In this document: one piece after another, positions 1 to 64,000 of the stretch | How the letters are laid out: each line of letters starts with the position of its first letter | Numbering within the stretch: the first letter of the stretch is position 1 | Origin: Chiloscyllium plagiosum | Lineage: Eukaryota | Length of the DNA stretch: 64,000 bases | Direction of reading: 5' to 3' | Assembly (NCBI RefSeq): GCF_004010195.1 | Contig: NC_057718.1 | Coordinates: 5,416,325 to 5,480,324, forward strand | The notes under the pieces: model-generated | Database searches by the model: none | Seen by the model: only the letters and a program-made list of their open reading frames with translations | What the model was told of the DNA's origin: nothing | Made by a program: the position numbers and the translations under genes

Positions 1-114
1 CTACACTGAGGGACACCTCTGACCTCCACTCAAATATCACCCACAGCAGAACTATGAGCAAACCTTTCAATAAGAGTGAGGTATTGAAACAATACTGGCA
101 CTCCCTCGTCCACA

Positions 115-350
115 GTCCACTGGGTATCACTCTCACCTTAGTCTTGAAGCCAGAGGTCTGAGGCTTGAGACCCTTTACAGACACCTGAGACCATAAAATA
201 AGCTGACATTCCTGAGTAGGACTGAGGGGGTGCTGTACTGGCGAAGGTTCCTTTTCTTTAGAGTTGGATGTTAAACCAAGACCCCAGCACAGGGTAACAG
301 ACCCCAATGCATAAACAGAAGAAAATTAAAGGTATTCTGCCAGTAACTTC
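115..350 (+). mobile_element. Decayed Deu-domain SINE (SacSINE1/AmnSINE1-like)
   Basis: gctgacattcctgagtaggactgagggggtgctgtactgg...gatgttaaaccaagacccc resembles the Deu-domain core; degraded tRNA-like head upstream. Confidence 0.65.
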
Positions 351-417
351 ATCAAAGTTATTACTTCAGCCCACAGTTTGGAAGAAAATGAGCAAAAAAC
401 AAATGTTAACTAGAGAA

Positions 418-600
418 TGGAAAGGGTGAAAGGGCAAGGGTGAAGGTATAAGGATGAAAGGATAAGGGTGAAGGGATAAAGATTAAAGAATAAATGTAAA
501 GGGTAAGAGTGAAGGGATAAAGGTTAAAGGGTAAATATAAAGAGTAAGGGTGAAGGGATAAAGGTTAAGGAGTAAGGATGAAGTGAGAGAAAGGACAAAC
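418..600. repeat. Degenerate purine-rich tandem repeat (AAGGGTGAAGGGAT-like units)
   Basis: Repeated aagggtgaag/aagggataaa units with almost no C on the + strand. Confidence 0.85.
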
Positions 601-1474
601 CCTGGGATCGTAAAAGTGAAAGCTGTGCTTAAGCATAGAGATGGTGGGCAGCTGTGATAAGGAGTTGAGAAACATGAGCAGAATCTTGAGATGCAAGAGA
701 GGCTGTTTGAGAAGGACGGATAGATATAATTCTAGTCCACCACTGAATTGATGAGAACACAGAGTAGCAAGTGAATGATAGACAGACAGGCAATTTATCG
801 TCACTGTTCCCAGGTCTGGATTAATCCAAAAGTAAAATACTGAAGCTGGTGGCAATCCGAAATAAAATCAGAAACTGTTAGAAATACTTGGCAAACCAGA
901 TACCATCTGTGGAGAGGGAGAAAAACCAAGGGCTGAATCTTTTGTCTTCTGAGCATGAATTGCATTGAGTTTAATGGAGGGATCTTCACTGTAAAATCGC
1001 AAGGGTTTTTTGCCCTGTCTTACCAAACTTATCTCAATAACTAGACACCATATCGCTTTGGCATTCATCACACCCGTTTCCAGCCCAATCTTACCACGGG
1101 CTGGTCCCAGAACAACCCAGCACTCAAGACATCCACTGAAAGAATGGCATCCCTTGCATCCACACTATCTTTGAAAGGCCACTATGTGCCTGGACAAGTG
1201 TTGGCAACCTGGCATTACCCTTCATTAGCCATGGCATAGTACAGCAGCCACAGGTTGACCATAGTGACAAAGCCAGTGCAGCTGGCATTCCCTCACACAA
1301 AAACAAGCACATTCTCTCAGCTTTGTTGCTCAGACAATCTAGTTTACTCAGCCTTAGCTACATCCCACCCATACACAGTCTCTAAGTCACCATGCCCAGA
1401 GCACAGCTAAATGTTATCATTGATCAGAGAGTGGAGCATCAGATAAAGGGATGTAATTAGACAATTCTAAATAT

Positions 1475-1811
1475 GGATGTAGGTTTGCTCGCTGAGCTGG
1501 GAGGTTCATTTCCAGACATTTCATCACCCTACTAGGTAACATTTTCAGTGGGCCTCAGACGAAGCACTGCTGATAAGTCCTGCTTTCAATTTATATGTTT
1601 GGGTTTCTTTGGGTTGGTGATGTCATTTCCAACCCAAAGAAACCCAAATATATAAATTGAAAGCAGGACTTATTAGCACTACTTCATCTGAGGCCCACTG
1701 AAAATGTTACCTAGTAGGGTGATGAAACGTCTGGAAATGAACCTCCCAGCTCGGCGAGCAGACCTACATCCAGAACCTCAATCTGAGCTACAAATCTTCT
1801 CAAAACTCGCT
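1475..1811 (+). mobile_element. Penelope-like terminal element in fold-back form, with hammerhead-like motif
   Basis: ~144-bp inverted arms (1474-1617 / 1629-1772), 12-bp TSD aattctaaatat (1463-1474, 1812-1823), ctgaaaa..stem..gaaacgtc at 1698-1731. Confidence 0.8.
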
Positions 1812-2159
1812 AATTCTAAATATCAATTTCTATTTACATGCAGCCAAATCAAAAGCGAACTCAAACAGAGACTGCAGTTCTCCCCCTCAGTGCTAACTAA
1901 ATGGTGGCATTGGGACCAACAAATATTTTACATTCTGCAAGGTACCAGACCCATGTGTCATTGTGATTCTGGTTTGTAGCCCTAGTCGCAGATGCTCCAT
2001 CACGGCCCACATCATAGTTTGCGGCACAGGTGGCATTGTACCTGGCTTCACATCAGTCAGGGGGGTTACACAGTGCTGTCATAGTCACCTCTGTTCCCCC
2101 CCAGTAACCAGCCTACTAAGGCACCTGGACGCTCAAACAGTGCTCCAGGATCATTGCAT

Positions 2160-2420
2160 TCCCACAGTGGGGAAGGAGGTCATTCAGCCCATTAAGTCTG
2201 CAACAACCCTCCCAGACCTATCCCTACATAGCCTAACACTTCCCCCCTCCATTGGGGTTTTTAACCATGACTAGCCCAACCAACCTGCACATCTTTGAAC
2301 TGAGGGAGGACTCACACGCAGATACAGGGAGAGTGTGAAAACTCCAGACATACCGTCAGCTGACGGTGGAATTGAACCTGGGTTCCTGGTGCTGTGAGAC
2401 AGCAGTGCTGACTATTGGGT
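2160..2420 (-). mobile_element. HE1/V-SINE-type tRNA-derived SINE, decayed
   Basis: Reverse complement of cagcactgctgtctcacagcaccaggaacccaggttcaattcc head and aaagatgtgcaggtt body. Confidence 0.8.
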
Positions 2421-3305
2421 CACCAAATGTAGGAGCTGTTGCAGCGCCTCCTAAGGTACCAACTGAGTTCTGTTGGTTCTCCTGAGGTGCCAATATGCTA
2501 GCAGGCACAGAATGGCATGGCAGGAAAAGGAAAGACAAGAAATGCTTTGAGCAAGTAGGTAGTTACTCAGTGAGCAAGCACTAAGAGAACACGTGAGTAT
2601 CTGTGAGATAAAGGCTGGTCCCATGTGTGAACTTGATCTCTCTCTTTGCACGCATGGTATCCTTCCTGAAACTTTTCAGTGCTAGTTCCCATGCATCTCG
2701 CAATTTGATCTTTATTTATTCATGCATAGGATGTGGGCATCACTGCATGGGCTAGAATTTATTGCCATTTATTGAGGTGGTGTTGAGCTACGTTCTTGAA
2801 GCTCCACAGTCCATGTCTTGTAGGTAGATCCACATTGCTGTTAGGGATGAATTCCAGGATTTTGACCCAGCAACACTAAAGGAATGATGATGTATTTCCA
2901 AGTCAAGATGGTGAGAGGTTTGGAGGGGAACTGGTCGGCTGTGGTGTTCCCATATATCTGTAGGTCTTGTCCTTCCTGATGGAAGAGGTCATGGGTTTGA
3001 AAGATGTTCTCTAAGGATGTTTGGAGAATTTCTGCAGTGCATCTTGTAAATGGTACACTGCTGCTACTGAGCATTGACGATGAAAGGAGTGGATGTTTGT
3101 GGATGTGATGCCAATCAAGTGGCTGCTTTGTCCTGGATGGTGTTAAGCTTCTTGAGTGTTGTTGGAGCTGTGGATGTGGTGCCAATCAAGCGGCTGCTTT
3201 GTCCTGGATGGTGTTAAGCTTCTTGAGTGTTGTTGGAGCTGCCCCCATCCAGGCAAGTGGGGAGTATTCCATCATACTCTGAACTTGTGCTTTGTAGATG
3301 GTGGA

Positions 3306-3531
3306 GAAAGTGAGGTCTGCAGATGCTGGAGATCAAAGTTGAAACTTTATTGCTGGAACAGCACAGCAGGTCAGGCAGCATCCAGGGAACAGGAGATTCG
3401 ACGTTTCGGGCACAGGCCCTTCTTCAGGAATGAGAAGGGCCTGTGAAGAAGGGCCTGTGCCCGAAACGTCGAATCTCCTGTTCCCTGGATGCTGCCTGAC
3501 CTGCTGTGCTGTTCCAGCAATAAAGTTTCAA
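3306..3531 (-). mobile_element. Penelope-like fold-back element with perfect 93-bp inverted repeat and minimal hammerhead ribozyme
   Basis: Arms 3334-3426 / 3444-3536 are exact reverse complements; 16-bp TSD ctttgtagatggtgga (3290-3305, 3532-3547). Confidence 0.85.
3396..3431 (-). ncRNA. Minimal type-I hammerhead ribozyme motif (PLE-type)
   Basis: Minus strand AUUC-CUGAAGA-A-GGGC-CUGU-GCCC-GAAACGUC-GAAU: CUGANGA core, stem II, GAAA, palindromic ACGU stem III, 4-bp stem I. Confidence 0.75.
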
Positions 3532-4439
3532 CTTTGTAGATGGTGGACAGTCTTTGGGGAGTCAGGAGGTGAGTTACAAATCCTGAATGCACAATTCCTA
3601 TCCTCTGACCAATTCTGATAGACATTGTATTGATGTAGCTAGCCCAGTTCAATTTCTGAAAAATGACAATCCACAGGATGTTAACAGTGGGATAATCAGT
3701 GATGGCAATCAATGATGGCAGTGGCTAGATTCTCTTTTGTTGGAATTGATCATTGCCTGGCACTTGTGTGGTACAAATATTACTTGTCACTTGTCAGCCC
3801 AAGCCTGGATATTGTCCAGATTTTGTTGCATTTGAACATGGACTGCTTCAGTATCTGAGGAATTGCAAATAGTCCTAAACATTGTGCAATCATGGGTAAA
3901 CATCCCCATTTCTGACCTTATGATGGAGGGAAGGTTATTGATGAAGCAGTTGAAGATGATTGGGCCTAGGACACTGCCCTGAGGAACTCCAGCTGAGGTG
4001 ACTGTTGTCCAAAAATCACAACCATCTTCCTTTGTGGCAGGTGTGACTCTAACCTGTGGAGAGTTAGCCCCTTGATACTTATTGATTCCAGTCTTGCTAG
4101 GACTCCTTGATGCTACATTCAATCAAATGCAACTTCCTCAGTGGCCTGTAACTGAATTGAACAGATCCCATGATAGTTGTGAGGATAGTTGAAAAATGGC
4201 AAATGTTAGTGTCTATGGATGAGGAGCTTGTGCAGCTGGTGCTCAGGAATTACACCTTATTCAAAGTGAGAAGTCCTTCACCTGACAAGAGAGCAACCCT
4301 CTGAAAGCTTGTTATTTCAAATTAACTTGTGTCCACCCCAATACAGCCACATCATGCCTGGAAGTGTTGTATGGGCAAACACAACATGGAGGTTGTTCAG
4401 AGCAAGCACTGAGCTAAATAACTGCTTTCGTAGAGTCCT

Positions 4440-4775
4440 TGCAGTGCAGAAAGAGACTGCTCGGCCCACTGAACCTGCACCAATCCTCCAAAAGAAGGCA
4501 TCTCCCCCAAAACCGAGCCTTCCACCCTATCCCCCTGATCATGCATTTCCCATGGCTAATCCACCTAGTCTACACATCCTTGGACATGTTAGCACAGCTA
4601 ATCTACCTAACCTGCACATCTTCAAACCGTGGGAGGAAGCTAGAGCACCTGATGGAAACACATGCAGACACAGGGAGAATGTGCAAACTCCACACAGACA
4701 GTCGCCCGCAGCTGGAATTGAGCCAGGGTCCCTGAGAGACAACAGGGCTAACCACTAAGCCACTGTGCTGCCCAT
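4440..4775 (-). mobile_element. HE1/V-SINE-type SINE
   Basis: Reverse complement of gggcagcacagtggcttagtggttagc head and ctgtgtggagtttgcacattctccc body. Confidence 0.85.
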
Positions 4776-6183
4776 TTCTGAGACCTGCTTAGTCCAGCTC
4801 ATTAGATGCATTTGGCAGGCTAGCAGGATAAATATTAATGAGGAGAGTTGTACCATTATGCTTAATAATGTTTTAAAATGATTTTGAAATGTTTAACGAG
4901 CCACTTCAATGATAACCCACCTTGGCCAAGCACGAAGCTCATGACCCCACTTGGCGAAAGTATACAAGATGGAGTGAGTATTCCTGAGGCGGAGATAGAC
5001 CTCAATGAACTTCTCATTCGATTCTGCCGCAAAACTCCCCATTGGTCACACCACTCAGATCCCCTAAGATTTCATGTGTCATGATGATGTGATGATTTTG
5101 TTTGCTGTTTCACCACACATTACTCAAAACATTGATATATAGTTAAATTCAATCAACATTGATATATAGTTAAATTTCGACCCAGTAGGGGTCAAGTCTA
5201 AATTGATCTTAAAACGGAGCCAGGCATTTAATGTGAAGAAAGGGTTTGATGACCAGACTCAGAGAAATCGTTTCCATTTGTGGCTGAGTTCAGAACAAAG
5301 AGCACATCAATATATGAATCACTGATAGATCGAGTGATTAATTTGCAGCATCTATTTACACAGAGAGTGATGGACAATGTGAAACATGCTGCCACGTACA
5401 GTGACTGCAACACAAACCATTGGTTTAAAGATTAGTGGAGGAGAATGGGGTAGAGATAAATATAGATTAAGATGGGGAGAGATTGGGGAAGATAGGAATA
5501 TGGAGCAGCTGGGCTGCGTGCTGATTCAGTGGAAGGCTGTGCCAATGTTTGCCTCCATTATGCTGTCCAGTAGCCCACTCCACCCTGCATTGATCACTCC
5601 CTGATTGATGAAAGTTTAGTGCTGTATCGACCTTTCCACCACCAAGATTTAGCTGGAAGTCACATTCGTCTCATTTAATATCACCCACAACTCGAAGCAT
5701 AAGGGAGCTCAGAGAAGAGAACAACTCGTTCTGACCTTGATGGTGAATTAATGGAACAGAAATAGAACATTGGAACAAGGCACAAGATGTTTCATGCTCT
5801 CCTGAAGGACTAAGTGCCCTGTTATTACTGTATTGGATATATTGTTTGCGAACTAGATATGATGAATGGCTGTGTAATCCTTACTTGAAGGAAGAGATTA
5901 ATATCGATCTTCAATATTGTGTAGGCACTGGCATTACTCTGGGCGATGTTGTGGATGTTGATATGATGATCTTTGTATCCACAAAAGTGTATACTCTCTC
6001 GATTATGTAGAGTTAGGCTTACCTTTGGAGCTTGGCAAAATTGATGCAATAAAACTCAGAGCTCACTCTGAAATGATGGGCAAAGTTCTCTGCTCTCATT
6101 CATGGTGTGTCTAGTGGTGGCAAAGTGAAATAATTGCACAGAGACTGGTATCCCGTCACCAAGCCCCCCTTTATTTACAAGGA

Positions 6184-6815
6184 CAAAGTTAAAAATCACA
6201 CAACACCAGGTGATAGTCCAACAGGTTTATTTGGAAGCACTAGCTTTCAGAACACTGCTCCTTCGTCAGGTAGCTGTGGAACAGGGTCATAAGGCACAGA
6301 ATTTATAGCAAAAGATCACAGTGCCATGCAACTATAATGATATATTGAACAAAGCGAGATTGCTGTTGAATCTTTCATCTTTTAGCATGGGTTGCAGGTT
6401 TCAGTAAATCCCAGAACTTCTTTGAAGTCACATTGTCAAGATAACTTAATTTATATTTTAAAAAGTATAAGCCTATGAGAGGGTGTGTGCATGGGCATGG
6501 ATGTGGGTGTGGGGGAATGTGTGTGTGTCTGAGAGAGACAGTGTATATGAGAGAGGGTCTGTGTGAGTATGTAAGAGTGTGTGTGTATGTGCGTGTGTAT
6601 GTGAGTGAGTGTATAGTGTAGTGGGGTCACCTGTAGTGTGATATGAATCCAAGTTCTCAGCTGAGGCCATCCTCATGGGTACCAAACTGGACTATCAGCC
6701 TCTGCTTGGCCAGTCTGTGTTGTTGCATATCTGAAGTGCGCCTTTGAGGATGGTCAACCTAAAATCTGATGCCACATGTCCCTGACTGCTGAAGTGTTCC
6801 CCGACTGGCACCTCC
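6184..6815 (-). mobile_element. Penelope-like element 3' end (GIY-YIG C-terminal remnant, CA-rich tract, hammerhead motif)
   Basis: Minus translation PVGEHFSSQGHVASDFRLTIL...FGTHEDGLS; CUGACGA-AGGAGCAGUGUUCU-GAAAGCUA at 6241-6269. Confidence 0.75.
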
Positions 6816-6875
6816 ACTCATTTACTTGTGCACAGTCCACTACTGGTGAACATGAGATTCGAAATCCTTGGTTAA

Positions 6876-7423
6876 TTTTTTTTCTTTTTCTTTTTTTTTC
6901 TCTTTTTTTTCTTTTTTTTAAGGTAGGCAAACACCAGACCGGCCAGTGACAAGCAGTGCCCTTCTCAACAAAATGCAATGCAGGCTTGTTCTTTTCTATT
7001 TTTTAAAACAGTGAAGGACTCCTGTTTGTTTTTTTTAATAATATTAACCCCCACACTACCACCTAAGTGCGGTAGTGCTTATTTTTTCCCCAGCACCCAT
7101 GGTGTGTGTGCAGGTGTGAGACACAGTGAGAGACACAAAGTGCACAAATCTTTCTTCAATTTCCACCACCAGGAAGATAGGAAAACACCCGGGTGGCCAG
7201 TGACAAACACTGCCTTTCACATCAAAGGGCAGTGCTGTGTGATCAAAACAGTGAAGGGGAGGGTAGGGACTAAATCAAAATAGAGTTGGAGGGAGAAATA
7301 ATGCACTCCACTCCCTGCGGCGCCCACCTCTCCCTGAACAACTCCAGGGTGTTGGTCGACACCGCGTGCTTCTTCTCCAAGGACACCCGGGCCCTAACGT
7401 AACCGCGGAAGAGGGGCAGGCAA
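6876..7423 (-). mobile_element. 5'-truncated Tx1/L1-clade non-LTR retrotransposon with poly(A) tail and TSD
   Basis: ORF2 C-terminus CLPLFRGYVRARVSLEKKHAVSTNTLELFRERWAPQGVECIISPSNSILI* (7422-7270), poly-T 6876-6919, 14-bp TSD aaatccttggttaa (6862-6875, 7424-7437). Confidence 0.85.
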
Positions 7424-8654
7424 AAATCCTTGGTTAAATTGATCATCCAGGGCTCCCTGATTGGCCCAGATTAACAAGCACAGTCAAGGATCTTATTGTC
7501 AATAAGATCTACCTGGTTCCAATTACTATAGAGGGGCATGGAATTAGATAAGATTGTGTTGTACTTGAATCCCATTGCATTTGCACCTCCTCCTGAATTA
7601 CATTCTGGATCAAATAACACATGATTGACTTTTTTTTCCCTGCATCGGTCAGTCCAGTTGTGGACTCGGCAGCAGCTAAACCTTATGTGGGTCCCTTGAT
7701 CAAAGACAGTCAGTGCTGATCAGGGGATCAGATACCAGGATGAAGAGGGATCCAGATAGCCAAATTCTTGTCCTTGCAACCAACCTCCACCCTCCTTGAA
7801 CTACAACCCAACCCTGTCCGGTGAACAACCGCAGCCCCACTCGTGTGTTCCATACCCTTAGCCTGGGACACTCCCATAATCCTGTGCATCTGAGAGGGTA
7901 TTTTTCCTGAAGCAGCTATGATCTCTCCCTGATACCACGCCCAAGCACAAGGCCCGTCAGCCTCACATTGATCTGGCTTGGCAGGCATGACCTCTGGCCT
8001 TGGGGATGGGGGAATGGAGGGGGCCAGACCCATGGGGAAGTCCCAACAACTGTCTTGCCACTTCCTGGTTGGTGCATGATTCAGCAAGCTTTCCCATAAA
8101 GAGGGGAGTAGGGGGTCTTGACAAGACCCTCGATACCTCAATAAGATTCTGGCCATTAACTCTGTTTACCTCCACAGATGATTCCTGGCGTGTTGAGTAT
8201 TCCCAGGTTATTTTTGGTTTTAAGAACAGAGTTTGATTGTTGAAGCAGTGAATGACAAGCTCCAGGTATGAATGGAAGAAGGTCAGAGGCCCTACTGTGC
8301 AGCAGTGGTAGTGTCCTTACCCATGGAGCAGGAGCCCTCTTGTGCAGCAGTCCTTACCCATGGAGCAGGAGGCATATGTTCCTGCAATAATAAAAACAAT
8401 GCTGAACTGTTTGATCAGAAAAGTAGATTAAATTTAAAATGAAAAGACCCCGCAGTTCTTGAGTCTAACCTCTTTGATAATGCAGAATGAATATTGTTTT
8501 ATTCTGCTGATCACCAATTAGCACAGAACATCGCTGCTTCAATCAGATGTTAGTTGAAGATATGACAACATTATGAGAGCACTCATCACAAGTTTGTGCA
8601 GATACAGCCTGATCGAGATTCCCTCTTTATCTGAGACATCTGGTGAAATTGTAA

Positions 8655-9062
8655 GGAGAAGCTAGAAAAACTCGAGTTGTTTCTCTTGAGCAATGGAAGC
8701 TGAGGGGAGATTTGATAGAAGTCTATAGAATTATGAGATGAATAGATAGGATTGACAGTCAGAATCTTTTTTCCCAGCGATGAGATGTCTAAAACAAGTG
8801 GAGCATGCATTTAAGGGGAGAAAGGAAAGTTCAAAGATGATGGAAGGGGCAAGTTTTTATCGGAGAGCGGTAGGAGTCTGGAATATGCTGCCAGGGGTGG
8901 TAGTGGAGGCAAAATTGATAGGTGGACTTAAAGGACTCTTAGATAAACACATAAATATGCAAAACATGGAGAGATATGGACCAAGGACAGGCAGAAGGAA
9001 TTAGTTAAATTTAGCAAGTTCAGAGCAACATTGTGGGCTGTTCCTGTTCTGCACTGTTCTAT
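8655..9062 (+). mobile_element. CR1 LINE 3' fragment
   Basis: FSLEQWKLRGDLIEVY..., VGVWNMLPGVVVEA motifs, ctgttctat tail. Confidence 0.85.
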
Positions 9063-9094
9063 AAATAGATCATTCCTCATGGGTCTCCAGCGTA

Positions 9095-9370
9095 GAATCC
9101 CTACAGTGGAGAAGCAGGCCATTCAGCCCATCAAGTCCACACCAAGCCTCCGTACAGCATCACACCCAGATGAACATCCTCTACCCTATCCCTGTAACCC
9201 TGCATTTCCCATGGTCAATCCAGCTAACCTGTACATGTGGGAGGAAACCCAAAGGTAAACAGGGAGAATGTACAAACTCTCCACAGACAGGCACCCGAAG
9301 GTGAAAGCAAACCCGTATCCCTGGTACAGGGAGGCTGCAGTGCCAACCACTGAGCCACCATGCTGCCCAT
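9095..9370 (-). mobile_element. HE1/V-SINE-type SINE
   Basis: Reverse complement of gggcagcatggtggctcagtggttggcactgc head and ccactgtagggattc end. Confidence 0.85.
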
Positions 9371-9866
9371 CAGTCTCAATTTTTTTTATAAAGCTGGTGA
9401 GTGGTATTTATTAGTCTATGCATCTCAAGCATACAACCTGGCTGCGTAGTCATGGAAACTGGTGTGGAAAGATATCCAGGCAGACAAACCTTACCTAAAC
9501 TGCAGACCTCTCTCCAGCAGGGAGAGATCTCCAGAGAATCAATGGGAAAATAAAAGTCATGCCAATCGAAAATAATAGTTTTGCTTCTTATGAGGAAATG
9601 AACATCGATGCTGGGTAACTCCCTCAGAATCCAATTCTATTTTGAATTGATGTCCAGGTGTGGAATGTGTGTGAAAATGTATCAGAAAATCTCAGCAGTA
9701 AAGTCCTGGGGTAATGAAGGCAAACTGAGGTGATGCTTGTATTTATATATGTTGGACCTCTGCAAAGATGACACTGGTTTCGATGTGTGTGATTGGTTTT
9801 ATTCACAGTACTTTAAAAAGTCTGTACTGTACTGTGCTCATCCTACAGCTGTCTACTTGCTCATTG

Positions 9867-10951
9867 CAGAAAATACGGAGGCATGGGTTTGAGGGTGATT
9901 TAGCAGTTTGCATCAGAAATTGGCTAGCTGTAATAAGACAGAGTGTGGTGGCTCATGGGAGATGTCCATCCTGGAGTCGCTTACTAGTGGTGTACTGCAA
10001 GGATCTGTTTTGGGGCCATTGCTGTTTGTCATTTTCATAAATGCCCTGGATGAGGGCATAGAAGGATGGGTTAGTAAATATGCAATAATGCTGAAGTCGG
10101 TGGAGTTGTGGATAATGTGGAAGGATGTTGCAGGTTACAGAGGGACATAGATAAGCTCCAGTGCTGGGCTGAGAGGTGGCAAGTAGAGTTTAATGCAGAA
10201 AAGTGTGAGATGATTCACTTTGGAAGGAACAACAGGAATGCAGTGTACAGGCTCTTGGTAAGATTCTTGGTCATGTAGATGAGCAGAGAGACCTCCGTGT
10301 CCATGTGCATAGATCCCTGAAAGTTGCCACCCACATTGATCAGGTTGTTAAGAAGGCATACATTGTGTTAGCTTTTATTGGTAGAGGGATTGGGTTTTGG
10401 AGCTACGAGGTCATGCTGCAGCTGTACAAAATGCTGGCGTGGCCGCACTTGGAGTATTGCGAGTCTGGTTGCTGCATTATAGGATGGATGTGGAAAGTTT
10501 GGAAAGGGTGCAGAGGAGAATTACAAGGATTTTGCCTGGTATGGAGGGAAGGTCTTATGAGGAAAGGATGAAGGATTTTTGGCTGTTTTCATTTAAGAGG
10601 TTAAGAGATGACTTAATAGACATACAAGATGATCAGAGGATTAGATAGGATGGACAGTGAGAGCCTTTTTCTTCAGATGGTGATGGCTAGCATGAGGGAA
10701 CATTACTTGAAATTGAGGAGTGATAGATACAGGACAGATATTAGAGGTAGGTTCTTTACTCAGAGAGTAGTAGGGACGTGGAAAGCCCTGCCTGCAACAG
10801 TAGTAGACTCGCCAACTTTAAGGGCATTTAAACGGTCATTGGATAAATATATGGATGAAAATGGAATGGTGTCGGTTAGATAGGATTCAGATTGGTTTCA
10901 CAGATCAGCACAACATTGAAAGATGAAGGGCTGTAATGTTCTATGTTCTAA
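9867..10951 (+). mobile_element. CR1 LINE, 5'-truncated ORF2 RT and 3' UTR
   Basis: [42 protein letters not shown]; (atgttct)n tail. Confidence 0.92.
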
Positions 10952-11129
10952 GTCCACACACAGGGCTTAACCAAACAAGCACAGCAAGCATAGGCCAGAC
11001 ATACTGGAACAAGGGTTGAATGACCATAGTAGTGGTCAAGAAGGCAAGGAGAATGTTTGCCCTTATGAAATGGAGTATAAGAACAGGGAGATTGTGCTGG
11101 AACTGAATATATTATTCACTATATCATTT

Positions 11130-11400
11130 GGGGTAGCACAGTGGCTCAGTTCTTAGCACTGCTGCCTCATAAAAGCAGCGACCGCGTTTGATTCCACCCT
11201 CAGGCAAATGGCTGTGCGAAATTTGCACATTCTCCCCATGTTTGCGTGGGTTTCCTCCTGGTTCTCTGGTTTCCTCTCATGGTCCAAAGATGTGCAGGTT
11301 AGGTGGATTGGCCATGGGAAATGCAGGGTTACAGAGGTAGGGTAGGTCTGGGTGGGATGCTTTTCGGAGGGTTGGTATCGGCTGAATAGCCTCCTTCCAC
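11130..11400 (+). mobile_element. HE1/V-SINE-type SINE
   Basis: gggtagcacagtggctcagttcttagcactgctgcctca head and tccaaagatgtgcaggttagg body. Confidence 0.85.
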
Positions 11401-11464
11401 GTGCTGCTTGGATACTTCTACGTGCTGCTTGGATACTAAGATCAGTCATTGTCATTGCATTACC

Positions 11465-11887
11465 ATAGAACATAGAACATTACAGCGCAATACAGGCCCT
11501 TCAGTCCTCAATGTTGCGCTGACCTATGGAACCAATCTGAAGCCTTTCCATCCTACACTATTCTGTTTTCATCCATATATCTATCCAATGACCATTTAAA
11601 TGTCCTTAAAGTTGGCGAGTCTACTACTGTTGCAGGCAGTGTGTTCCATGCCCCTACTACTCTCTGAGTAAAGAAACTACCTCTGACATCTGTCCTATAT
11701 CTATCACCCCTCAGTTTAAAGCTATGTCCCCTCGTGCTAGCCATCATCATCTGAGGAAAAAGGCTCGCACTGTCCACCCTATCTAACCCTCTGATCATCT
11801 GATATGTCTCAATTAAATCACCTCTCGACCTTCTTTTCTTGAGTGAAAACAACCTCAAGTCCCTCAGCCTTTCCTCATAAGACCTAT
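11465..11887 (-). mobile_element. CR1 LINE 3' fragment
   Basis: ORF 11553-11858 (RGDLIETY...RVVGAWNTLP); catagaacatagaacat tail. Confidence 0.92.
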
Positions 11888-11894
11888 GACAAAC

Positions 11895-12980
11895 AACATC
11901 CCAAACAGAGAGTAGATCTCTTCACTCTCACAGGAACTAATTTTCCTGTCATTGTAAACTGCTATGTTGACTGTTGGGAAGTGGACCAGTTGACATCAAT
12001 GATTACTGATGACATAGTTGGATGCCCAAAAGCACACTTCAGCTGTTGTTGCATTCTTGTCATTGTGAGGAGCTACATTGGCTCAGTTTACCAGTGATTT
12101 CAGCTACTTCATACATAAGTGGGAAATTCAACCCCACACATTACCTCCACACCATCCCAATTCAAATGGTGATAATAAAAATCGCAAAACGAAATCAAGA
12201 AATTGAGCCTAACCAGCCCCAGATCAATCCATTCCTTGAATGAAAATATGGACCCACTAAAGGCACAGATAGTAAATGCCACACCACACCAAAGTGACTC
12301 TTCCAATAGCAAACAAAAGTTACTGAAGCCAGAAGTAGTCACAAGTGGGAGTGACAAAAATCAAGGTGAAACAGTGGAACGCCAAATTACATCTTCACAA
12401 AGCTGCTCAATCATTGCCAGAGTTGAGAATGAAATAAGCAATCAGGTTCAGATCTTCAAATCTTTCAATAAAAGCCAGTCCAAGTGACAACTTGGGATCT
12501 GGGTAAAGCAGTTGCCTCCTTTATTTTATGCAATGGAAGTGGATGGCCAGATACAGCAAGACAACAACAGCAGGCACATAAGTGGTGGGAAGGCTGTTCC
12601 TCAACTGCCAGGGCCAATCAGAAATATGTGAACGTACTATCTGTACGAACCACAGACCAATCATGAGTCCTAATGGTACAACATTCCTGAAGAATGTAAA
12701 TTGAGCAACAGCAAACACCATGGCATTAACAAATGACATAAGGTCAACAGTCCCCGGGAAAGAACATCATCCAGATGAGCAGCCAATGACAATGTGCATA
12801 TGTACCATAAGAGACTGGAATGATTTAAAGACTATGTGCACGGTACATGTGCAGACACTGACAGAAAAAATGAAATGTTAATGACTGAGAACATTTGTGT
12901 GCATATTGTGTAACTTGGTTAACTCAAAATTGAATAGTATAGCATGCAACATTTGGGTTTTTATGCATTGAAAAGGAATG
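11895..12980 (+). mobile_element. Decayed Ty3/Gypsy LTR-retrotransposon integrase and 3' region
   Basis: DLFTLTGTNFPVIVNCYVDCWEVDQLTSM...KAHFS resembles the Gypsy IN core (DLF..YL.VDYYS.FWE...KAHF.R.GIP); possible PPT gaaaaggaa before TG at 12979. Confidence 0.7.
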
Positions 12981-13966
12981 TTTGGGATAAAGTTCAATGC
13001 TTCACCAATATGCCTTCTGGCTTGATGTACTCATGTGATGTTTACTCTGAGGCACAGACTGCAGGTATCCATCTTGCAGTTAGTTTCAATCAATGCCCAG
13101 TACAGGCCAGATAGTGTCTTGAGAATGCATAATAGACCTCTTATGTTAAACTCCAGGTCTGGAATCCTTTGCAACAAGAAATATCCTTTCCACTTACACC
13201 TTGTCATGACCATTTTAATTGGAGTTTCTGTCTCTGAATCATGTGGATTTGCCTTCAAACACATTCCAAAGAGGTTATATCATTCGTCTGTTCAAACTAT
13301 TGCAATATACAGTCGAATGAATGGATCAGTACCATCTTAGAAAACTCAGCCATCATGAAAGCTTGGACATGTGCAGTTCACACATTCACTGAGCAAACTC
13401 CATGAGTTATTGGGTTTATTGCCCTCATCCTGTTCCTAAAGAGCCTCATGTTTGATCTACTGTCCTAATTTGAAATCATGTTCTCTACCTCATAGAACCA
13501 ATATTTGGCATTCTAACTATTAAGTTATCAGATTTAAAGCATTGAACAAATATTCATGCTTCATTAGAACTGGATTTAATTGATTTGTTGAGTATGATCT
13601 ATGTAATCTGCAGTCAAACATGACAACAATCAGAGACTACTGCTACTGAGCAGTGAGTAACTGCACTGAGCTACCAACTCCAATATTCTCCTAATGCTCC
13701 ATTAAATGTGTATGATTTATTGAGAACCAGAAATCAGTGCTAGGTAGCTCATTCACATCAGTTACTTCCATGATCTGTTCTGTTTCAATAAATAGAAGCT
13801 GGGTGAACATGCAGGAAAGGAGATAGGAAATACACAGCTTCATGCATTGCATTGTGTAACTTTGTCAGAGCACTGCATTCTATGGTTGAAAGGTTTAGAG
13901 CTCAGATGTTGATGTCTCCTTTAAAATGTTGGCACACATACATGGATTTCTGGAATTTTTAATCAT

Positions 13967-15300
13967 TGAGTCATAGAGTGGTACAGCATGGAAACAGACC
14001 CTTCAATCCAACTCGTCCATGCTGACCAAATTTCCCAAACTAAATTAGTCCCATTTGCCTACATTTGGCCCATATCCCACACACTTTTCCTATTCATGTA
14101 CCTGAACAATTCTTTTAACTGCATCTGCATCTGCATCTGCATCTATCGCTTCCTCTGGCAATTCATTCCACATATGAACCACTCTCTGTGTGAAAACATT
14201 GTCCCTCAGGTCCCTTTTAAATCTTTCTCCACTCTCATTAAAAATATGCCCTCTAGTTTTGACCTCCCTTACCCGAGGGAAAAGGTGTTTGTTATTCACA
14301 TTATCTATGGTCTTGAATTTATAAACCTCTATAAGCTCACCCCTCAGCCTCCTATGGTCTTGTGAGAGAAGTCCCAGCTTATCCACCCTCTCCTTATGAC
14401 TTAAACCCTCCAATCCCGGCAATATCCTTGTAAATCTTTTCTGTACTCACTACAATTTAATAACATTTTTCCTATATCAGGGCGACCAGAACTGTACACA
14501 ATACCACAAATGTGACCTCACCAATGTCCTTTACAATCGCAACATGATATCCCAATTCCGATGTTCAAAGTTCTGAGCAATGAAGGCAAGCATGCCAAAT
14601 ATCTTCTTTACCACCCTGTCTACCTGTGAGGCAACTTTCAAAGAACTATGTACCTGAACTCCCTAGGTCACTCTAATTGACAATACTCCATAACACTATC
14701 ATTAACTGCAAAAGTTCTGTCCTTGTTCTTCTTGTGCATCACCTCACCCTTATCCAAATTAAACACCATCTACCACACCTCAGTCCTTTGGCACAATTGA
14801 TCAAGGTCCATTTGTAACTTTAGATAACCTTCTTCATTGTCCACTGTACCACCAATTTTGGTGTCATCCACAAACTTATTAACCATGCGTTCACAATTTT
14901 CATCTAAATCATTAATGAAAATGACAAATATCAATGGACCTAACACTAATCCCTGTGGAACACTGCTGGTCAGAGTCTACCATGCAGAACCTTGTCAAAG
15001 GCTTTACTAAAATCCATGTTGACAATGTCTACCACTCTGCCCTCATCCATCTTCTTGGTCACATCCTCAAAAAACTCAATCAAGTTTGTGAGACACGATT
15101 TCCCATGCACAAAGTCATGCTAACTATTCATAATTAGTCCTTTCCAAATACATATAAATCCTCTCAAAATCCTCTCCACCAACTTACTCACCACTGACAT
15201 CAGAGTCACTGGTATATATTTCCCAGTGTCATTGCGGTCTGTCTTAAATAAAGGCACAACATTAAACACCCCCCAGTTCTCCAGTACCTTATCTGTGACT
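13967..15300 (-). mobile_element. CR1 LINE RT fragment with internal deletions
   Basis: ORFs 14090-14422 and 15120-15344 carry CR1 RT motifs; gagtcatagag tail; internal (ctgcat)4 at 14119-14144. Confidence 0.9.
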
Positions 15301-15774
15301 GTTGCCTGTGTAACAGGCAACTTCCACTTCTTGGTGGGAATCATCCTACCCTTAACAGTGGACCTTTGTAAGGGTCCTCAGTGAAGTCGGGGACTCATTT
15401 ATGCTAAGGTCTAGCTCTTGTCACCATTCCCCATTGCGCAGGGCAGTATTAGGGGAGAGATTTCATTTTATTTACTGGCACCCCCACCTCTGACACTGGT
15501 TCTATCATTTGGGGTGTGGTAACATTCAAACCAAGTGTGTTTGAGTCTGAGAAAATATGGCTAAGCATGTGTGTATTTGTATATAGCTGTGTATGTGCAG
15601 GTATGTGCACATGAATACATACTTGTCAGGCTGTTCAAATGTATGCGTATAACCGTGAGTGTGAAATTGTGCATTTGCAGATGTGTGCATGGTGCATATG
15701 TGTGAATGTGGATTCCAGACAGACAGAGGGAATCTTCCTGCTGTGAGAATTGTGTCACTAATACACATTCTCAA

Positions 15775-16015
15775 ATTCCAATCACTTAATTCGAACTGTC
15801 AACATCCTTTCTGCCCTAGCACTTCATCCCCTGCCCCGTTCCCCCATTGCATAAATGCTGCCCCCCCCTCCACACTTCCCAACAGCTCTGAGGAAGAGTC
15901 ATCTAGACTCGAACCATTAGCTTGCTTGCTTTCCATGGATGCTGCCTGACCCGCTATGATCTCCAGCACTTTTTCTTTTCAGTACAGATTCTCGCATCTG
16001 CAGTAATTTGCTCAC
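15775..16015 (+). mobile_element. Penelope-like terminal fragment with decayed hammerhead motif
   Basis: ctgagga-agagtc-atcta-gactc-gaaccatt (15888-15918) followed by gatgctgcctgac...gcatctgcag terminus. Confidence 0.6.
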
Positions 16016-16424
16016 ACATTGATTTGTATTTGATATGTATTGACTAAATAGGAGAGAATGTAAGCAAAGGGAATGTCATTGGGGGACTGGGACCTACCTC
16101 CTGGTTTCTTAATGGCTACATTGTGTGATCACTTTGTATAGGACTGATCAGTATCATGTAAGAAGGATAAAGAGAAAACATTCATTTCTATGACACCTTA
16201 TAGGAATTAAGACAACAAAACATTTAATCAATTACCTTTGTCTCAATGAGGCTTCCTAAGTAATATTGCTTGGAAGACTCAGACTTTGAAGGATTGTGGA
16301 AAAAAGGATTTATTTCAAGTCTGGAGCCACTTCTTTAAATTAGGTCATTGAAAGAGATTTCTAGAAAAATCACATGACTTGTGAGAACTGCTTGCTTTGC
16401 TGCAGACCCTGCTGAGGCTATTTT

Positions 16425-16760
16425 GAAGAGGTAAAAACAATGACTGCAGATGCTGGAAACCAGATTATGGATCAGTGGTGCTGGAAGAGCACAGCAATTC
16501 AGGCAGCATCCGAGGACAGGCAAAATCGACGTTTCGGGCAAAAGCCCTTCATCAGGAATAAAGGCAGAGAGCCTGAAGCGTGGAGAGATAAGCTAGAGGA
16601 GGGTGGGGGTGGGGAGGAAAACTTCTTCAGGAAGGTGAGGCGTTCTTCCTCCAGGCGTCTGGTGGTGAGGGAGCGGCGGTGGAGGAGGCCCAGCACCTCC
16701 ATATCCTCGGCAGAGTGGGAGGGGGAGTTGAAATGTTGAGCCACTGGGCGATTGGGTCTG
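16425..16760 (-). mobile_element. Penelope-like element 3' end with GIY-YIG endonuclease remnant and intact hammerhead motif
   Basis: RPVAQHFNSPSHSAEDMEVLGLLHRRSLTTRRLEEERL; minus CUGAUGA-AGGGCUUUUGCCC-GAAACGUC at 16528-16555. Confidence 0.85.
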
Positions 16761-17299
16761 ACTTGTAAGATTCTTGGTTTATTTGCTTCAGTTGGAGAGA
16801 AGCCACCTAAGAATAAGCTGAGTTGGAGGGAAGCCTGTAAAGCACAAGTTGTCCAGCTGATCTCACACATTTTTGAAAAGAAAACCCTCCACATCAAATC
16901 TGGGTGAAACCTACTTGTTGTTCAGAAAGAGTGAATGAAAAAAAATCTTAAGATTGTACTTCTTGAGCCAGCTGTGTCTGCAAGACTTCAGAGACAAACA
17001 TACATGATTAATGACTTGATCACGCCTGCCAAAATGTCAAAGCAATGTTCTTCAGGATATAAAACCAAAGAACTTGTGAAAGTTGGAAGTCCAAACCAAA
17101 AGCAGAAAATGTTGGAGACACTCAGCAGGTCTTGCAGCATCTGTAGAATGAAAGGAGAGTTAAAGTTTTGGGTCTAATGACACTTCTTCTGAACTCTATT
17201 CAAGAATAACCATTGGATAATGTGTTTTTTATTTTCAGAAAGCCAAAAAACATTTTCGTTTGTTTGGAGAGAAAAGGGTGGGGTGGGGGGAAGAGGGAG

Positions 17300-17338
17300 A
17301 AGAGAGAGTGTGTGTGCGTGTGTGTGTGTGTGTGTGTG
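17300..17338. repeat. (GA)n(GT)n microsatellite
   Basis: agagagagtgtgtgtgcgtgtgtgtgtgtgtgtgtg. Confidence 0.95.
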
Positions 17339-19082
17339 ATTACATTTGTATTGAATTTTTCTTATTAATAATAAACCAATGATTATGTTTAATTAAGAAA
17401 CTTGGTCGATAGATCTTTTTGTTTTAAACCTGATTTCAGTAAGCTGTTTATTTGATCACATTGACAAGAGGGAATAGTATTTTTATTTATATAATGACCC
17501 ATGGAGCAGTAGGATTAGAGCCTTGGTAAAAATACTTTGGAACGTAGTTGCTTTTGTCATTTACCAAATGCAGCAAGCAATTTGTGGTTAGCAAACTCTC
17601 ACACCCTTTAATTTGACTAAATAATCTGTTTAAGTGATGTTAGTTACGGGATAAAGATTGACATCATTAATTTACGAACAATACACTGACATCATTGGCT
17701 CAGTGATTTAGCTCTGAGGTTTAGGTTAGTAACTGTCCAGTATATACCAATATTACCTGAGATCTGATTTAATTCCCCAGAATAATTTGAGCAGGTGACT
17801 TGTTACCGTTGGCATGGAAATATCAAAGCCCATCTGAGTAGTGACATAAAACCTGGAGGTAGTTTTTCTGTGGATTGTAGCTTGTTGAGTGGTTGGTTGG
17901 TTTCTGTGACGTTATTATTTTAACGTTCAACAGCTGGTAAGAGAGAAATGGGCATGACTCCCTCTCCTGGCTTACACCCTGTCCAACTTTCACAAAGAGT
18001 TTACGAGAGAGAGAGAGAGAGCGAACAGCAAAATACGACAGAGAATGAGAAAAAGAATGAGAGTGTGTGTGAAAGATGATGAGCTTGTAAAAAGGAACAC
18101 GTGAATGACAACAAAAGAGGGAGAGAGAACAAGGATTTATAAGAAGAAGAGAGCAAGAGGGCGAGATTCTGAGAGCAAGTGAAAGGACAGAAGAGGAAGA
18201 TTGTGAACAAAAATGATTGAATGAATGGGAAAATATAAGAGCGATTGCATTTAGAAGCATGAGAGTGAAAATGATTGCATGGGAGAGGACTGCTTAGGTC
18301 CACAAGCCACAATGTGGCACATCCCTCTTAAAGCTTTAATATTAAATGTTTTGAACACCAACTCAACAACGTTGCTTCAACAGAACCTCACTGCCCAGTA
18401 ACATTCACCACTGAGGATACAAAAGAAACAAGAACATTAGCTTCATGTTCCCCTCCAAGTCCTACACCACTCAAGCATGAAGATTAAACACCTTTCCTTT
18501 TCTATCACTGAGCCAATTTCGAAAGATTTCTGACCGAGCATGACTGTGAGAGCGTCTTCATCTCACAATCATAACAATTCAGTGGGAAAGCCTCGCTCCC
18601 ATCTTCTGAAGAAGCAGTTGCGATGGACAGTAAATGCAGCCTTGGCAGTGACACCCATCACCCCCCGCCCATCCTAATGGCAGGGAATAAAAGACTCAGT
18701 GTAACCTCAAAAGGGGACTAGTATTCACATAGATGAGCTCCAGTTTGGCAGGGTTGGAGAGGTAAGTCATGTTTGTCCAAACACCTAGATTAATTGAGTA
18801 GTTTTCTCTTTCTGACCTGGTGGTGACCCAGTCCCAATGTTTGATCAGTAGCCCCAGAAGAAGAGATTGCTTTTAGCAGTTATCAAAATATGATGTCACC
18901 GTGGTGAACAAAACTACTGACTGATGTTGCTGAAGATAGATTAAATCTGCACTTGAATGATGGCCAGCATTTACTTTCAGAGGGAGGTGGTCTCCCAGTA
19001 TGACGTGACCACCACCCACCCCCCACCCCCACCCCTCAATCCCAGCATCAACACCTTATCCTCCTTCTACAACCCTTACAAC

Positions 19083-19390
19083 TCATTGGGCAACATAGAT
19101 TTGTCTAAGTCAGAAGCTTATGAGTTCAAGTCCCATTCCAGAGATTTATCACCAATATCTAGTTGACAGTGTAGTGCTGAGGAAAGCTGCATTGTTGGGG
19201 GTGCTGACTTATAGATGAGATCTTAAACTAAGCCCTGTCTGTCCACTCAGTTAGACATAAAAGATCCAAGGATACCCCTCAAGATACAGCATATGGTTGC
19301 TTTCTCATGTCCTGTCCAATGTTTATCAAATAGATAATCAAATCATGGTCATTAATTCTAGTGCTCAGATTGGCTCCTGTATTTCCTATA
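19083..19390 (+). mobile_element. Deu-domain SINE (SacSINE1-like)
   Basis: gagttcaagtcccattccagaga B-box region; gtgctgaggaaagctgcattgttgggggtgc...gatgagatcttaaac...aaaagatcc core. Confidence 0.75.
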
Positions 19391-19391
19391 G

Positions 19392-19606
19392 GCAAAAGTG
19401 AGGACTGCAGATGCTGGAAACCAGAGTTTAGATTAGAGTGGTGCTGGAAAAGCACAGCAGGTCAGGCAGCATCCTAGGAGCAGGAAAATCAATGTTTCAG
19501 GCAAAAGTCCTTCATCAGGAGCGGCTTTTGCCCAAAACATCAATTTTCCTGCTCCTCGGATGCTGCCTGACCTGCTGTGCTTTTCCAGCACCACTCTAAT
19601 CTAAAC
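19392..19606 (-). mobile_element. Penelope-like fold-back element, hammerhead decayed by CpG loss
   Basis: Inverted arms ~19424-19509 / ~19523-19608; imperfect TSD ctcctgtatttcctat / ctcctgaacttcctat. Confidence 0.8.
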
Positions 19607-20149
19607 TCCTGAACTTCCTATGGCAGTGAAGAACTGTGGTATATTCTGAAATGTTAAAAGGAAAGCATTGAGTTAATTTCTTTCACAAGAATTCATTCTC
19701 TTTTGCCCTCCATTCTCAAGTAGAATGCAGAGGCTTTTAGGCACAATGGGCTGAAAGTCTTCCTCTTGTGCAAACCAACTTTGTGATTCTGAGGATTAGG
19801 TTGCAAAAAGTAACATAGATAAATCATTTCCAATATCTTCAGACTTGATGCTCAAGTTTTCACACAAACATGAGAGTGGTTTTGATTCAATTCAAGAGCT
19901 GAAATATCGCCAACACATTATAATAAAATTTGTTATTCTTCTTTCACAAGTTCCTATTGCCAATTGTCACATCGCCCAGTTTAATTGAATTATGACTCTT
20001 GTGGACTGCTGCATGTAACTTGTTGTCTGGAACCTCCACACGCTTCTGAAAGTTTGATGACAAGAATTGGACACGAGAAATCAGATGAGCACAAAACATT
20101 TTTGTGAATCTTTTGAGAAGATTCATTGCGGTTTCCCTGCCTTCATGTG

Positions 20150-20530
20150 TATTTGTTGGGTCTGGTGCTGGCGGTAGGGAAATGGTGTCGGAAGGGCATC
20201 ACAGCAACATCGATGATGTGGGCTGTGGTGAGAGGCTCTGACGTTGGTGAGCCTGGCACCAGTAGTGGTGAAGGTGAATCCGCCCAGGGGTGAAAGATGG
20301 TGCCTGAGAATCGGCGATATTGATGTTAGTTCGATGTCGCGAGGTGTTGATGGTTCTGAAGTTCAGAACTCAAACATGGATGGACTTTTCTTTAAGTGAT
20401 ATCTTTTAATTTTTCTCTTTTAATTGTTCTTAAACTGTCAATATGGTGCTGTATCGTGGTGGCGAATGAAGGCTTTTATTGTATTTGTCATGTAAAACAC
20501 ATGTGACAATAAAAACCATTTGTTCATTCA
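20150..20530 (+). mobile_element. Non-autonomous element with Rex1/Babar-like 3' tail
   Basis: Ends cttttattgt...catgtgacaataaa...ttcattc, like the Rex1/Babar 3' ends elsewhere in the window. Confidence 0.5.
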
Positions 20531-20664
20531 ACTGATGTTATTACTGGACAAGTCAGATCCCAGACTGAATTTTGGCTGGATACATCAAAATTTATTTTGT
20601 TTTTGGTTTTAACCAGGTGGTTGTTCACTGAAACATAAGTTGTTTTAACAATAAAACCATAAGC

Positions 20665-20935
20665 AAGAGTGAGGACTGCAGATGCTGGAAACCAGCGTTT
20701 AGATCAGAGTGGTGCTGGAAAAGTATAGCAGGTCAGACAGCATCCGAGGAGCAGGAAAATCGACGTTTTAGGCAAAAGACCTTCATCAAAAATAGAGGCA
20801 GGGTGCCTCCAGGGTGGAGAGATAAATAAGAGGGGGGTGGGGCTGGGGAGAAGGTAGTAAAGAGTAGACTCAGTGAGATTCTTGTGGAGAGAGGAGGAGA
20901 ACTTCTTCAAAGTAGGCATCCTTGCAAGAGGATTT
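20665..20935 (-). mobile_element. Penelope-like terminal fragment
   Basis: gtgaggactgcagatgctgg...cgacgttttaggcaaaagaccttcatc; same family as 16425-16760. Confidence 0.8.
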
Positions 20936-21016
20936 GTTTATTAACCAAAAAAAGTATAAGGCAATTTATTTATACATAATACAAATTCAAAACTTTTTAA
21001 AGACATGCTACAAGTA

Positions 21017-21733
21017 TAGAACATAGAACATAGAATATAAAACAATACAGCGCAGAACAGGCCCTTCAGCCTTCGATGTTGCGCTGACCTGTGAACTGTT
21101 CTCAACTCATCCCCCTACACTATCCCATCGTCATCCATGTGTTTATCCAAGGATTGTTTAAATCTCCCTAATGTGGCTAAGTTGACTACATTGGCAGGCA
21201 GAGTATTGCATTCCCTTACCACTCTCTGAGTAAAGAACGTGCCTCTGACACCTGTCTTAAACCTATCACCCCTCAATTTGTAGTTATGTCCCTCGTACAA
21301 GCTGACGTCATCATCCTAGAAAAAAGACTTTCACTGTCTACCCTTTCTAATCCTCTGATCATCTTGTCTGTCTCTATCAAATCACCTCTTAGCCTTCTTC
21401 TTTCCAATGAGAACAGACCCAAGTCTCTCAGCCTTTCCTCATAAGAGCTTCCCTCCAGACCAGGCAGCATGCTGGTAAATCTCCTCTGCACCTTTTCCAA
21501 TGCTTCCATATCCTTCCCAAAATATGGGGACCACAACTGTACACAATATTCCAAGTGCAACTGCACTAGCATTTTGTACAGTTGCAGCATGATATTGTGG
21601 TTCTGGAACTCAATCCCTCTACCAATGAAACCTAACACACCGTATGCCTTCTTCACAGCACTATCCACCTGGGTGGCAACTTTCAAGGATCTATGTATAT
21701 GGACTCCAAGATTCCTCTGCACATCCACACTAC
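21017..21733 (-). mobile_element. CR1 LINE 3' fragment
   Basis: ORFs 21273-21728 and 21115-21300; (tagaaca)n tail. Confidence 0.92.
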
Positions 21734-22123
21734 CATTTGCCTCCTTTCAGCCCAATTCTGCAGTTTATCCCATTAATCCCAAAGCACTCCTTAATAGATC
21801 CAAAAACATTCTTGTAGAGTACTCAAACCAGAGGAACAATCTTTTTCTTACACCACAAGGTAACCGATTTCAATTCCCATTCTGAAAAGAAATTGTTAGC
21901 ATTTTTCTGGAGCCTTCCCACACCCTGAGTTTAAACATGGCTGGTGAGGAAATGAGTAATCAGCACAGCAGGCATGTGGTGTTCATGGCCTGGAAGAATT
22001 GGTTGGGGAAAAGTGATTGAGGGAAGTAGTGGGAGGGATAAAGGATGAGCCATAATGGAAGGTATGTGCAGTAGCAGAGATTGAATGAGTATGAGGTAGC
22101 AGAAAGAAGATGGATGCACTTAC

Positions 22124-22351
22124 CCTTGCAGTGTAGGGGATGTCATTGAGTTTTTCCTTGCATTTTTGGACACTTCACCAGATGGCTGAGATTGCACTGG
22201 CGAAGGTGGCAATCTCGGATGAGGGTCGGTGTCATGGTCTCATCTGCCTGTTCTGTGTTAAGAGGACATCCCTCCTCTGCACTATACCATCCACAGTGAC
22301 TTCCGGGTCCCTGTCCACAAAGCAGGGCACCAATATCCCCTTCTCTAGCAC
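22124..22351 (-). pseudogene. Decayed Myb/SANT-like DNA-binding exon, probably from a PIF/Harbinger DNA transposon
   Basis: Minus frame VLEKGILVPCFVDRDPEVTVDGIVQRRDVLL...*...EIATFASAISAIW*SVQKCKEKLNDIPYTAR followed by GTAAGT donor; two in-frame stops. Confidence 0.65.
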
Positions 22352-22934
22352 ATCTGAGGCAAATGTTACAAACCATGCAGCGCAACTCTGGGCTGAGTGC
22401 ACAACAGACTTTTAACAATGCCAGAGACGCAGGTCAATCCCAGGATATCCTGGCAGGGATGAGCATTTCCAGAGACAATAAGTGGGAGAATCAGACTAAC
22501 ATCAGTTAAGAGGGGCACACATGGGTGAGGTTGCTAATTAACGAGACCAATTTGGAATGATCATATGCGAGTCTCGTGAACAAAAGCCTTCCATGAGAAT
22601 TAACAAAAATTATACTTAAACAAAACTTTCAGTCCATGGTCTGTGTGTTGTGTATCTTCAAGGTTTCTTCAACTTTCACTGTGACCTCAGTGTGTCATAA
22701 AGCTCAGGGAAAATGCACTTCCATTCCCTTGTTTGATTTTTGTGTTGCTTTTAAGTTAATGGGTACCATTGCTTTTACAAAGCTAACTTATAGACCTCGC
22801 CTTGGGCCGTGCGAAGCTATAATGATGCACTTTAAGTGATGCAGCATTTCCCACTTTCACATCTGAGGTCATGAATTGAAGTCCAACACCAACACTCATC
22901 AATAACCAAACACCAATCATATAGCAAAGGAATG

Positions 22935-23480
22935 GGAGGAACAAACATGGAACAGGATGTTACTGCAGCTTTATAAGATTTTGGTTAGGTCAAACCTAGA
23001 GTACTGCATTCAATTCTGGTTGCCACAATACCGGAAAGATATGGAGGCACTGGAAGGGGGTGCAGAAGAGGTTTACCAGGATGCTGCCTGGATGAGAGGG
23101 TATGAGCTAAAAGGAGAGACTCGAAAAGCTCGAGTTGTTTCCTGTGGAGCGGTGGAGACTTGATAGAAGGCTATAACATTATGCGATGCATAGCTAGGGT
23201 TGACGATCAGAATATTTTTCCCAAAGTTGAAATGTTTAATATTAGGAGCATGCAGTTAAGGTGAGCGGGGGAAGGTTCACAGGAGATGAGAGGGGCAAGT
23301 CTTTGACACAAAGAGTGACAGGTGTCTGGAAGAGCTGGTGTAGCAGATACAACAGGGGCACATGAATATGCAAAGAATAGCAGGATATGGACAAGGGCAG
23401 GCAGAAGAGATTCATTTAATCTGGCATCACGTTTTGCACAACATTGTGGGTTGAAGGCCCTTTCCTGTGCGGTACTTTTG
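22935..23480 (+). mobile_element. CR1 LINE 3' fragment
   Basis: MLLQLYKILVRSNLEYCIQFWLPQYRKD. Confidence 0.85.
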
Positions 23481-23724
23481 TATATTTTGTGAAGCTTTGT
23501 CTGCCCTCTCAGTGGAACTGAAAGATCCTGTGACAAATCATTCATTCAAGACCTGGGGAGCTTTCCTCTCAGGCTAATATTTATTTCACAAAAAACCATC
23601 AAAAGCAGATTGTCCATCCTTGACATGATCATATTTTTGAGAATTTTCTTTGCATAAATTGACCATATCTTCACCTAAATTGTGACAGAAAACACATCTT
23701 AAATGGACTGAATGACCTAAATCA

Positions 23725-24690
23725 CAAGACCATAAGAAATAGGAGGAGGCCATTCAGCCCTCTGTGCCTACATCACCATTCAACAAGATTATTGCTGATC
23801 TGATTATGATCTCAACTCCACTTTTCTGCCTGCCTCCATGGATTCACTTCTTGATTAAGAGCGTGGCAAAATGAGCCAGTCTCCTCTGCTGCTTGCAGGA
23901 AAAAGAAACTCCAAAGGCTGATGACCCCTTTTCAATTGTGGACCCTTGTTTCAAAATGTGCCATGTCATTATAGCATCCCCCATGGGACTCTCCCTCTCT
24001 GCCTGTTCTCTGTCAAGCCCCCTCAGAATAATATCCTCTTGCGTCCTTCAACGCTCCAATGACTCTAGACTCAATCTGCTCAACCTTTCGCCATAGGCAT
24101 GCCCATTCACACCAGGAATCAGTCAAATGAATCTTCTCTGAATTATTTCCAATGCAAGTCCATTGTTTCTTAAATAAGATGAAACTACTCCATTGAGGTC
24201 CTCTTTATTTACACAGGAAGAGTCATTGACATTGATCCAACTCTCAGAGTGAACAGAATGTCTGATATTCCTGTTCTTATGTCAGCCAGGGCTCCCTGAT
24301 TGAACAACATTAAGAGCCCCAATCAGGGAACCCATATTCTTTGAGGTCAGTCTGGCTGCCCTCATTACAATCACTACACAAAGTTATATACAGCACTCCA
24401 GATGGAGTTCCACCAACATACAGTATGATTACAGTAAGATTTTCCTCATTTGATACCTTGCAATAAACATTAACATTCCATTTGCCTTCTGAACCACATC
24501 CTGTAATTGCATGCTAACTTTGTGTAATTCATCAACAAGGATTCTCTGTTGCAGAGTTTTGCAATCTCTTTCCCTTGAAATAATGTGCTGTTTCTCTCTT
24601 CTTGCCAAAGTGGACATTATATTTTCCCACATTATGTTTCATCTGCCACCTTTTTAACCACCCACCTTTTCCTTCCATATTCTTTTATGG
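23725..24690 (-). mobile_element. Old CR1 fragment interrupted by an LTR-like insertion (~24180-24378)
   Basis: KANGMLMFIAR motif; ccataagaaataggag tail; insert shares agggctccctgattg with 7450-7465 and ends cactaca. Confidence 0.6.
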
Positions 24691-24734
24691 ACACTTTGGA
24701 TACAATTTGACTCAGGAGCCACAGAGTGACTCTG

Positions 24735-25049
24735 ATTAGATTAGATTAGATTATAGTGTGGAAACAGGCCCTTCGGCCCAACAAGTCCACACCGACCCGC
24801 CGAAACGAAACCCACCCATACCCCTACATTTACCCCTTACCTAACACTACGGGCAATTTATTATGGCCAATTCACCTGACCCTACACATCTTTGGATGGT
24901 GGGAGGAAACCGGAGCACCCGGAGGAAACCCACGCAGACACGGGGAGAACGTGCAAACTCCACACAGTCAGTCGCCTTAGGCGGGAATTGAACCCGGGTC
25001 TCTGGCGCTGTGAGGCAGCAGTGCTAACCACTGTGCCACCGTGCCGCCC
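24735..25049 (-). mobile_element. Young full-length HE1/V-SINE-type SINE with TSD
   Basis: CpG-rich head gggcggcacggtggcacagtggttagc, (taatc)n tail, 13-bp TSD cagagtgactctg (24722-24734, 25058-25070). Confidence 0.95.
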
Positions 25050-25734
25050 AACAATACCAGAGTGACTCTGGTATTGTTGCAGTTTGAAGATTTGTCACAC
25101 TAGATGCTATCCTCAGGACTGCGAACAGCAGTGCAGGAAGTGAGAGAAGGGAATTAAATACAATTACTTTTATATGTTTGCTACATTTGGTTCCTCTGTG
25201 TCATGGGTTTATAATTGTCATGTCCCAGAATGAAGGGGATTGTTCCAGCTGCAGATTTAATTATCAACTTTTACAGTCAATCAGATGCCAAATGAATCTT
25301 TTCTAAATGATACTGGAAACATTCCCAGTCCAATGTAGTCCTGCAATAATACAACAATTATATTGATAGCAATGCATGTACAAATCATTCAGGAGCACTT
25401 TAGCTCCTCTTGTTTATCCACCACATATGAAGAACTGCTGTGACTACTGGGATGCATAGAAATGAGCTAGCAATGGGCCAAGACATCTATATGATGATGA
25501 ACAAGCAATCTGTTGATGTTATTTTTTGTTGGCCATTGAAGGAGCTGGATTCCCCTGACAACACTGACTTTTCTTGACATTGTAGTTTTGCCATCTGCCC
25601 TCGCCTTGGTTCATTTGCTGGTGAAACCCTCAAGCATATATTTGCTACTTCCACGCTGACTATTCCAACCCATTCTGGACAAGCCTCCCTCCTTCTAGCC
25701 CTCATAAATGAGAGGGAACCCAAAACCCTGCCGT

Positions 25735-27263
25735 CTATAATGAAACATTTGCAACAATCTTCAGCCAGAAGTGCCAAGTGGATAATACATTGCGGCATCT
25801 TCCAGAGCTCCCCAACATTACAAGTGCCAGACTATAGCCAATTCAATTCACTCCATGTGATATCAAAAAGCAGTTGGAGGCACTGGATACTGCAAAGGCT
25901 ACAAGCCCTGACAACATTCCAGCAACAGCACTAAAAACCTGTGCTCCAGAATGAGCCACATTCCAAGCCAAGCTCTTCCAGTCCAGTTGTAATACTGGCA
26001 TCTACCTAACGAAGTGGAAAATTGCTCAGGATTGTCCTGTACATAAAAAGCAGGACCAATCCAACTTGGCCAATTAGTGTTCCATCAGTCTACTCATGAT
26101 CATGGGTAAAGTGACGGAAGAGGTAATCAATGGTGCGATCAAGCAGCACCCGCTCTGCAATAGCCTGGTCAGTAATGTCCAGTTTGGGTTCTGCTAGGGC
26201 CACTCAGCTCCTGATCTCATTACAGCCGTGGTTCCTATGTGGACAAAAGAGCTGAATTCCAGAGGTGAGATTAAGAAAGACAGCCTTGATATGAAGGCTG
26301 CATTTGACCGAGTGCGGCATCAAGGAGCTGTGGCAAAACTGGAATCAATGGGACTCATGGGAAAGCTCTCTGGTGGTTGGAGACATACCTGACTCATTGG
26401 AAGATGGCTGTAATTGTGGAAGGTTAGTCATGTCAACTCCAGGGCATCTCTGCTGGAGCTCCTCAGGGTGGTATCCTAGGACCAACCATCTTCAGCTGCT
26501 TGGTCAATGGCCTTCCTTCTATCATAAGGTCAGAAGTGGGATGTTCACTGATGATTGCACAAAAATCATTGCCATTCACGACTCCTCAGTTACAGAAGTA
26601 GCCCATGTTCAAATGCAACAAGATCTTGGTCATATCTAGGCTTGGGCTGAAAAGTGGCAGGCTTGGGCGGCATGGTGGCACAGTGGTTAGCACTGCTGCC
26701 TCACAGCACCAGAGACCCGGGTTCAATTCCCGCCTCAGGCGACTGACTGTGTGGAGTTTGCACGTTCTCCCCGTGTCTGCGTGGGTTTCCTCCGGGTGCT
26801 CTGGTTTCCTCCCATAGTCCAAAGATGTGCAGGTTAGGTGAATTGGCCATGCTAAATTGCCCGTAGTGTTAAGGAAGGGGTAAATGTAGGGATATGGGTG
26901 GATTGCGCTTCGGCGGGTCGGTTGTTGGACTGAAGGGCCTGTTTCCACACTGTAATCTAATCTAATCTAATATTGATGCCAATCCCATGACCACCTCTAT
27001 TTAGAAGAACCCCACCCCCTGGATTTTCCCCTCCAAGCCACTCACCATCCTGACTTATAAATATATCATCGTTCCTTCTGCGTAACCCAGATCAAAATCC
27101 TGGAATTCCCTCCCTCAGGGCATTATGGATCAAGTTATAGCAGGTGGACTTCAGTGGTTCAAGAAGACAGCTCATCACTACCTTTTCAGGGGCAATTAGG
27201 GATTGGTAGTATATGCTGGCCCAGCCAACAATGCCCAAGTCCCATGAGAGTGAATAAAAAAAA
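25735..27263 (+). mobile_element. CR1-group LINE (same family as 2710-4132), interrupted by a SINE and deleted internally
   Basis: RT motifs (KATSPDNIPA, QFGF..GHSAPDLITA, MFTDDC); 3' end cccatgagagtgaataaaaaaa. Confidence 0.85.
26665..26971 (+). mobile_element. Young full-length HE1/V-SINE-type SINE
   Basis: A/B-box head, body and (taatc)n tail; near-identical to 24735-25049. Confidence 0.95.
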
Positions 27264-27296
27264 TGTCTTGCACACAAGTCCAACTCACCCATCAAC

Positions 27297-27580
27297 CCTC
27301 ACAGCGCCAGGGACCCAGGTTCGATTCCAGCCTTGGGCAACTGTCTGTGTAGAGTTTGCATGTCCTCCCCATGTCTGCATGGGTTTCCTCTGGGTGCTCC
27401 GGTTTCCACCCACTGTCCAAAGATGTGCAGGTCAGATGAATTAGCCATGCTAAATTGCCCATAATGTTAGGTGCATTAGTCAGAGGGAAATGGGTCTGGG
27501 TGGATTAATTTTCAGAGGGTTGGTGTGGACTTGTTGGGCCGAAGGGCCTGTTTCCACACTGTGGGGGAATCTAATCTAAT
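27297..27580 (+). mobile_element. HE1/V-SINE-type SINE (subfamily shared with 52075-52360)
   Basis: cagcgccagggacccaggttcgattcc...ggtgcattagtcagagggaaa...aatctaatcta. Confidence 0.9.
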
Positions 27581-27635
27581 ATTTTCAAAAGCCATGCTTA
27601 CTGATTATACTGACTGCTAGTTGACCAATGTATTA

Positions 27636-28862
27636 AATTGAATTGAATTGAATTGAATTGAACTTATTGTCACATGTACTGAGACACAGTGAAAAGCTTT
27701 GTCTTGTGAGCAATACAGGCAGATCACAGAGTTATGTAGCGTAGATAAGTAAATAATAGGTAAACAGCGGCAAAAACCAGACACAGGTACAGGCGAAAGC
27801 TAAGAGTTTCTGAGTCCATTCAGTATTCTAACAACAGTAGGGTAGAAACCGTTTCAAAACCGGCTGGTGCGTGTGTTCAGGCTTTTGTACCTTCTCCCCG
27901 ATGGTAGAGGTTGTAGAAAAACATTGCCAGGGTGGGATGGATCTTTGAGAACGCTGGCGGCCTTTCCTTGACAGCGGGCCTGGTAGATGGATTCTATGGG
28001 AGGTTGGCCTTTGTGATTGTCCGGGCCAAGTTCACCACTCTCTGTAACCGTCTCCGATCTTAAATGGTACAGTTGTCATTACCAGGCAGTGATACATCTA
28101 GACAGAATGCTCTCGGTGGTGCACCTATAAAAGTTGGCGAGGGTATTCACCACCGTGCCAAATTTTCTCAGCTGCCTGAGGAAGAAGAGACATTGTCAGG
28201 CCTTTGTAACCAGTGCATCCACATGAAGAGTCCAAGAAAGCTTGTTGTTGATGACCACTCCCAGGATCTTGACACTCTCCACTCATTCCACCTCTGTGTT
28301 GTTTAAGGTGTAGGGGGACATGAGTAATATTCGGCCTAAAGTCAATACTGAGTTACTTGGTTTTGCTGGCATTGAGAGCTAGGTTGTTCTCAGGAATCAT
28401 TTCTCCAGGTCTTCCACCTCCTTTCTGTCATCTGTTTTGTCGCCATCTGAGATTCGACTGACTATAGTGGTGTCATCAACGAACATGTAAATGGCATCAG
28501 TCTGGTATTTGCATGGATATACAGTGAGTACGGTATGGGGCTGAGTACGCACCCCTGGGGGGAGCGGGGGGGGAGGCTCCAGTGTTGAGTGTTAGTGAGG
28601 ATGAAGTATTATCCCCAATCTTCCCTGATTGTGGCCTTTGGGTCAGGAAACTGAGGATCCAATTGCAGAGAGTGGGGTTTAGTCCGAAGTGTTGAAGGCT
28701 GAACTGTAGTCAATGAGTAGGATTCTTACATAGCTGTTCTTGGTGTCAAGATATTCCAGGGAGGAGTGAAGGGCAAGTGACATGGCATCTGACATGGATC
28801 TGTTGGTCCGATAGGCAAATTGGAGTGGTCAAGAGTAGTGGGGAGGCTGGAGTTGAGAAGTG
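27636..28862 (-). mobile_element. Rex1/Babar non-LTR retrotransposon 3' portion
   Basis: Minus-strand motifs [44 protein letters not shown]; (ttcaa)n tail at 27636-27662. Confidence 0.88.
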
Positions 28863-29279
28863 GCAGCTTTCTCCCCATATGCATCTACAGTGTCACCCCT
28901 CCTAGTCTCTGTAATCTCCTACAGCCCCACAACTCTCTGTTATACCCTTTGTACATCCCAGATTATAAAGAGCTCACCATCACCATCTATGTCACAAACC
29001 AGATAAAGAGGCAGATAGCTTCATTATTTGGTGACGTGGGTTCAAGCTTCACCACAGCAAATGGTGAAATTGGGATTCAATAGATAAAAGAAATAAAATG
29101 TGAATGCAACGATAACCATGTAACTGTTGTCGATTGTCATCAAAACCTGTCAGACTGAGCCCATCAAGTCTCCTCCAACATTCGATGAGATCATGGCTGT
29201 TCTGATAACCTTCAACTCCACTTTTCTGTCTTTTTCCTCATAACCCTTGGATGAGAGATTATGGTTTAGTCAAGGCATT

Positions 29280-29560
29280 GGAGGTGATTCCCGGGAATCT
29301 TACCACATTAAAACCTGGGATGAGTGGGTTGTTTTATGTGGAAGGATTGGACAGGCTGGGGCATGCTTGCATTGGATTTTCAAAGAGCAAGATCAAAATA
29401 TACAAGACCCTGGACAGTTTTGACAAAGTGGACTTAGAAAAGATGTTTCCTCCCACGGGCAAGTCCACACCTGAGGACTCTTTCAAAATTAGGAATTGCA
29501 ATTTTAGGACAGAGAGGAAGGGAATAGTTTTCTCTCAGAGGATTGTGTGTTTTCAGGACT
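29280..29560 (+). mobile_element. CR1 3' ORF2 fragment (continues ~30045-30230)
   Basis: PGMSGLFYVEGLDRLG...KIYKTL...FSQRIV. Confidence 0.7.
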
Positions 29561-29574
29561 TTTGTGTTTTTGTT

Positions 29575-30045
29575 TAAATGATGAGGACATCGCTGGCTAG
29601 GCCAGCATTTATTGACCATCCCTAATTGCCCAGAAGGCAGATAAGAGTCAATCAATTGCTGTGGGTCTGGAGTCACATGTAGACAAGACCAGGTAAGGAT
29701 GGCAGCTTCCTTCCCAAGAAGAGATTAGTGAATCAGATTTATTTTTTCCGAAACAATGAACAACAGAGTTATGCTCATTATTAGATTCGTAATTCCAGAT
29801 CTTTTCCCCCTGATTGAATTCAAACTCAATCACCTGCCACAGTGGGATTTGAATCTACACCCCCCAGAACACTATCTGGGTCAGTAGATTGACAGAGATA
29901 ATAACATGGGTAAATGTAGGGGAATGGGTCTGGGTGGGTTGCTTTTCAGAGGGTCGGTGTGGACTTGTTGGGCCGGAGGGCCTATTTCCACACTGTAAGT
30001 AATCTAATCTAATCTAATCGAAACACTAGGCCTTAACCTGCCTCA
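29575..30045 (-). mobile_element. tRNA-derived SINE sharing its 3' tail with the 25735-27263 LINE family; interrupted by an HE1 3' fragment (29906-30018, +)
   Basis: gagtcaatcaattgctgtgggtctggagtcacatgtag...ggtaaggatggcag core, also at 36960, 45080 and 49480. Confidence 0.8.
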
Positions 30046-32979
30046 GATGACATTTTACGGGATGTCATTGAATATTTTCAAGGTAGAGGTAGATAGCTTG
30101 TTTTGAGGCAGGGGAATCAGAGATTATAGGGGCACATGGGAATATAAAACTCAAAGCACTCCACCATGAGCTTATTGAATGGTGCAGCAGATTTGATGAA
30201 CTTAAACTGCCTACTTCTGTTCGCAATTCAAATGTACACAGGTTTGATTGGATCCAGTTAGAACAATTGAGAGCTGAGGGATTACAGTTAAATAGACATT
30301 TGATTGAGGTTTTAAAATCACTTTAGATGAAGTAAATACTTCCAGTAGCTAAAGGGGCAATAACCAAGTGACACAGATTTAAGGTGATTGACAAAGAACC
30401 AAACAGCGATGTTAAATAACCTTTTTTATCCAACAAACTAGGATGTGGAATGTACTGACTTGCAAGGCAATGGATTCAGTTTTAAGTGTATATTTTAAAA
30501 TTGTATTACGTAAATACTGGAAGTGAAAAGAATTGCTAGGATATGGAGATTGGGACTAAATAGGGGATTGTCCTTTGAGACCACAAATATAGACTTAATG
30601 GGTCAAATAGCCTCTTTCTGTACTGCTCTACTACCTGGTTTTATGAGTTTATATCATTGAATTGGATTCTGTTTTGTAAGATCTTCCGGAGCCAGGAGGA
30701 ATCTTGCAATGATGTCATAGAAATGCACAATACTGGGTCTAAATAACACAGAGTGGGCAGAGTTAGAACATTCTGGATGACTCACTTGACCATATGAATG
30801 TTACCACACAAAGTTCTTACTTAATGTACTATCAACCAGAGCCTGGCATATATACAGTTACAATTTATAGGGTATTCAACTTTAATTTATAATGATGTTA
30901 CTTTGAAGGTGAAGCTTGAAGTCAGTTCTTGACTTTGTCTTCTCCACAACCAGTCTGTTTTGATCTCAAATTCATTGTGTGGCATCAAGCTACTTATAAA
31001 AGAGATTCTAGTGAAGAGAGTGTAGGAGAATAAGATGGAGTCATTCTATTTACGCAAAGGGCAATAGAATTACAGACAGAAATAGAGTGAAGTAAGTGAA
31101 GTCAAGATCAATCAAAAGGATTTGACTCATTTGTCCCAGTATCCTTTCTGTGTTCTGAAATGATAGTATCTCTTTCCATCTTAGTTTTGCTGTTGTTAGA
31201 AACAAGTGATGATTAGCATTCTGGGTGGTCAGGCAATGTGGCTGGGTGAGGTTTTGTCAAAATATCATTGGCGCATGAGGGGAATATGAGAAAACTACAG
31301 TCTGTTCATTAGAATGATGTGCAGGAGAAAGGAGAATTCCCAGGGGGATATGCTTTGCAATACATTGCTGAACCTTCATTAGCATTGTCCCCAGGGGGGA
31401 CATTGGCCATTGTTTGGCATCTGAAAAAGTGAAAAGCTGTGCTTATATAGAATCTGTCACAGTTTTCAGATGTCTAATTACACTTCACGGGCAATGTGAC
31501 ACTTCCAAAGTTTATTTTGAACAGTAGCAATACAAGGAAATAAGACGAGCAGTTCACATGTTAAAACATCTGCTGAAAGTGCACAGCAAGATCCCAAAGA
31601 CAGAATTTCTGTTTTCTGATTATCCATGCGGTCTGCTGTGGTGTTATCCATCATCAGGATGACAGACGATCTGTCTCCAGTTGTCGAGATTTAAGTAAAT
31701 CTCGTTGTCATTTGACTCAGTTCAGAAACGTGTGTTATGTGATTATGCGACAGACATATTAAAGTGTGGAATAAGATATAGCGTTTTTAATTGAATTAAT
31801 TTTTTTTAGATTTAATTAATATTGGCACTTGTACCTAGGTACCGTGAAAAGTGTATAATGTCATCACGTTGCGGTGCCATCTTGGATTAAGAATAAATCA
31901 CTGAATAAATTGCACAAATGGTGAAATACTGAATAAATTAATATTAAGTTGATACTATTAAAGCTAAAATAGCTTCAAATGTTCATTAAATCCACCTTGG
32001 TTTTATTCATTTCCAACCAGTAGAACATGTCCATCGATTGTTCTAACAGGACAAATGATGGATTTAGAGAAAGTCGACTTGCACCACACCATTGGTGCTG
32101 GAAGAATTAAATGGGCAAAAAAGGGCTGCCTATTCATAGTGATTGGTTTATCTTTAAAACTTAAGGATTGACTCTCAGAGTGAGGCATCTCACCGCCACC
32201 TTCTCAAAGCCAATTAAGGAGTGGGTAACAAATGCCAGTCTTGCCAGAAATACTCACAACCCGTGAAAGAATAAATTGAAACAAACTTAACCAAACTTCC
32301 TTCAAACCTACTAACCAACCAAGCTCTCCATTACACTCTTTCTGTCCCTTTGTGGATCCTTTCTCTCTACCATTAGCTGCCATCTTTTTAGTTACTTAGG
32401 ACACACTCTCTGGAATGCCCAAGAAATGATTTCCAGCATGTGTGCAATCAAGATATTCCTGCACCTTCAGATTCCTGAAGGCAAGGCAAAGACAAACTGC
32501 ATCTAACTGCAGCAGATACTTGGGGTTTGTACTGACTGTGTTAACATCAAGGTATTCAATCTATTGCAGTTCATGTTTGGTACTGACCCAAACCGGAAGG
32601 CTGTAGATTAAAGTCCTGTGGACATTAGTGCCTTCAGACGCAGGAGGACACAACTATGTTTTCCCACCACTGGGTGCACCGCTGAAAAGTGCATGAACAA
32701 AGCAGTCCACATGACTGTCACAAGTTTGCCAGTTGTTTGCCCCCTTAAGCATTCACCTCCTCCAATGTTGGCACATTGTAGCAGCAGTGTGCACCAATTG
32801 AAAGATGCACTACAGCAATACGCTCAAGAGTGTTTGGCAGCAGCTCCCAAAGCTGGTAATCTCTGCCACATAGAAGGACACCCAAAACATTGACTTCTCC
32901 ACCTCCTGATCATGCCTGGCTTACTGTGTTTTTCCAGCCTCCTGCCTGTCTACTTTGGATTCCAGCATCTGCAGTTTTT

Positions 32980-33230
32980 TTTTGTCACTAGCCTAGAAGG
33001 GCAAGGGTAGCAGATACATGGAAAGACCACTATCCAAGTTCTCCTCCAAGCCACTCACCATCCTAACTTGAAAATGTATCGCTGTTGCTTCAGTGCTGTC
33101 AAGTCACAATCCTGAAATTTCCTCCCACAGGGCATTGTGGATCTATCAAGAAGGCAGCTCCCTATCACCAACTATGGGGTAATTTGGGATGGGCAATAAA
33201 TTCTGCTTAGATAGTAAAGCTGACAGCACC
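32980..33230 (+). mobile_element. CR1-group LINE 3' fragment, preceded by a PLE terminal fragment (~32880-32985)
   Basis: ctccaagccactcaccatcct...gggatgggcaataaa. Confidence 0.75.
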
Positions 33231-33705
33231 AGTACAAATTATTTTTGAGTTGCTGAGTATTGGGCATGACTATGAAACAATGCCTTGTCAATTAATGCAA
33301 AATTGAGTTTGTGAAAAGTTTCTGAGGAATATAGAATGGTGTACTGCATAAAGGCAAGTTTCTCTTGGTTAATAGATAAGAACCCTTCAAAAAACAGTTC
33401 AAGGGGTAAGAATCCCTTTCCTAAAGAATTCCTGTTTGTTAGAGTTTCTCTTTAAACACAATGGGTAAAATCCAAACACCATCCAATCGATTCCCAGAGG
33501 ACAGTTGCAAATGAGAAGTGAACTTTCTGTAACATCAGATGCAGATTCCAAAGGGCACTGCCATTAATTCTATTTTCCTGAGTCACTGGCGAAGAACTCT
33601 AAATGTAGACATTCATCTGGATGCACGGATGGTGTTAGAGGGAACTTGAAGGTGAGAGAAAAAACATTACAAAAATATACATCTTTCATCAGTGCACAGT
33701 AATTC

Positions 33706-33915
33706 TTCGCCATAGCAACACTTCCCCATAGCAACGCCTCCTTGCTAACCCATTACTGCGGATGCATTAACTTTAAGCCATGAGATGTGACATACAATGG
33801 AACTGGCAAACACAATCAGATACAAATTGCATCCTGAGTCTGCGAGAGACTGTATTCTGGGAACACTAATTCACTATAAATAAAAATATTGATGGGAATA
33901 TCCCCCATTTCGGGA
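33706..33915 (+). promoter_or_regulatory. Candidate cis-regulatory cluster: two RFX X-box-like sites, STAT GAS, TATA, NF-kB
   Basis: TTCGCCATAGCAAC 33706, TTCCCCATAGCAAC 33722, TTCTGGGAA 33855, TATAAA 33875, GGGAATATCC 33894, all in non-repeat sequence. Confidence 0.35.
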
Positions 33916-34189
33916 AGAGCTTGGTGATAATTCTAAATAATGATTAACCCCAGGAAGGGAGGGAGTTGTTAACCCGTCAAGGAACCTCCTCTGCACGAAC
34001 AACATTTAGAAGGCAGCAGCTATTTCGAAGAGAAATCTTCACATAAACATCAGGAGCTTAGCTTTTACGATGGAAATTCTTTGTGTGAGTAAAAGGAAAG
34101 AAAACCTATAAGGCATTTCACGGCCGGAATTTACTGTATTGCATTTAAAGTAAATTCACTGTTGAAGAGTAGGGAAAAGTAACTATCAA

Positions 34190-34440
34190 TTTGCAAGGAT
34201 CAATTTGGTGAGATAATGAATGGTCACTGGTGGTGATGAAGGAAAATTTTTGAACCAGATAACTTGGTGAGAATTCTCTTCTCTTCTTCTAATACATCCA
34301 TAGGATCATTCATAATGCAAGCGGGGCCTCTGTTGATCATTTTAACTAAGAAATGTCACTTCTGGAGATACAACTCCCTCCCTGAGAGTGTTGGCCTTGC
34401 TTAAATATTTAAATCATGGAAAATGTTAGATAGCAACCTC
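34190..34440 (-). mobile_element. Highly decayed Deu-domain SINE
   Basis: gagaattctcttctcttcttc...ccataggatc...ggggcctctgttga resembles the reverse Deu core. Confidence 0.5.
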
Positions 34441-34936
34441 CGGTGTTAGCTCTGTATTTTTAGACTCTTTCTGCTGCATCAGTGAACATATTCCGTCAGA
34501 TAAATATTAAGACCGCAGATGCTGTAAGGTAAACTTCTGGACTGTGGTTCAAAGACCACTGCTGCAACCGAGCTGAGGCTGATGCTGAATCTATGTTTTT
34601 CTCTCTTCTTTGTTCAATTATTTATGTTCCTAGGAATGATCTCCTTCCCCCCTCACATTTAGATCATATCAAGTGGCTTGGGGGCAGTGATGTAGAATGA
34701 GGTGGAAAGAAGCCTCAGAACACAGAGCAGGTGAACCATTTGGAAACTCTTTACACTTACTGTACCTTGGGTTGGAAAGTTTTTCTGGAGTAAAGTTCTG
34801 CTCAGAATTATACCAAGTCTTCCCAAGGGTTTTGCATATTGTAGAAAACAATTGCAGCATGTTTGCTATCCATTATTTTCAATATTATTTTTGTGACCCA
34901 ATATTAAATAATGAATTTCACTCAATTAGAGTAATG

Positions 34937-35330
34937 GAGTCATAGAGATATACAGCATGGAAACAGACCATTCAGTCCAACTTGTCCATGCTAACCAGAT
35001 GCCCTAGATTGATCTAATCCCATTTGCCAGCACTTGGCGCATATTCCTCTATACCCTTTCTATTCAGATAACCATCCAGAGATGCATTTTAAATGTTGTA
35101 ATTGTACCAGCCTCCACCACTTTCTCTGGCAGCTCATTCCATCTCAAACAGCAAAGGCAGTAGATTCACTGCTGTGTCAGACAGCAGTGTAAGTTTCTCT
35201 CTAGGGTTTGGAGGGATATGGACCAGGTGCTGGCAGGTGGAACTAGATTGGGTTGGGATATTTGGTCGGCGTAGAGGGGTTGGACCAAAGGGTCTGTTTC
35301 CATGCTGTACATCCCTATGACTCTATGACA
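34937..35330. mobile_element. Two CR1 3' ends in opposite orientation (34937-35140 minus; ~35200-35330 plus)
   Basis: gagtcatagag tail at left, ctatgactctatga tail at right. Confidence 0.8.
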
Positions 35331-35639
35331 CTGACCATGTGGTCTCTACCTTTACCTCTCTTCCTTTTAAAAGTGCGATTGTTTTGATCTTTTTTTTTCA
35401 CCAAAGTTCCAAAACAATGCAACAGTTTAGAAAACGGCAATTACTGCTCCTGGAATTTGAGGAAATCAGTTCCAATTCCTAAAATACCTCAAAAAAGGAG
35501 CAGCTCTTACAGCCACAATATTTTCCTTTCTTCCATTCTCAAGCTCTACATCTTCAGAGGAATTTATTGGTCTCAGAATAGATACAGCACAGATTTATCA
35601 GAATCGCCCTTGGAATCAGGATGAAGTTCATAAGATGTT

Positions 35640-36105
35640 AGAAATTTATAAGATTGTGAACCCTGGTGGAAGTTTATAAGATAGTGACTGGCAGGGATAG
35701 AGTGAAAAGTATGAGGCCTATTCCCAGGGTCGAGGTGTCAATGACTAGGGGAAACAGGTTCAAGGTGTTGGAGCGGAAGTTTAAAAGAGATTTGTGAGAC
35801 ACATTTTTCATACAAATGGTGGTGAGTGCCTGGAACGCGCTGCCAGATGAGGTGGTAGAAGCAGACACAATGGCAGCATTCAAGAAGCACCTTGATGAAT
35901 GCATGAATAGGAAGGGAATAGAGGGATGTGGATCCTGGAAGTGAAGATGGTTTTAGTACAGAAGGGCAAAATGCGTCAGCACAAGCTTTGTTCTGTAGGC
36001 AGGAGGCCATTCAAAAAGGTGACAGGATTGAGGCACACATCGGCATGATCTAATAGGATGCTGGAATAGATTGAAGGGGCTGAATGACTTTAGCCTGTTC
36101 CCCTA
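35640..36105 (+). mobile_element. CR1 3' fragments
   Basis: VVSAWNALPDEVVEADT motif; gggctgaatgactttagcctgttcc tail. Confidence 0.8.
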
Positions 36106-36959
36106 ACAGGGGTCCAGGTAGATTCTTTTCCTTGCGGGTCGAGATAGCTGAACAAGAAGAGCTGACCATTGCCACAGGAATAATGATAGAACATTCCAGA
36201 AAGCACTGCAAAGAAAATTCTGATTTGTGATAGTTTATCCTGGAATTGAAATCCAAAGAAGAAAAAGGCTGTGCAACGAATCCTGTGTTAATGCATCTAT
36301 AGGAAGTATTGTAATTATTTTCTATTTGTAAATCGCAAGAAAATTGTGTTAGCAACTAAAGCAGAGGTATCCACCGAGTTTCAAAAATAATTACCCACCC
36401 TTCTACAATAGAAAACACTTCCATTCAAAATGTAATTTGCTTTATTTATGATTTGTGCCATGTTTCTTTCCTTCTCAGATCTTTAATTGACATATTTTGC
36501 TGCCAAACCGTATTTCTCACCATTGAGAGACTGAAATGTCAAATTTAATCGTAACATTGAGGTTGACTAAGAGCACTTCTCTCTTGCCCACGTGGTGCAG
36601 CTAAGTGCTTTTAGAAACACCTTAACTTGACCGTAATGATCATATAATACAGAAATGGGTCTTATTACCAGCCTGGAACTTGAAGACTCCAAAAGAAAAA
36701 CAGGCAGTGAACTGCCAGCACAGCAAAAGAGAGTTTTAAAAGTATTAAATCTGGAGTTAACATTTCAGAGCACAGCCTGAAAGGTCACAAACTTGAAATG
36801 TTGATTCTATTCCTCTCTTCACAGATGCTGTTATTTGAATATTTCCAGCATTTTCTCCTTTCATTTCAGATCTCCAGCATCCGCAGTGTTCTGATTTTGC
36901 ATTATGAATGAAATAAATGTGTGAATGCCCACATTTAATCTCAGAGGGCCAAAGTTAAG

Positions 36960-37320
36960 GAGAAGCAATGACCAAGTGGTATTATTGCTGGACTCTTAAC
37001 CCAGAGACCCAGCTCATGTCCTGGGGGCCTGAGTTCCAATCTCACCATAGCAGGTGGTGGAACTTGAATTCAGTAGAAACTGGAATTAAGACTAAGAATT
37101 AATCTATAATGACTGGGAATTGATTGTTGAAAAGCCCATTTGGTTCACTGATGTCCTTCAGGGAAGAAAACTGCCTTCATTATCTGGTCTGGCCAACATG
37201 TGACTACAGACCCACAGCAAAGTGGTTGACTCTTAACTGCCCTCTGGGCAATTAGGGATGGGTGATAAATGTTGGTCTAGCCAGCAATACCCTCATTCTG
37301 TGAATGATTTTTTTTTAAAA
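36960..37320 (+). mobile_element. tRNA-derived SINE with LINE-shared 3' tail (family of 29575)
   Basis: agtggtattattgctggac...tggttcactgatgtccttcagggaag...gggcaattagggatggg. Confidence 0.85.
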
Positions 37321-37389
37321 AATCAATTGACATTTGCTAAACATCAGCATTTTCCTTTTGACTCTCATTTTCCTGCTGACTTAACTAGC

Positions 37390-37750
37390 TTTTTTTTAAA
37401 TTCACTCCTGGGATATGGGCATTACTGGTCATGCCAACATTATTGCCCATCCATTCTTCAGAAAGTGGCGGTGAGCTGCCTTCTTGAACCAATGCAGTCC
37501 ACGTGCTGTAGGTTGAACCACAATGCTGTTCGAGAGGGAAGTCCAGGATTCTGACCAAGTTACACTGAAGGAGCGGTAGTATATTCCCCAGTCAGGGAGG
37601 TAACAGACTTGGAGGAAAATTTGCAGGTCCTGGTGTTCCCATGTATCTGCTGCCCTTGTCCTTCTAGATGTTTTGGAGGGTGCTGTCTAAGAATCTTTGG
37701 TGAATGCCTTTGGCACATCCAGTAGATTGCATACACTGCTGCTGCTAGTT
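37390..37750 (-). mobile_element. CR1-group LINE 3' fragment
   Basis: ggtgagctgccttcttgaacc...gtatctgctgcccttgtccttctag. Confidence 0.8.
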
Positions 37751-38044
37751 TTAACTTTGAAGTGATGCACTTATTTTAGCTTGAGCATGGCTATTGTACT
37801 ACTGTCTGTTGCTTGTACCTTAGAGATATATAATTTGATCAACCTTTGACTCATCGTGTATGGGATCTGAGATAACTATCATTTTAGCTTCACCTTTTTT
37901 TGATGCTGTAACATTTAGTTTCTAATATTTTCTTTGCCTTTGTATTTTCTGTTTCTTATCTTTATATGATGGCAGCAATTCCAGTGGAATTCAAGGCAGT
38001 ATTCAGGGCATAAGAACAGAAAACCGCAGCACGTCTGCCAGTAC

Positions 38045-39460
38045 ATTTGGACACAGAAATCAGACTAACAGAGCGGCTTAGGAAAGAGGCTAAAAAGGAT
38101 TGTAAAAGGAAACTTGCAAGGGACATAAAAGACAATCAGAAGAGATTTTATAGTTACATAAAGGGAAAGGGGGTGGCTAAGAGTGCTATTGGCCCACTGA
38201 AGACTAAGCGTAGGGAATATTGTCATTGACCACAGGGAAATGGCAGACATACTGAACAACTATTTTGCTTCAGTATTCACTGCAGAAAAAGAGGATAGCT
38301 TGCCAGAAAAGTCAAAGAAATTGACAGAGGATCAGGGACATGATCTAAATAAAACTAGTTTACTTGAGTCATCAATAATTGGGAGATTAATGGAACTGAA
38401 GACTGACAAATCCTCAGGACCTGATGGTGTTAAAAGAACTAGGAGAGTATATTGCTGATGCCCTAACCATAATCTTTCATAGTTCCCTGGATTCAGGTAT
38501 TGTACCCCTGGGGCTGGAAATTTGCTCATGAAATTCCTCTCCTTAAGAAGGGCAACAGAAGGAAACCAAGTAATGACAGAACAGTTAGCCTAACATCTGC
38601 GATGGGGAAATTGCTGGAGTCTATAATCAAGGAAAGAGTAACTGATCATATTGAGAACATTCAGTTAATCAACGAGAATCGGTATGGATTCATGAAGGAT
38701 GGGTCATGCCTGATAAACCTCAGAGTTTTTTTGAAGAGGTGACAAAGATGGTGGACAAAAGTAAATCGATGGATGTTGTTTAATTGGACTTCCAGAAGGC
38801 TTTTGATGAAGTCTCACACAAGTGACCCTTAGCTAAGGTTGAAGCCCATAGATTTAAGGGAAAATTACTGACTTGCACAGGAAATTGTTTGAGTGGCAGG
38901 AAACAGACAGATGGAATGATAGGAGAGTACTCAAATTGGTAGGATGTGTCTTGTGGTGTCCCACAGAGATCTGAAATGGGGCCTCAATTATTCACATTAT
39001 TCATTAATATCCTGGAAAATGGCATAAAAGTCAAATATCTAAATGTACTGATGACACAAAATTGGGCAGCATTATACATAGTGTTGGTGACAACATAAAA
39101 TTCCAACAGGATATTGGTAGATTAAGATAAATGTGCAAAGTTGTGACAGATGGATTTTACTATCAGCAAGTGTAAGGTTATGCTTTGTAGACCAATAAAA
39201 GATAGATCAGGGTACTTCCTAGAAGGCACAAAGTTAACTGAAATGGCTGTCCAATGAAATTTGGGAGCTCTTTAAATGCAGAAAACCAGGTGCAGAAAAT
39301 GTTCCTGAAGGCTAATGGAATTCTGGCCTTCACCTATAAAGTGCTGGTGTATCAGGATGCAGATATTATGCTACAGTTGTACAAAACCTGTCTTCAACCC
39401 CATTTAGAGTACTGTGAGAGGGTCTGGGCATCACACCTTAGCAAGGATGTTTTGCAGATT
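38045..39460 (+). mobile_element. Decayed CR1 ORF2 (RT) fragment
   Basis: MADILNNYFASVFT, KSSGPDG, VSLTSAMGKLLE, KANGILAF, PHLEYC; multiple stops and frameshifts. Confidence 0.9.
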
Positions 39461-39824
39461 TGAGTTTTGCTGAAAAAGATTTTTTTTTAAACTTTTCATC
39501 TTCCTGTCATCAGGACAATTCACAAGGAGCACCAAAATAAAGAGAAAATAGCATTTTGACTGCATGAGCAGTGATTGCTAATTGGTTTGATGAGGAGTCA
39601 CCAGATTTGAAATATTAACTTTGCTTTCTCTCCATGGATGCTGCCAGACTTGCTGAGTTTCTCCAGCAATTTCTGTTCTTCTGTCAATTGGTTAATAATT
39701 TGAGTCTGACTGGTAGAAGAATTGTAATGGGAAACACAGCAGTTAATGCTGATGTAAGTTACTCACCGGGCTTTGTGTAAATTTTAAACATAGCAAATTG
39801 ACTCTGATTGGCACACTGCCACTA

Positions 39825-40405
39825 TTGGTGCATTGAGTATAGGAGTTGGGATGTGATATTATGGCTGTACAAGACATTGGTTAGACCACTTTTGGAATAT
39901 TGTGTGAAATTCTGGCCTCCCTCCTATAGGGAAGGTTCAGAAAACATTCACAAGGATGTAGCCAGGGTTGGAGTGTTAGAGTTATGGAGAGAGGCTGAAT
40001 AAGCTTAGGCTATTTTCCCCAGAGTGTCAGAAGCTAAGGAGTGACCTTAAAGAGGCTTATAAAATCATAAGGGGCATGGACAGGGTGAATAGTCAAGTTA
40101 TTTTCTCCAGTGTAGGGGAATCTAAAACTAGAGGGCATATGTTTAAAGTGAAAGGGAAAAATTTAAAAGGGACCTAAGGGGGCAATTCTTTCACACAGAG
40201 GGTGATGCGAGTATGGAATGAGCTGCCAGAGGAAGTGATGGAGGCTGGTACAATGACAATATTTTAAAGGCATATGGATGGGTATATGAATAGGAAGAGT
40301 TTAGAAGGATATGGCTGGTAAATGGGACCAGATTAATTTAGTATATCTGGTTGGCATGGATGAGTTGAACCTAAGGTTCCGTTTCCATTCTGTACAGCTC
40401 TATGG
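39825..40405 (+). mobile_element. CR1 3' fragment
   Basis: IEYRSWDVILWLYKTLVRPLLEYCVKFW; RVWNELPEEV. Confidence 0.9.
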
Positions 40406-40849
40406 TCCAGATATGCACCTGACAAATGACCCAGAAGATGACAAGTCACCAATTTTGTTGCATTGGGCATTGGGCACAAATATGTTATTTTTGTTTAAAG
40501 TTATTAGGGACCTATATATTAATAGTTTCTAGTTGCTGTAGTTGTGCCATTCTGCAAGCTCAACTGACAATTATAAATTGGTTCTTAGCATAATTCTTTG
40601 CACTCACAGCAAATATTTCCCAATAGCAGAATCATATTGAATGATGGATATAGTTTGTAGATTTTGAAGGTGAAGGGATAAACTGTTTGATACAATTGAA
40701 CCTTTGGGATGTATGGGCTACATAGCATGGAAATTCATTTGCCAGCATACTCATTTGTGTGATAAACAGATTTTACAGCAGCATACTGCTTATCGCAAAC
40801 AACACTACAGTAGTTACAATTGTTCATGAAATGAGCATTTTTGGCTCAA

Positions 40850-41305
40850 CCTGAATTTTTGCCCATCCCTGATTTCCTCGGAGAAAGACATGGTAAGCTA
40901 ACTTCTTGAGATGTAGAGACAACTGTACTGCTGTTAGGTTGGGAGTTCCAGATTTTGGTCCAGCAACACCCTTTCACTGGTGCATCTTATGGAAGCCTCT
41001 GCACAACGTGACGAGGATGATGGATAAGGTACCAATCAAGTGAGCTGCTTTGCCCTGAATGATGTTGAGCTTTTCAAATGTTGTTGGAGCTGCACTCATC
41101 TGGATAAGTTATGAGTATTTTAACACATTCTCAATGTGTGCCTTGCAGGTGGACGACAGATATTGGGGAGACAACAGGTGGAGTTATTCTTAAAAAATAC
41201 CTAGTCACTGACTTTATCTTGTGGCCACAATGTTCATATGGGTAGCCCAGTTCAGTCAGTCAATGGTAACACCTTGTCATATACACAGTGGGGGTTTCAG
41301 TGCTA
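40850..41305 (-). mobile_element. Old CR1-group LINE fragment
   Basis: ccaatcaagtgagctgctttgccctg...gttgttggagctgcactcatc, matches 3100-3260. Confidence 0.7.
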
Positions 41306-41504
41306 ACTAGGCTTACTTATTACTTCACATGGGCTCCTTAACTTCATGCCTTCAAAAGCATTGAAGGTTATCTACTTCTCTGAAATCTCCACAGCCTGTG
41401 TGTATGACTTTCTTCTAAGCATCTCAGCACTTGTTCCCAAACCTAATTGTTTGTATTGCTAATAACAATAAGACTGCTTTTAAAGACCTGTTCTCTCTAA
41501 ATGA

Positions 41505-41940
41505 ACCTGTCCCGATGAGGGCTTGATTTATAATGAGAGGCTGGATAGGCTGGGACAATTTTCTTGAGGCCTAGGAGCTTGAGGGGTGACCTTATAGAGG
41601 CTTATAAAATCATGAGGGGCATATATAAGGTAAACAGCAAAGTTTTGTTTCCTTAGGGTAGGGGATTTCAAAACTCATAATTTTAAGGTGAGAGGATAAG
41701 GGCCCTGAACAGCAGTTTTTTCATCCAGAGGTTTGTAGAATTAACTGCCAAAGGAAATGACAGACGCAGGTATAGTTACAATATGTAAAAATCATTTTGA
41801 CAGATACATGAGTGAAAAGGTTAAGAAGGATATAAGTCAAACCCAGTCAAGTGTGACTAGTTTGGTTGGGAAAACTTGGTTGTTGTGGACAAGTTGGACC
41901 ACAGGGTCTGTTTCCATGCTGGATGACTCTATGCCTCTCT
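41505..41940 (+). mobile_element. CR1 3' fragment
   Basis: RLDRLG...LRGDLIEAYKIMRG; gactctatg tail. Confidence 0.85.
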
Positions 41941-42464
41941 ATTTGAATGAATATTTTTTTTCTGGAGACGCTCCCCCTCTCCCCCCATCTCCCTAAGTTA
42001 TAAAGCTGGATCAGCAATCATCCTAGCAATCAACTCCAAGGTAGCCTGCTGGTCATTTGTCTAAAGTCACATGATTTCTTGGGTTTTCTATCGTAAATTC
42101 ATTGTTTAAAATTATTTGACTTCCGAAATAAATATTCCAGATCCACACACAACTGAACACTAACATCGATTTTCCTCCACTTCAGAACCAAACTTCCCAA
42201 ATAACAATAATTTATTACACATCTTTATCACACACACCAAAAACAGCAGGTTGGCATCTCCAGGTCTGAGTAATAAATGGTTTGCAGCTGTTAGAATGAT
42301 GGCTGCATAAGGAGAATATCTGTTTGCAGAGATACCACCTGGATGTGAAATTCCAGCAAGGGACACATATTTATATTATTAACGTACTGATCAGAGTGAC
42401 ACTCTTTATGAAGAATGTTAAGGCTGTTTAGATACAGTATGAAACTTTCAAGAGAATGAGAAGC

Positions 42465-42782
42465 AACTGGCTCAGTAGTTAACACCACTGTCAAACAGCA
42501 GCAGAGACCTGGATTCGAATCCAGCCTTGGGGAACTGTCTATGTGGACTTTGCATATTCTCCCTGTGTCTGCATGGGTTGCCTCCAGGTGCCCCAGTTTA
42601 CTCCCATTGTCCAAAGATGTGCAGGATAGGTGGATTGGTCATGCTAAATTGCCCATAGGGTTCAGTCAAAGGTAAATGTAGAGTAATTGGATAGGGGAAT
42701 GGGTCTGGGTGGGTTACTCTTCAGAGGGTCGGTGTGAACTTGTCGGGTCGAATAGCCTGTTTCTGCACTGTTGGGATTCTAT
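42465..42782 (+). mobile_element. HE1/V-SINE-type SINE
   Basis: tggctcagtagttaacacc...tccaaagatgtgcagg...gggattctat. Confidence 0.85.
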
Positions 42783-42799
42783 AAACTGTTCGTCATGAT

Positions 42800-43620
42800 T
42801 TAGGAATCATCCCAGAAAGCCCATGGGTGGAATTGGCCTGTTCACTCACATAGAAACTAGTCACTTTATTATTGTTGACAACGTGGAAATTCTAAAAATA
42901 CAGTTCAGTCATTATGACATTTCAGACATTCTGATGAGTTCAGACACTCTGATCTGTGTCAATAGCCCTCAATTCACAAGTGAAGAATCCAACCATGTCA
43001 GTAAAGTTTGGGGAATTCAACATTGTATATCATCTCTACACTAAAGAACCAAAAGTAAATGCAGTAGAGTCTTGGGCAAGGCAGTCCTTGAGTGGAGAAA
43101 CCTCTACTGAAGACATGGAAAGTAGTTTAACAAAAGACTCACATCACATCCCACCTAAACTATTCTTTCAATAATGAAAAGAATTACTGAAACCATAAAT
43201 AATAACTAGCTTGAGCGGCATGATCAAAGTGAAACGATGGAAAGTCAGACTTCAGTTTGATAAAACTACCAAGTGATTACCAGGGCTGAACACTGATAAA
43301 TCAGGCAGAGGAGAAAGTGAGGACTGCAGATGCTGGAGATCAGAGCTGAAAATGTGTTGCTGGAAAAGCGCAGCAGGCCAGGCAGGTCAGCCCTTTCCTG
43401 AAGAAGGGCTCATGCCCGAAACGTCGATTCTCCAGCTCCTTGGATGCTGCTTGACCTGCTGCGCTTTTCCAGCAACACATTTTCAGCCCTAAATCAGGCA
43501 GAGGGCAAATGTTCAATGTTATCAATTTGAGTCAGCCACAAGACAACTTAGGGCCGTCGTTGACCAAATATCACCTTAATTGTGTGCCATCAACAAGAAC
43601 AGCCAGATATGCTGTCTGTA
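42800..43620 (+). mobile_element. Decayed Ty3/Gypsy integrase region, interrupted by a PLE hairpin
   Basis: GIGLFT..FIIVD...FSHYDISDILMS...NSPQFTSEE...WGIQHCISSLH resembles IN core GIPD..SDNGPQF.S.EF..F...W...H..SSP. Confidence 0.7.
43312..43489. mobile_element. Penelope-like fold-back element with intact + strand hammerhead motif
   Basis: 15-bp TSD taaatcaggcagagg (43297-43311, 43490-43504); CUGAAGA-AGGGCUCAUGCCC-GAAACGUC 43398-43425. Confidence 0.85.
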
Positions 43621-43689
43621 GTGATTGGAACCAGGGCCTGTTGGATCTCATTGAATATTAGATCCTTGATTGGGATTGTTAACCAGGGA

Positions 43690-43803
43690 TTAGATCAGAG
43701 TGGTGCTGGAAAAGCACAGCAGGTCAGGCAGCATCCAAGGAACAGGAAAATTGACATTTTGGGCAAAAGCCCTTCATCAGGAATAGAGGCAGGAAGTTTC
43801 AGG
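43690..43803 (-). mobile_element. Penelope-like terminal fragment running into the assembly gap
   Basis: gtggtgctggaaaagcacagc...gggcaaaagcccttcatcagg. Confidence 0.8.
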
Positions 43804-44303
43804 NNNNNNNNNNNNNNNNNNNNNNNNNNNNNNNNNNNNNNNNNNNNNNNNNNNNNNNNNNNNNNNNNNNNNNNNNNNNNNNNNNNNNNNNNNNNNNNNN
43901 NNNNNNNNNNNNNNNNNNNNNNNNNNNNNNNNNNNNNNNNNNNNNNNNNNNNNNNNNNNNNNNNNNNNNNNNNNNNNNNNNNNNNNNNNNNNNNNNNNNN
44001 NNNNNNNNNNNNNNNNNNNNNNNNNNNNNNNNNNNNNNNNNNNNNNNNNNNNNNNNNNNNNNNNNNNNNNNNNNNNNNNNNNNNNNNNNNNNNNNNNNNN
44101 NNNNNNNNNNNNNNNNNNNNNNNNNNNNNNNNNNNNNNNNNNNNNNNNNNNNNNNNNNNNNNNNNNNNNNNNNNNNNNNNNNNNNNNNNNNNNNNNNNNN
44201 NNNNNNNNNNNNNNNNNNNNNNNNNNNNNNNNNNNNNNNNNNNNNNNNNNNNNNNNNNNNNNNNNNNNNNNNNNNNNNNNNNNNNNNNNNNNNNNNNNNN
44301 NNN
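43804..44303. other. Assembly gap (500 N)
   Basis: Run of n. Confidence 1.
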
Positions 44304-44739
44304 AAAGAAAAGAGAAAACATGAACAAGCAAAAAAAAAGAAACAAAATAGCTGTGGAGGTTCTGATCTAAAGTGTTCAACACAAAGTTAAATCCAGTGTC
44401 TATGGAACCCCATGTCAAAAAGTGAGGTTCATTTTTATTTTGTGTTTGAATTTAATCCACTATCAATTCTTTTCCAAAATGTCCATTGTGAAAAGCGTTC
44501 TGGTCTTCACTCCAGTGGGATTTCTGTTTCTATCTTTTATCTTGTTCCACAAACTGCACATTTCCAGCAGTTACTCTTTTGCTTTTAATACACAACTTTC
44601 TAAGGATTTATTTGCAGAGATACATATTAAAAGCATGCATCTTCTCACACAATCAGCACAGCCTTTCTCTACTCTCAGATGTATATATATAGGAACACAC
44701 GAGAATGCCCATTTAATGCCCACCACCTGAATATAATCA

Positions 44740-44910
44740 AACATAATTGATGACTGCCACAGCGGGCGAACACGACCTCTGTCCAATATTTCATCTGAAT
44801 GCTGGAACCTTGGGCAATGCAACACGCCCTCAGCACCATGCTGCCAATGTGAGGCTGGATTATGCATTCAAGTCCTCGACATATTGTACTGAAACCTCCA
44901 CAGTTAGACT
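44740..44910 (-). mobile_element. Decayed Deu-domain SINE
   Basis: tcatctgaatgctggaacc...aatgcaacacgccctcagcac...ggattatgcattcaagtcc. Confidence 0.6.
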
Positions 44911-45079
44911 GTTTTCAGTCTCATCCTGCCGCATCAGTGAACATGCTCCTTCAGATAAACATTAACATCGCTGATTCTGCAATGAAAGACAGGTTAGTGC
45001 AAGCCCTTGTGAGTAAGTATTAATAAATTGATATGGAGCCGCACTCAAACATCGGGTTGTTTGGCTTGATTTGTTTGGT

Positions 45080-45615
45080 ATTCATTCACAGGATACAGGC
45101 ATCACTGGCTGAGCCAGTGTTTATTGCCCAGAGACAGTTAAGAGCCAACCACATTACTGTGGGTCTGGAGTCACATGTAGGCCAGACCAGGTAAGGATAG
45201 CAGTTCCCTTCTGTAAAGAGCACTACTGAACCAGGTGGGCTTTTACATCAATTGACAATGGATTCATGATCATCAGACTCTTAATTCCAGATATTTATTA
45301 AATTCACAATCCACCATCTGCTGTGGCAGTATTCAAACCCAGGTTCCCTAGAACATTACCTGGGTCTCTGGGTTAACGGTGAGAGAGATAGGTGGATGAA
45401 GGTGAGGGAGAAGGTGATCAGCTACCTTCCCCCCAACCCCACCCCCCTCCCATTCATCTCTCAGCCCCGGCCCACAGGTCTCATTCCTGATGAAGGGCTT
45501 ATGCCCGAAACGTCAATTCTCCTGCTCCTTGGATGCTGCCTGACCTGCTGTGCTTTCCCAGAAACACACTCTTGTCTCTTAGCGACAATACCATGAGACC
45601 CAGGTCTCCCCTGGA
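45080..45615 (-). mobile_element. tRNA-derived SINE (family of 29575) interrupted by a PLE fragment (~45380-45575) with an intact hammerhead motif
   Basis: SINE core 45130-45230; CUGAUGA-AGGGCUUAUGCCC-GAAACGUC at 45487-45514 on +. Confidence 0.8.
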
Positions 45616-46051
45616 ATTAAATTTTAATTGATAAACACTCCAGTGAATTTTCTCAGGATGCTTTACTGAAATCACATTGCAGGAGGATTACAAGGTTGTT
45701 GTGATAATCCAAAAATGGCATGGTATGGGGACCATGGTTCATTTTGCCCTTTCCCTTAAGCTCTCAATTATCCCAGTTTTAATTGTACACATCTTTCTGA
45801 TATCACTACAGCACAATCAGTTCATGACAATCTGTCCCTGGCCTGTACCAGGTACTTGGCACCTTATTCCAACAACACTGGGTGAGCACTCAGCCTGTTC
45901 TCTCACATTAAACTTGACCTTTCCTCATTAACACTTCAAAGAAACAGGACCCAGTGAATCTACCTTTTCATACAGAGCAGTGTCATTTTATCCTAAAGCA
46001 GTTCAGAGAAGCTTTACTAGACTATCACCTGGAATGGATGGGTGGTCTTAT

Positions 46052-46269
46052 AAGAAAGTCAGGAGTGTGGTGCTGGAAAAGCACAGCAGGTCAGGCAGCA
46101 TCCAAGGAGCAGGAGAATTGATGTTTCAGGCAAGAGCCCATTTCCTGATGAAGGGCTCTTGCCCAAAATGTCAATTCTCCTGCTCCTCGGATGCTGCCTG
46201 ACCTGCTGTACTTTTCCAGCAACACACTCTCGACTCTGATCTCCAGCATCTGCAGCCTTCAGTTTCTCC
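46052..46269 (+). mobile_element. Penelope-like fold-back element inserted in a CR1 fragment
   Basis: Inverted arms; TSD tggtcttat (46043-46051, 46270-46278); decayed hammerhead ctgatgaagggctcttgcccaaaatgtc. Confidence 0.8.
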
Positions 46270-46422
46270 TGGTCTTATGAGCAATGTTGGACAACTTAGC
46301 CTTGCATCCACTCAACCTTTCTGTTCCCTCTTTGCAAAATTCAACCCTGAAAACTCAAGCTCAGTGGCCCTAATCCCTCTTTCCAAATTTGGCTTGACTT
46401 CCTTACTGCTTCCCTACTGCCT

Positions 46423-46570
46423 AGGGTAGCTAAGTTGACTTGACAGCTGGTTTGTAATATAGAGTGACGCCAACAGTGTTGGTTCAATTCCCTCACCGAG
46501 GCATGGTGACCCTCAGGTGAAATCACCATCAGTTGTCCCCCTCCAATGTGACAGCAGGCTCTGGTGAATT
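46423..46570 (+). mobile_element. Short tRNA-derived SINE of a further family
   Basis: gtagctaagttga A-box-like and ggttcaattccc B-box-like motifs. Confidence 0.5.
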
Positions 46571-47726
46571 TACCTGCAGCATGAGTCTGTTTTTTTTTTA
46601 CTCTCACACTTCTCAGTTTGTATTAAGAGTCCATTGGGTGTAATTTATGACTGTAGAAAGGGTAGGCTGAAGCAAACAATGTACTAAAGAATCCATTGTG
46701 AATCCAAACTGAGAACAATTCCATCTCCATCACCTCTCACAGCAGATCGGCACACAGCACATTCATTAGGAATGCTTTTTCTTGCTCGTCAAGCATGCGT
46801 TTAGACAGTTTGCAGCATCTTTTTAATTGCAGTGCTCTCCGTTGCTAAATTTCTTGTGAAATCTATTTTTGCAACTAGAATAATGATCATCTATATTTTG
46901 TATAACACAGCTGCATCTGGTAATCCTTTCTTATCATTCAAATACACATTTCTTTCAGGAATTAACTTTCGCAGTTTTGTTTAGAGACGTGATGTATAGT
47001 TTGGGAGGAACAGGATCTACGGTTCTCAATGGTCTCAATTTTCATCACCTATGTTCAGCTCTGTTACAAAGAAACTGTACTCACCACCACTCCCTTTGGT
47101 TTCTGTACTCTGAAACCTCATGTCATTTAATCTCTCTCCCTCCATCCTATCATTTCCCTTTCATTCTTCTGTCGTCACTCGCTTCAAATCTATGGCATTT
47201 CTTCCTTTGCATACACCAAAGCATACAAAACCATGGGCCAAGTGCTGGGAATGGACAGATGGTTGAAGACGGTCACAGACATGATGGACCAAAGGATCTG
47301 TAACGTTTACTCTGAAATCTGAAAGACAATGCTTGACTAAATTTAAAACTTTCTGACACTTTGCAACTTTGCTGAAGTCTGCAGTTGAGGGACAGCTTGT
47401 CTCTGCAGAACTTTGTAAACATTCAACAAGAGAAAAATATAAGAACAGTATGTCCACAACAAGGGAATGAAAAGAATAACAACTCAAATCTTCACAGCCT
47501 TTGTCCTTGAGAGCGTGATAAGAAACAGTATAAGACGAGGATCTGAATTATGCTCAGGGCCCTTGCACAAGGCATTTTTGCCAAGTGCATATGGTCCCTC
47601 TGCAATGCAGAGGTTAAAAAAAAAGCTTTTTGGTTGCTCTTGTTAATAGTTGAGTTGAGTCAATTTAATTTCCACGACAGGATCTCTTCCATACTGTGAA
47701 AACTTGATATATGAAATGTTAACCTT

Positions 47727-48420
47727 AGAGTCATACAGCACGGAAACAGACCCTTCCATCCAACTGGTCAATGCTGGCCACATATTCTAATAAGAACTAA
47801 TCCCATTTGTTTGCATTTGACCCATATCCCTCTAAACCTTTCCTATCACTATATCTGTCCAGATGTCTTTTAAATGTTGTAATTATACCAGTCTCTATCA
47901 CTTCCTCTTCCATACATGCACCACCCTCTATGTGAAAAAGTTGCCCCTTAGAGCCCTTTTATAGGGTTAGATTCCCTATAGTGTGGAAACAGGCCCTTCG
48001 GCCCAACAAGTCCACATCGACCCTCTGAAGAGCAACCCATTCCCCTACACCTAACACTACGGGCAATTTAGCATGGCCAATTGACCTAACCTGCACATCT
48101 TTGGACTGTGGGAGGAAACACACACAAACACGGGGAGAATGTGCAAACTCCACACAGATAGTTGCCCGAGGCAGGGATTGAACCCAGGACCCTGGTGCTG
48201 TGAAGCAGCAGTGTTAAGCACTGAGCCACCGTGCCACTTTATGTCTTTTCCCTCTCATCCTAAACTAATGCCTTCTAGTTTCGGGCTTCCCTACCCTTGG
48301 GGAAAAAAAAATCTGGATATTCACTCTATCCATGCCTCTCATTTTTGTATAAACCTCTATAAGGTCACACCTCAGCCTCCTTTGCTCCAGGGAGAAAGGT
48401 CCCAACCTATTCAGCCTCTC
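47727..48420 (-). mobile_element. CR1 3' fragment containing an HE1 SINE (47961-48237, minus)
   Basis: agagtcatacagcacgg tail; RLRCDLIEVY; SINE head reverse complement at 48200-48237. Confidence 0.88.
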
Positions 48421-48509
48421 CAAATGCATGTAGATCCTATCTCTCAGAAACCCCTCCAACAGAAACCCCTCCAACAGTGTACCCACCACTGACAACAGAC
48501 TCACTGTCC

Positions 48510-48860
48510 CTGGTGAGAGTTCAGCAACAATATGTTCCTGTTAATGTGAACGGTAATGCTGGTAGGTGTAAGGAACACTGGATGACTAGAGAAATTGAGC
48601 CTCTAGTCAAGAAGAAGAAGGAACATGTGTCAGGTATAGACAGCTGGGATCAAGACAATCGCTCGAGAATTATAGGGGGGTGTAGGAGTACACTTAAAAA
48701 TGAAATCAAGAAGGCAAGAAAGGGACATGAGATAGCTTTTGGCAAATAGGAGAATCTTAAGAGATTATACAAGCACATTATGAGCAAAACTGTAACTAGG
48801 GAGACAATAGGAGTCCTTAAAGATCAACAAGGCTGTCTATGCATGGAGCTACAGGAAATA
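48510..48860 (+). mobile_element. CR1 ORF2 linker fragment
   Basis: QQQYVPV...WMTREIEPLVKKKKE...LKNEIKKARKGHE. Confidence 0.8.
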
Positions 48861-49479
48861 AAGGTGTGTTCACTATATTAAGTGGAGTGTGTCATTCTCT
48901 TGGGTACATCAAAGAAGATATTTACTGGACTGGTCACGTCACTTGGAAAAAGGATAATACTTTTACTGAGCTGCAGAGGGTGATGCTAAGTTATTTAGGG
49001 GATTGATGCAAATTGACCTATTTAGGTAACTCTCCCACACAGTTGCTTTTTTCTGTGATTTACTGGAAGATGTTAAGGGAACAATTTGGAAGGCCTATTG
49101 CCATAGCAACACACCCCTGTTACTCAGAAAAACGAGACAGTCTTGTTTTGTACAGACACTATTATTCTCTTGTGTGGTCAAATGATAAACTCAGATCAGT
49201 GTCGATTTACCTGCTATTAACTCCAAGAGAAATTTTGCTACAACTTTATAGAGTGAGACCACACTTGGACAATTAAATACAATGCTTCTCTATTCATGCA
49301 TGGGATGAGGGTACTGCTGGTGGGTACACTATTGGAGGGGTTTCTGAGAGATAGGATCTGCATGCATTTGGAGAGGCAAGGACTGATTAGGCACAGCTAT
49401 CATGGCCAAAAGATGTGGCACTGAAAAAGCACATCAGGTCAGGTAACATGTAAGGAGCAGGAAAGTTGACTGTGATTGA

Positions 49480-49738
49480 CTCATGTAGTCACATGTAGGC
49501 CACACCTGGTAAGGATGGTAGTTTCTCCTCTCTAAAGAACATTAGTGAACCAGGTCAGTTTATCCCCCAGTAATCAACAATGGATTCATGATCATCACTA
49601 GATTCTTATTTCCAGATTTTTAAATTGAATTCAAATTCCACCATCTGCTATGGCAGGATTTGAACCCAGGTCCACAGGCTACTACCTGGGTCTCTGCATT
49701 GTAATCCAGTGATAAAACTGCTAGGTCATTACCTCTCT
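49480..49738 (-). mobile_element. tRNA-derived SINE (family of 29575)
   Basis: agtcacatgtaggcc...gaattcaaattccaccatctgc...gaacccagg. Confidence 0.8.
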
Positions 49739-49874
49739 TTGTCTACTTTGCCCTGTGTACTCTGTAAGCCGCTGTTAAAGGAACCAGTTAGTTCATAACT
49801 TGATCATAACTAATACTGGGGATGGGGTTGGGGATGGTAAAGTTTTATGGTCAAGGATGTATGTTGAATTGACA

Positions 49875-50460
49875 ACAGTTTATAAAGGTTCATTCCTGGA
49901 ATGATGGTTTGTCTCATGAAGAAGCATGGAGCAGTTTGCAACTTCACTAATTGGACTTCAGAAGATTGAGAGGTAATCTTATTGAAACCTATCAGATTTA
50001 CTGTTTAAAAAATAATGGTTGCCTATTTAAGATAGAGATGGGGGAAAATACTCTCAGTGGGTTGTGAATCCTTGGAATCCCTTCGTCAAAAGGCAGTTGA
50101 TGTAGAATTACTACATACTTTGAAAGAAGTGGCAGAGAGATCTTTGATTACTGAAGGGATGAAAAATTATCAGGGGTATGCAGGAATGTGGAGTTGAGGT
50201 TAAAATCAAATCAGCCATGATCTTGTTGAATGGGAGAACAAACCCAAAGGGTTTAATGGTCTACTATTGTTCCTTGTTCATATGTTGGTATTCCAAATGA
50301 TTTTGTCAGTGTGTAGATGCATGGAAGACATTTCCTGTTGTGGTGAAATCCTGTTGCGGTCATTGTTTAAGGATAGGGAGTTTCCCAATTAAGTTGGGAT
50401 TAAGGAAGAATTTCTTCCTTCAACCATCACTAGTGTTTAGAATTGTCTTCCACAGAGAGC
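49875..50460 (+). mobile_element. Old CR1 3' fragments
   Basis: RRLRGNLIETY; cagccatgatcttgttgaatgg tail. Confidence 0.7.
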
Positions 50461-50464
50461 ACTA

Positions 50465-51770
50465 GTCAAGAGCATCAATTTCCTAGGAATGACAATCACA
50501 GACAACATATCCTGGTCCACCCATGTTGATGGTATGGTCATGAAAACACAATAATGCCTCTACTTCCTCAGGAGGCCAAGGGAATTTGGCATGTCCATAA
50601 AAACTCCCACCAATTTTTACAAATGCACCATCAAGACATTCCATCTGATGCACCATGACTTGTATGGTAACTGCTCTGCCTGGGACCATAAGATACTACA
50701 GGATTGTGAACATAGCCCATTCTTCATACAAGCCAATCTTCCATCCATTGTAATCGACCAGACCAGACCTCCTCAAAACATTTCAAGAAAGTATCCTGGA
50801 CCCTAACTTTGCTAGCTGTTTTAAGCAGGTGTAAAGTGGATATTCCAGGAGTAATGCAGCTGGCCCACCCACTTAGTTTTAAACAAAACAGAATTTATTT
50901 GCAATATTACAGAATGAAACACAAATAAAAGAAAACAGAACATTGAATAACTTAACTGATCTGAAAACCCAACAGATCATCCCAACTTAATGATGCTGTT
51001 CTAAATACTTGCAACAATCCCCATAAATACCCCTTTGCACAAAAAGGAAAGATCCAATACATGGTCTTACAGGAGAGATGTCAGAGAGAGGGAGGATCAG
51101 CATGGACCTGCTTCTTTGGGTCCAGCAGCTTCACAATTGACTGCCTGCTAAAACCAAACCAAATCAAACCCAAACCAAACCAAACCAAACCAGAGAGAAG
51201 CTGAACTGGGAGAACTGACCACTCCCCTTTCATTGTACAAATGTTTTTTTTAAAATTGAAAGCTTTTTGCCTGAGGCAGTATCTGTTAGCTATTATCAAA
51301 TTGGCCCTAAAACCCTTCAAACCTGGACTTCCTGAAGTCTTTGTGTTTCCAATCATTCTGAAAAAATAACCTGAGGACAATCTAATCTTGTAATAGGAGC
51401 AGCAGCATCACACCATCTATATTGCTCGCTGTCTCGGGAAGGCAGCCACCGTCATCAAAGACTCCTCCTACTCTAGTTACAATCTCTTCCAACTTCTTCT
51501 GTTGAGCAGAAGATGCAAAAGCTTAAACACATGTATTAACAGATTAAAGAACAGCTTCTTCCAAGCTGTTATTAGACTTTTGAATGGATCCTTCAAATTT
51601 TAAATTTAATGTTGATCTCGCTCGTAATGCACTTTCCCTGCAATCGTAACGTTGCATTCCTCCTTCTGTTCTCTTCCCCTTATGTGCTTTGTACGGTAGG
51701 ATCTGCCTGTACGGCACACAACACAAAACTTTTCACTGTGCCTAGGTACATAATAAATCAAATCAAATTT
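50465..51770 (+). mobile_element. Rex1/Babar fragment split by a solo LTR
   Basis: LYFLRR..EFGMS, LYGNCSAWDHK; resumes at 51413 with KAATVIKD...NSFF; aataaatcaaatcaaa tail. Confidence 0.8.
50749..51412 (-). mobile_element. Solo LTR (664 bp)
   Basis: TG...CA termini, ccat on both flanks (50745-50748, 51413-51416), AATAAA on the minus strand near 50895, internal (aaacc)n. Confidence 0.7.
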
Positions 51771-52074
51771 TTTAAAAAGCCCAGTATATTCAAGGCTGAG
51801 TTAGACAGATTTGTGATGGCTGAAATGACTGTGGCCTTTCCTGCCTGTCCCCATAATCCTTAACTCCCTTGTCAAACAAAAATCCTTCTAACTAGGCCTT
51901 GAGCAGATTCATTGACCTATTGAGAATTCTGAAGAGCAACAACCTTTAGGAGAAGAAATTCCTCCCCAACTCCATCTTAAATGGGAGACTCCTTATCTTT
52001 AAACAGTACCCTCTTGATCTAGCTTCTCCCACGAAAGAAAAAATCTTCTCAATGTCCACTTTGTCAAGACTACT

Positions 52075-52360
52075 CAGTGGCTCAGTGGTTAGCACTGCTG
52101 CCGCACAGTCCCAGGTTCGATTCCAGCCTTGGGCGACTGCCTGTGTGGAGTTTGCACATTCTCCCTGTGTCTGTGTGGGTTTCCTCCGGGTGCTCCAGTT
52201 TCCTCGTGCAGGCCAGGTGAATTGGCCATGTTAAATTGCCCATAGTGCTAGGTGCATTAGTCAGAGGGAAATAGGTCTGGGTGGATTACTCTTCAGAGGG
52301 TCGGTGTGGACTGGTTGGGCCGAAGGGCCTGTTTCCACACTGTAGGGGAATCTAATCTAT
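52075..52360 (+). mobile_element. HE1/V-SINE-type SINE inserted in an old minus-strand CR1 fragment
   Basis: cagtggctcagtggttagcactgctgc head; aatctaatcta tail. Confidence 0.9.
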
Positions 52361-52409
52361 CTTCGATGTTTCGATAAATTCACCTCTTATTCTTCTAAAC
52401 ACCAATGAG

Positions 52410-52908
52410 TATTGATTGATTGATTGGTCTGTTGTTATGTACAATGAAAAACTTTATTTGCATTCAATACAGGCAGATCATACTGAACAAGAGTGTACAG
52501 ATCAGAGAGCGTACAAAGACTTGGACAGAGGCATTAAGGTTGTATGCTAGACAAGATTAACGTTAGCAAGATCAGCATTATTTGAAGTTACAGAGTCCAT
52601 TCATAAGTCTAACAACAGCAGGAAAAAAGCTGTTCATGGACCCGTTGGTGTGTATGTTCAGGCTTCTGTATCTTCTGCCTGATGGAAGAGATTGTAGGAG
52701 GTCATTACAGGGTTGCAATGGTTCTTTGGTGATGTTGGCAGCCTTTCCACAGCAGTGACCTGTGTAAATGGAGTCCATGGATGGAAGTTGGCTCCCATGA
52801 TGGCCTGGAATGTGCACACCACCTTCTGTCGTTTATTACAGTACTGGGCAGAGCAGTTACCATATCTGGGTGTTATGCCCCCAGACATTATGCTTTCTGT
52901 AGTGCATC
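52410..52908 (-). mobile_element. Rex1/Babar 3' fragment
   Basis: ORF 52578-52817 LPSGRRYRSLNIHT..NSFFPAVVRLMN; (attg)n tail. Confidence 0.85.
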
Positions 52909-54174
52909 TGGGGCCAACCCAGTCAACGTTTCCTCTTCAGACAAATTCATCCTAGGAATTGGCCTCATGAACCAGCTAAAACACCTAGGTGACCCATTGA
53001 AGACCCCTTTCACACTTACTAGCAGTGATCTGAGTGGTTGGGGTTGGGAGCTCTCTCTCTCCCATCTCCCACACTGCACTCCTAGTCAGATGAGCAGGAC
53101 ACCCCACTTCCTGCAGATTGGAAGGCCAGACTGCTCCCAAACTATCTGTTCCTTCCAGGCACATTCCATAAAGTGGCCATTTATTCCTTGGGGTGCTGCT
53201 GAGACCACTGATTTGTCGCCTCTCGCGATTGACCACTGTTTCCTACATGTGGGCAACTGACCCTTTGAAACTCATAAACTCTGCTGGGAATTGCACAGAT
53301 GGTTCTGGCTTTCTAGCCTGTCACCGGAACCCCACCAATAGAATAACATATAACCCCATTGACTCCATTTTTCTCTCTCCACGGATGCAGCCAGAGCTGC
53401 TGAGCACTTCCTGCATTTTCCATTTTTCCATTAATCGGTGACGCCCCTGGTTCTCTCTTGAGTGGTTACAAGAGATGACACTATTTCCAAAACGCCCGTG
53501 ACCTCTACTCAGTATCCAGATCAATGTTTATCCCCAATCAAAATTGGCCAAAATAAGAATATCCATTTTCCATAACACAGGAAGCTTGCTTGGAGCAGTC
53601 TGGCTCTCAGGTTTCCTATATGATTAAAATTACTGTGCTTCAAAAATACCCTATCACCTGTGAAGCATTTTGGATACCAAAAAGTTGTGAAAGGTATTAT
53701 ATAAATGTAATTTATTTCTTTCCGCAAACGGAAAATTACACAGAGTGAAGTTTCAACACAAAACATTTTGGACAAAAAATAACAAGGTAAAATAAATTGA
53801 ACAAAATAATGTTCAGTCATTCAGTCAGAGTGACCTTTGTCAAAACTGTGAGGTGCCTCTGAGTCTGAGCTGTTGCCTTCCTGCTGCTAATTCTTGAGCC
53901 ATGTCTCTAGCCCTTGCAGACATTATACATAGACCTTTTCTTACTGTGAGAGACAAGGGGCAGCTTGACATTATCCGCCTCCTCTCTTTTCAGGCAATTT
54001 CTTTTCGCAGCACGCAACCAGAACTTGTTGCCTGTTGGCTGATACTGTGTGAATGGTCAGACCCCATATGGAATGATGACTTCAATCTTGGCACCACATC
54101 CTTCGAGGAAAACTAACCAGAGAGTAGATTAAAAAGGTGATTTTCTTTGGACATTTCACATAAACTAACCTTCA

Positions 54175-54720
54175 AAGTGTGGCAGATTAAGAGGCAACCT
54201 AATAGAGGAATTCTCCAATGTTGAAACATTTATAGAATCTTAGAGTCATACAGCACGCAAACAGTCCAACTTGTCCATGCTGAGTAAGTTTCCCAAACTA
54301 GATCAGTCCCATTTGCTTGTGTATGGCCAATTTCCCTCCCAATCTTTCCTATTCATGTACCTGTCCAAATATCTTTTACACTTTCCAAATGTACTAAGAG
54401 TGAAGGTAGAGATGGGTGGGTGATGGGAAAGAGGGGGCGCGGGTAATAGACCAGAAATTTAAAATTAGACAGACAAATTAGACAAAATCAGGGATAACAT
54501 CACACGGCGGGGACTGGGAATCTGGAACTCTGTCCTTGAAATTAATTTTGAGGCCAGAGACCATTTGGATGCTCATTATTGAGGTTCATGGTGTTTTGTT
54601 AACTATAATTAAAGATTATGGAACCAAGCTAGGTAGATGGAGTTCAGATATAAATCAGCCATGATCTTAATGAGTAAGGAATGAGGTTCGAGGGGTGAAT
54701 GGCCTCCTTCTGTTCCTATC
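54175..54720. mobile_element. Old CR1 fragment (+) with a nested CR1 3' end (54235-54378, minus)
   Basis: RLRGNLIE; agagtcatacagcacg tail; cagccatgatc...cctccttctgttcctat tail. Confidence 0.7.
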
Positions 54721-55994
54721 TATAGGGATATCCCAGAATTATGTTAACCCTGTAGTAGGGGTTTGGAGAGTATGTTAGTACCTCAAAAGGTTTCCTGGCC
54801 TTTACTTAGGTCTGTACACGACCCGTCTGGATGTGATTGACTTTTTAAATAAGATTCTCTGGGAATGTGTTACCATCTGTGCAAGTTTCACGAGGCACTG
54901 GTTGATATCTGTACTGAATCCTTTGGGTCATATTAGCATTTTGGCTGGGCTGGGTGGATTCTCATCCCTGTCTCCCAGTCAATGAATCTGAAGACAATGA
55001 GAGAAATCAGGGTGTGAGGCAACTAAAGACATAACAAAAACTAAGGCCAGAATTACAGGCTCCCTTCTCAAAAAACAAGCAGAAAAAATATCTTTCACAA
55101 AGTATGGATAGCCTCTACAAATCTGAAATGAAAATGACAAGAAAATTACGAGAAGTGAGTTTCATCAGTTTTAAGAGAAATGGCGAGAGGGAGAAAGCAA
55201 AGGGCCATGCATTCTGGTAGAGAAAGAATGTCCAACTTTAATCTTGAAATAACATCTGTCACATTGACTGAAGCTATATAATGGCTCTGAATGAAAAGCT
55301 TCTTCACTAACACATACTTTGCCAGTGATTGTACATTATACAGCCTTTTCTGATCAGCAACAGGTGAGGGAACATTTGTTAAGGAACCCAGGGGTGGGCT
55401 GGGGTGGGTACTAATTGGATGGCAATATTAGCTTTTTTTTCATAATCCAGAAGCCAATTTGATTAATTACACTGCTTTTGAAGGACTCTACTGGACAACT
55501 AGCACATGTTTAATCAAGTACAAAGCACTAATTAGCCTCGGTCTATGAGAACAATTCAAAGTTACTGTAGAAAAATAAATCGAAATTAATTTTATGTTGT
55601 CAATGGAATTCTAGACAAAATAACAGTGTTTTAGTCTCATGTAGTACAGGTAAAACTTACTTGCCTGTACAAACTGATCATTCAAACACACCATAACCTA
55701 TTAATCATTCCTCTGTCATCTTTGAAGTTTGAGTGACTGTTGCACAGATGGAGTTTATCTCAGACCGGCACTGTGATGCTACATGTTACACTCCACCCAC
55801 AACTGAACATAAATTTGCTGTTCCTTCAGTCACTGGGTCAGAATTCTGAAATTTCCAATTGGCATTGCATCTGCAATATGTGGACTATACTGGCTCACCG
55901 CATCTTCTCAAGGGCAATTGTAGTTGGACAATAAAATCCAACCTTGCTAGGAATTCTCACATCCCCGGAATGAATTTAAGCTTTTGGATACAGG

Positions 55995-56330
55995 GAATGT
56001 ATGGTTAAATTCAACAGAACAAGTTCTCACAATGACATAACAATCGACGAACAGCCCTTTTTGAGTGATTCTGGATGATAAATATGGGCCAGATGTCTGG
56101 GTCATCTGTGTTGGTCTTGTTTGAAGTAGTGCTGTGGAATATTTTATTCCCATCTGAAAGAGAGAACAGATCCTTGGCCAGCAATGTCTCATCCAAAGGA
56201 TGGCTATTTAGACAATGTGCCAACTTTTCCAGTATGGTGGTCCCTCAGTACTGCTTTGGAAGCTCTAGCCTGAAAGATGTGCTCTAACCATCAAGCCCAG
56301 AAACACAATTGCTACCCATTGAGCCAAAGG
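55995..56330 (-). mobile_element. Deu-domain SINE
   Basis: ggatgataaatatgggccag...aatgtctcatccaaagga...ccctcagtactgc. Confidence 0.7.
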
Positions 56331-56344
56331 ACCACTTTAAAGTG

Positions 56345-56802
56345 GTGATGTGGAGGTGCTGGTGTTGGACTGAGGGGGTCAGAGTCAGAAGCCACATGAC
56401 TCCAGGTTACAGGTTTACTTAAAGTCACAAGCTTACAGAGCGCTGCCCCTTCATCAGGTGAAGGAGCAGTGCCCTGAAAGCTTGGAATTCAAATAAACCT
56501 TATGTCAACAGGTTATAATCCAACAAGTTTATTTGAAATCTGCATCTCCTTTCTAACTGATTAAAGATTTAATGGGAGGGAGTCAGCCATTTTCAGTTTG
56601 TCCAATACATTCACATCAGTTGTATGATCCTTTGATCTTTCACTTATAAATTCTGAGTCTGTTGCCTCCTCTCTCACTACATTTGATGAAGGAGCAACAC
56701 TCTGAAAGCTAGTGTTTCCTAATGAACTTGTTTGACTATAACCTAGTGTTGTGTGATTTTTGACCTTGAGTGACCCAGTCTAACACCAGCCCCTCCACAT
56801 CA
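56345..56802. mobile_element. Penelope-like terminal element with inverted ends and decayed hammerhead motifs (GAAAGCU family)
   Basis: gatgtggaggtgctggtgttggactg / cagtctaacaccagcccctccacatc inverted termini; tgatgaaggagcaacactctgaaagcta at ~56684-56711. Confidence 0.7.
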
Positions 56803-57277
56803 AATGAACCTGTTGGGCTACAATTGGCCATTGAAGTGAAGCAGGGAAAAGAAACACATGTGGCTGGACTGGTGCTCAAAGGGTTAAGAGTGTTGAACAG
56901 TTTTCTATTTGCTCCTCCATTCCCAGAATATACCGATCAGAGTGACTGTGTTGCCAACAAAATCTCACACAATTGTCCTTTAAATCACACCAGAGTGCAA
57001 ATAGGATATTCAAGCTGATAGGATGGAGCTTAGCATGAGAATTAATAGTAAACAGGCATTGGGTTACAGGCACATCATAGTTCAGTTCCATATTCAGGGA
57101 CAGTGCTTCCATGTACAGCTGTGTGTGCAGGTTTAATTGAGGATCTGTCCAGGTTACAGTATGTTCTGTTCTTTTTATGGGTGCATTTTGGCCAGGTCTC
57201 CAGAGGCAGGAGAATTGATAGCCTCAGGGACAAAGATGGCAAAATGAACCTGACACTTTAGAAAGTAGTGAAAGGTC

Positions 57278-57885
57278 ACACCACACAAATGTCAGGCGAT
57301 GACAATCTCCAACAGGAGAAAGTCTACTCCATCAATTGCTATCACTGAGACCTCCATTACAAACATCCTGGGCTTCACCACTGGCAAGAAGCTGAATTGG
57401 ACCATAAAGACAATGGTGATAGAACAGAGGCTGGGGAATTCTGAGGCAAGGAAGTCAACTTCTGATTCCCAAATGCCTCCCCATCTTCATGTGAGAGCAA
57501 CCGCATCAGGGACAGAGCAGTTCTATTCATTGTACCCGATCCGACACCTTCTACATGCGTGCCCTCTTCCACCAACACACTAATGCGATCAACATGGCCC
57601 ATCTACAACATGTACTTTCCGAACACATCGCCTCTACCACCGAGAAGGAGAGCAACTTCTAGAAGTTCCCCTTCCGACCACACACCATCTACATACCATC
57701 CTGCCTTGGAAGTATATCACCATTCCTTTACTGTCACTTGGAGTCCTGGAGTTCCCTCCCTAAGAGCACTGTGACTATCACTTCACCTCAAGGACTGCAG
57801 CAGTTCAAGGAAGCATCTCACCACCACTTTCTCTAGGGCAATTCAGTTAGCCACTTTTACAACACCCCATGAACAATTTTTTAAA
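57278..57885 (+). mobile_element. CR1-group LINE 3' fragment
   Basis: MTISNRR..., TGKKLNWT; ctcaccaccactttctctagggcaatt end. Confidence 0.75.
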
Positions 57886-58578
57886 AATGTCCCATGAACA
57901 AGTACTAAGGAGTTGCCACTTGCACGTGTACAGCGACACTATAGCAATGACCCATTCAGCTGGACAGCTGTCTTGGGTTAGCTGGCAAGGTGGGGCAAAG
58001 CAACAAGACATTTTCCTGCCACTACAACAGCCAGTGCAATGTAGTTCAGATGAGGCATCAAGTCAACTTATAACCCTCATTGATGCCTCCTTGAACTGCT
58101 GCAGTCCTTGAAGTGAAGTGACAGTCACAGTGCGCTGAGGGAGAGAACTCCAGGACTCCAAGTGACAGTGAAGGAACCACGATATAGTTTCAAGTCAAGA
58201 TGGCATGTGGCTGGAAGGGGAGCTTTCTCTGTGATTTCTCAGATTGACCATTTTCAGACATGTGTTTTAATCCTCCCCAACTCTCTCACCTCCCCAAGCC
58301 CCACAAACAACACTTCAAATTTTAGTCCCTTGCTTATCCTTGATACTTATCACTTCACACTTAGGCATAAACTCTGACACTCTGGAAATTGTACATAACT
58401 CCTCCTCCCGACCTCAATTCATTTAAATCCACTTCTTAAAACCCATCACTTTGACTAAGCTTTGGGTCCAGTGTCTTAACGTCCAACTACAAAACAAAAT
58501 ACTGCTGAAAATTTGAAAGAAAATTGTCAATGACCCAAAACATTAACTCTGTTTCTTTCCATAATTGTTGTCTGAGCT

Positions 58579-61500
58579 AGAACATAGAACATAGTACATA
58601 GAAAATTACAGCACAGAACAGGCCCTTTGGCCGACAATGTTGTGCCCGAGGATTAATCTGAATGTAATATAAAATAACCTTACCTATGCACCTTTCAATT
58701 TGCTGCTGTCCATGTGCATGTCCAGCAGGCGCTTAAATATCCTGAATGATGCTGCTTCCACCACCACCGCTGGCAGCGCATTCCATGCATTCACAACTCT
58801 CTGCAAAAAGAACCTACCTCTGACGTCTCCTCTATACCTTCCTCCTAATATATTCAAACTATGACCCCTCGTCCCAATCAATCCTGCCCTGGGGAAAAGT
58901 CTCTGGCTATTGACTCTATCCATGCCTCTTTTTACCTTGTACGCCTTGATCAGATCACCTCTCTTCCTCCTTCTCTCCAGAAAGAAAAGTCTAAGCTTAG
59001 TCAACCTCTCTTCCTACGACAAGCTCTCCAGTCCAGGCAGCATCCTGGTAAACCTTCTTTGCACCCTCTCCCAAGCCTCTGTATCTTTCCTATAGTAGGG
59101 TGACCAGAACTGGACACAATATTCCAAGTGTGGTCTCACCAGGGACTTGTAGAGCTGCAGCAAAACCTAGTGGGTCTTAAACTCGATACCCCTGTTAATG
59201 AAAGCCAAAACACCATATGCTTTCTTAACAATCCTATCCATTTTGAGGGATCTATGCACTTGAACACCAAGATCCCTCTGTTCCTCCACACTGCCAAGAA
59301 TCCTGTCTTTAATTCTATATTCAGCATTCGAGTTCGACCTTCCAAAATGCATCACTTCACATTTATTCAGGTTGAACTCCATCTGCCATTTCTCAGCCCA
59401 GCTCTGCATTCTGTCTATGTCGTGCTGCAGCCTGCAGTAGCCCTCTATACTGTCAACGATATCTCCAACCTTTGTGTCATCTGCAAATTTAACCCACCCC
59501 TCAACCTCCTTCTCCAAGTCATTTATAAAAACTACAAAGAGCAGAGGCCCAAGAACAGAGGCCTGTGGGAGACCACTCAACACTGACCTCCAGGCAGAAT
59601 ACTTTCCATCTACAACCACTCTCTGCCTTTAGTCAGCCAACCAATTCTGAATCCAGATAGCCAAATCTCCCTGTATCCCATACTTCCTGACTTTATGAAT
59701 CAGCCTACCATGGGGAACCTTATCAAATGCCTTGCTGAAGTCCACATACACCACATCCACTGCTTGACCTTCGTCGACCTGTCTTGTCACCTCCTCGAAG
59801 AACTCAATAAGATTAGTTAGGCACGACCTGCCCCTCACACAGCCTTGCTGACCATCTTTAATAGTGCTATGCTTTTCCAAATAGTCATAACTCCTATCCC
59901 TCAGAATTTTTTCCAAAACCTTGCTGACCACAGACATAAGACTGACTGGTCTGTAATTGGCAAAGATTTCCCTATTCCCCTTCTTGAAAAGAGGAACAAC
60001 ATTCACCTCCTTCCAATCCTCCGGTATGACTCCTGTGGAGAGTGAGGAAGCAAAGATCTTCACCAGGGGCTTAGCAACCTCCTTTCTCACTTCCCGGAGC
60101 AAACTAGGATAAATCTGATCTGGGCCTGGGGAGTTATCAATGTTAATGTTTGCCAAAATTTCCAGCATATCAAATTCATCAATCTTAATCTGTTCAAACC
60201 GATTTCTCAGCTCCTCAAAGTTCTCATTCACAACAAGGTCCCTTTCCTTAGTGAAAACTGAGGCAAAAAACTCATTTAGGGGCTTCCTCAATCTGCTGAG
60301 ACTCCACGCACAAGTTCCCTCTGCTCTCCCTGATCAGCCCTATCTTCTCCCTGATCTTTCTCTTAATCTTCATGTACGAGTAAAATGCCTTTGGGTTCTC
60401 CCTAATCCTTCCTGCCAAACCTTGCTCGTGCCTCCTCCTGGCTCTCCTCAGTCCATTTCTGAGCTCCTTTATAGCAAGCCTGTAATCCTCTGAACCTATG
60501 CTAGATCCTTGCTTCCTCTACCTTACGTAAGCTGCCTTCTTCCTTTTAAAAAGCTCCTCTGTTCTCGTCATCCAAAGCTCCATAATCTTACCCCTTTTTA
60601 CCTGTCTCAGAGGAACAAATTCGTGCATCACTCGAAACAACTGCTCCTTAAACAATCTCTACATGTCTGCTGTGTCCTTTCTGTGGAACAATTGCTCCCA
60701 GTCTTTACTTCTGAACTCCTGTCTGATAATGTCATAATTTCATTTTCCCCAATTAAATATCTTCCCTCGGTAATTGCTCCTTTCCCTCTCCAAAACTATG
60801 GTAAATGTGAGGCAGTTGTGATCACTGTCACCAATGTGTTCGCCCACCATGAGATCTGACATCTGTCCTGGCTCATTGCCGAGCACCAAATCCAAAATGG
60901 TCTCTCCCCTCATTGGCCTGTCTACATACTGAGTAAGGAAACCCTCCTGAATACACCTGACAAAAACAGCTCCATCCAAACCATCTGCACTAAGAATGTT
61001 CCAGTTGATATTGGGAAAGTTGAAGTCACCCATAACAACAACCCTGCTACATCTGCATTTTCCAAAACCTGCCGGCTTATTAGTTCTTCAATCTCTCTAC
61101 TGCTATTCGCAGGTCTGTAAAAAACCCCAAAGAGGTGGCTGCTCCTTTGCTGTTCCTAACTTCCACCCATATTGACTCGGTAGGCAAACCTTCCTCAACG
61201 ACCTTCATTTCTGTAGCTGTGATGCACTCTCTGATTAGCAATGCTACACTCCCTCCTCTTTTTCCACTCTCCCTGTTCTTTTTAAATGTTCTAAACCCTG
61301 GAACATCTAGCAACCATTCCTGCCTATGTGAAACCCACGTCTCCGTTATGGCCAACATCGTAGCCCCGAGTACTGATCCATGATCTAAGTTCTTTACTCT
61401 TATTTCTGACACTCCTTGCGTTAAAGCAGACACACTTTAACCGATCCTTTGTTTCATTGCATGAGAAACCTTCCCAATAGATTCACTACATCCTGTCACT

Positions 61501-61913
61501 GCCCCATCTACAACTAACCCCTTCTCAGACATGTAGCTCTGATTCCCACCCATGCCCCGCCAAATTAGTTTAAACCCTCCTGAACCACACGAGCAAGTCT
61601 CCCACCCAGGACATTTGTACCCCTCCAGTTCAGGTGCAACCTGTCCTTCATGTACAGATCCCACCTTCCCCAGAAGGTATTCCACTGGTCTAGGTATCTG
61701 AAGCCCCCCCCTCCTGCACCAGCCTCGCAGCCACGTGTTAAGCTGCATTCGCTGACTGTTCCTCACCTCACTATCTCGTGGCACTGGTAGCAAACCTGAG
61801 ATCATTTCTCTACTCGTCCTGCTCTTCAGCTTCCAACGTAGCTCTCTGTAGTCACTTTTCAGATCCTTAATCCCTTTCCTGGCTATATTATTGGTGCCAA
61901 TATGTACCACAAT
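58579..61913 (-). mobile_element. Long CR1 LINE: 3' half of ORF1 (SGNH/GDSL esterase domain) plus ORF2 (APE endonuclease and RT) and (ttctatg)n tail; inactivated
   Basis: ORF1 IVVHIGTNNI...ISGLLPVPR; EN AITETW, MGDFNFPNINW, LDLVLGN, SDHN; RT YRPVSL, DFSKAFDKVPH, PQASVLGP, KFADD; ORF2 split across several frames. Confidence 0.95.
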
Positions 61914-61944
61914 ATTTGCTCGGTATTTCCAGCATTTTCTGCTT

Positions 61945-62140
61945 TTTTTATTCATTCAGGGGATGTGGGACATTAATGACTGAGTCAGTATTTATTGCCC
62001 ATACATAGGTGCCCTTGATAAGGTAGTGATGAGCTGCCGTATATGGTGTAGGGGCACCCAGAGTTCCGTCAGGTATGGAATTCCTGAATTTTGACTCAGA
62101 GACACTGAAGGTGACAACTGAGAGGTCTGCTTTGTCTTGG
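61945..62140 (-). mobile_element. CR1-group LINE 3' end followed by a short PLE fold-back remnant (62145-62260)
   Basis: ttttttattcattcagggg...tttattgcccat; aaagtgaggattgcagacgctggag...gatgctgcctgac. Confidence 0.7.
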
Positions 62141-63139
62141 ATGGCAGGTGAAAGTGAGGATTGCAGACGCTGGAGATCAGAATCAAGATTAGACTGGTGC
62201 GATAGGGATGCTCCTCGGATGCTGCCTGACTTGCTGTGCTTTTCCAGCACCACTCCAATCCCTTGAACTGAACTAAACTAAATCTTGCTTAGAAAGAACC
62301 TAAAACTGGCTTCTGATTTTAAGTTTCAATTCTTCTTACCTAAAACTCTGATGTTTTCTGAATTGAACCAAACTTAACACAAAACTAACAGCTTAATATG
62401 TTTACATGGCCCATCATAACCACCAAATTATAAACATCTTAATTATTTAACACTCCGAGGATTGTTCTATGTCCTTAAAGATAGTCACATTCCTTCTTGG
62501 AATGGGTGCATTTATATCACTGTTCCAGAATTTCTTTCTGACCTTATTTTTTTTAAAAGACAAACCTCCATGTCACTAACCCACATTCACATGTCTCCCT
62601 TATTATGACAATCCACATTCCAAAAAATGATAATAATTCAGTTTATACACCATTTATTACAGCTGATTGTTGCATCAAGAGTTGCTAATAATTGTGAATC
62701 TAAGGTATATGAGGTTACTGCTAACCTCTAGAATGAGGCTATCAATGTTGCTGGAAGATAGACTCCGTACATTCTGAGTCATTACTTTTGTCTTCCTGAA
62801 GGTGAATGTCAGTGCAAACTGCTTGCAAGCTCAGGAGAACCAGTCTACAAGCTGCTAAAGTGATATGGGATATAAACACTGTACCATCAGCAAACAGTGA
62901 CTCACAGACACTGAATGTCTAGGGCAGTATGCTGTTTGGTCGTGGTGAGCTGCATTGCTCAGCTGCACAGGTTTCTCGGAGCTCTGCTCTACAGTTGACC
63001 CTCTTGCTTGAGTTGCCAAGACTGACTGATAACAGCACACAGAAAATATGGCAAAGTGAATTGGCACCATGATGCAGGTCTGCTTTACCCCACTCCTGTT
63101 CTTGAAATCTTCCAATGACACTCTATTGTAATTGATGGA

Positions 63140-63640
63140 ACTGATTCAATTTGATTTATCATGGTCACGTGTACCTAAGTACAGTGAAACGCTTTGTTTG
63201 CGAGCAGTACAGGCAGATCATAGTAAGCAAGGACATACAGATCTTAGGGTGGTTAGACAGAGTGAGGCGTAAAGGTTACACTGCACAGGATGTGCACAAC
63301 ATTAACAAGATCAACATGATTTGAAGTTAGAAAGTTCATTCATTAGTCTAATAATGGCAGGGAAGAAGCTGTTCTTGAACCTGTTTTTGTGTGTGTGTTT
63401 TCAAGCTTCTGTATCTTCTGCATGATGGAAGAGGTTGTAGGAGATCATTAGCAGGGTGGGAGGAGTCTTTGATGATGTTGGTAGCCTTTCCATGGCAACG
63501 AAAAGTGTAAATAGATTCCATGGATGGGAGGTTGGGCTCCATGATGGTCTGGGATGTGCACACAACCTAGGCAGAGCAGTTACCTTGCCAACAAGCCATT
63601 ATGCACCCAGTCTATATGCTTACTGTGCCTATTGTGTTCA
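63140..63640 (-). mobile_element. Rex1/Babar 3' fragment
   Basis: ORF 63348-63563 KATNIIKDSSHPANDLLQPLPSCRRYRSL. Confidence 0.85.
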
Positions 63641-63644
63641 GGTA

Positions 63645-63885
63645 GAAAGAGGAAATGCTGCCCAGGAATCCAGGCAGGCAGCTGATTTTCACAAGCAGTT
63701 CAAAGAGTCTATCTATGCTGACAAGATCAAACTCCACAGCAGGGTTTATGAGGGTCTGATCATAGCACTTCCCCTATAACTACTGAAGAGAAAAAGGTCA
63801 TGTTGACTGTTGATCTGCCAACACTGAAGCCATATTGAAGGTCGACGTGTGATGCCAGGGTCAACAATTTCATCTGAGTACAGGA
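63645..63885 (-). mobile_element. RTE-clade RT fragment, decayed
   Basis: QYGFSVGRSTVNMTF resembles RTE QCGFR.GRST.DMIF; FDLVS...LFELL..I.C.P remnant downstream. Confidence 0.6.
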
Positions 63886-64000
63886 GCAAATGAAGTTACA
63901 GACTTTTATAGATGGGTTGCGTGAGTGGTCAAAGGTCTGGCAGGTGGGTGATAGTGTGGGCAAATATGATGTGACTTACTTTGTCAGGAAGTATATAAAT

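Follow-up and report, generated by a model that had tools for sequence, protein, structure and literature searches.

Target-site duplications (TSDs), an inverted 5′-truncated partner and an optional tail are published hallmarks of Penelope-like elements (PLEs; PMC8557442, PMC11167929). The minimal hammerhead ribozymes of PLEs have been described as poor cutters, active only as dimers or with the element protein (PMC4209133, PMC11167929), and retrozymes have been reported in one cartilaginous fish (Li et al. 2026, preprint 10.64898/2026.07.22.740005). The 64-kb stretch of DNA analysed here, referred to as the window, holds about 20 insertion units according to a blastn census, and these represent three families or more: F1 (subfamilies a, b and c), F2 and F3/F3′. 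Very probably, the copies are insertions of the 3′ terminal part of Penelope-like retroelements that carry an endonuclease. Hammerhead-bearing PLE tails are of a kind already described, and the observation is correct and largely ordinary. The one point that appears to go beyond the published PLE accounts consulted for comparison, as far as their available text extends, is a pile-up of copy starts at the 5′ edge of the ribozyme.

Hammerhead motifs and their fold

The F1 hammerhead motif, CUGANGA-A-GGGC-N4-GCCC-GAAACGUC in its RNA form, was found by sequence reading and a regular-expression scan as an exact 28-mer (CTGANGA-A-GGGC-N4-GCCC-GAAACGTC) at four window sites (Table 1), the same four that an initial annotation of this DNA had listed as intact; the C at 43425 and at 45514, after each of which a cut had been predicted, occupies the H17 position. 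Besides these four, the window contains one weakened copy, one of the GAAAGCU family (F2) and about ten decayed copies. Relatives of F1 are present at each of the places where decayed copies had been noted (near 19500, 20770, 43760 and 46150), and their damage is mostly of the CpG type, as in the change from cccGAAACGtc to cccAAAATGtc. The GAAAGCU family was confirmed at 6241-6269(-) and occurs in decayed form at ~4282(+), ~56472(-) and ~56690(+). The hammerhead population of at least three families that had been claimed is thus borne out, with motifs at the sites named except 1698: of two supposed distinct variants, the one at 15888(+) is real, whereas the one at 1698 lacks a stem II between its boxes, resembles none of the family tails in blastn and gives no covariance-model match, and was rejected as a hammerhead. 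The elements estimated at about a dozen are present, but the blastn census is larger.

A bare CTGANGA...GAAA expression matches 15 window sites, nine of which lack a hairpin and are chance matches. When the genome-wide descriptor search proposed in the initial annotation was run, three exact family-specific motifs gave 87,506, 18,482 and 355 matches, against 0 for each of their reversed-pattern controls; the family-specific motifs are far beyond chance. From the genome count, 1.56 exact F1 motifs are expected in 63.5 kb and four were seen (Poisson P ~0.07), and the density of hammerhead tails in the window is not unusual. Rfam gave no window match at gathering score and no hammerhead family even at E up to 10; its hammerhead models include helix III, and the minimal variant is without it.

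The core boxes C3-U4-G5-A6-N7-G8-A9 and G12-A13-A14, the A15.1/U16.1 pair and H17 were found in the four exact F1 copies and one F2 copy of the window. All 72 distinct motifs harvested from the window and the fetched loci keep the core boxes, but the boxes were the selection criterion. A bulged A between A9 and 10.1 is present in F1, F2, F3, F3′ and F4, and the 10.1-11.1 pair is G-C in 25 of 26 aligned sequences and A-U in the sole F4 copy. Helix III is a four-nucleotide palindrome, ACGU in F1, F3 and F3′ and AGCU in F2, much as had been annotated, the exception being the decayed hammerhead at 19491-19518 (ACAU). Stems I and II covary across families, as seen in 26 sequences of F1, F3 and F4, to which only four or five lineages contribute, and by eye in F2. 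In this set of 26, 88% of the helix I/II cells are paired (6.7-55% with partners slid), four of the eight helix pairs have changed on both sides, and the covariation score of 0.251, compared with 0.150 after shuffling, was reached in none of 500 shuffles. Helix II is 100% paired and helix I 76%, with both sides changed in two of four pairs in each. Helix I comprises just 3 bp in F2, and in F1a and F1b it contains a U.U mismatch; the F2 helices, read by eye, are GUG/CAC (helix I) and GGAGC/GCUCC (helix II). The covariance model built from F1, F3 and F4 behaves as a family model and not as a general detector: it gave 11 window sites with E below 0.001, three of which had served to train it, and the match at 16520-16563 is identical to training row L013; when it was run on 11 F2 loci none of the 13 F2 hammerheads was found. 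Since the model misses all of F2, the shared fold of that family rests on reading and not on a model.

Judged by its sequence, the predicted ribozyme matches the published minimal PLE hammerhead form, and all four descriptor-independent features of minimal hammerheads (min-HHR) given in the available text of PMC4209133 are present. Within the 3′ region of each family, this minimal type-I hammerhead, which is typical of metazoan PLEs, is made up in order of the 5′ strand of helix I, CUGANGA, the bulged A, a helix II of 4-5 bp, GAAA, the four-nucleotide palindrome for helix III, the cut-site base and the 3′ strand of helix I, beyond which a tail of ~65 or ~100 nt runs to one of two alternative 3′ ends.

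Table 1. Copies, arms, flanking duplications and fragments in the window
Feature	Position	Strand	Details
F1c head-to-head inverted pair	3306..3531	.	63.6 and 36.5 bits (covariance model)
F1c pair, long arm	3306-3431	-	intact 28-mer 3400-3427(-); helix I strands 3428-3431 and 3396-3399
F1c pair, short arm	3444-3531	+	C3 missing at junction
F1c pair, TSD	3290-3305 and 3532-3547		16 bp, CTTTGTAGATGGTGGA
Decayed F2 hammerhead and tail start	4270..4330	+	ctgacaagagagcaaccctctgaaagctt; by eye, not found by blastn
F2 copy, ~110 nt of upstream UTR	6183..6380	-	77% identity over 203 nt
F2 hammerhead	6241-6269	-	core intact; stem II weakened to G.U pairs; helix III AGCU
F3′-type copy, begins at hammerhead	15887..16010	+	21.3 bits, E 4e-4; stem II GAGUC/GACUC; GAAA box decayed to GAAC
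F1a copy, 5′-truncated	16429..16762	-	64.4 bits; intact hammerhead 16528-16555; ~75-nt UTR remnant; long tail reaching 16429
F1a copy, ORF tail	16631-16759	-	last 43 aa of GIY-YIG endonuclease region
Decayed F3 copy	17066..17193	-	cagaagaagtgtcattagacccaaaacttt plus tail; 22.9 bits
F1 inverted pair	19389..19595	.	long arm (-), short arm (+)
F1 hammerhead	19491-19518	-	core boxes intact; stem II weakened; helix III ACAU, palindrome lost
Decayed F1a copy	20668..20877	-	~87 nt UTR; hammerhead ~20790, C3 to U, GAAA to AAAA; 29.1 bits
Old F3-like copy	36779..36887	+	hammerhead decayed
Old F3′-like copy	39588..39685	+	uugaugaggagucaccagauuugaaauauu
F1b inverted pair	43312..43489	.	56.8 bits
F1b pair, (-) arm	43312-43385	-	long tail; cut before ribozyme
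F1b pair, (+) arm	43395-43489	+	intact hammerhead 43398-43425; short 3′ end
F1b pair, TSD	43297-43311 and 43490-43504		15 bp, TAAATCAGGCAGAGG
F1 copy	43681..43792	-	CpG-decayed hammerhead ~43785 (cccaaaatgtc); 49.9 bits; adjoins 500-N run at 43804-44303
F1 copy	45421..45579	+	~63 nt UTR; intact hammerhead 45487-45514; short 3′ end; 61.5 bits
F1 inverted pair	46066..46270	.	short arm (-), long arm (+); 43 bits; hammerhead ~46142-46169(+) CpG-decayed
F1 pair, possible TSD	46043-46051 and 46270-46278		9 bp
F2 head-to-head pair	56346-56472 and 56616-56803	- and +	hammerheads both decayed (GUAAGCU; UUGAUGA)
F1 inverted fragment	62150..62254	.	tail only, without ribozyme
F3-like fragment	834..914	-	tail only
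Further fragment	8156-8221	+	tail only
Further fragment	32880-32990	+	tail only
Further fragment	49399-49470	-	tail only
Further fragment	53364-53427	+	tail only

Penelope-like origin and insertion architecture

Copies of F1a extend upstream into the tail of an ORF, as one does in the window, and longer F1a copies elsewhere carry an ORF with a C-X4-C-X2-C linker and a GIY-YIG domain. In two such ORFs, at loci L010 and L018, GIY-YIG lies upstream of the same hammerhead, the Pfam model PF01541 scoring 24.7 bits in the former and 22.2 in the latter at a cut-off of 22.6. PF00078 was found in 13 of 16 longer homologues; one homologue of 909 aa (P0007) has RVT_1 at 417-581 and GIY-YIG at 810-843, and the database relatives are proteins of ~900 aa with RVT_1 and GIY-YIG at 42-47% identity. 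The closest named protein relatives come from carpet sharks, and the genome itself is that of a vertebrate. In the full-length copies fetched, the bodies are covered by N runs of 1.6-2.5 kb; a reverse transcriptase (RT) domain was seen in the database relatives. Coding sequence is kept in just one of the ~20 window copies, so that the earlier statement that most copies lack coding capacity was right, and tblastn with the PLE ORF tail likewise found one PLE coding fragment in the window. Other tblastn matches in the window come from a LINE C-terminal segment within the L010 frame and were rejected as PLE coding sequence. The Penelope origin put forward in the initial annotation is supported by the link of the hammerhead termini to a GIY-YIG ORF, found for F1a, and by the relatives with RT and GIY-YIG, the TSDs, the inverted partners and a tail of ~34 nt. 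The linker suggests that the elements belong to the clade Neptune.

Over the window and the fetched loci, 22 head-to-head pairs were counted, 16 with a long and a short arm, three with two long arms, one with two short arms and two with a cut arm. All arms together comprise 48 long, 42 short and 3 cut, with two classes of 3′ end ~34 nt apart; when the pairs with a cut arm are set aside, 20 remain, of which 16 combine long and short where half would be expected (binomial P ~0.006). TSDs measure 16, 15 and possibly 9 bp in the window and about 8 to 16 bp over the loci. Two full-length copies with visible 5′ ends (L021 and L028) start at the same base near the ATG and have no upstream repeat, no pLTR being found upstream of either; few full-length loci are readable, and at one of them, L024, a forward partial copy lies upstream. 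No head-to-tail tandem ribozyme units were found in the window. Among the first 100 matches listed on contig 1, no same-strand F1 neighbours closer than 776 bp were seen by eye, and four opposite-strand F1 pairs lie within 340 bp. The architecture, with TSDs, inverted arms and an optional tail of ~34 nt, matches the published PLE hallmarks. On the basis of published PLE biochemistry, one may suppose that the element RT would prime at two internal RNA sites, which would give rise to the optional tail.

Starts of the short copies and the role of the ribozyme

The short copies share fixed boundaries, a 5′ edge at the ribozyme and two 3′ ends. In a sample of 39 arms chosen independently of F1 (the window and loci centred on F2 or F3), 18 start between -8 and +7 of C3, 10 further upstream and 11 further downstream, the BLAST alignment ends being approximate. 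Of 30 consecutive F1b/c loci inspected by eye, 11 start next to unrelated flanking sequence 0-5 nt upstream of C3, 13 meet an inverted arm at that point and 6 continue into the UTR; by eye, 8 of 12 F3 copies and 4 of 13 F2 copies also start at the ribozyme edge. Divergence at window position 16559 (-4) is seen in 100 contigs of DNA run X15, and where TSDs fix the junction the start varies from -4 to 0. The initiator consensus is YYANWYY. Positions -6..+1 of the native F1a, F1b/c and F3 sequences conform to it, and F2 has no initiator-like match. That about half of the arms start near the 5′ edge of the ribozyme suggests a discrete short RNA, with transcription perhaps starting at that edge. 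Whether the copies are non-autonomous units or truncations had been left open in the initial annotation, and the boundaries shared by the short copies lean towards discrete units.

It could be, and we hold this only tentatively, that the units of ~95-130 bp are full-length cDNAs of a short RNA starting 0-5 nt upstream of C3, in the simplest form through a transcription start at an initiator-like TCA(+1)TTC or TCA(+1)GTT. Given an internal promoter, such a unit would be able to sustain itself as a SINE-like parasite on the PLE machinery, and the hammerhead would be the first structure in its RNA. The start positions in all the samples above, the X15 contigs and the initiator fit argue for it, and an internal TATA-less Inr/DPE promoter has been described in the Drosophila Penelope pLTR (Schostak 2008, PMC2377424, from its available text). 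However, the junctions scatter, the alignment ends are approximate, F2 departs from the initiator pattern, the subfamilies with short copies also have long ones (L073, L060), and an RT stop at the folded ribozyme or microhomology junction repair could mimic the pattern. Nor is there a pile of molecule starts or ends among the 872 reads of the single-cell polyA run X19 in 16300-16900, which lie on both strands and are confined to the repeat part of that region, the library being ill-suited to the purpose; run X20 placed no reads there. More specifically, the units may be complete copies of a short RNA whose initiator-like start lies 4 nt before the hammerhead, and may live as SINE-like PLE parasites, which we regard as doubtful. 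If true, helix I would lie at the first bases of the transcript, cleavage would remove a capped leader of 32 nt, the unit would join an internal promoter, a ribozyme and an RT entry site, and such SINE-like units would account for about half of well over 100,000 copies in the genome.

Working self-cleavage sites every few kb, as had been envisaged, are not supported, since the copies are solitary or inverted and not tandem, and neither genomic 5′ ends nor reads mark the cut site. Only 2 of the 39 arms start within 3 nt of the cut site (+28), compared with 18 at the ribozyme 5′ edge, which argues that the copied templates were uncut. The ribozyme of the source element would cut after H17 only within a dimer paired through ACGU/AGCU or with the element protein. 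Dimer cleavage of minimal PLE hammerheads is reportedly described by Lunse et al. in RNA Biol. The scattered solitary and inverted window copies are most likely inert by-products, and in many of them the core has been lost through CpG decay. An alternative that we consider unlikely is that the conserved hammerhead-like module serves a purpose other than catalysis, for example by signalling binding or folding to RT/EN or as part of a promoter, and leaves the copied RNA uncut. The uncut templates would agree with such a role, as would the reports that mutants with an inactive ribozyme show normal insertion in vitro and that no Anolis reads end at the cut (PMC11167929), and that PLE clades without a hammerhead proliferate well (PMC8557442). 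Nevertheless, the positions that never vary coincide exactly with the catalytic core, the covariation of helices I and II is that expected of a ribozyme fold, minimal PLE hammerheads have been found to cut when dimeric or aided by protein (PMC4209133, PMC11167929), and an uncut template is compatible with cleavage at another step.

It is extremely improbable that the palindromic copies represent hairpin genes of the microRNA type or MITE-like DNA transposons in which a hammerhead-like string occurs by accident, and a MITE or DNA transposon was rejected, because, although the inverted arms are flanked by TSDs, sub-threshold Rfam miRNA-precursor matches fall at 3395-3476, 46095-46196 and 56419-56492, and a hairpin of -197.5 kcal/mol is predicted for 3306-3536, every miRNA match is far below gathering score, the TSDs vary in length (about 8 to 16 bp), the two arms of a pair are not equal (one is long and the other short in 16 of 22 pairs), and single-arm copies share the same 3′ ends and a sequence continuous with the GIY-YIG ORF. 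The sub-threshold miRNA matches comprise palindromic copies and an unrelated palindrome at 1571-1675.

With the copies read as PLE tails, a large share of the short palindromic or ribozyme-like repeats of the genome would be PLE tails rather than MITEs, hairpins of microRNAs or independent ribozyme genes. The natural insertions, tens of thousands in number, form a record of the template RNA, and their avoidance of the cut site at the 5′ end agrees with the in vitro report of uncut RNA being inserted (PMC11167929). The pile-up of 5′ ends at the ribozyme edge in three families of different sequence points to a defined RNA start, which makes the role of the PLE hammerhead testable, as removal of a 5′ leader versus unit-length processing. 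We found no description of copies with a fixed 5′ limit at the ribozyme edge in the available text of PMC4209133, PMC8557442, PMC11167929, PMC6765202 and the 2026 preprint.

Comparison with known systems

The min-HHR of metazoan PLEs, as portrayed in the available text of PMC4209133, have the same core boxes, an unpaired base between 9 and 10.1, G10.1-C11.1 and a short helix I, and likewise a palindrome for helix III, many families per genome and compensatory changes; their copies are also mostly solitary, some lying on opposite strands 30-700 bp apart. Helix II, in contrast, has 4-5 bp here and 7-8 bp in Schistosoma min-HHR, and the copy number is much above the 4,000-9,000 given for coelacanth and Xenopus (PMC4209133). 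The Sm-alpha and Sj-alpha elements of schistosomes are likewise short, dispersed, non-coding retroposons with a type-I hammerhead, but have their own promoter closely upstream of a canonical hammerhead, whereas here the promoter is putative and the ribozyme minimal (PMC6765202). Non-LTR retrozymes (PMC7229834; preprint 10.64898/2026.07.22.740005) likewise do not code for protein, possess a type-I hammerhead and have a relationship to PLE termini; they form head-to-tail tandem arrays that give rise to circular RNAs, whereas the copies described here are not tandem among the matches listed or in the window.

EN+ PLEs of the clades Neptune and Penelope-Poseidon share the C-terminal GIY-YIG and the C-X4-C-X2-C linker, the heavy 5′ truncation, the inverted 5′-truncated partner and the TSDs, the optional tail of 30-40 bp, usually on one side, and a ribozyme in the terminal non-coding region (PMC11167929; Craig et al. 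2021, PMC8557442). The tandem pLTR-ORF-pLTR arrangement of EN+ PLEs was found in none of the few readable full-length loci here. In PAc of Anolis, the ribozyme overlaps the ORF start and lies downstream of the RT start sites (PMC11167929), unlike the ribozyme described here, which follows the stop codon by ~200 nt and precedes the 3′ ends by 65-100 nt, with the result that every 3′ fragment carries it.

Hammerhead motifs in the window and in the genome

When both strands of the window were scanned with a regular expression (CTGANGA, then GAAA at most 55 nt downstream), 15 sites were returned, nine of which lack a hairpin between the boxes and are chance matches, leaving the six listed below. 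Decayed copies claimed by the initial annotation were found by direct reading near 20790, 43785, 46142, 4282, 56472, 56690 and 15888, the damage at the named sites being mostly of the CpG type; the site that it placed at 1698 is not a hammerhead. Taken with a genome size of 3.56 Gb, this CpG damage indicates that the genome is a methylated vertebrate one. Searching the window by blastn with representative tails gave about 20 insertion units, including tail-only fragments absent from that annotation. What it observed is confirmed, and its interpretation, that these are short elements derived from Penelope, carrying hammerheads and belonging to several families, is supported.

Features located in the window
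Feature	Position	Strand	Source
Exact CTGANGA-A-GGGC-N4-GCCC-GAAACGTC	3427	-	regex scan
Same	16555	-	regex scan
Same	43398	+	regex scan
Same	45487	+	regex scan
Boxes kept, stem II weakened, palindrome lost	19518	-	regex scan
Second family, CTGACGA-A-GGAGC..-GAAAGCT-A	6269	-	regex scan
F1a copy with last 43 aa of ORF	16429-16762	-	
Decayed LINE, Exo_endo_phos_2 + RVT_1 over several frames	58684-61955	-	

Searching the whole assembly for exact patterns gave 87,506 matches for family 1, 18,482 for family 2, 355 for family 3 and nine for the GAGUC/GACUC variant, and none for any reversed-pattern control in the same assembly. Since the window holds four exact family-1 motifs against 1.56 expected from the genome count (Poisson P ~0.07), it is ordinary for this genome; the repeats are beyond chance yet typical of the genome. 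In sequencing runs assigned to three other organisms (A, C and D), 0.15-0.33 of the sampled words of window 16300-16900 are present, which suggests that related species may also have the F1a subfamily or something close to it.

Other repeats are also present. A near-perfect palindrome of ~105 nt at 1571-1675, unrelated to the Penelope-like element (PLE) tails, scores 63.4 and 61.8 bits on the two strands against the plant MIR5565 precursor model, below its gathering score of 80, and looks like a MITE-type hairpin repeat. The LINE in the table is not a PLE. About a dozen further fragments of a LINE C-terminal segment are scattered across the window (e.g. 11622-11873, 39989-40216 and 14168-14395), and an RVT_1 fragment lies at 3787-4122(-).

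Ribozyme fold and link to Penelope-like coding sequences

Four features of minimal PLE hammerheads fall outside the original search descriptor, according to Cervera and De la Pena 2014 (PMC4209133), and all four recur in the shark families: the families carry compensatory changes, a base, always A in these families, separates positions 9 and 10.1, the G10.1-C11.1 pair is present, and a palindrome, ACGU or AGCU, occupies 15.2-16.2. A single-copy F4-type variant elsewhere in the genome (L026:510-552(-)) has A-U at 10.1-11.1 in helix II, a helix I of 5 bp and a helix III decayed to AUGU.

Helices of the hammerhead families
Family	Helix I	Helix II
F1c	AUUC/GAAU	GGGC/GCCC
F1a, F1b	AUUC/GAUU (one U.U mismatch)	GGGC/GCCC
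F2	CAC/GUG	GGAGC/GCUCC
F3	AGUU/AACU	GGGUC/GACCC
F3'		GAGUC/GACUC
F4 (single copy)	AAGUU/GACUU	AGGU/ACCU

When 26 sequences from F1, F3 and F4 are aligned and the pairs anchored on the core, 88% of the cells are paired, against 6.7-55% with partners slid, both sides change in four of the eight pairs, and the covariation score of 0.251 (shuffled, 0.150) was reached by none of 500 shuffles. Because only a handful of lineages contribute, covariation in helices I and II is supportive rather than strong backing for the hammerhead fold. Starting at -4 (four bases ahead of C3, the first core base), the minimum-energy fold of an F1c monomer consists of exactly helix I and helix II; for the F1a and 45487 copies a competing hairpin is preferred in the predicted monomer fold. 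Two points count against a simple classification: Rfam hammerhead models have no match in the window, and a covariance model built from the F1, F3 and F4 hammerheads finds none of the 13 F2 hammerheads and does not carry over to that family.

In an alignment with every copy in the same orientation, the stretch that begins at the ribozyme and runs to the 3' end is common to all, and the upstream parts differ. In F1a, the ribozyme is preceded by a UTR of ~200 nt and, before that, by an ORF tail; longer copies elsewhere encode ...C-X4-C-X2-C...IYCIRCSRCGLLYIGET...RFREH..., and score 24.7 and 22.2 bits for Pfam GIY-YIG (cut-off 22.6). According to Craig et al. 2021 (PMC8557442), the Cys linker is characteristic of two clades, Neptune and Nematis. 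A database search restricted to longer proteins gave 16 relatives of this ORF, 13 with PF00078, the two closest named ones being from carpet sharks. One relative of 909 aa, when re-scanned, carries RVT_1 at 417-581 and GIY-YIG at 810-843, the canonical domain order for PLEs with an endonuclease. The RT of the element itself is not visible in the loci examined from this genome: N runs occupy the expected element body in all 10 loci taken around long copies, and in eight of these there are runs of 1.6-2.5 kb inside the locus. These runs stop ~31-33 nt ahead of the last 43 codons in three of the four loci on the plus strand (among L019-L028). At window 43804-44303, a run of exactly 500 N begins ~12 nt ahead of the ribozyme carried by the 43681-43792(-) copy. 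The N runs may reflect places where the assembly breaks at young repeats, or sequence that was withheld. At L028:248-1615(+), a 456-aa open frame adjoining a PLE copy resembles, by eye, a retrovirus-type pol fragment (RNase H/integrase region).

Boundaries and architecture of the insertions

Whether short copies have common boundaries was a check put forward with the initial annotation, and they do, clustering near C3. In a sample picked independently of F1, made up of the window together with loci that have an F2 or F3 copy at their centre (50 BLAST rows less two duplicates and nine cross-matches of central F3 copies), 18 of 39 arms start between -8 and +7, 10 further upstream and 11 further downstream. 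By eye, 11 of 30 consecutive F1b/c loci begin in unrelated flanking sequence at a point 0-5 nt before C3, 13 meet an inverted arm there and six run on into the UTR, and a like boundary is seen in 8/12 F3 and 4/13 F2 copies. Window position 16559, equivalent to -4, is also where 100 contigs from DNA run X15 part from one another. The boundary is most simply explained by an RNA with a discrete 5' end immediately ahead of helix I. The native sequence (TCATTCC, TTATTCC or TCAGTTC) fits the initiator consensus YYANWYY in F1 and F3; F2 does not fit it. In Drosophila Penelope, the terminal repeat contains an internal promoter of the Inr/DPE type (PMC2377424). The boundary may alternatively come from an RT that stalls on the folded ribozyme, or from junction microhomology. 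We found no mention of such a 5' boundary in the part of the PLE literature covered.

Target-site duplications of 16, 15 and 9 bp flank three window copies, and by eye many loci elsewhere have 8-12 bp. Two 3'-end classes lie ~34 nt apart, with 48 long, 42 short and three cut arms among those of at least 78% identity. Head-to-head inverted pairs (22 in the window and the loci examined) are long+short in 16 cases, long+long in three, at least two of which appear by eye to be over-extended alignments, short+short in one, and involve a cut arm in two. For the PAc element, PMC11167929 derives the tail from two internal RT start sites and has both target strands cleaved and extended. The tails of F1 and F3 are predicted to form a long-range helix of 9 bp, pairing (C/G)GAUGCUG just past helix I with CAGCAUCUG in the optional tail and enclosing a UGCUG/CAGCA hairpin; it is possible in long-tailed copies only, and may, on this structural model, be an RT entry structure. 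Within the alignment examined (window 3300-3431(-), 16429-16559(-) and 46138-46270(+) plus nine loci) the helix is almost invariant, with no covariation.

Cleavage and comparison with known elements

Self-cleavage of these hammerheads is predicted from the motif. For published minimal PLE hammerheads, monomers showed no activity and dimers were weakly active (PMC4209133), and the Anolis hammerhead requires the element's protein and is dispensable for insertion in vitro (PMC11167929). Copies here stand alone or in inverted arrangement; by eye, the first 100 matches listed for family 1 include no same-strand neighbours less than 776 bp apart. An RNA transcribed through both arms of an inverted pair is predicted to form a hairpin of ~-197 kcal/mol, which would lock up the motif. 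Single-cell polyA RNA reads cover both strands of the repeat part only, and their ends do not pile up. Insertions are a record of the template RNA, and only two of 39 arms start within 3 nt of the cut site (after H17, +28), giving genomic support for uncut RNA as the copied template. Only one of 20 F1a motif copies examined (L022:454-497(-)) stops 2 nt past the predicted cut site, reading GAAACGTC-GA before it gives way to unrelated sequence, an end that a 3' deletion explains equally well.

The kind of element, the dimer model and the insertion architecture are all already published. New here are shark-lineage families that reach very high copy numbers, a lead to the start point of the short RNA, and the support from genomic copies for an uncut template. 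Craig et al. 2021 (PMC8557442) count among the PLE hallmarks heavy truncation at the 5' end, a partner copy that is inverted and 5'-truncated, and a tail of 30-40 bp that is often one-sided, and this is the architecture of the shark copies.
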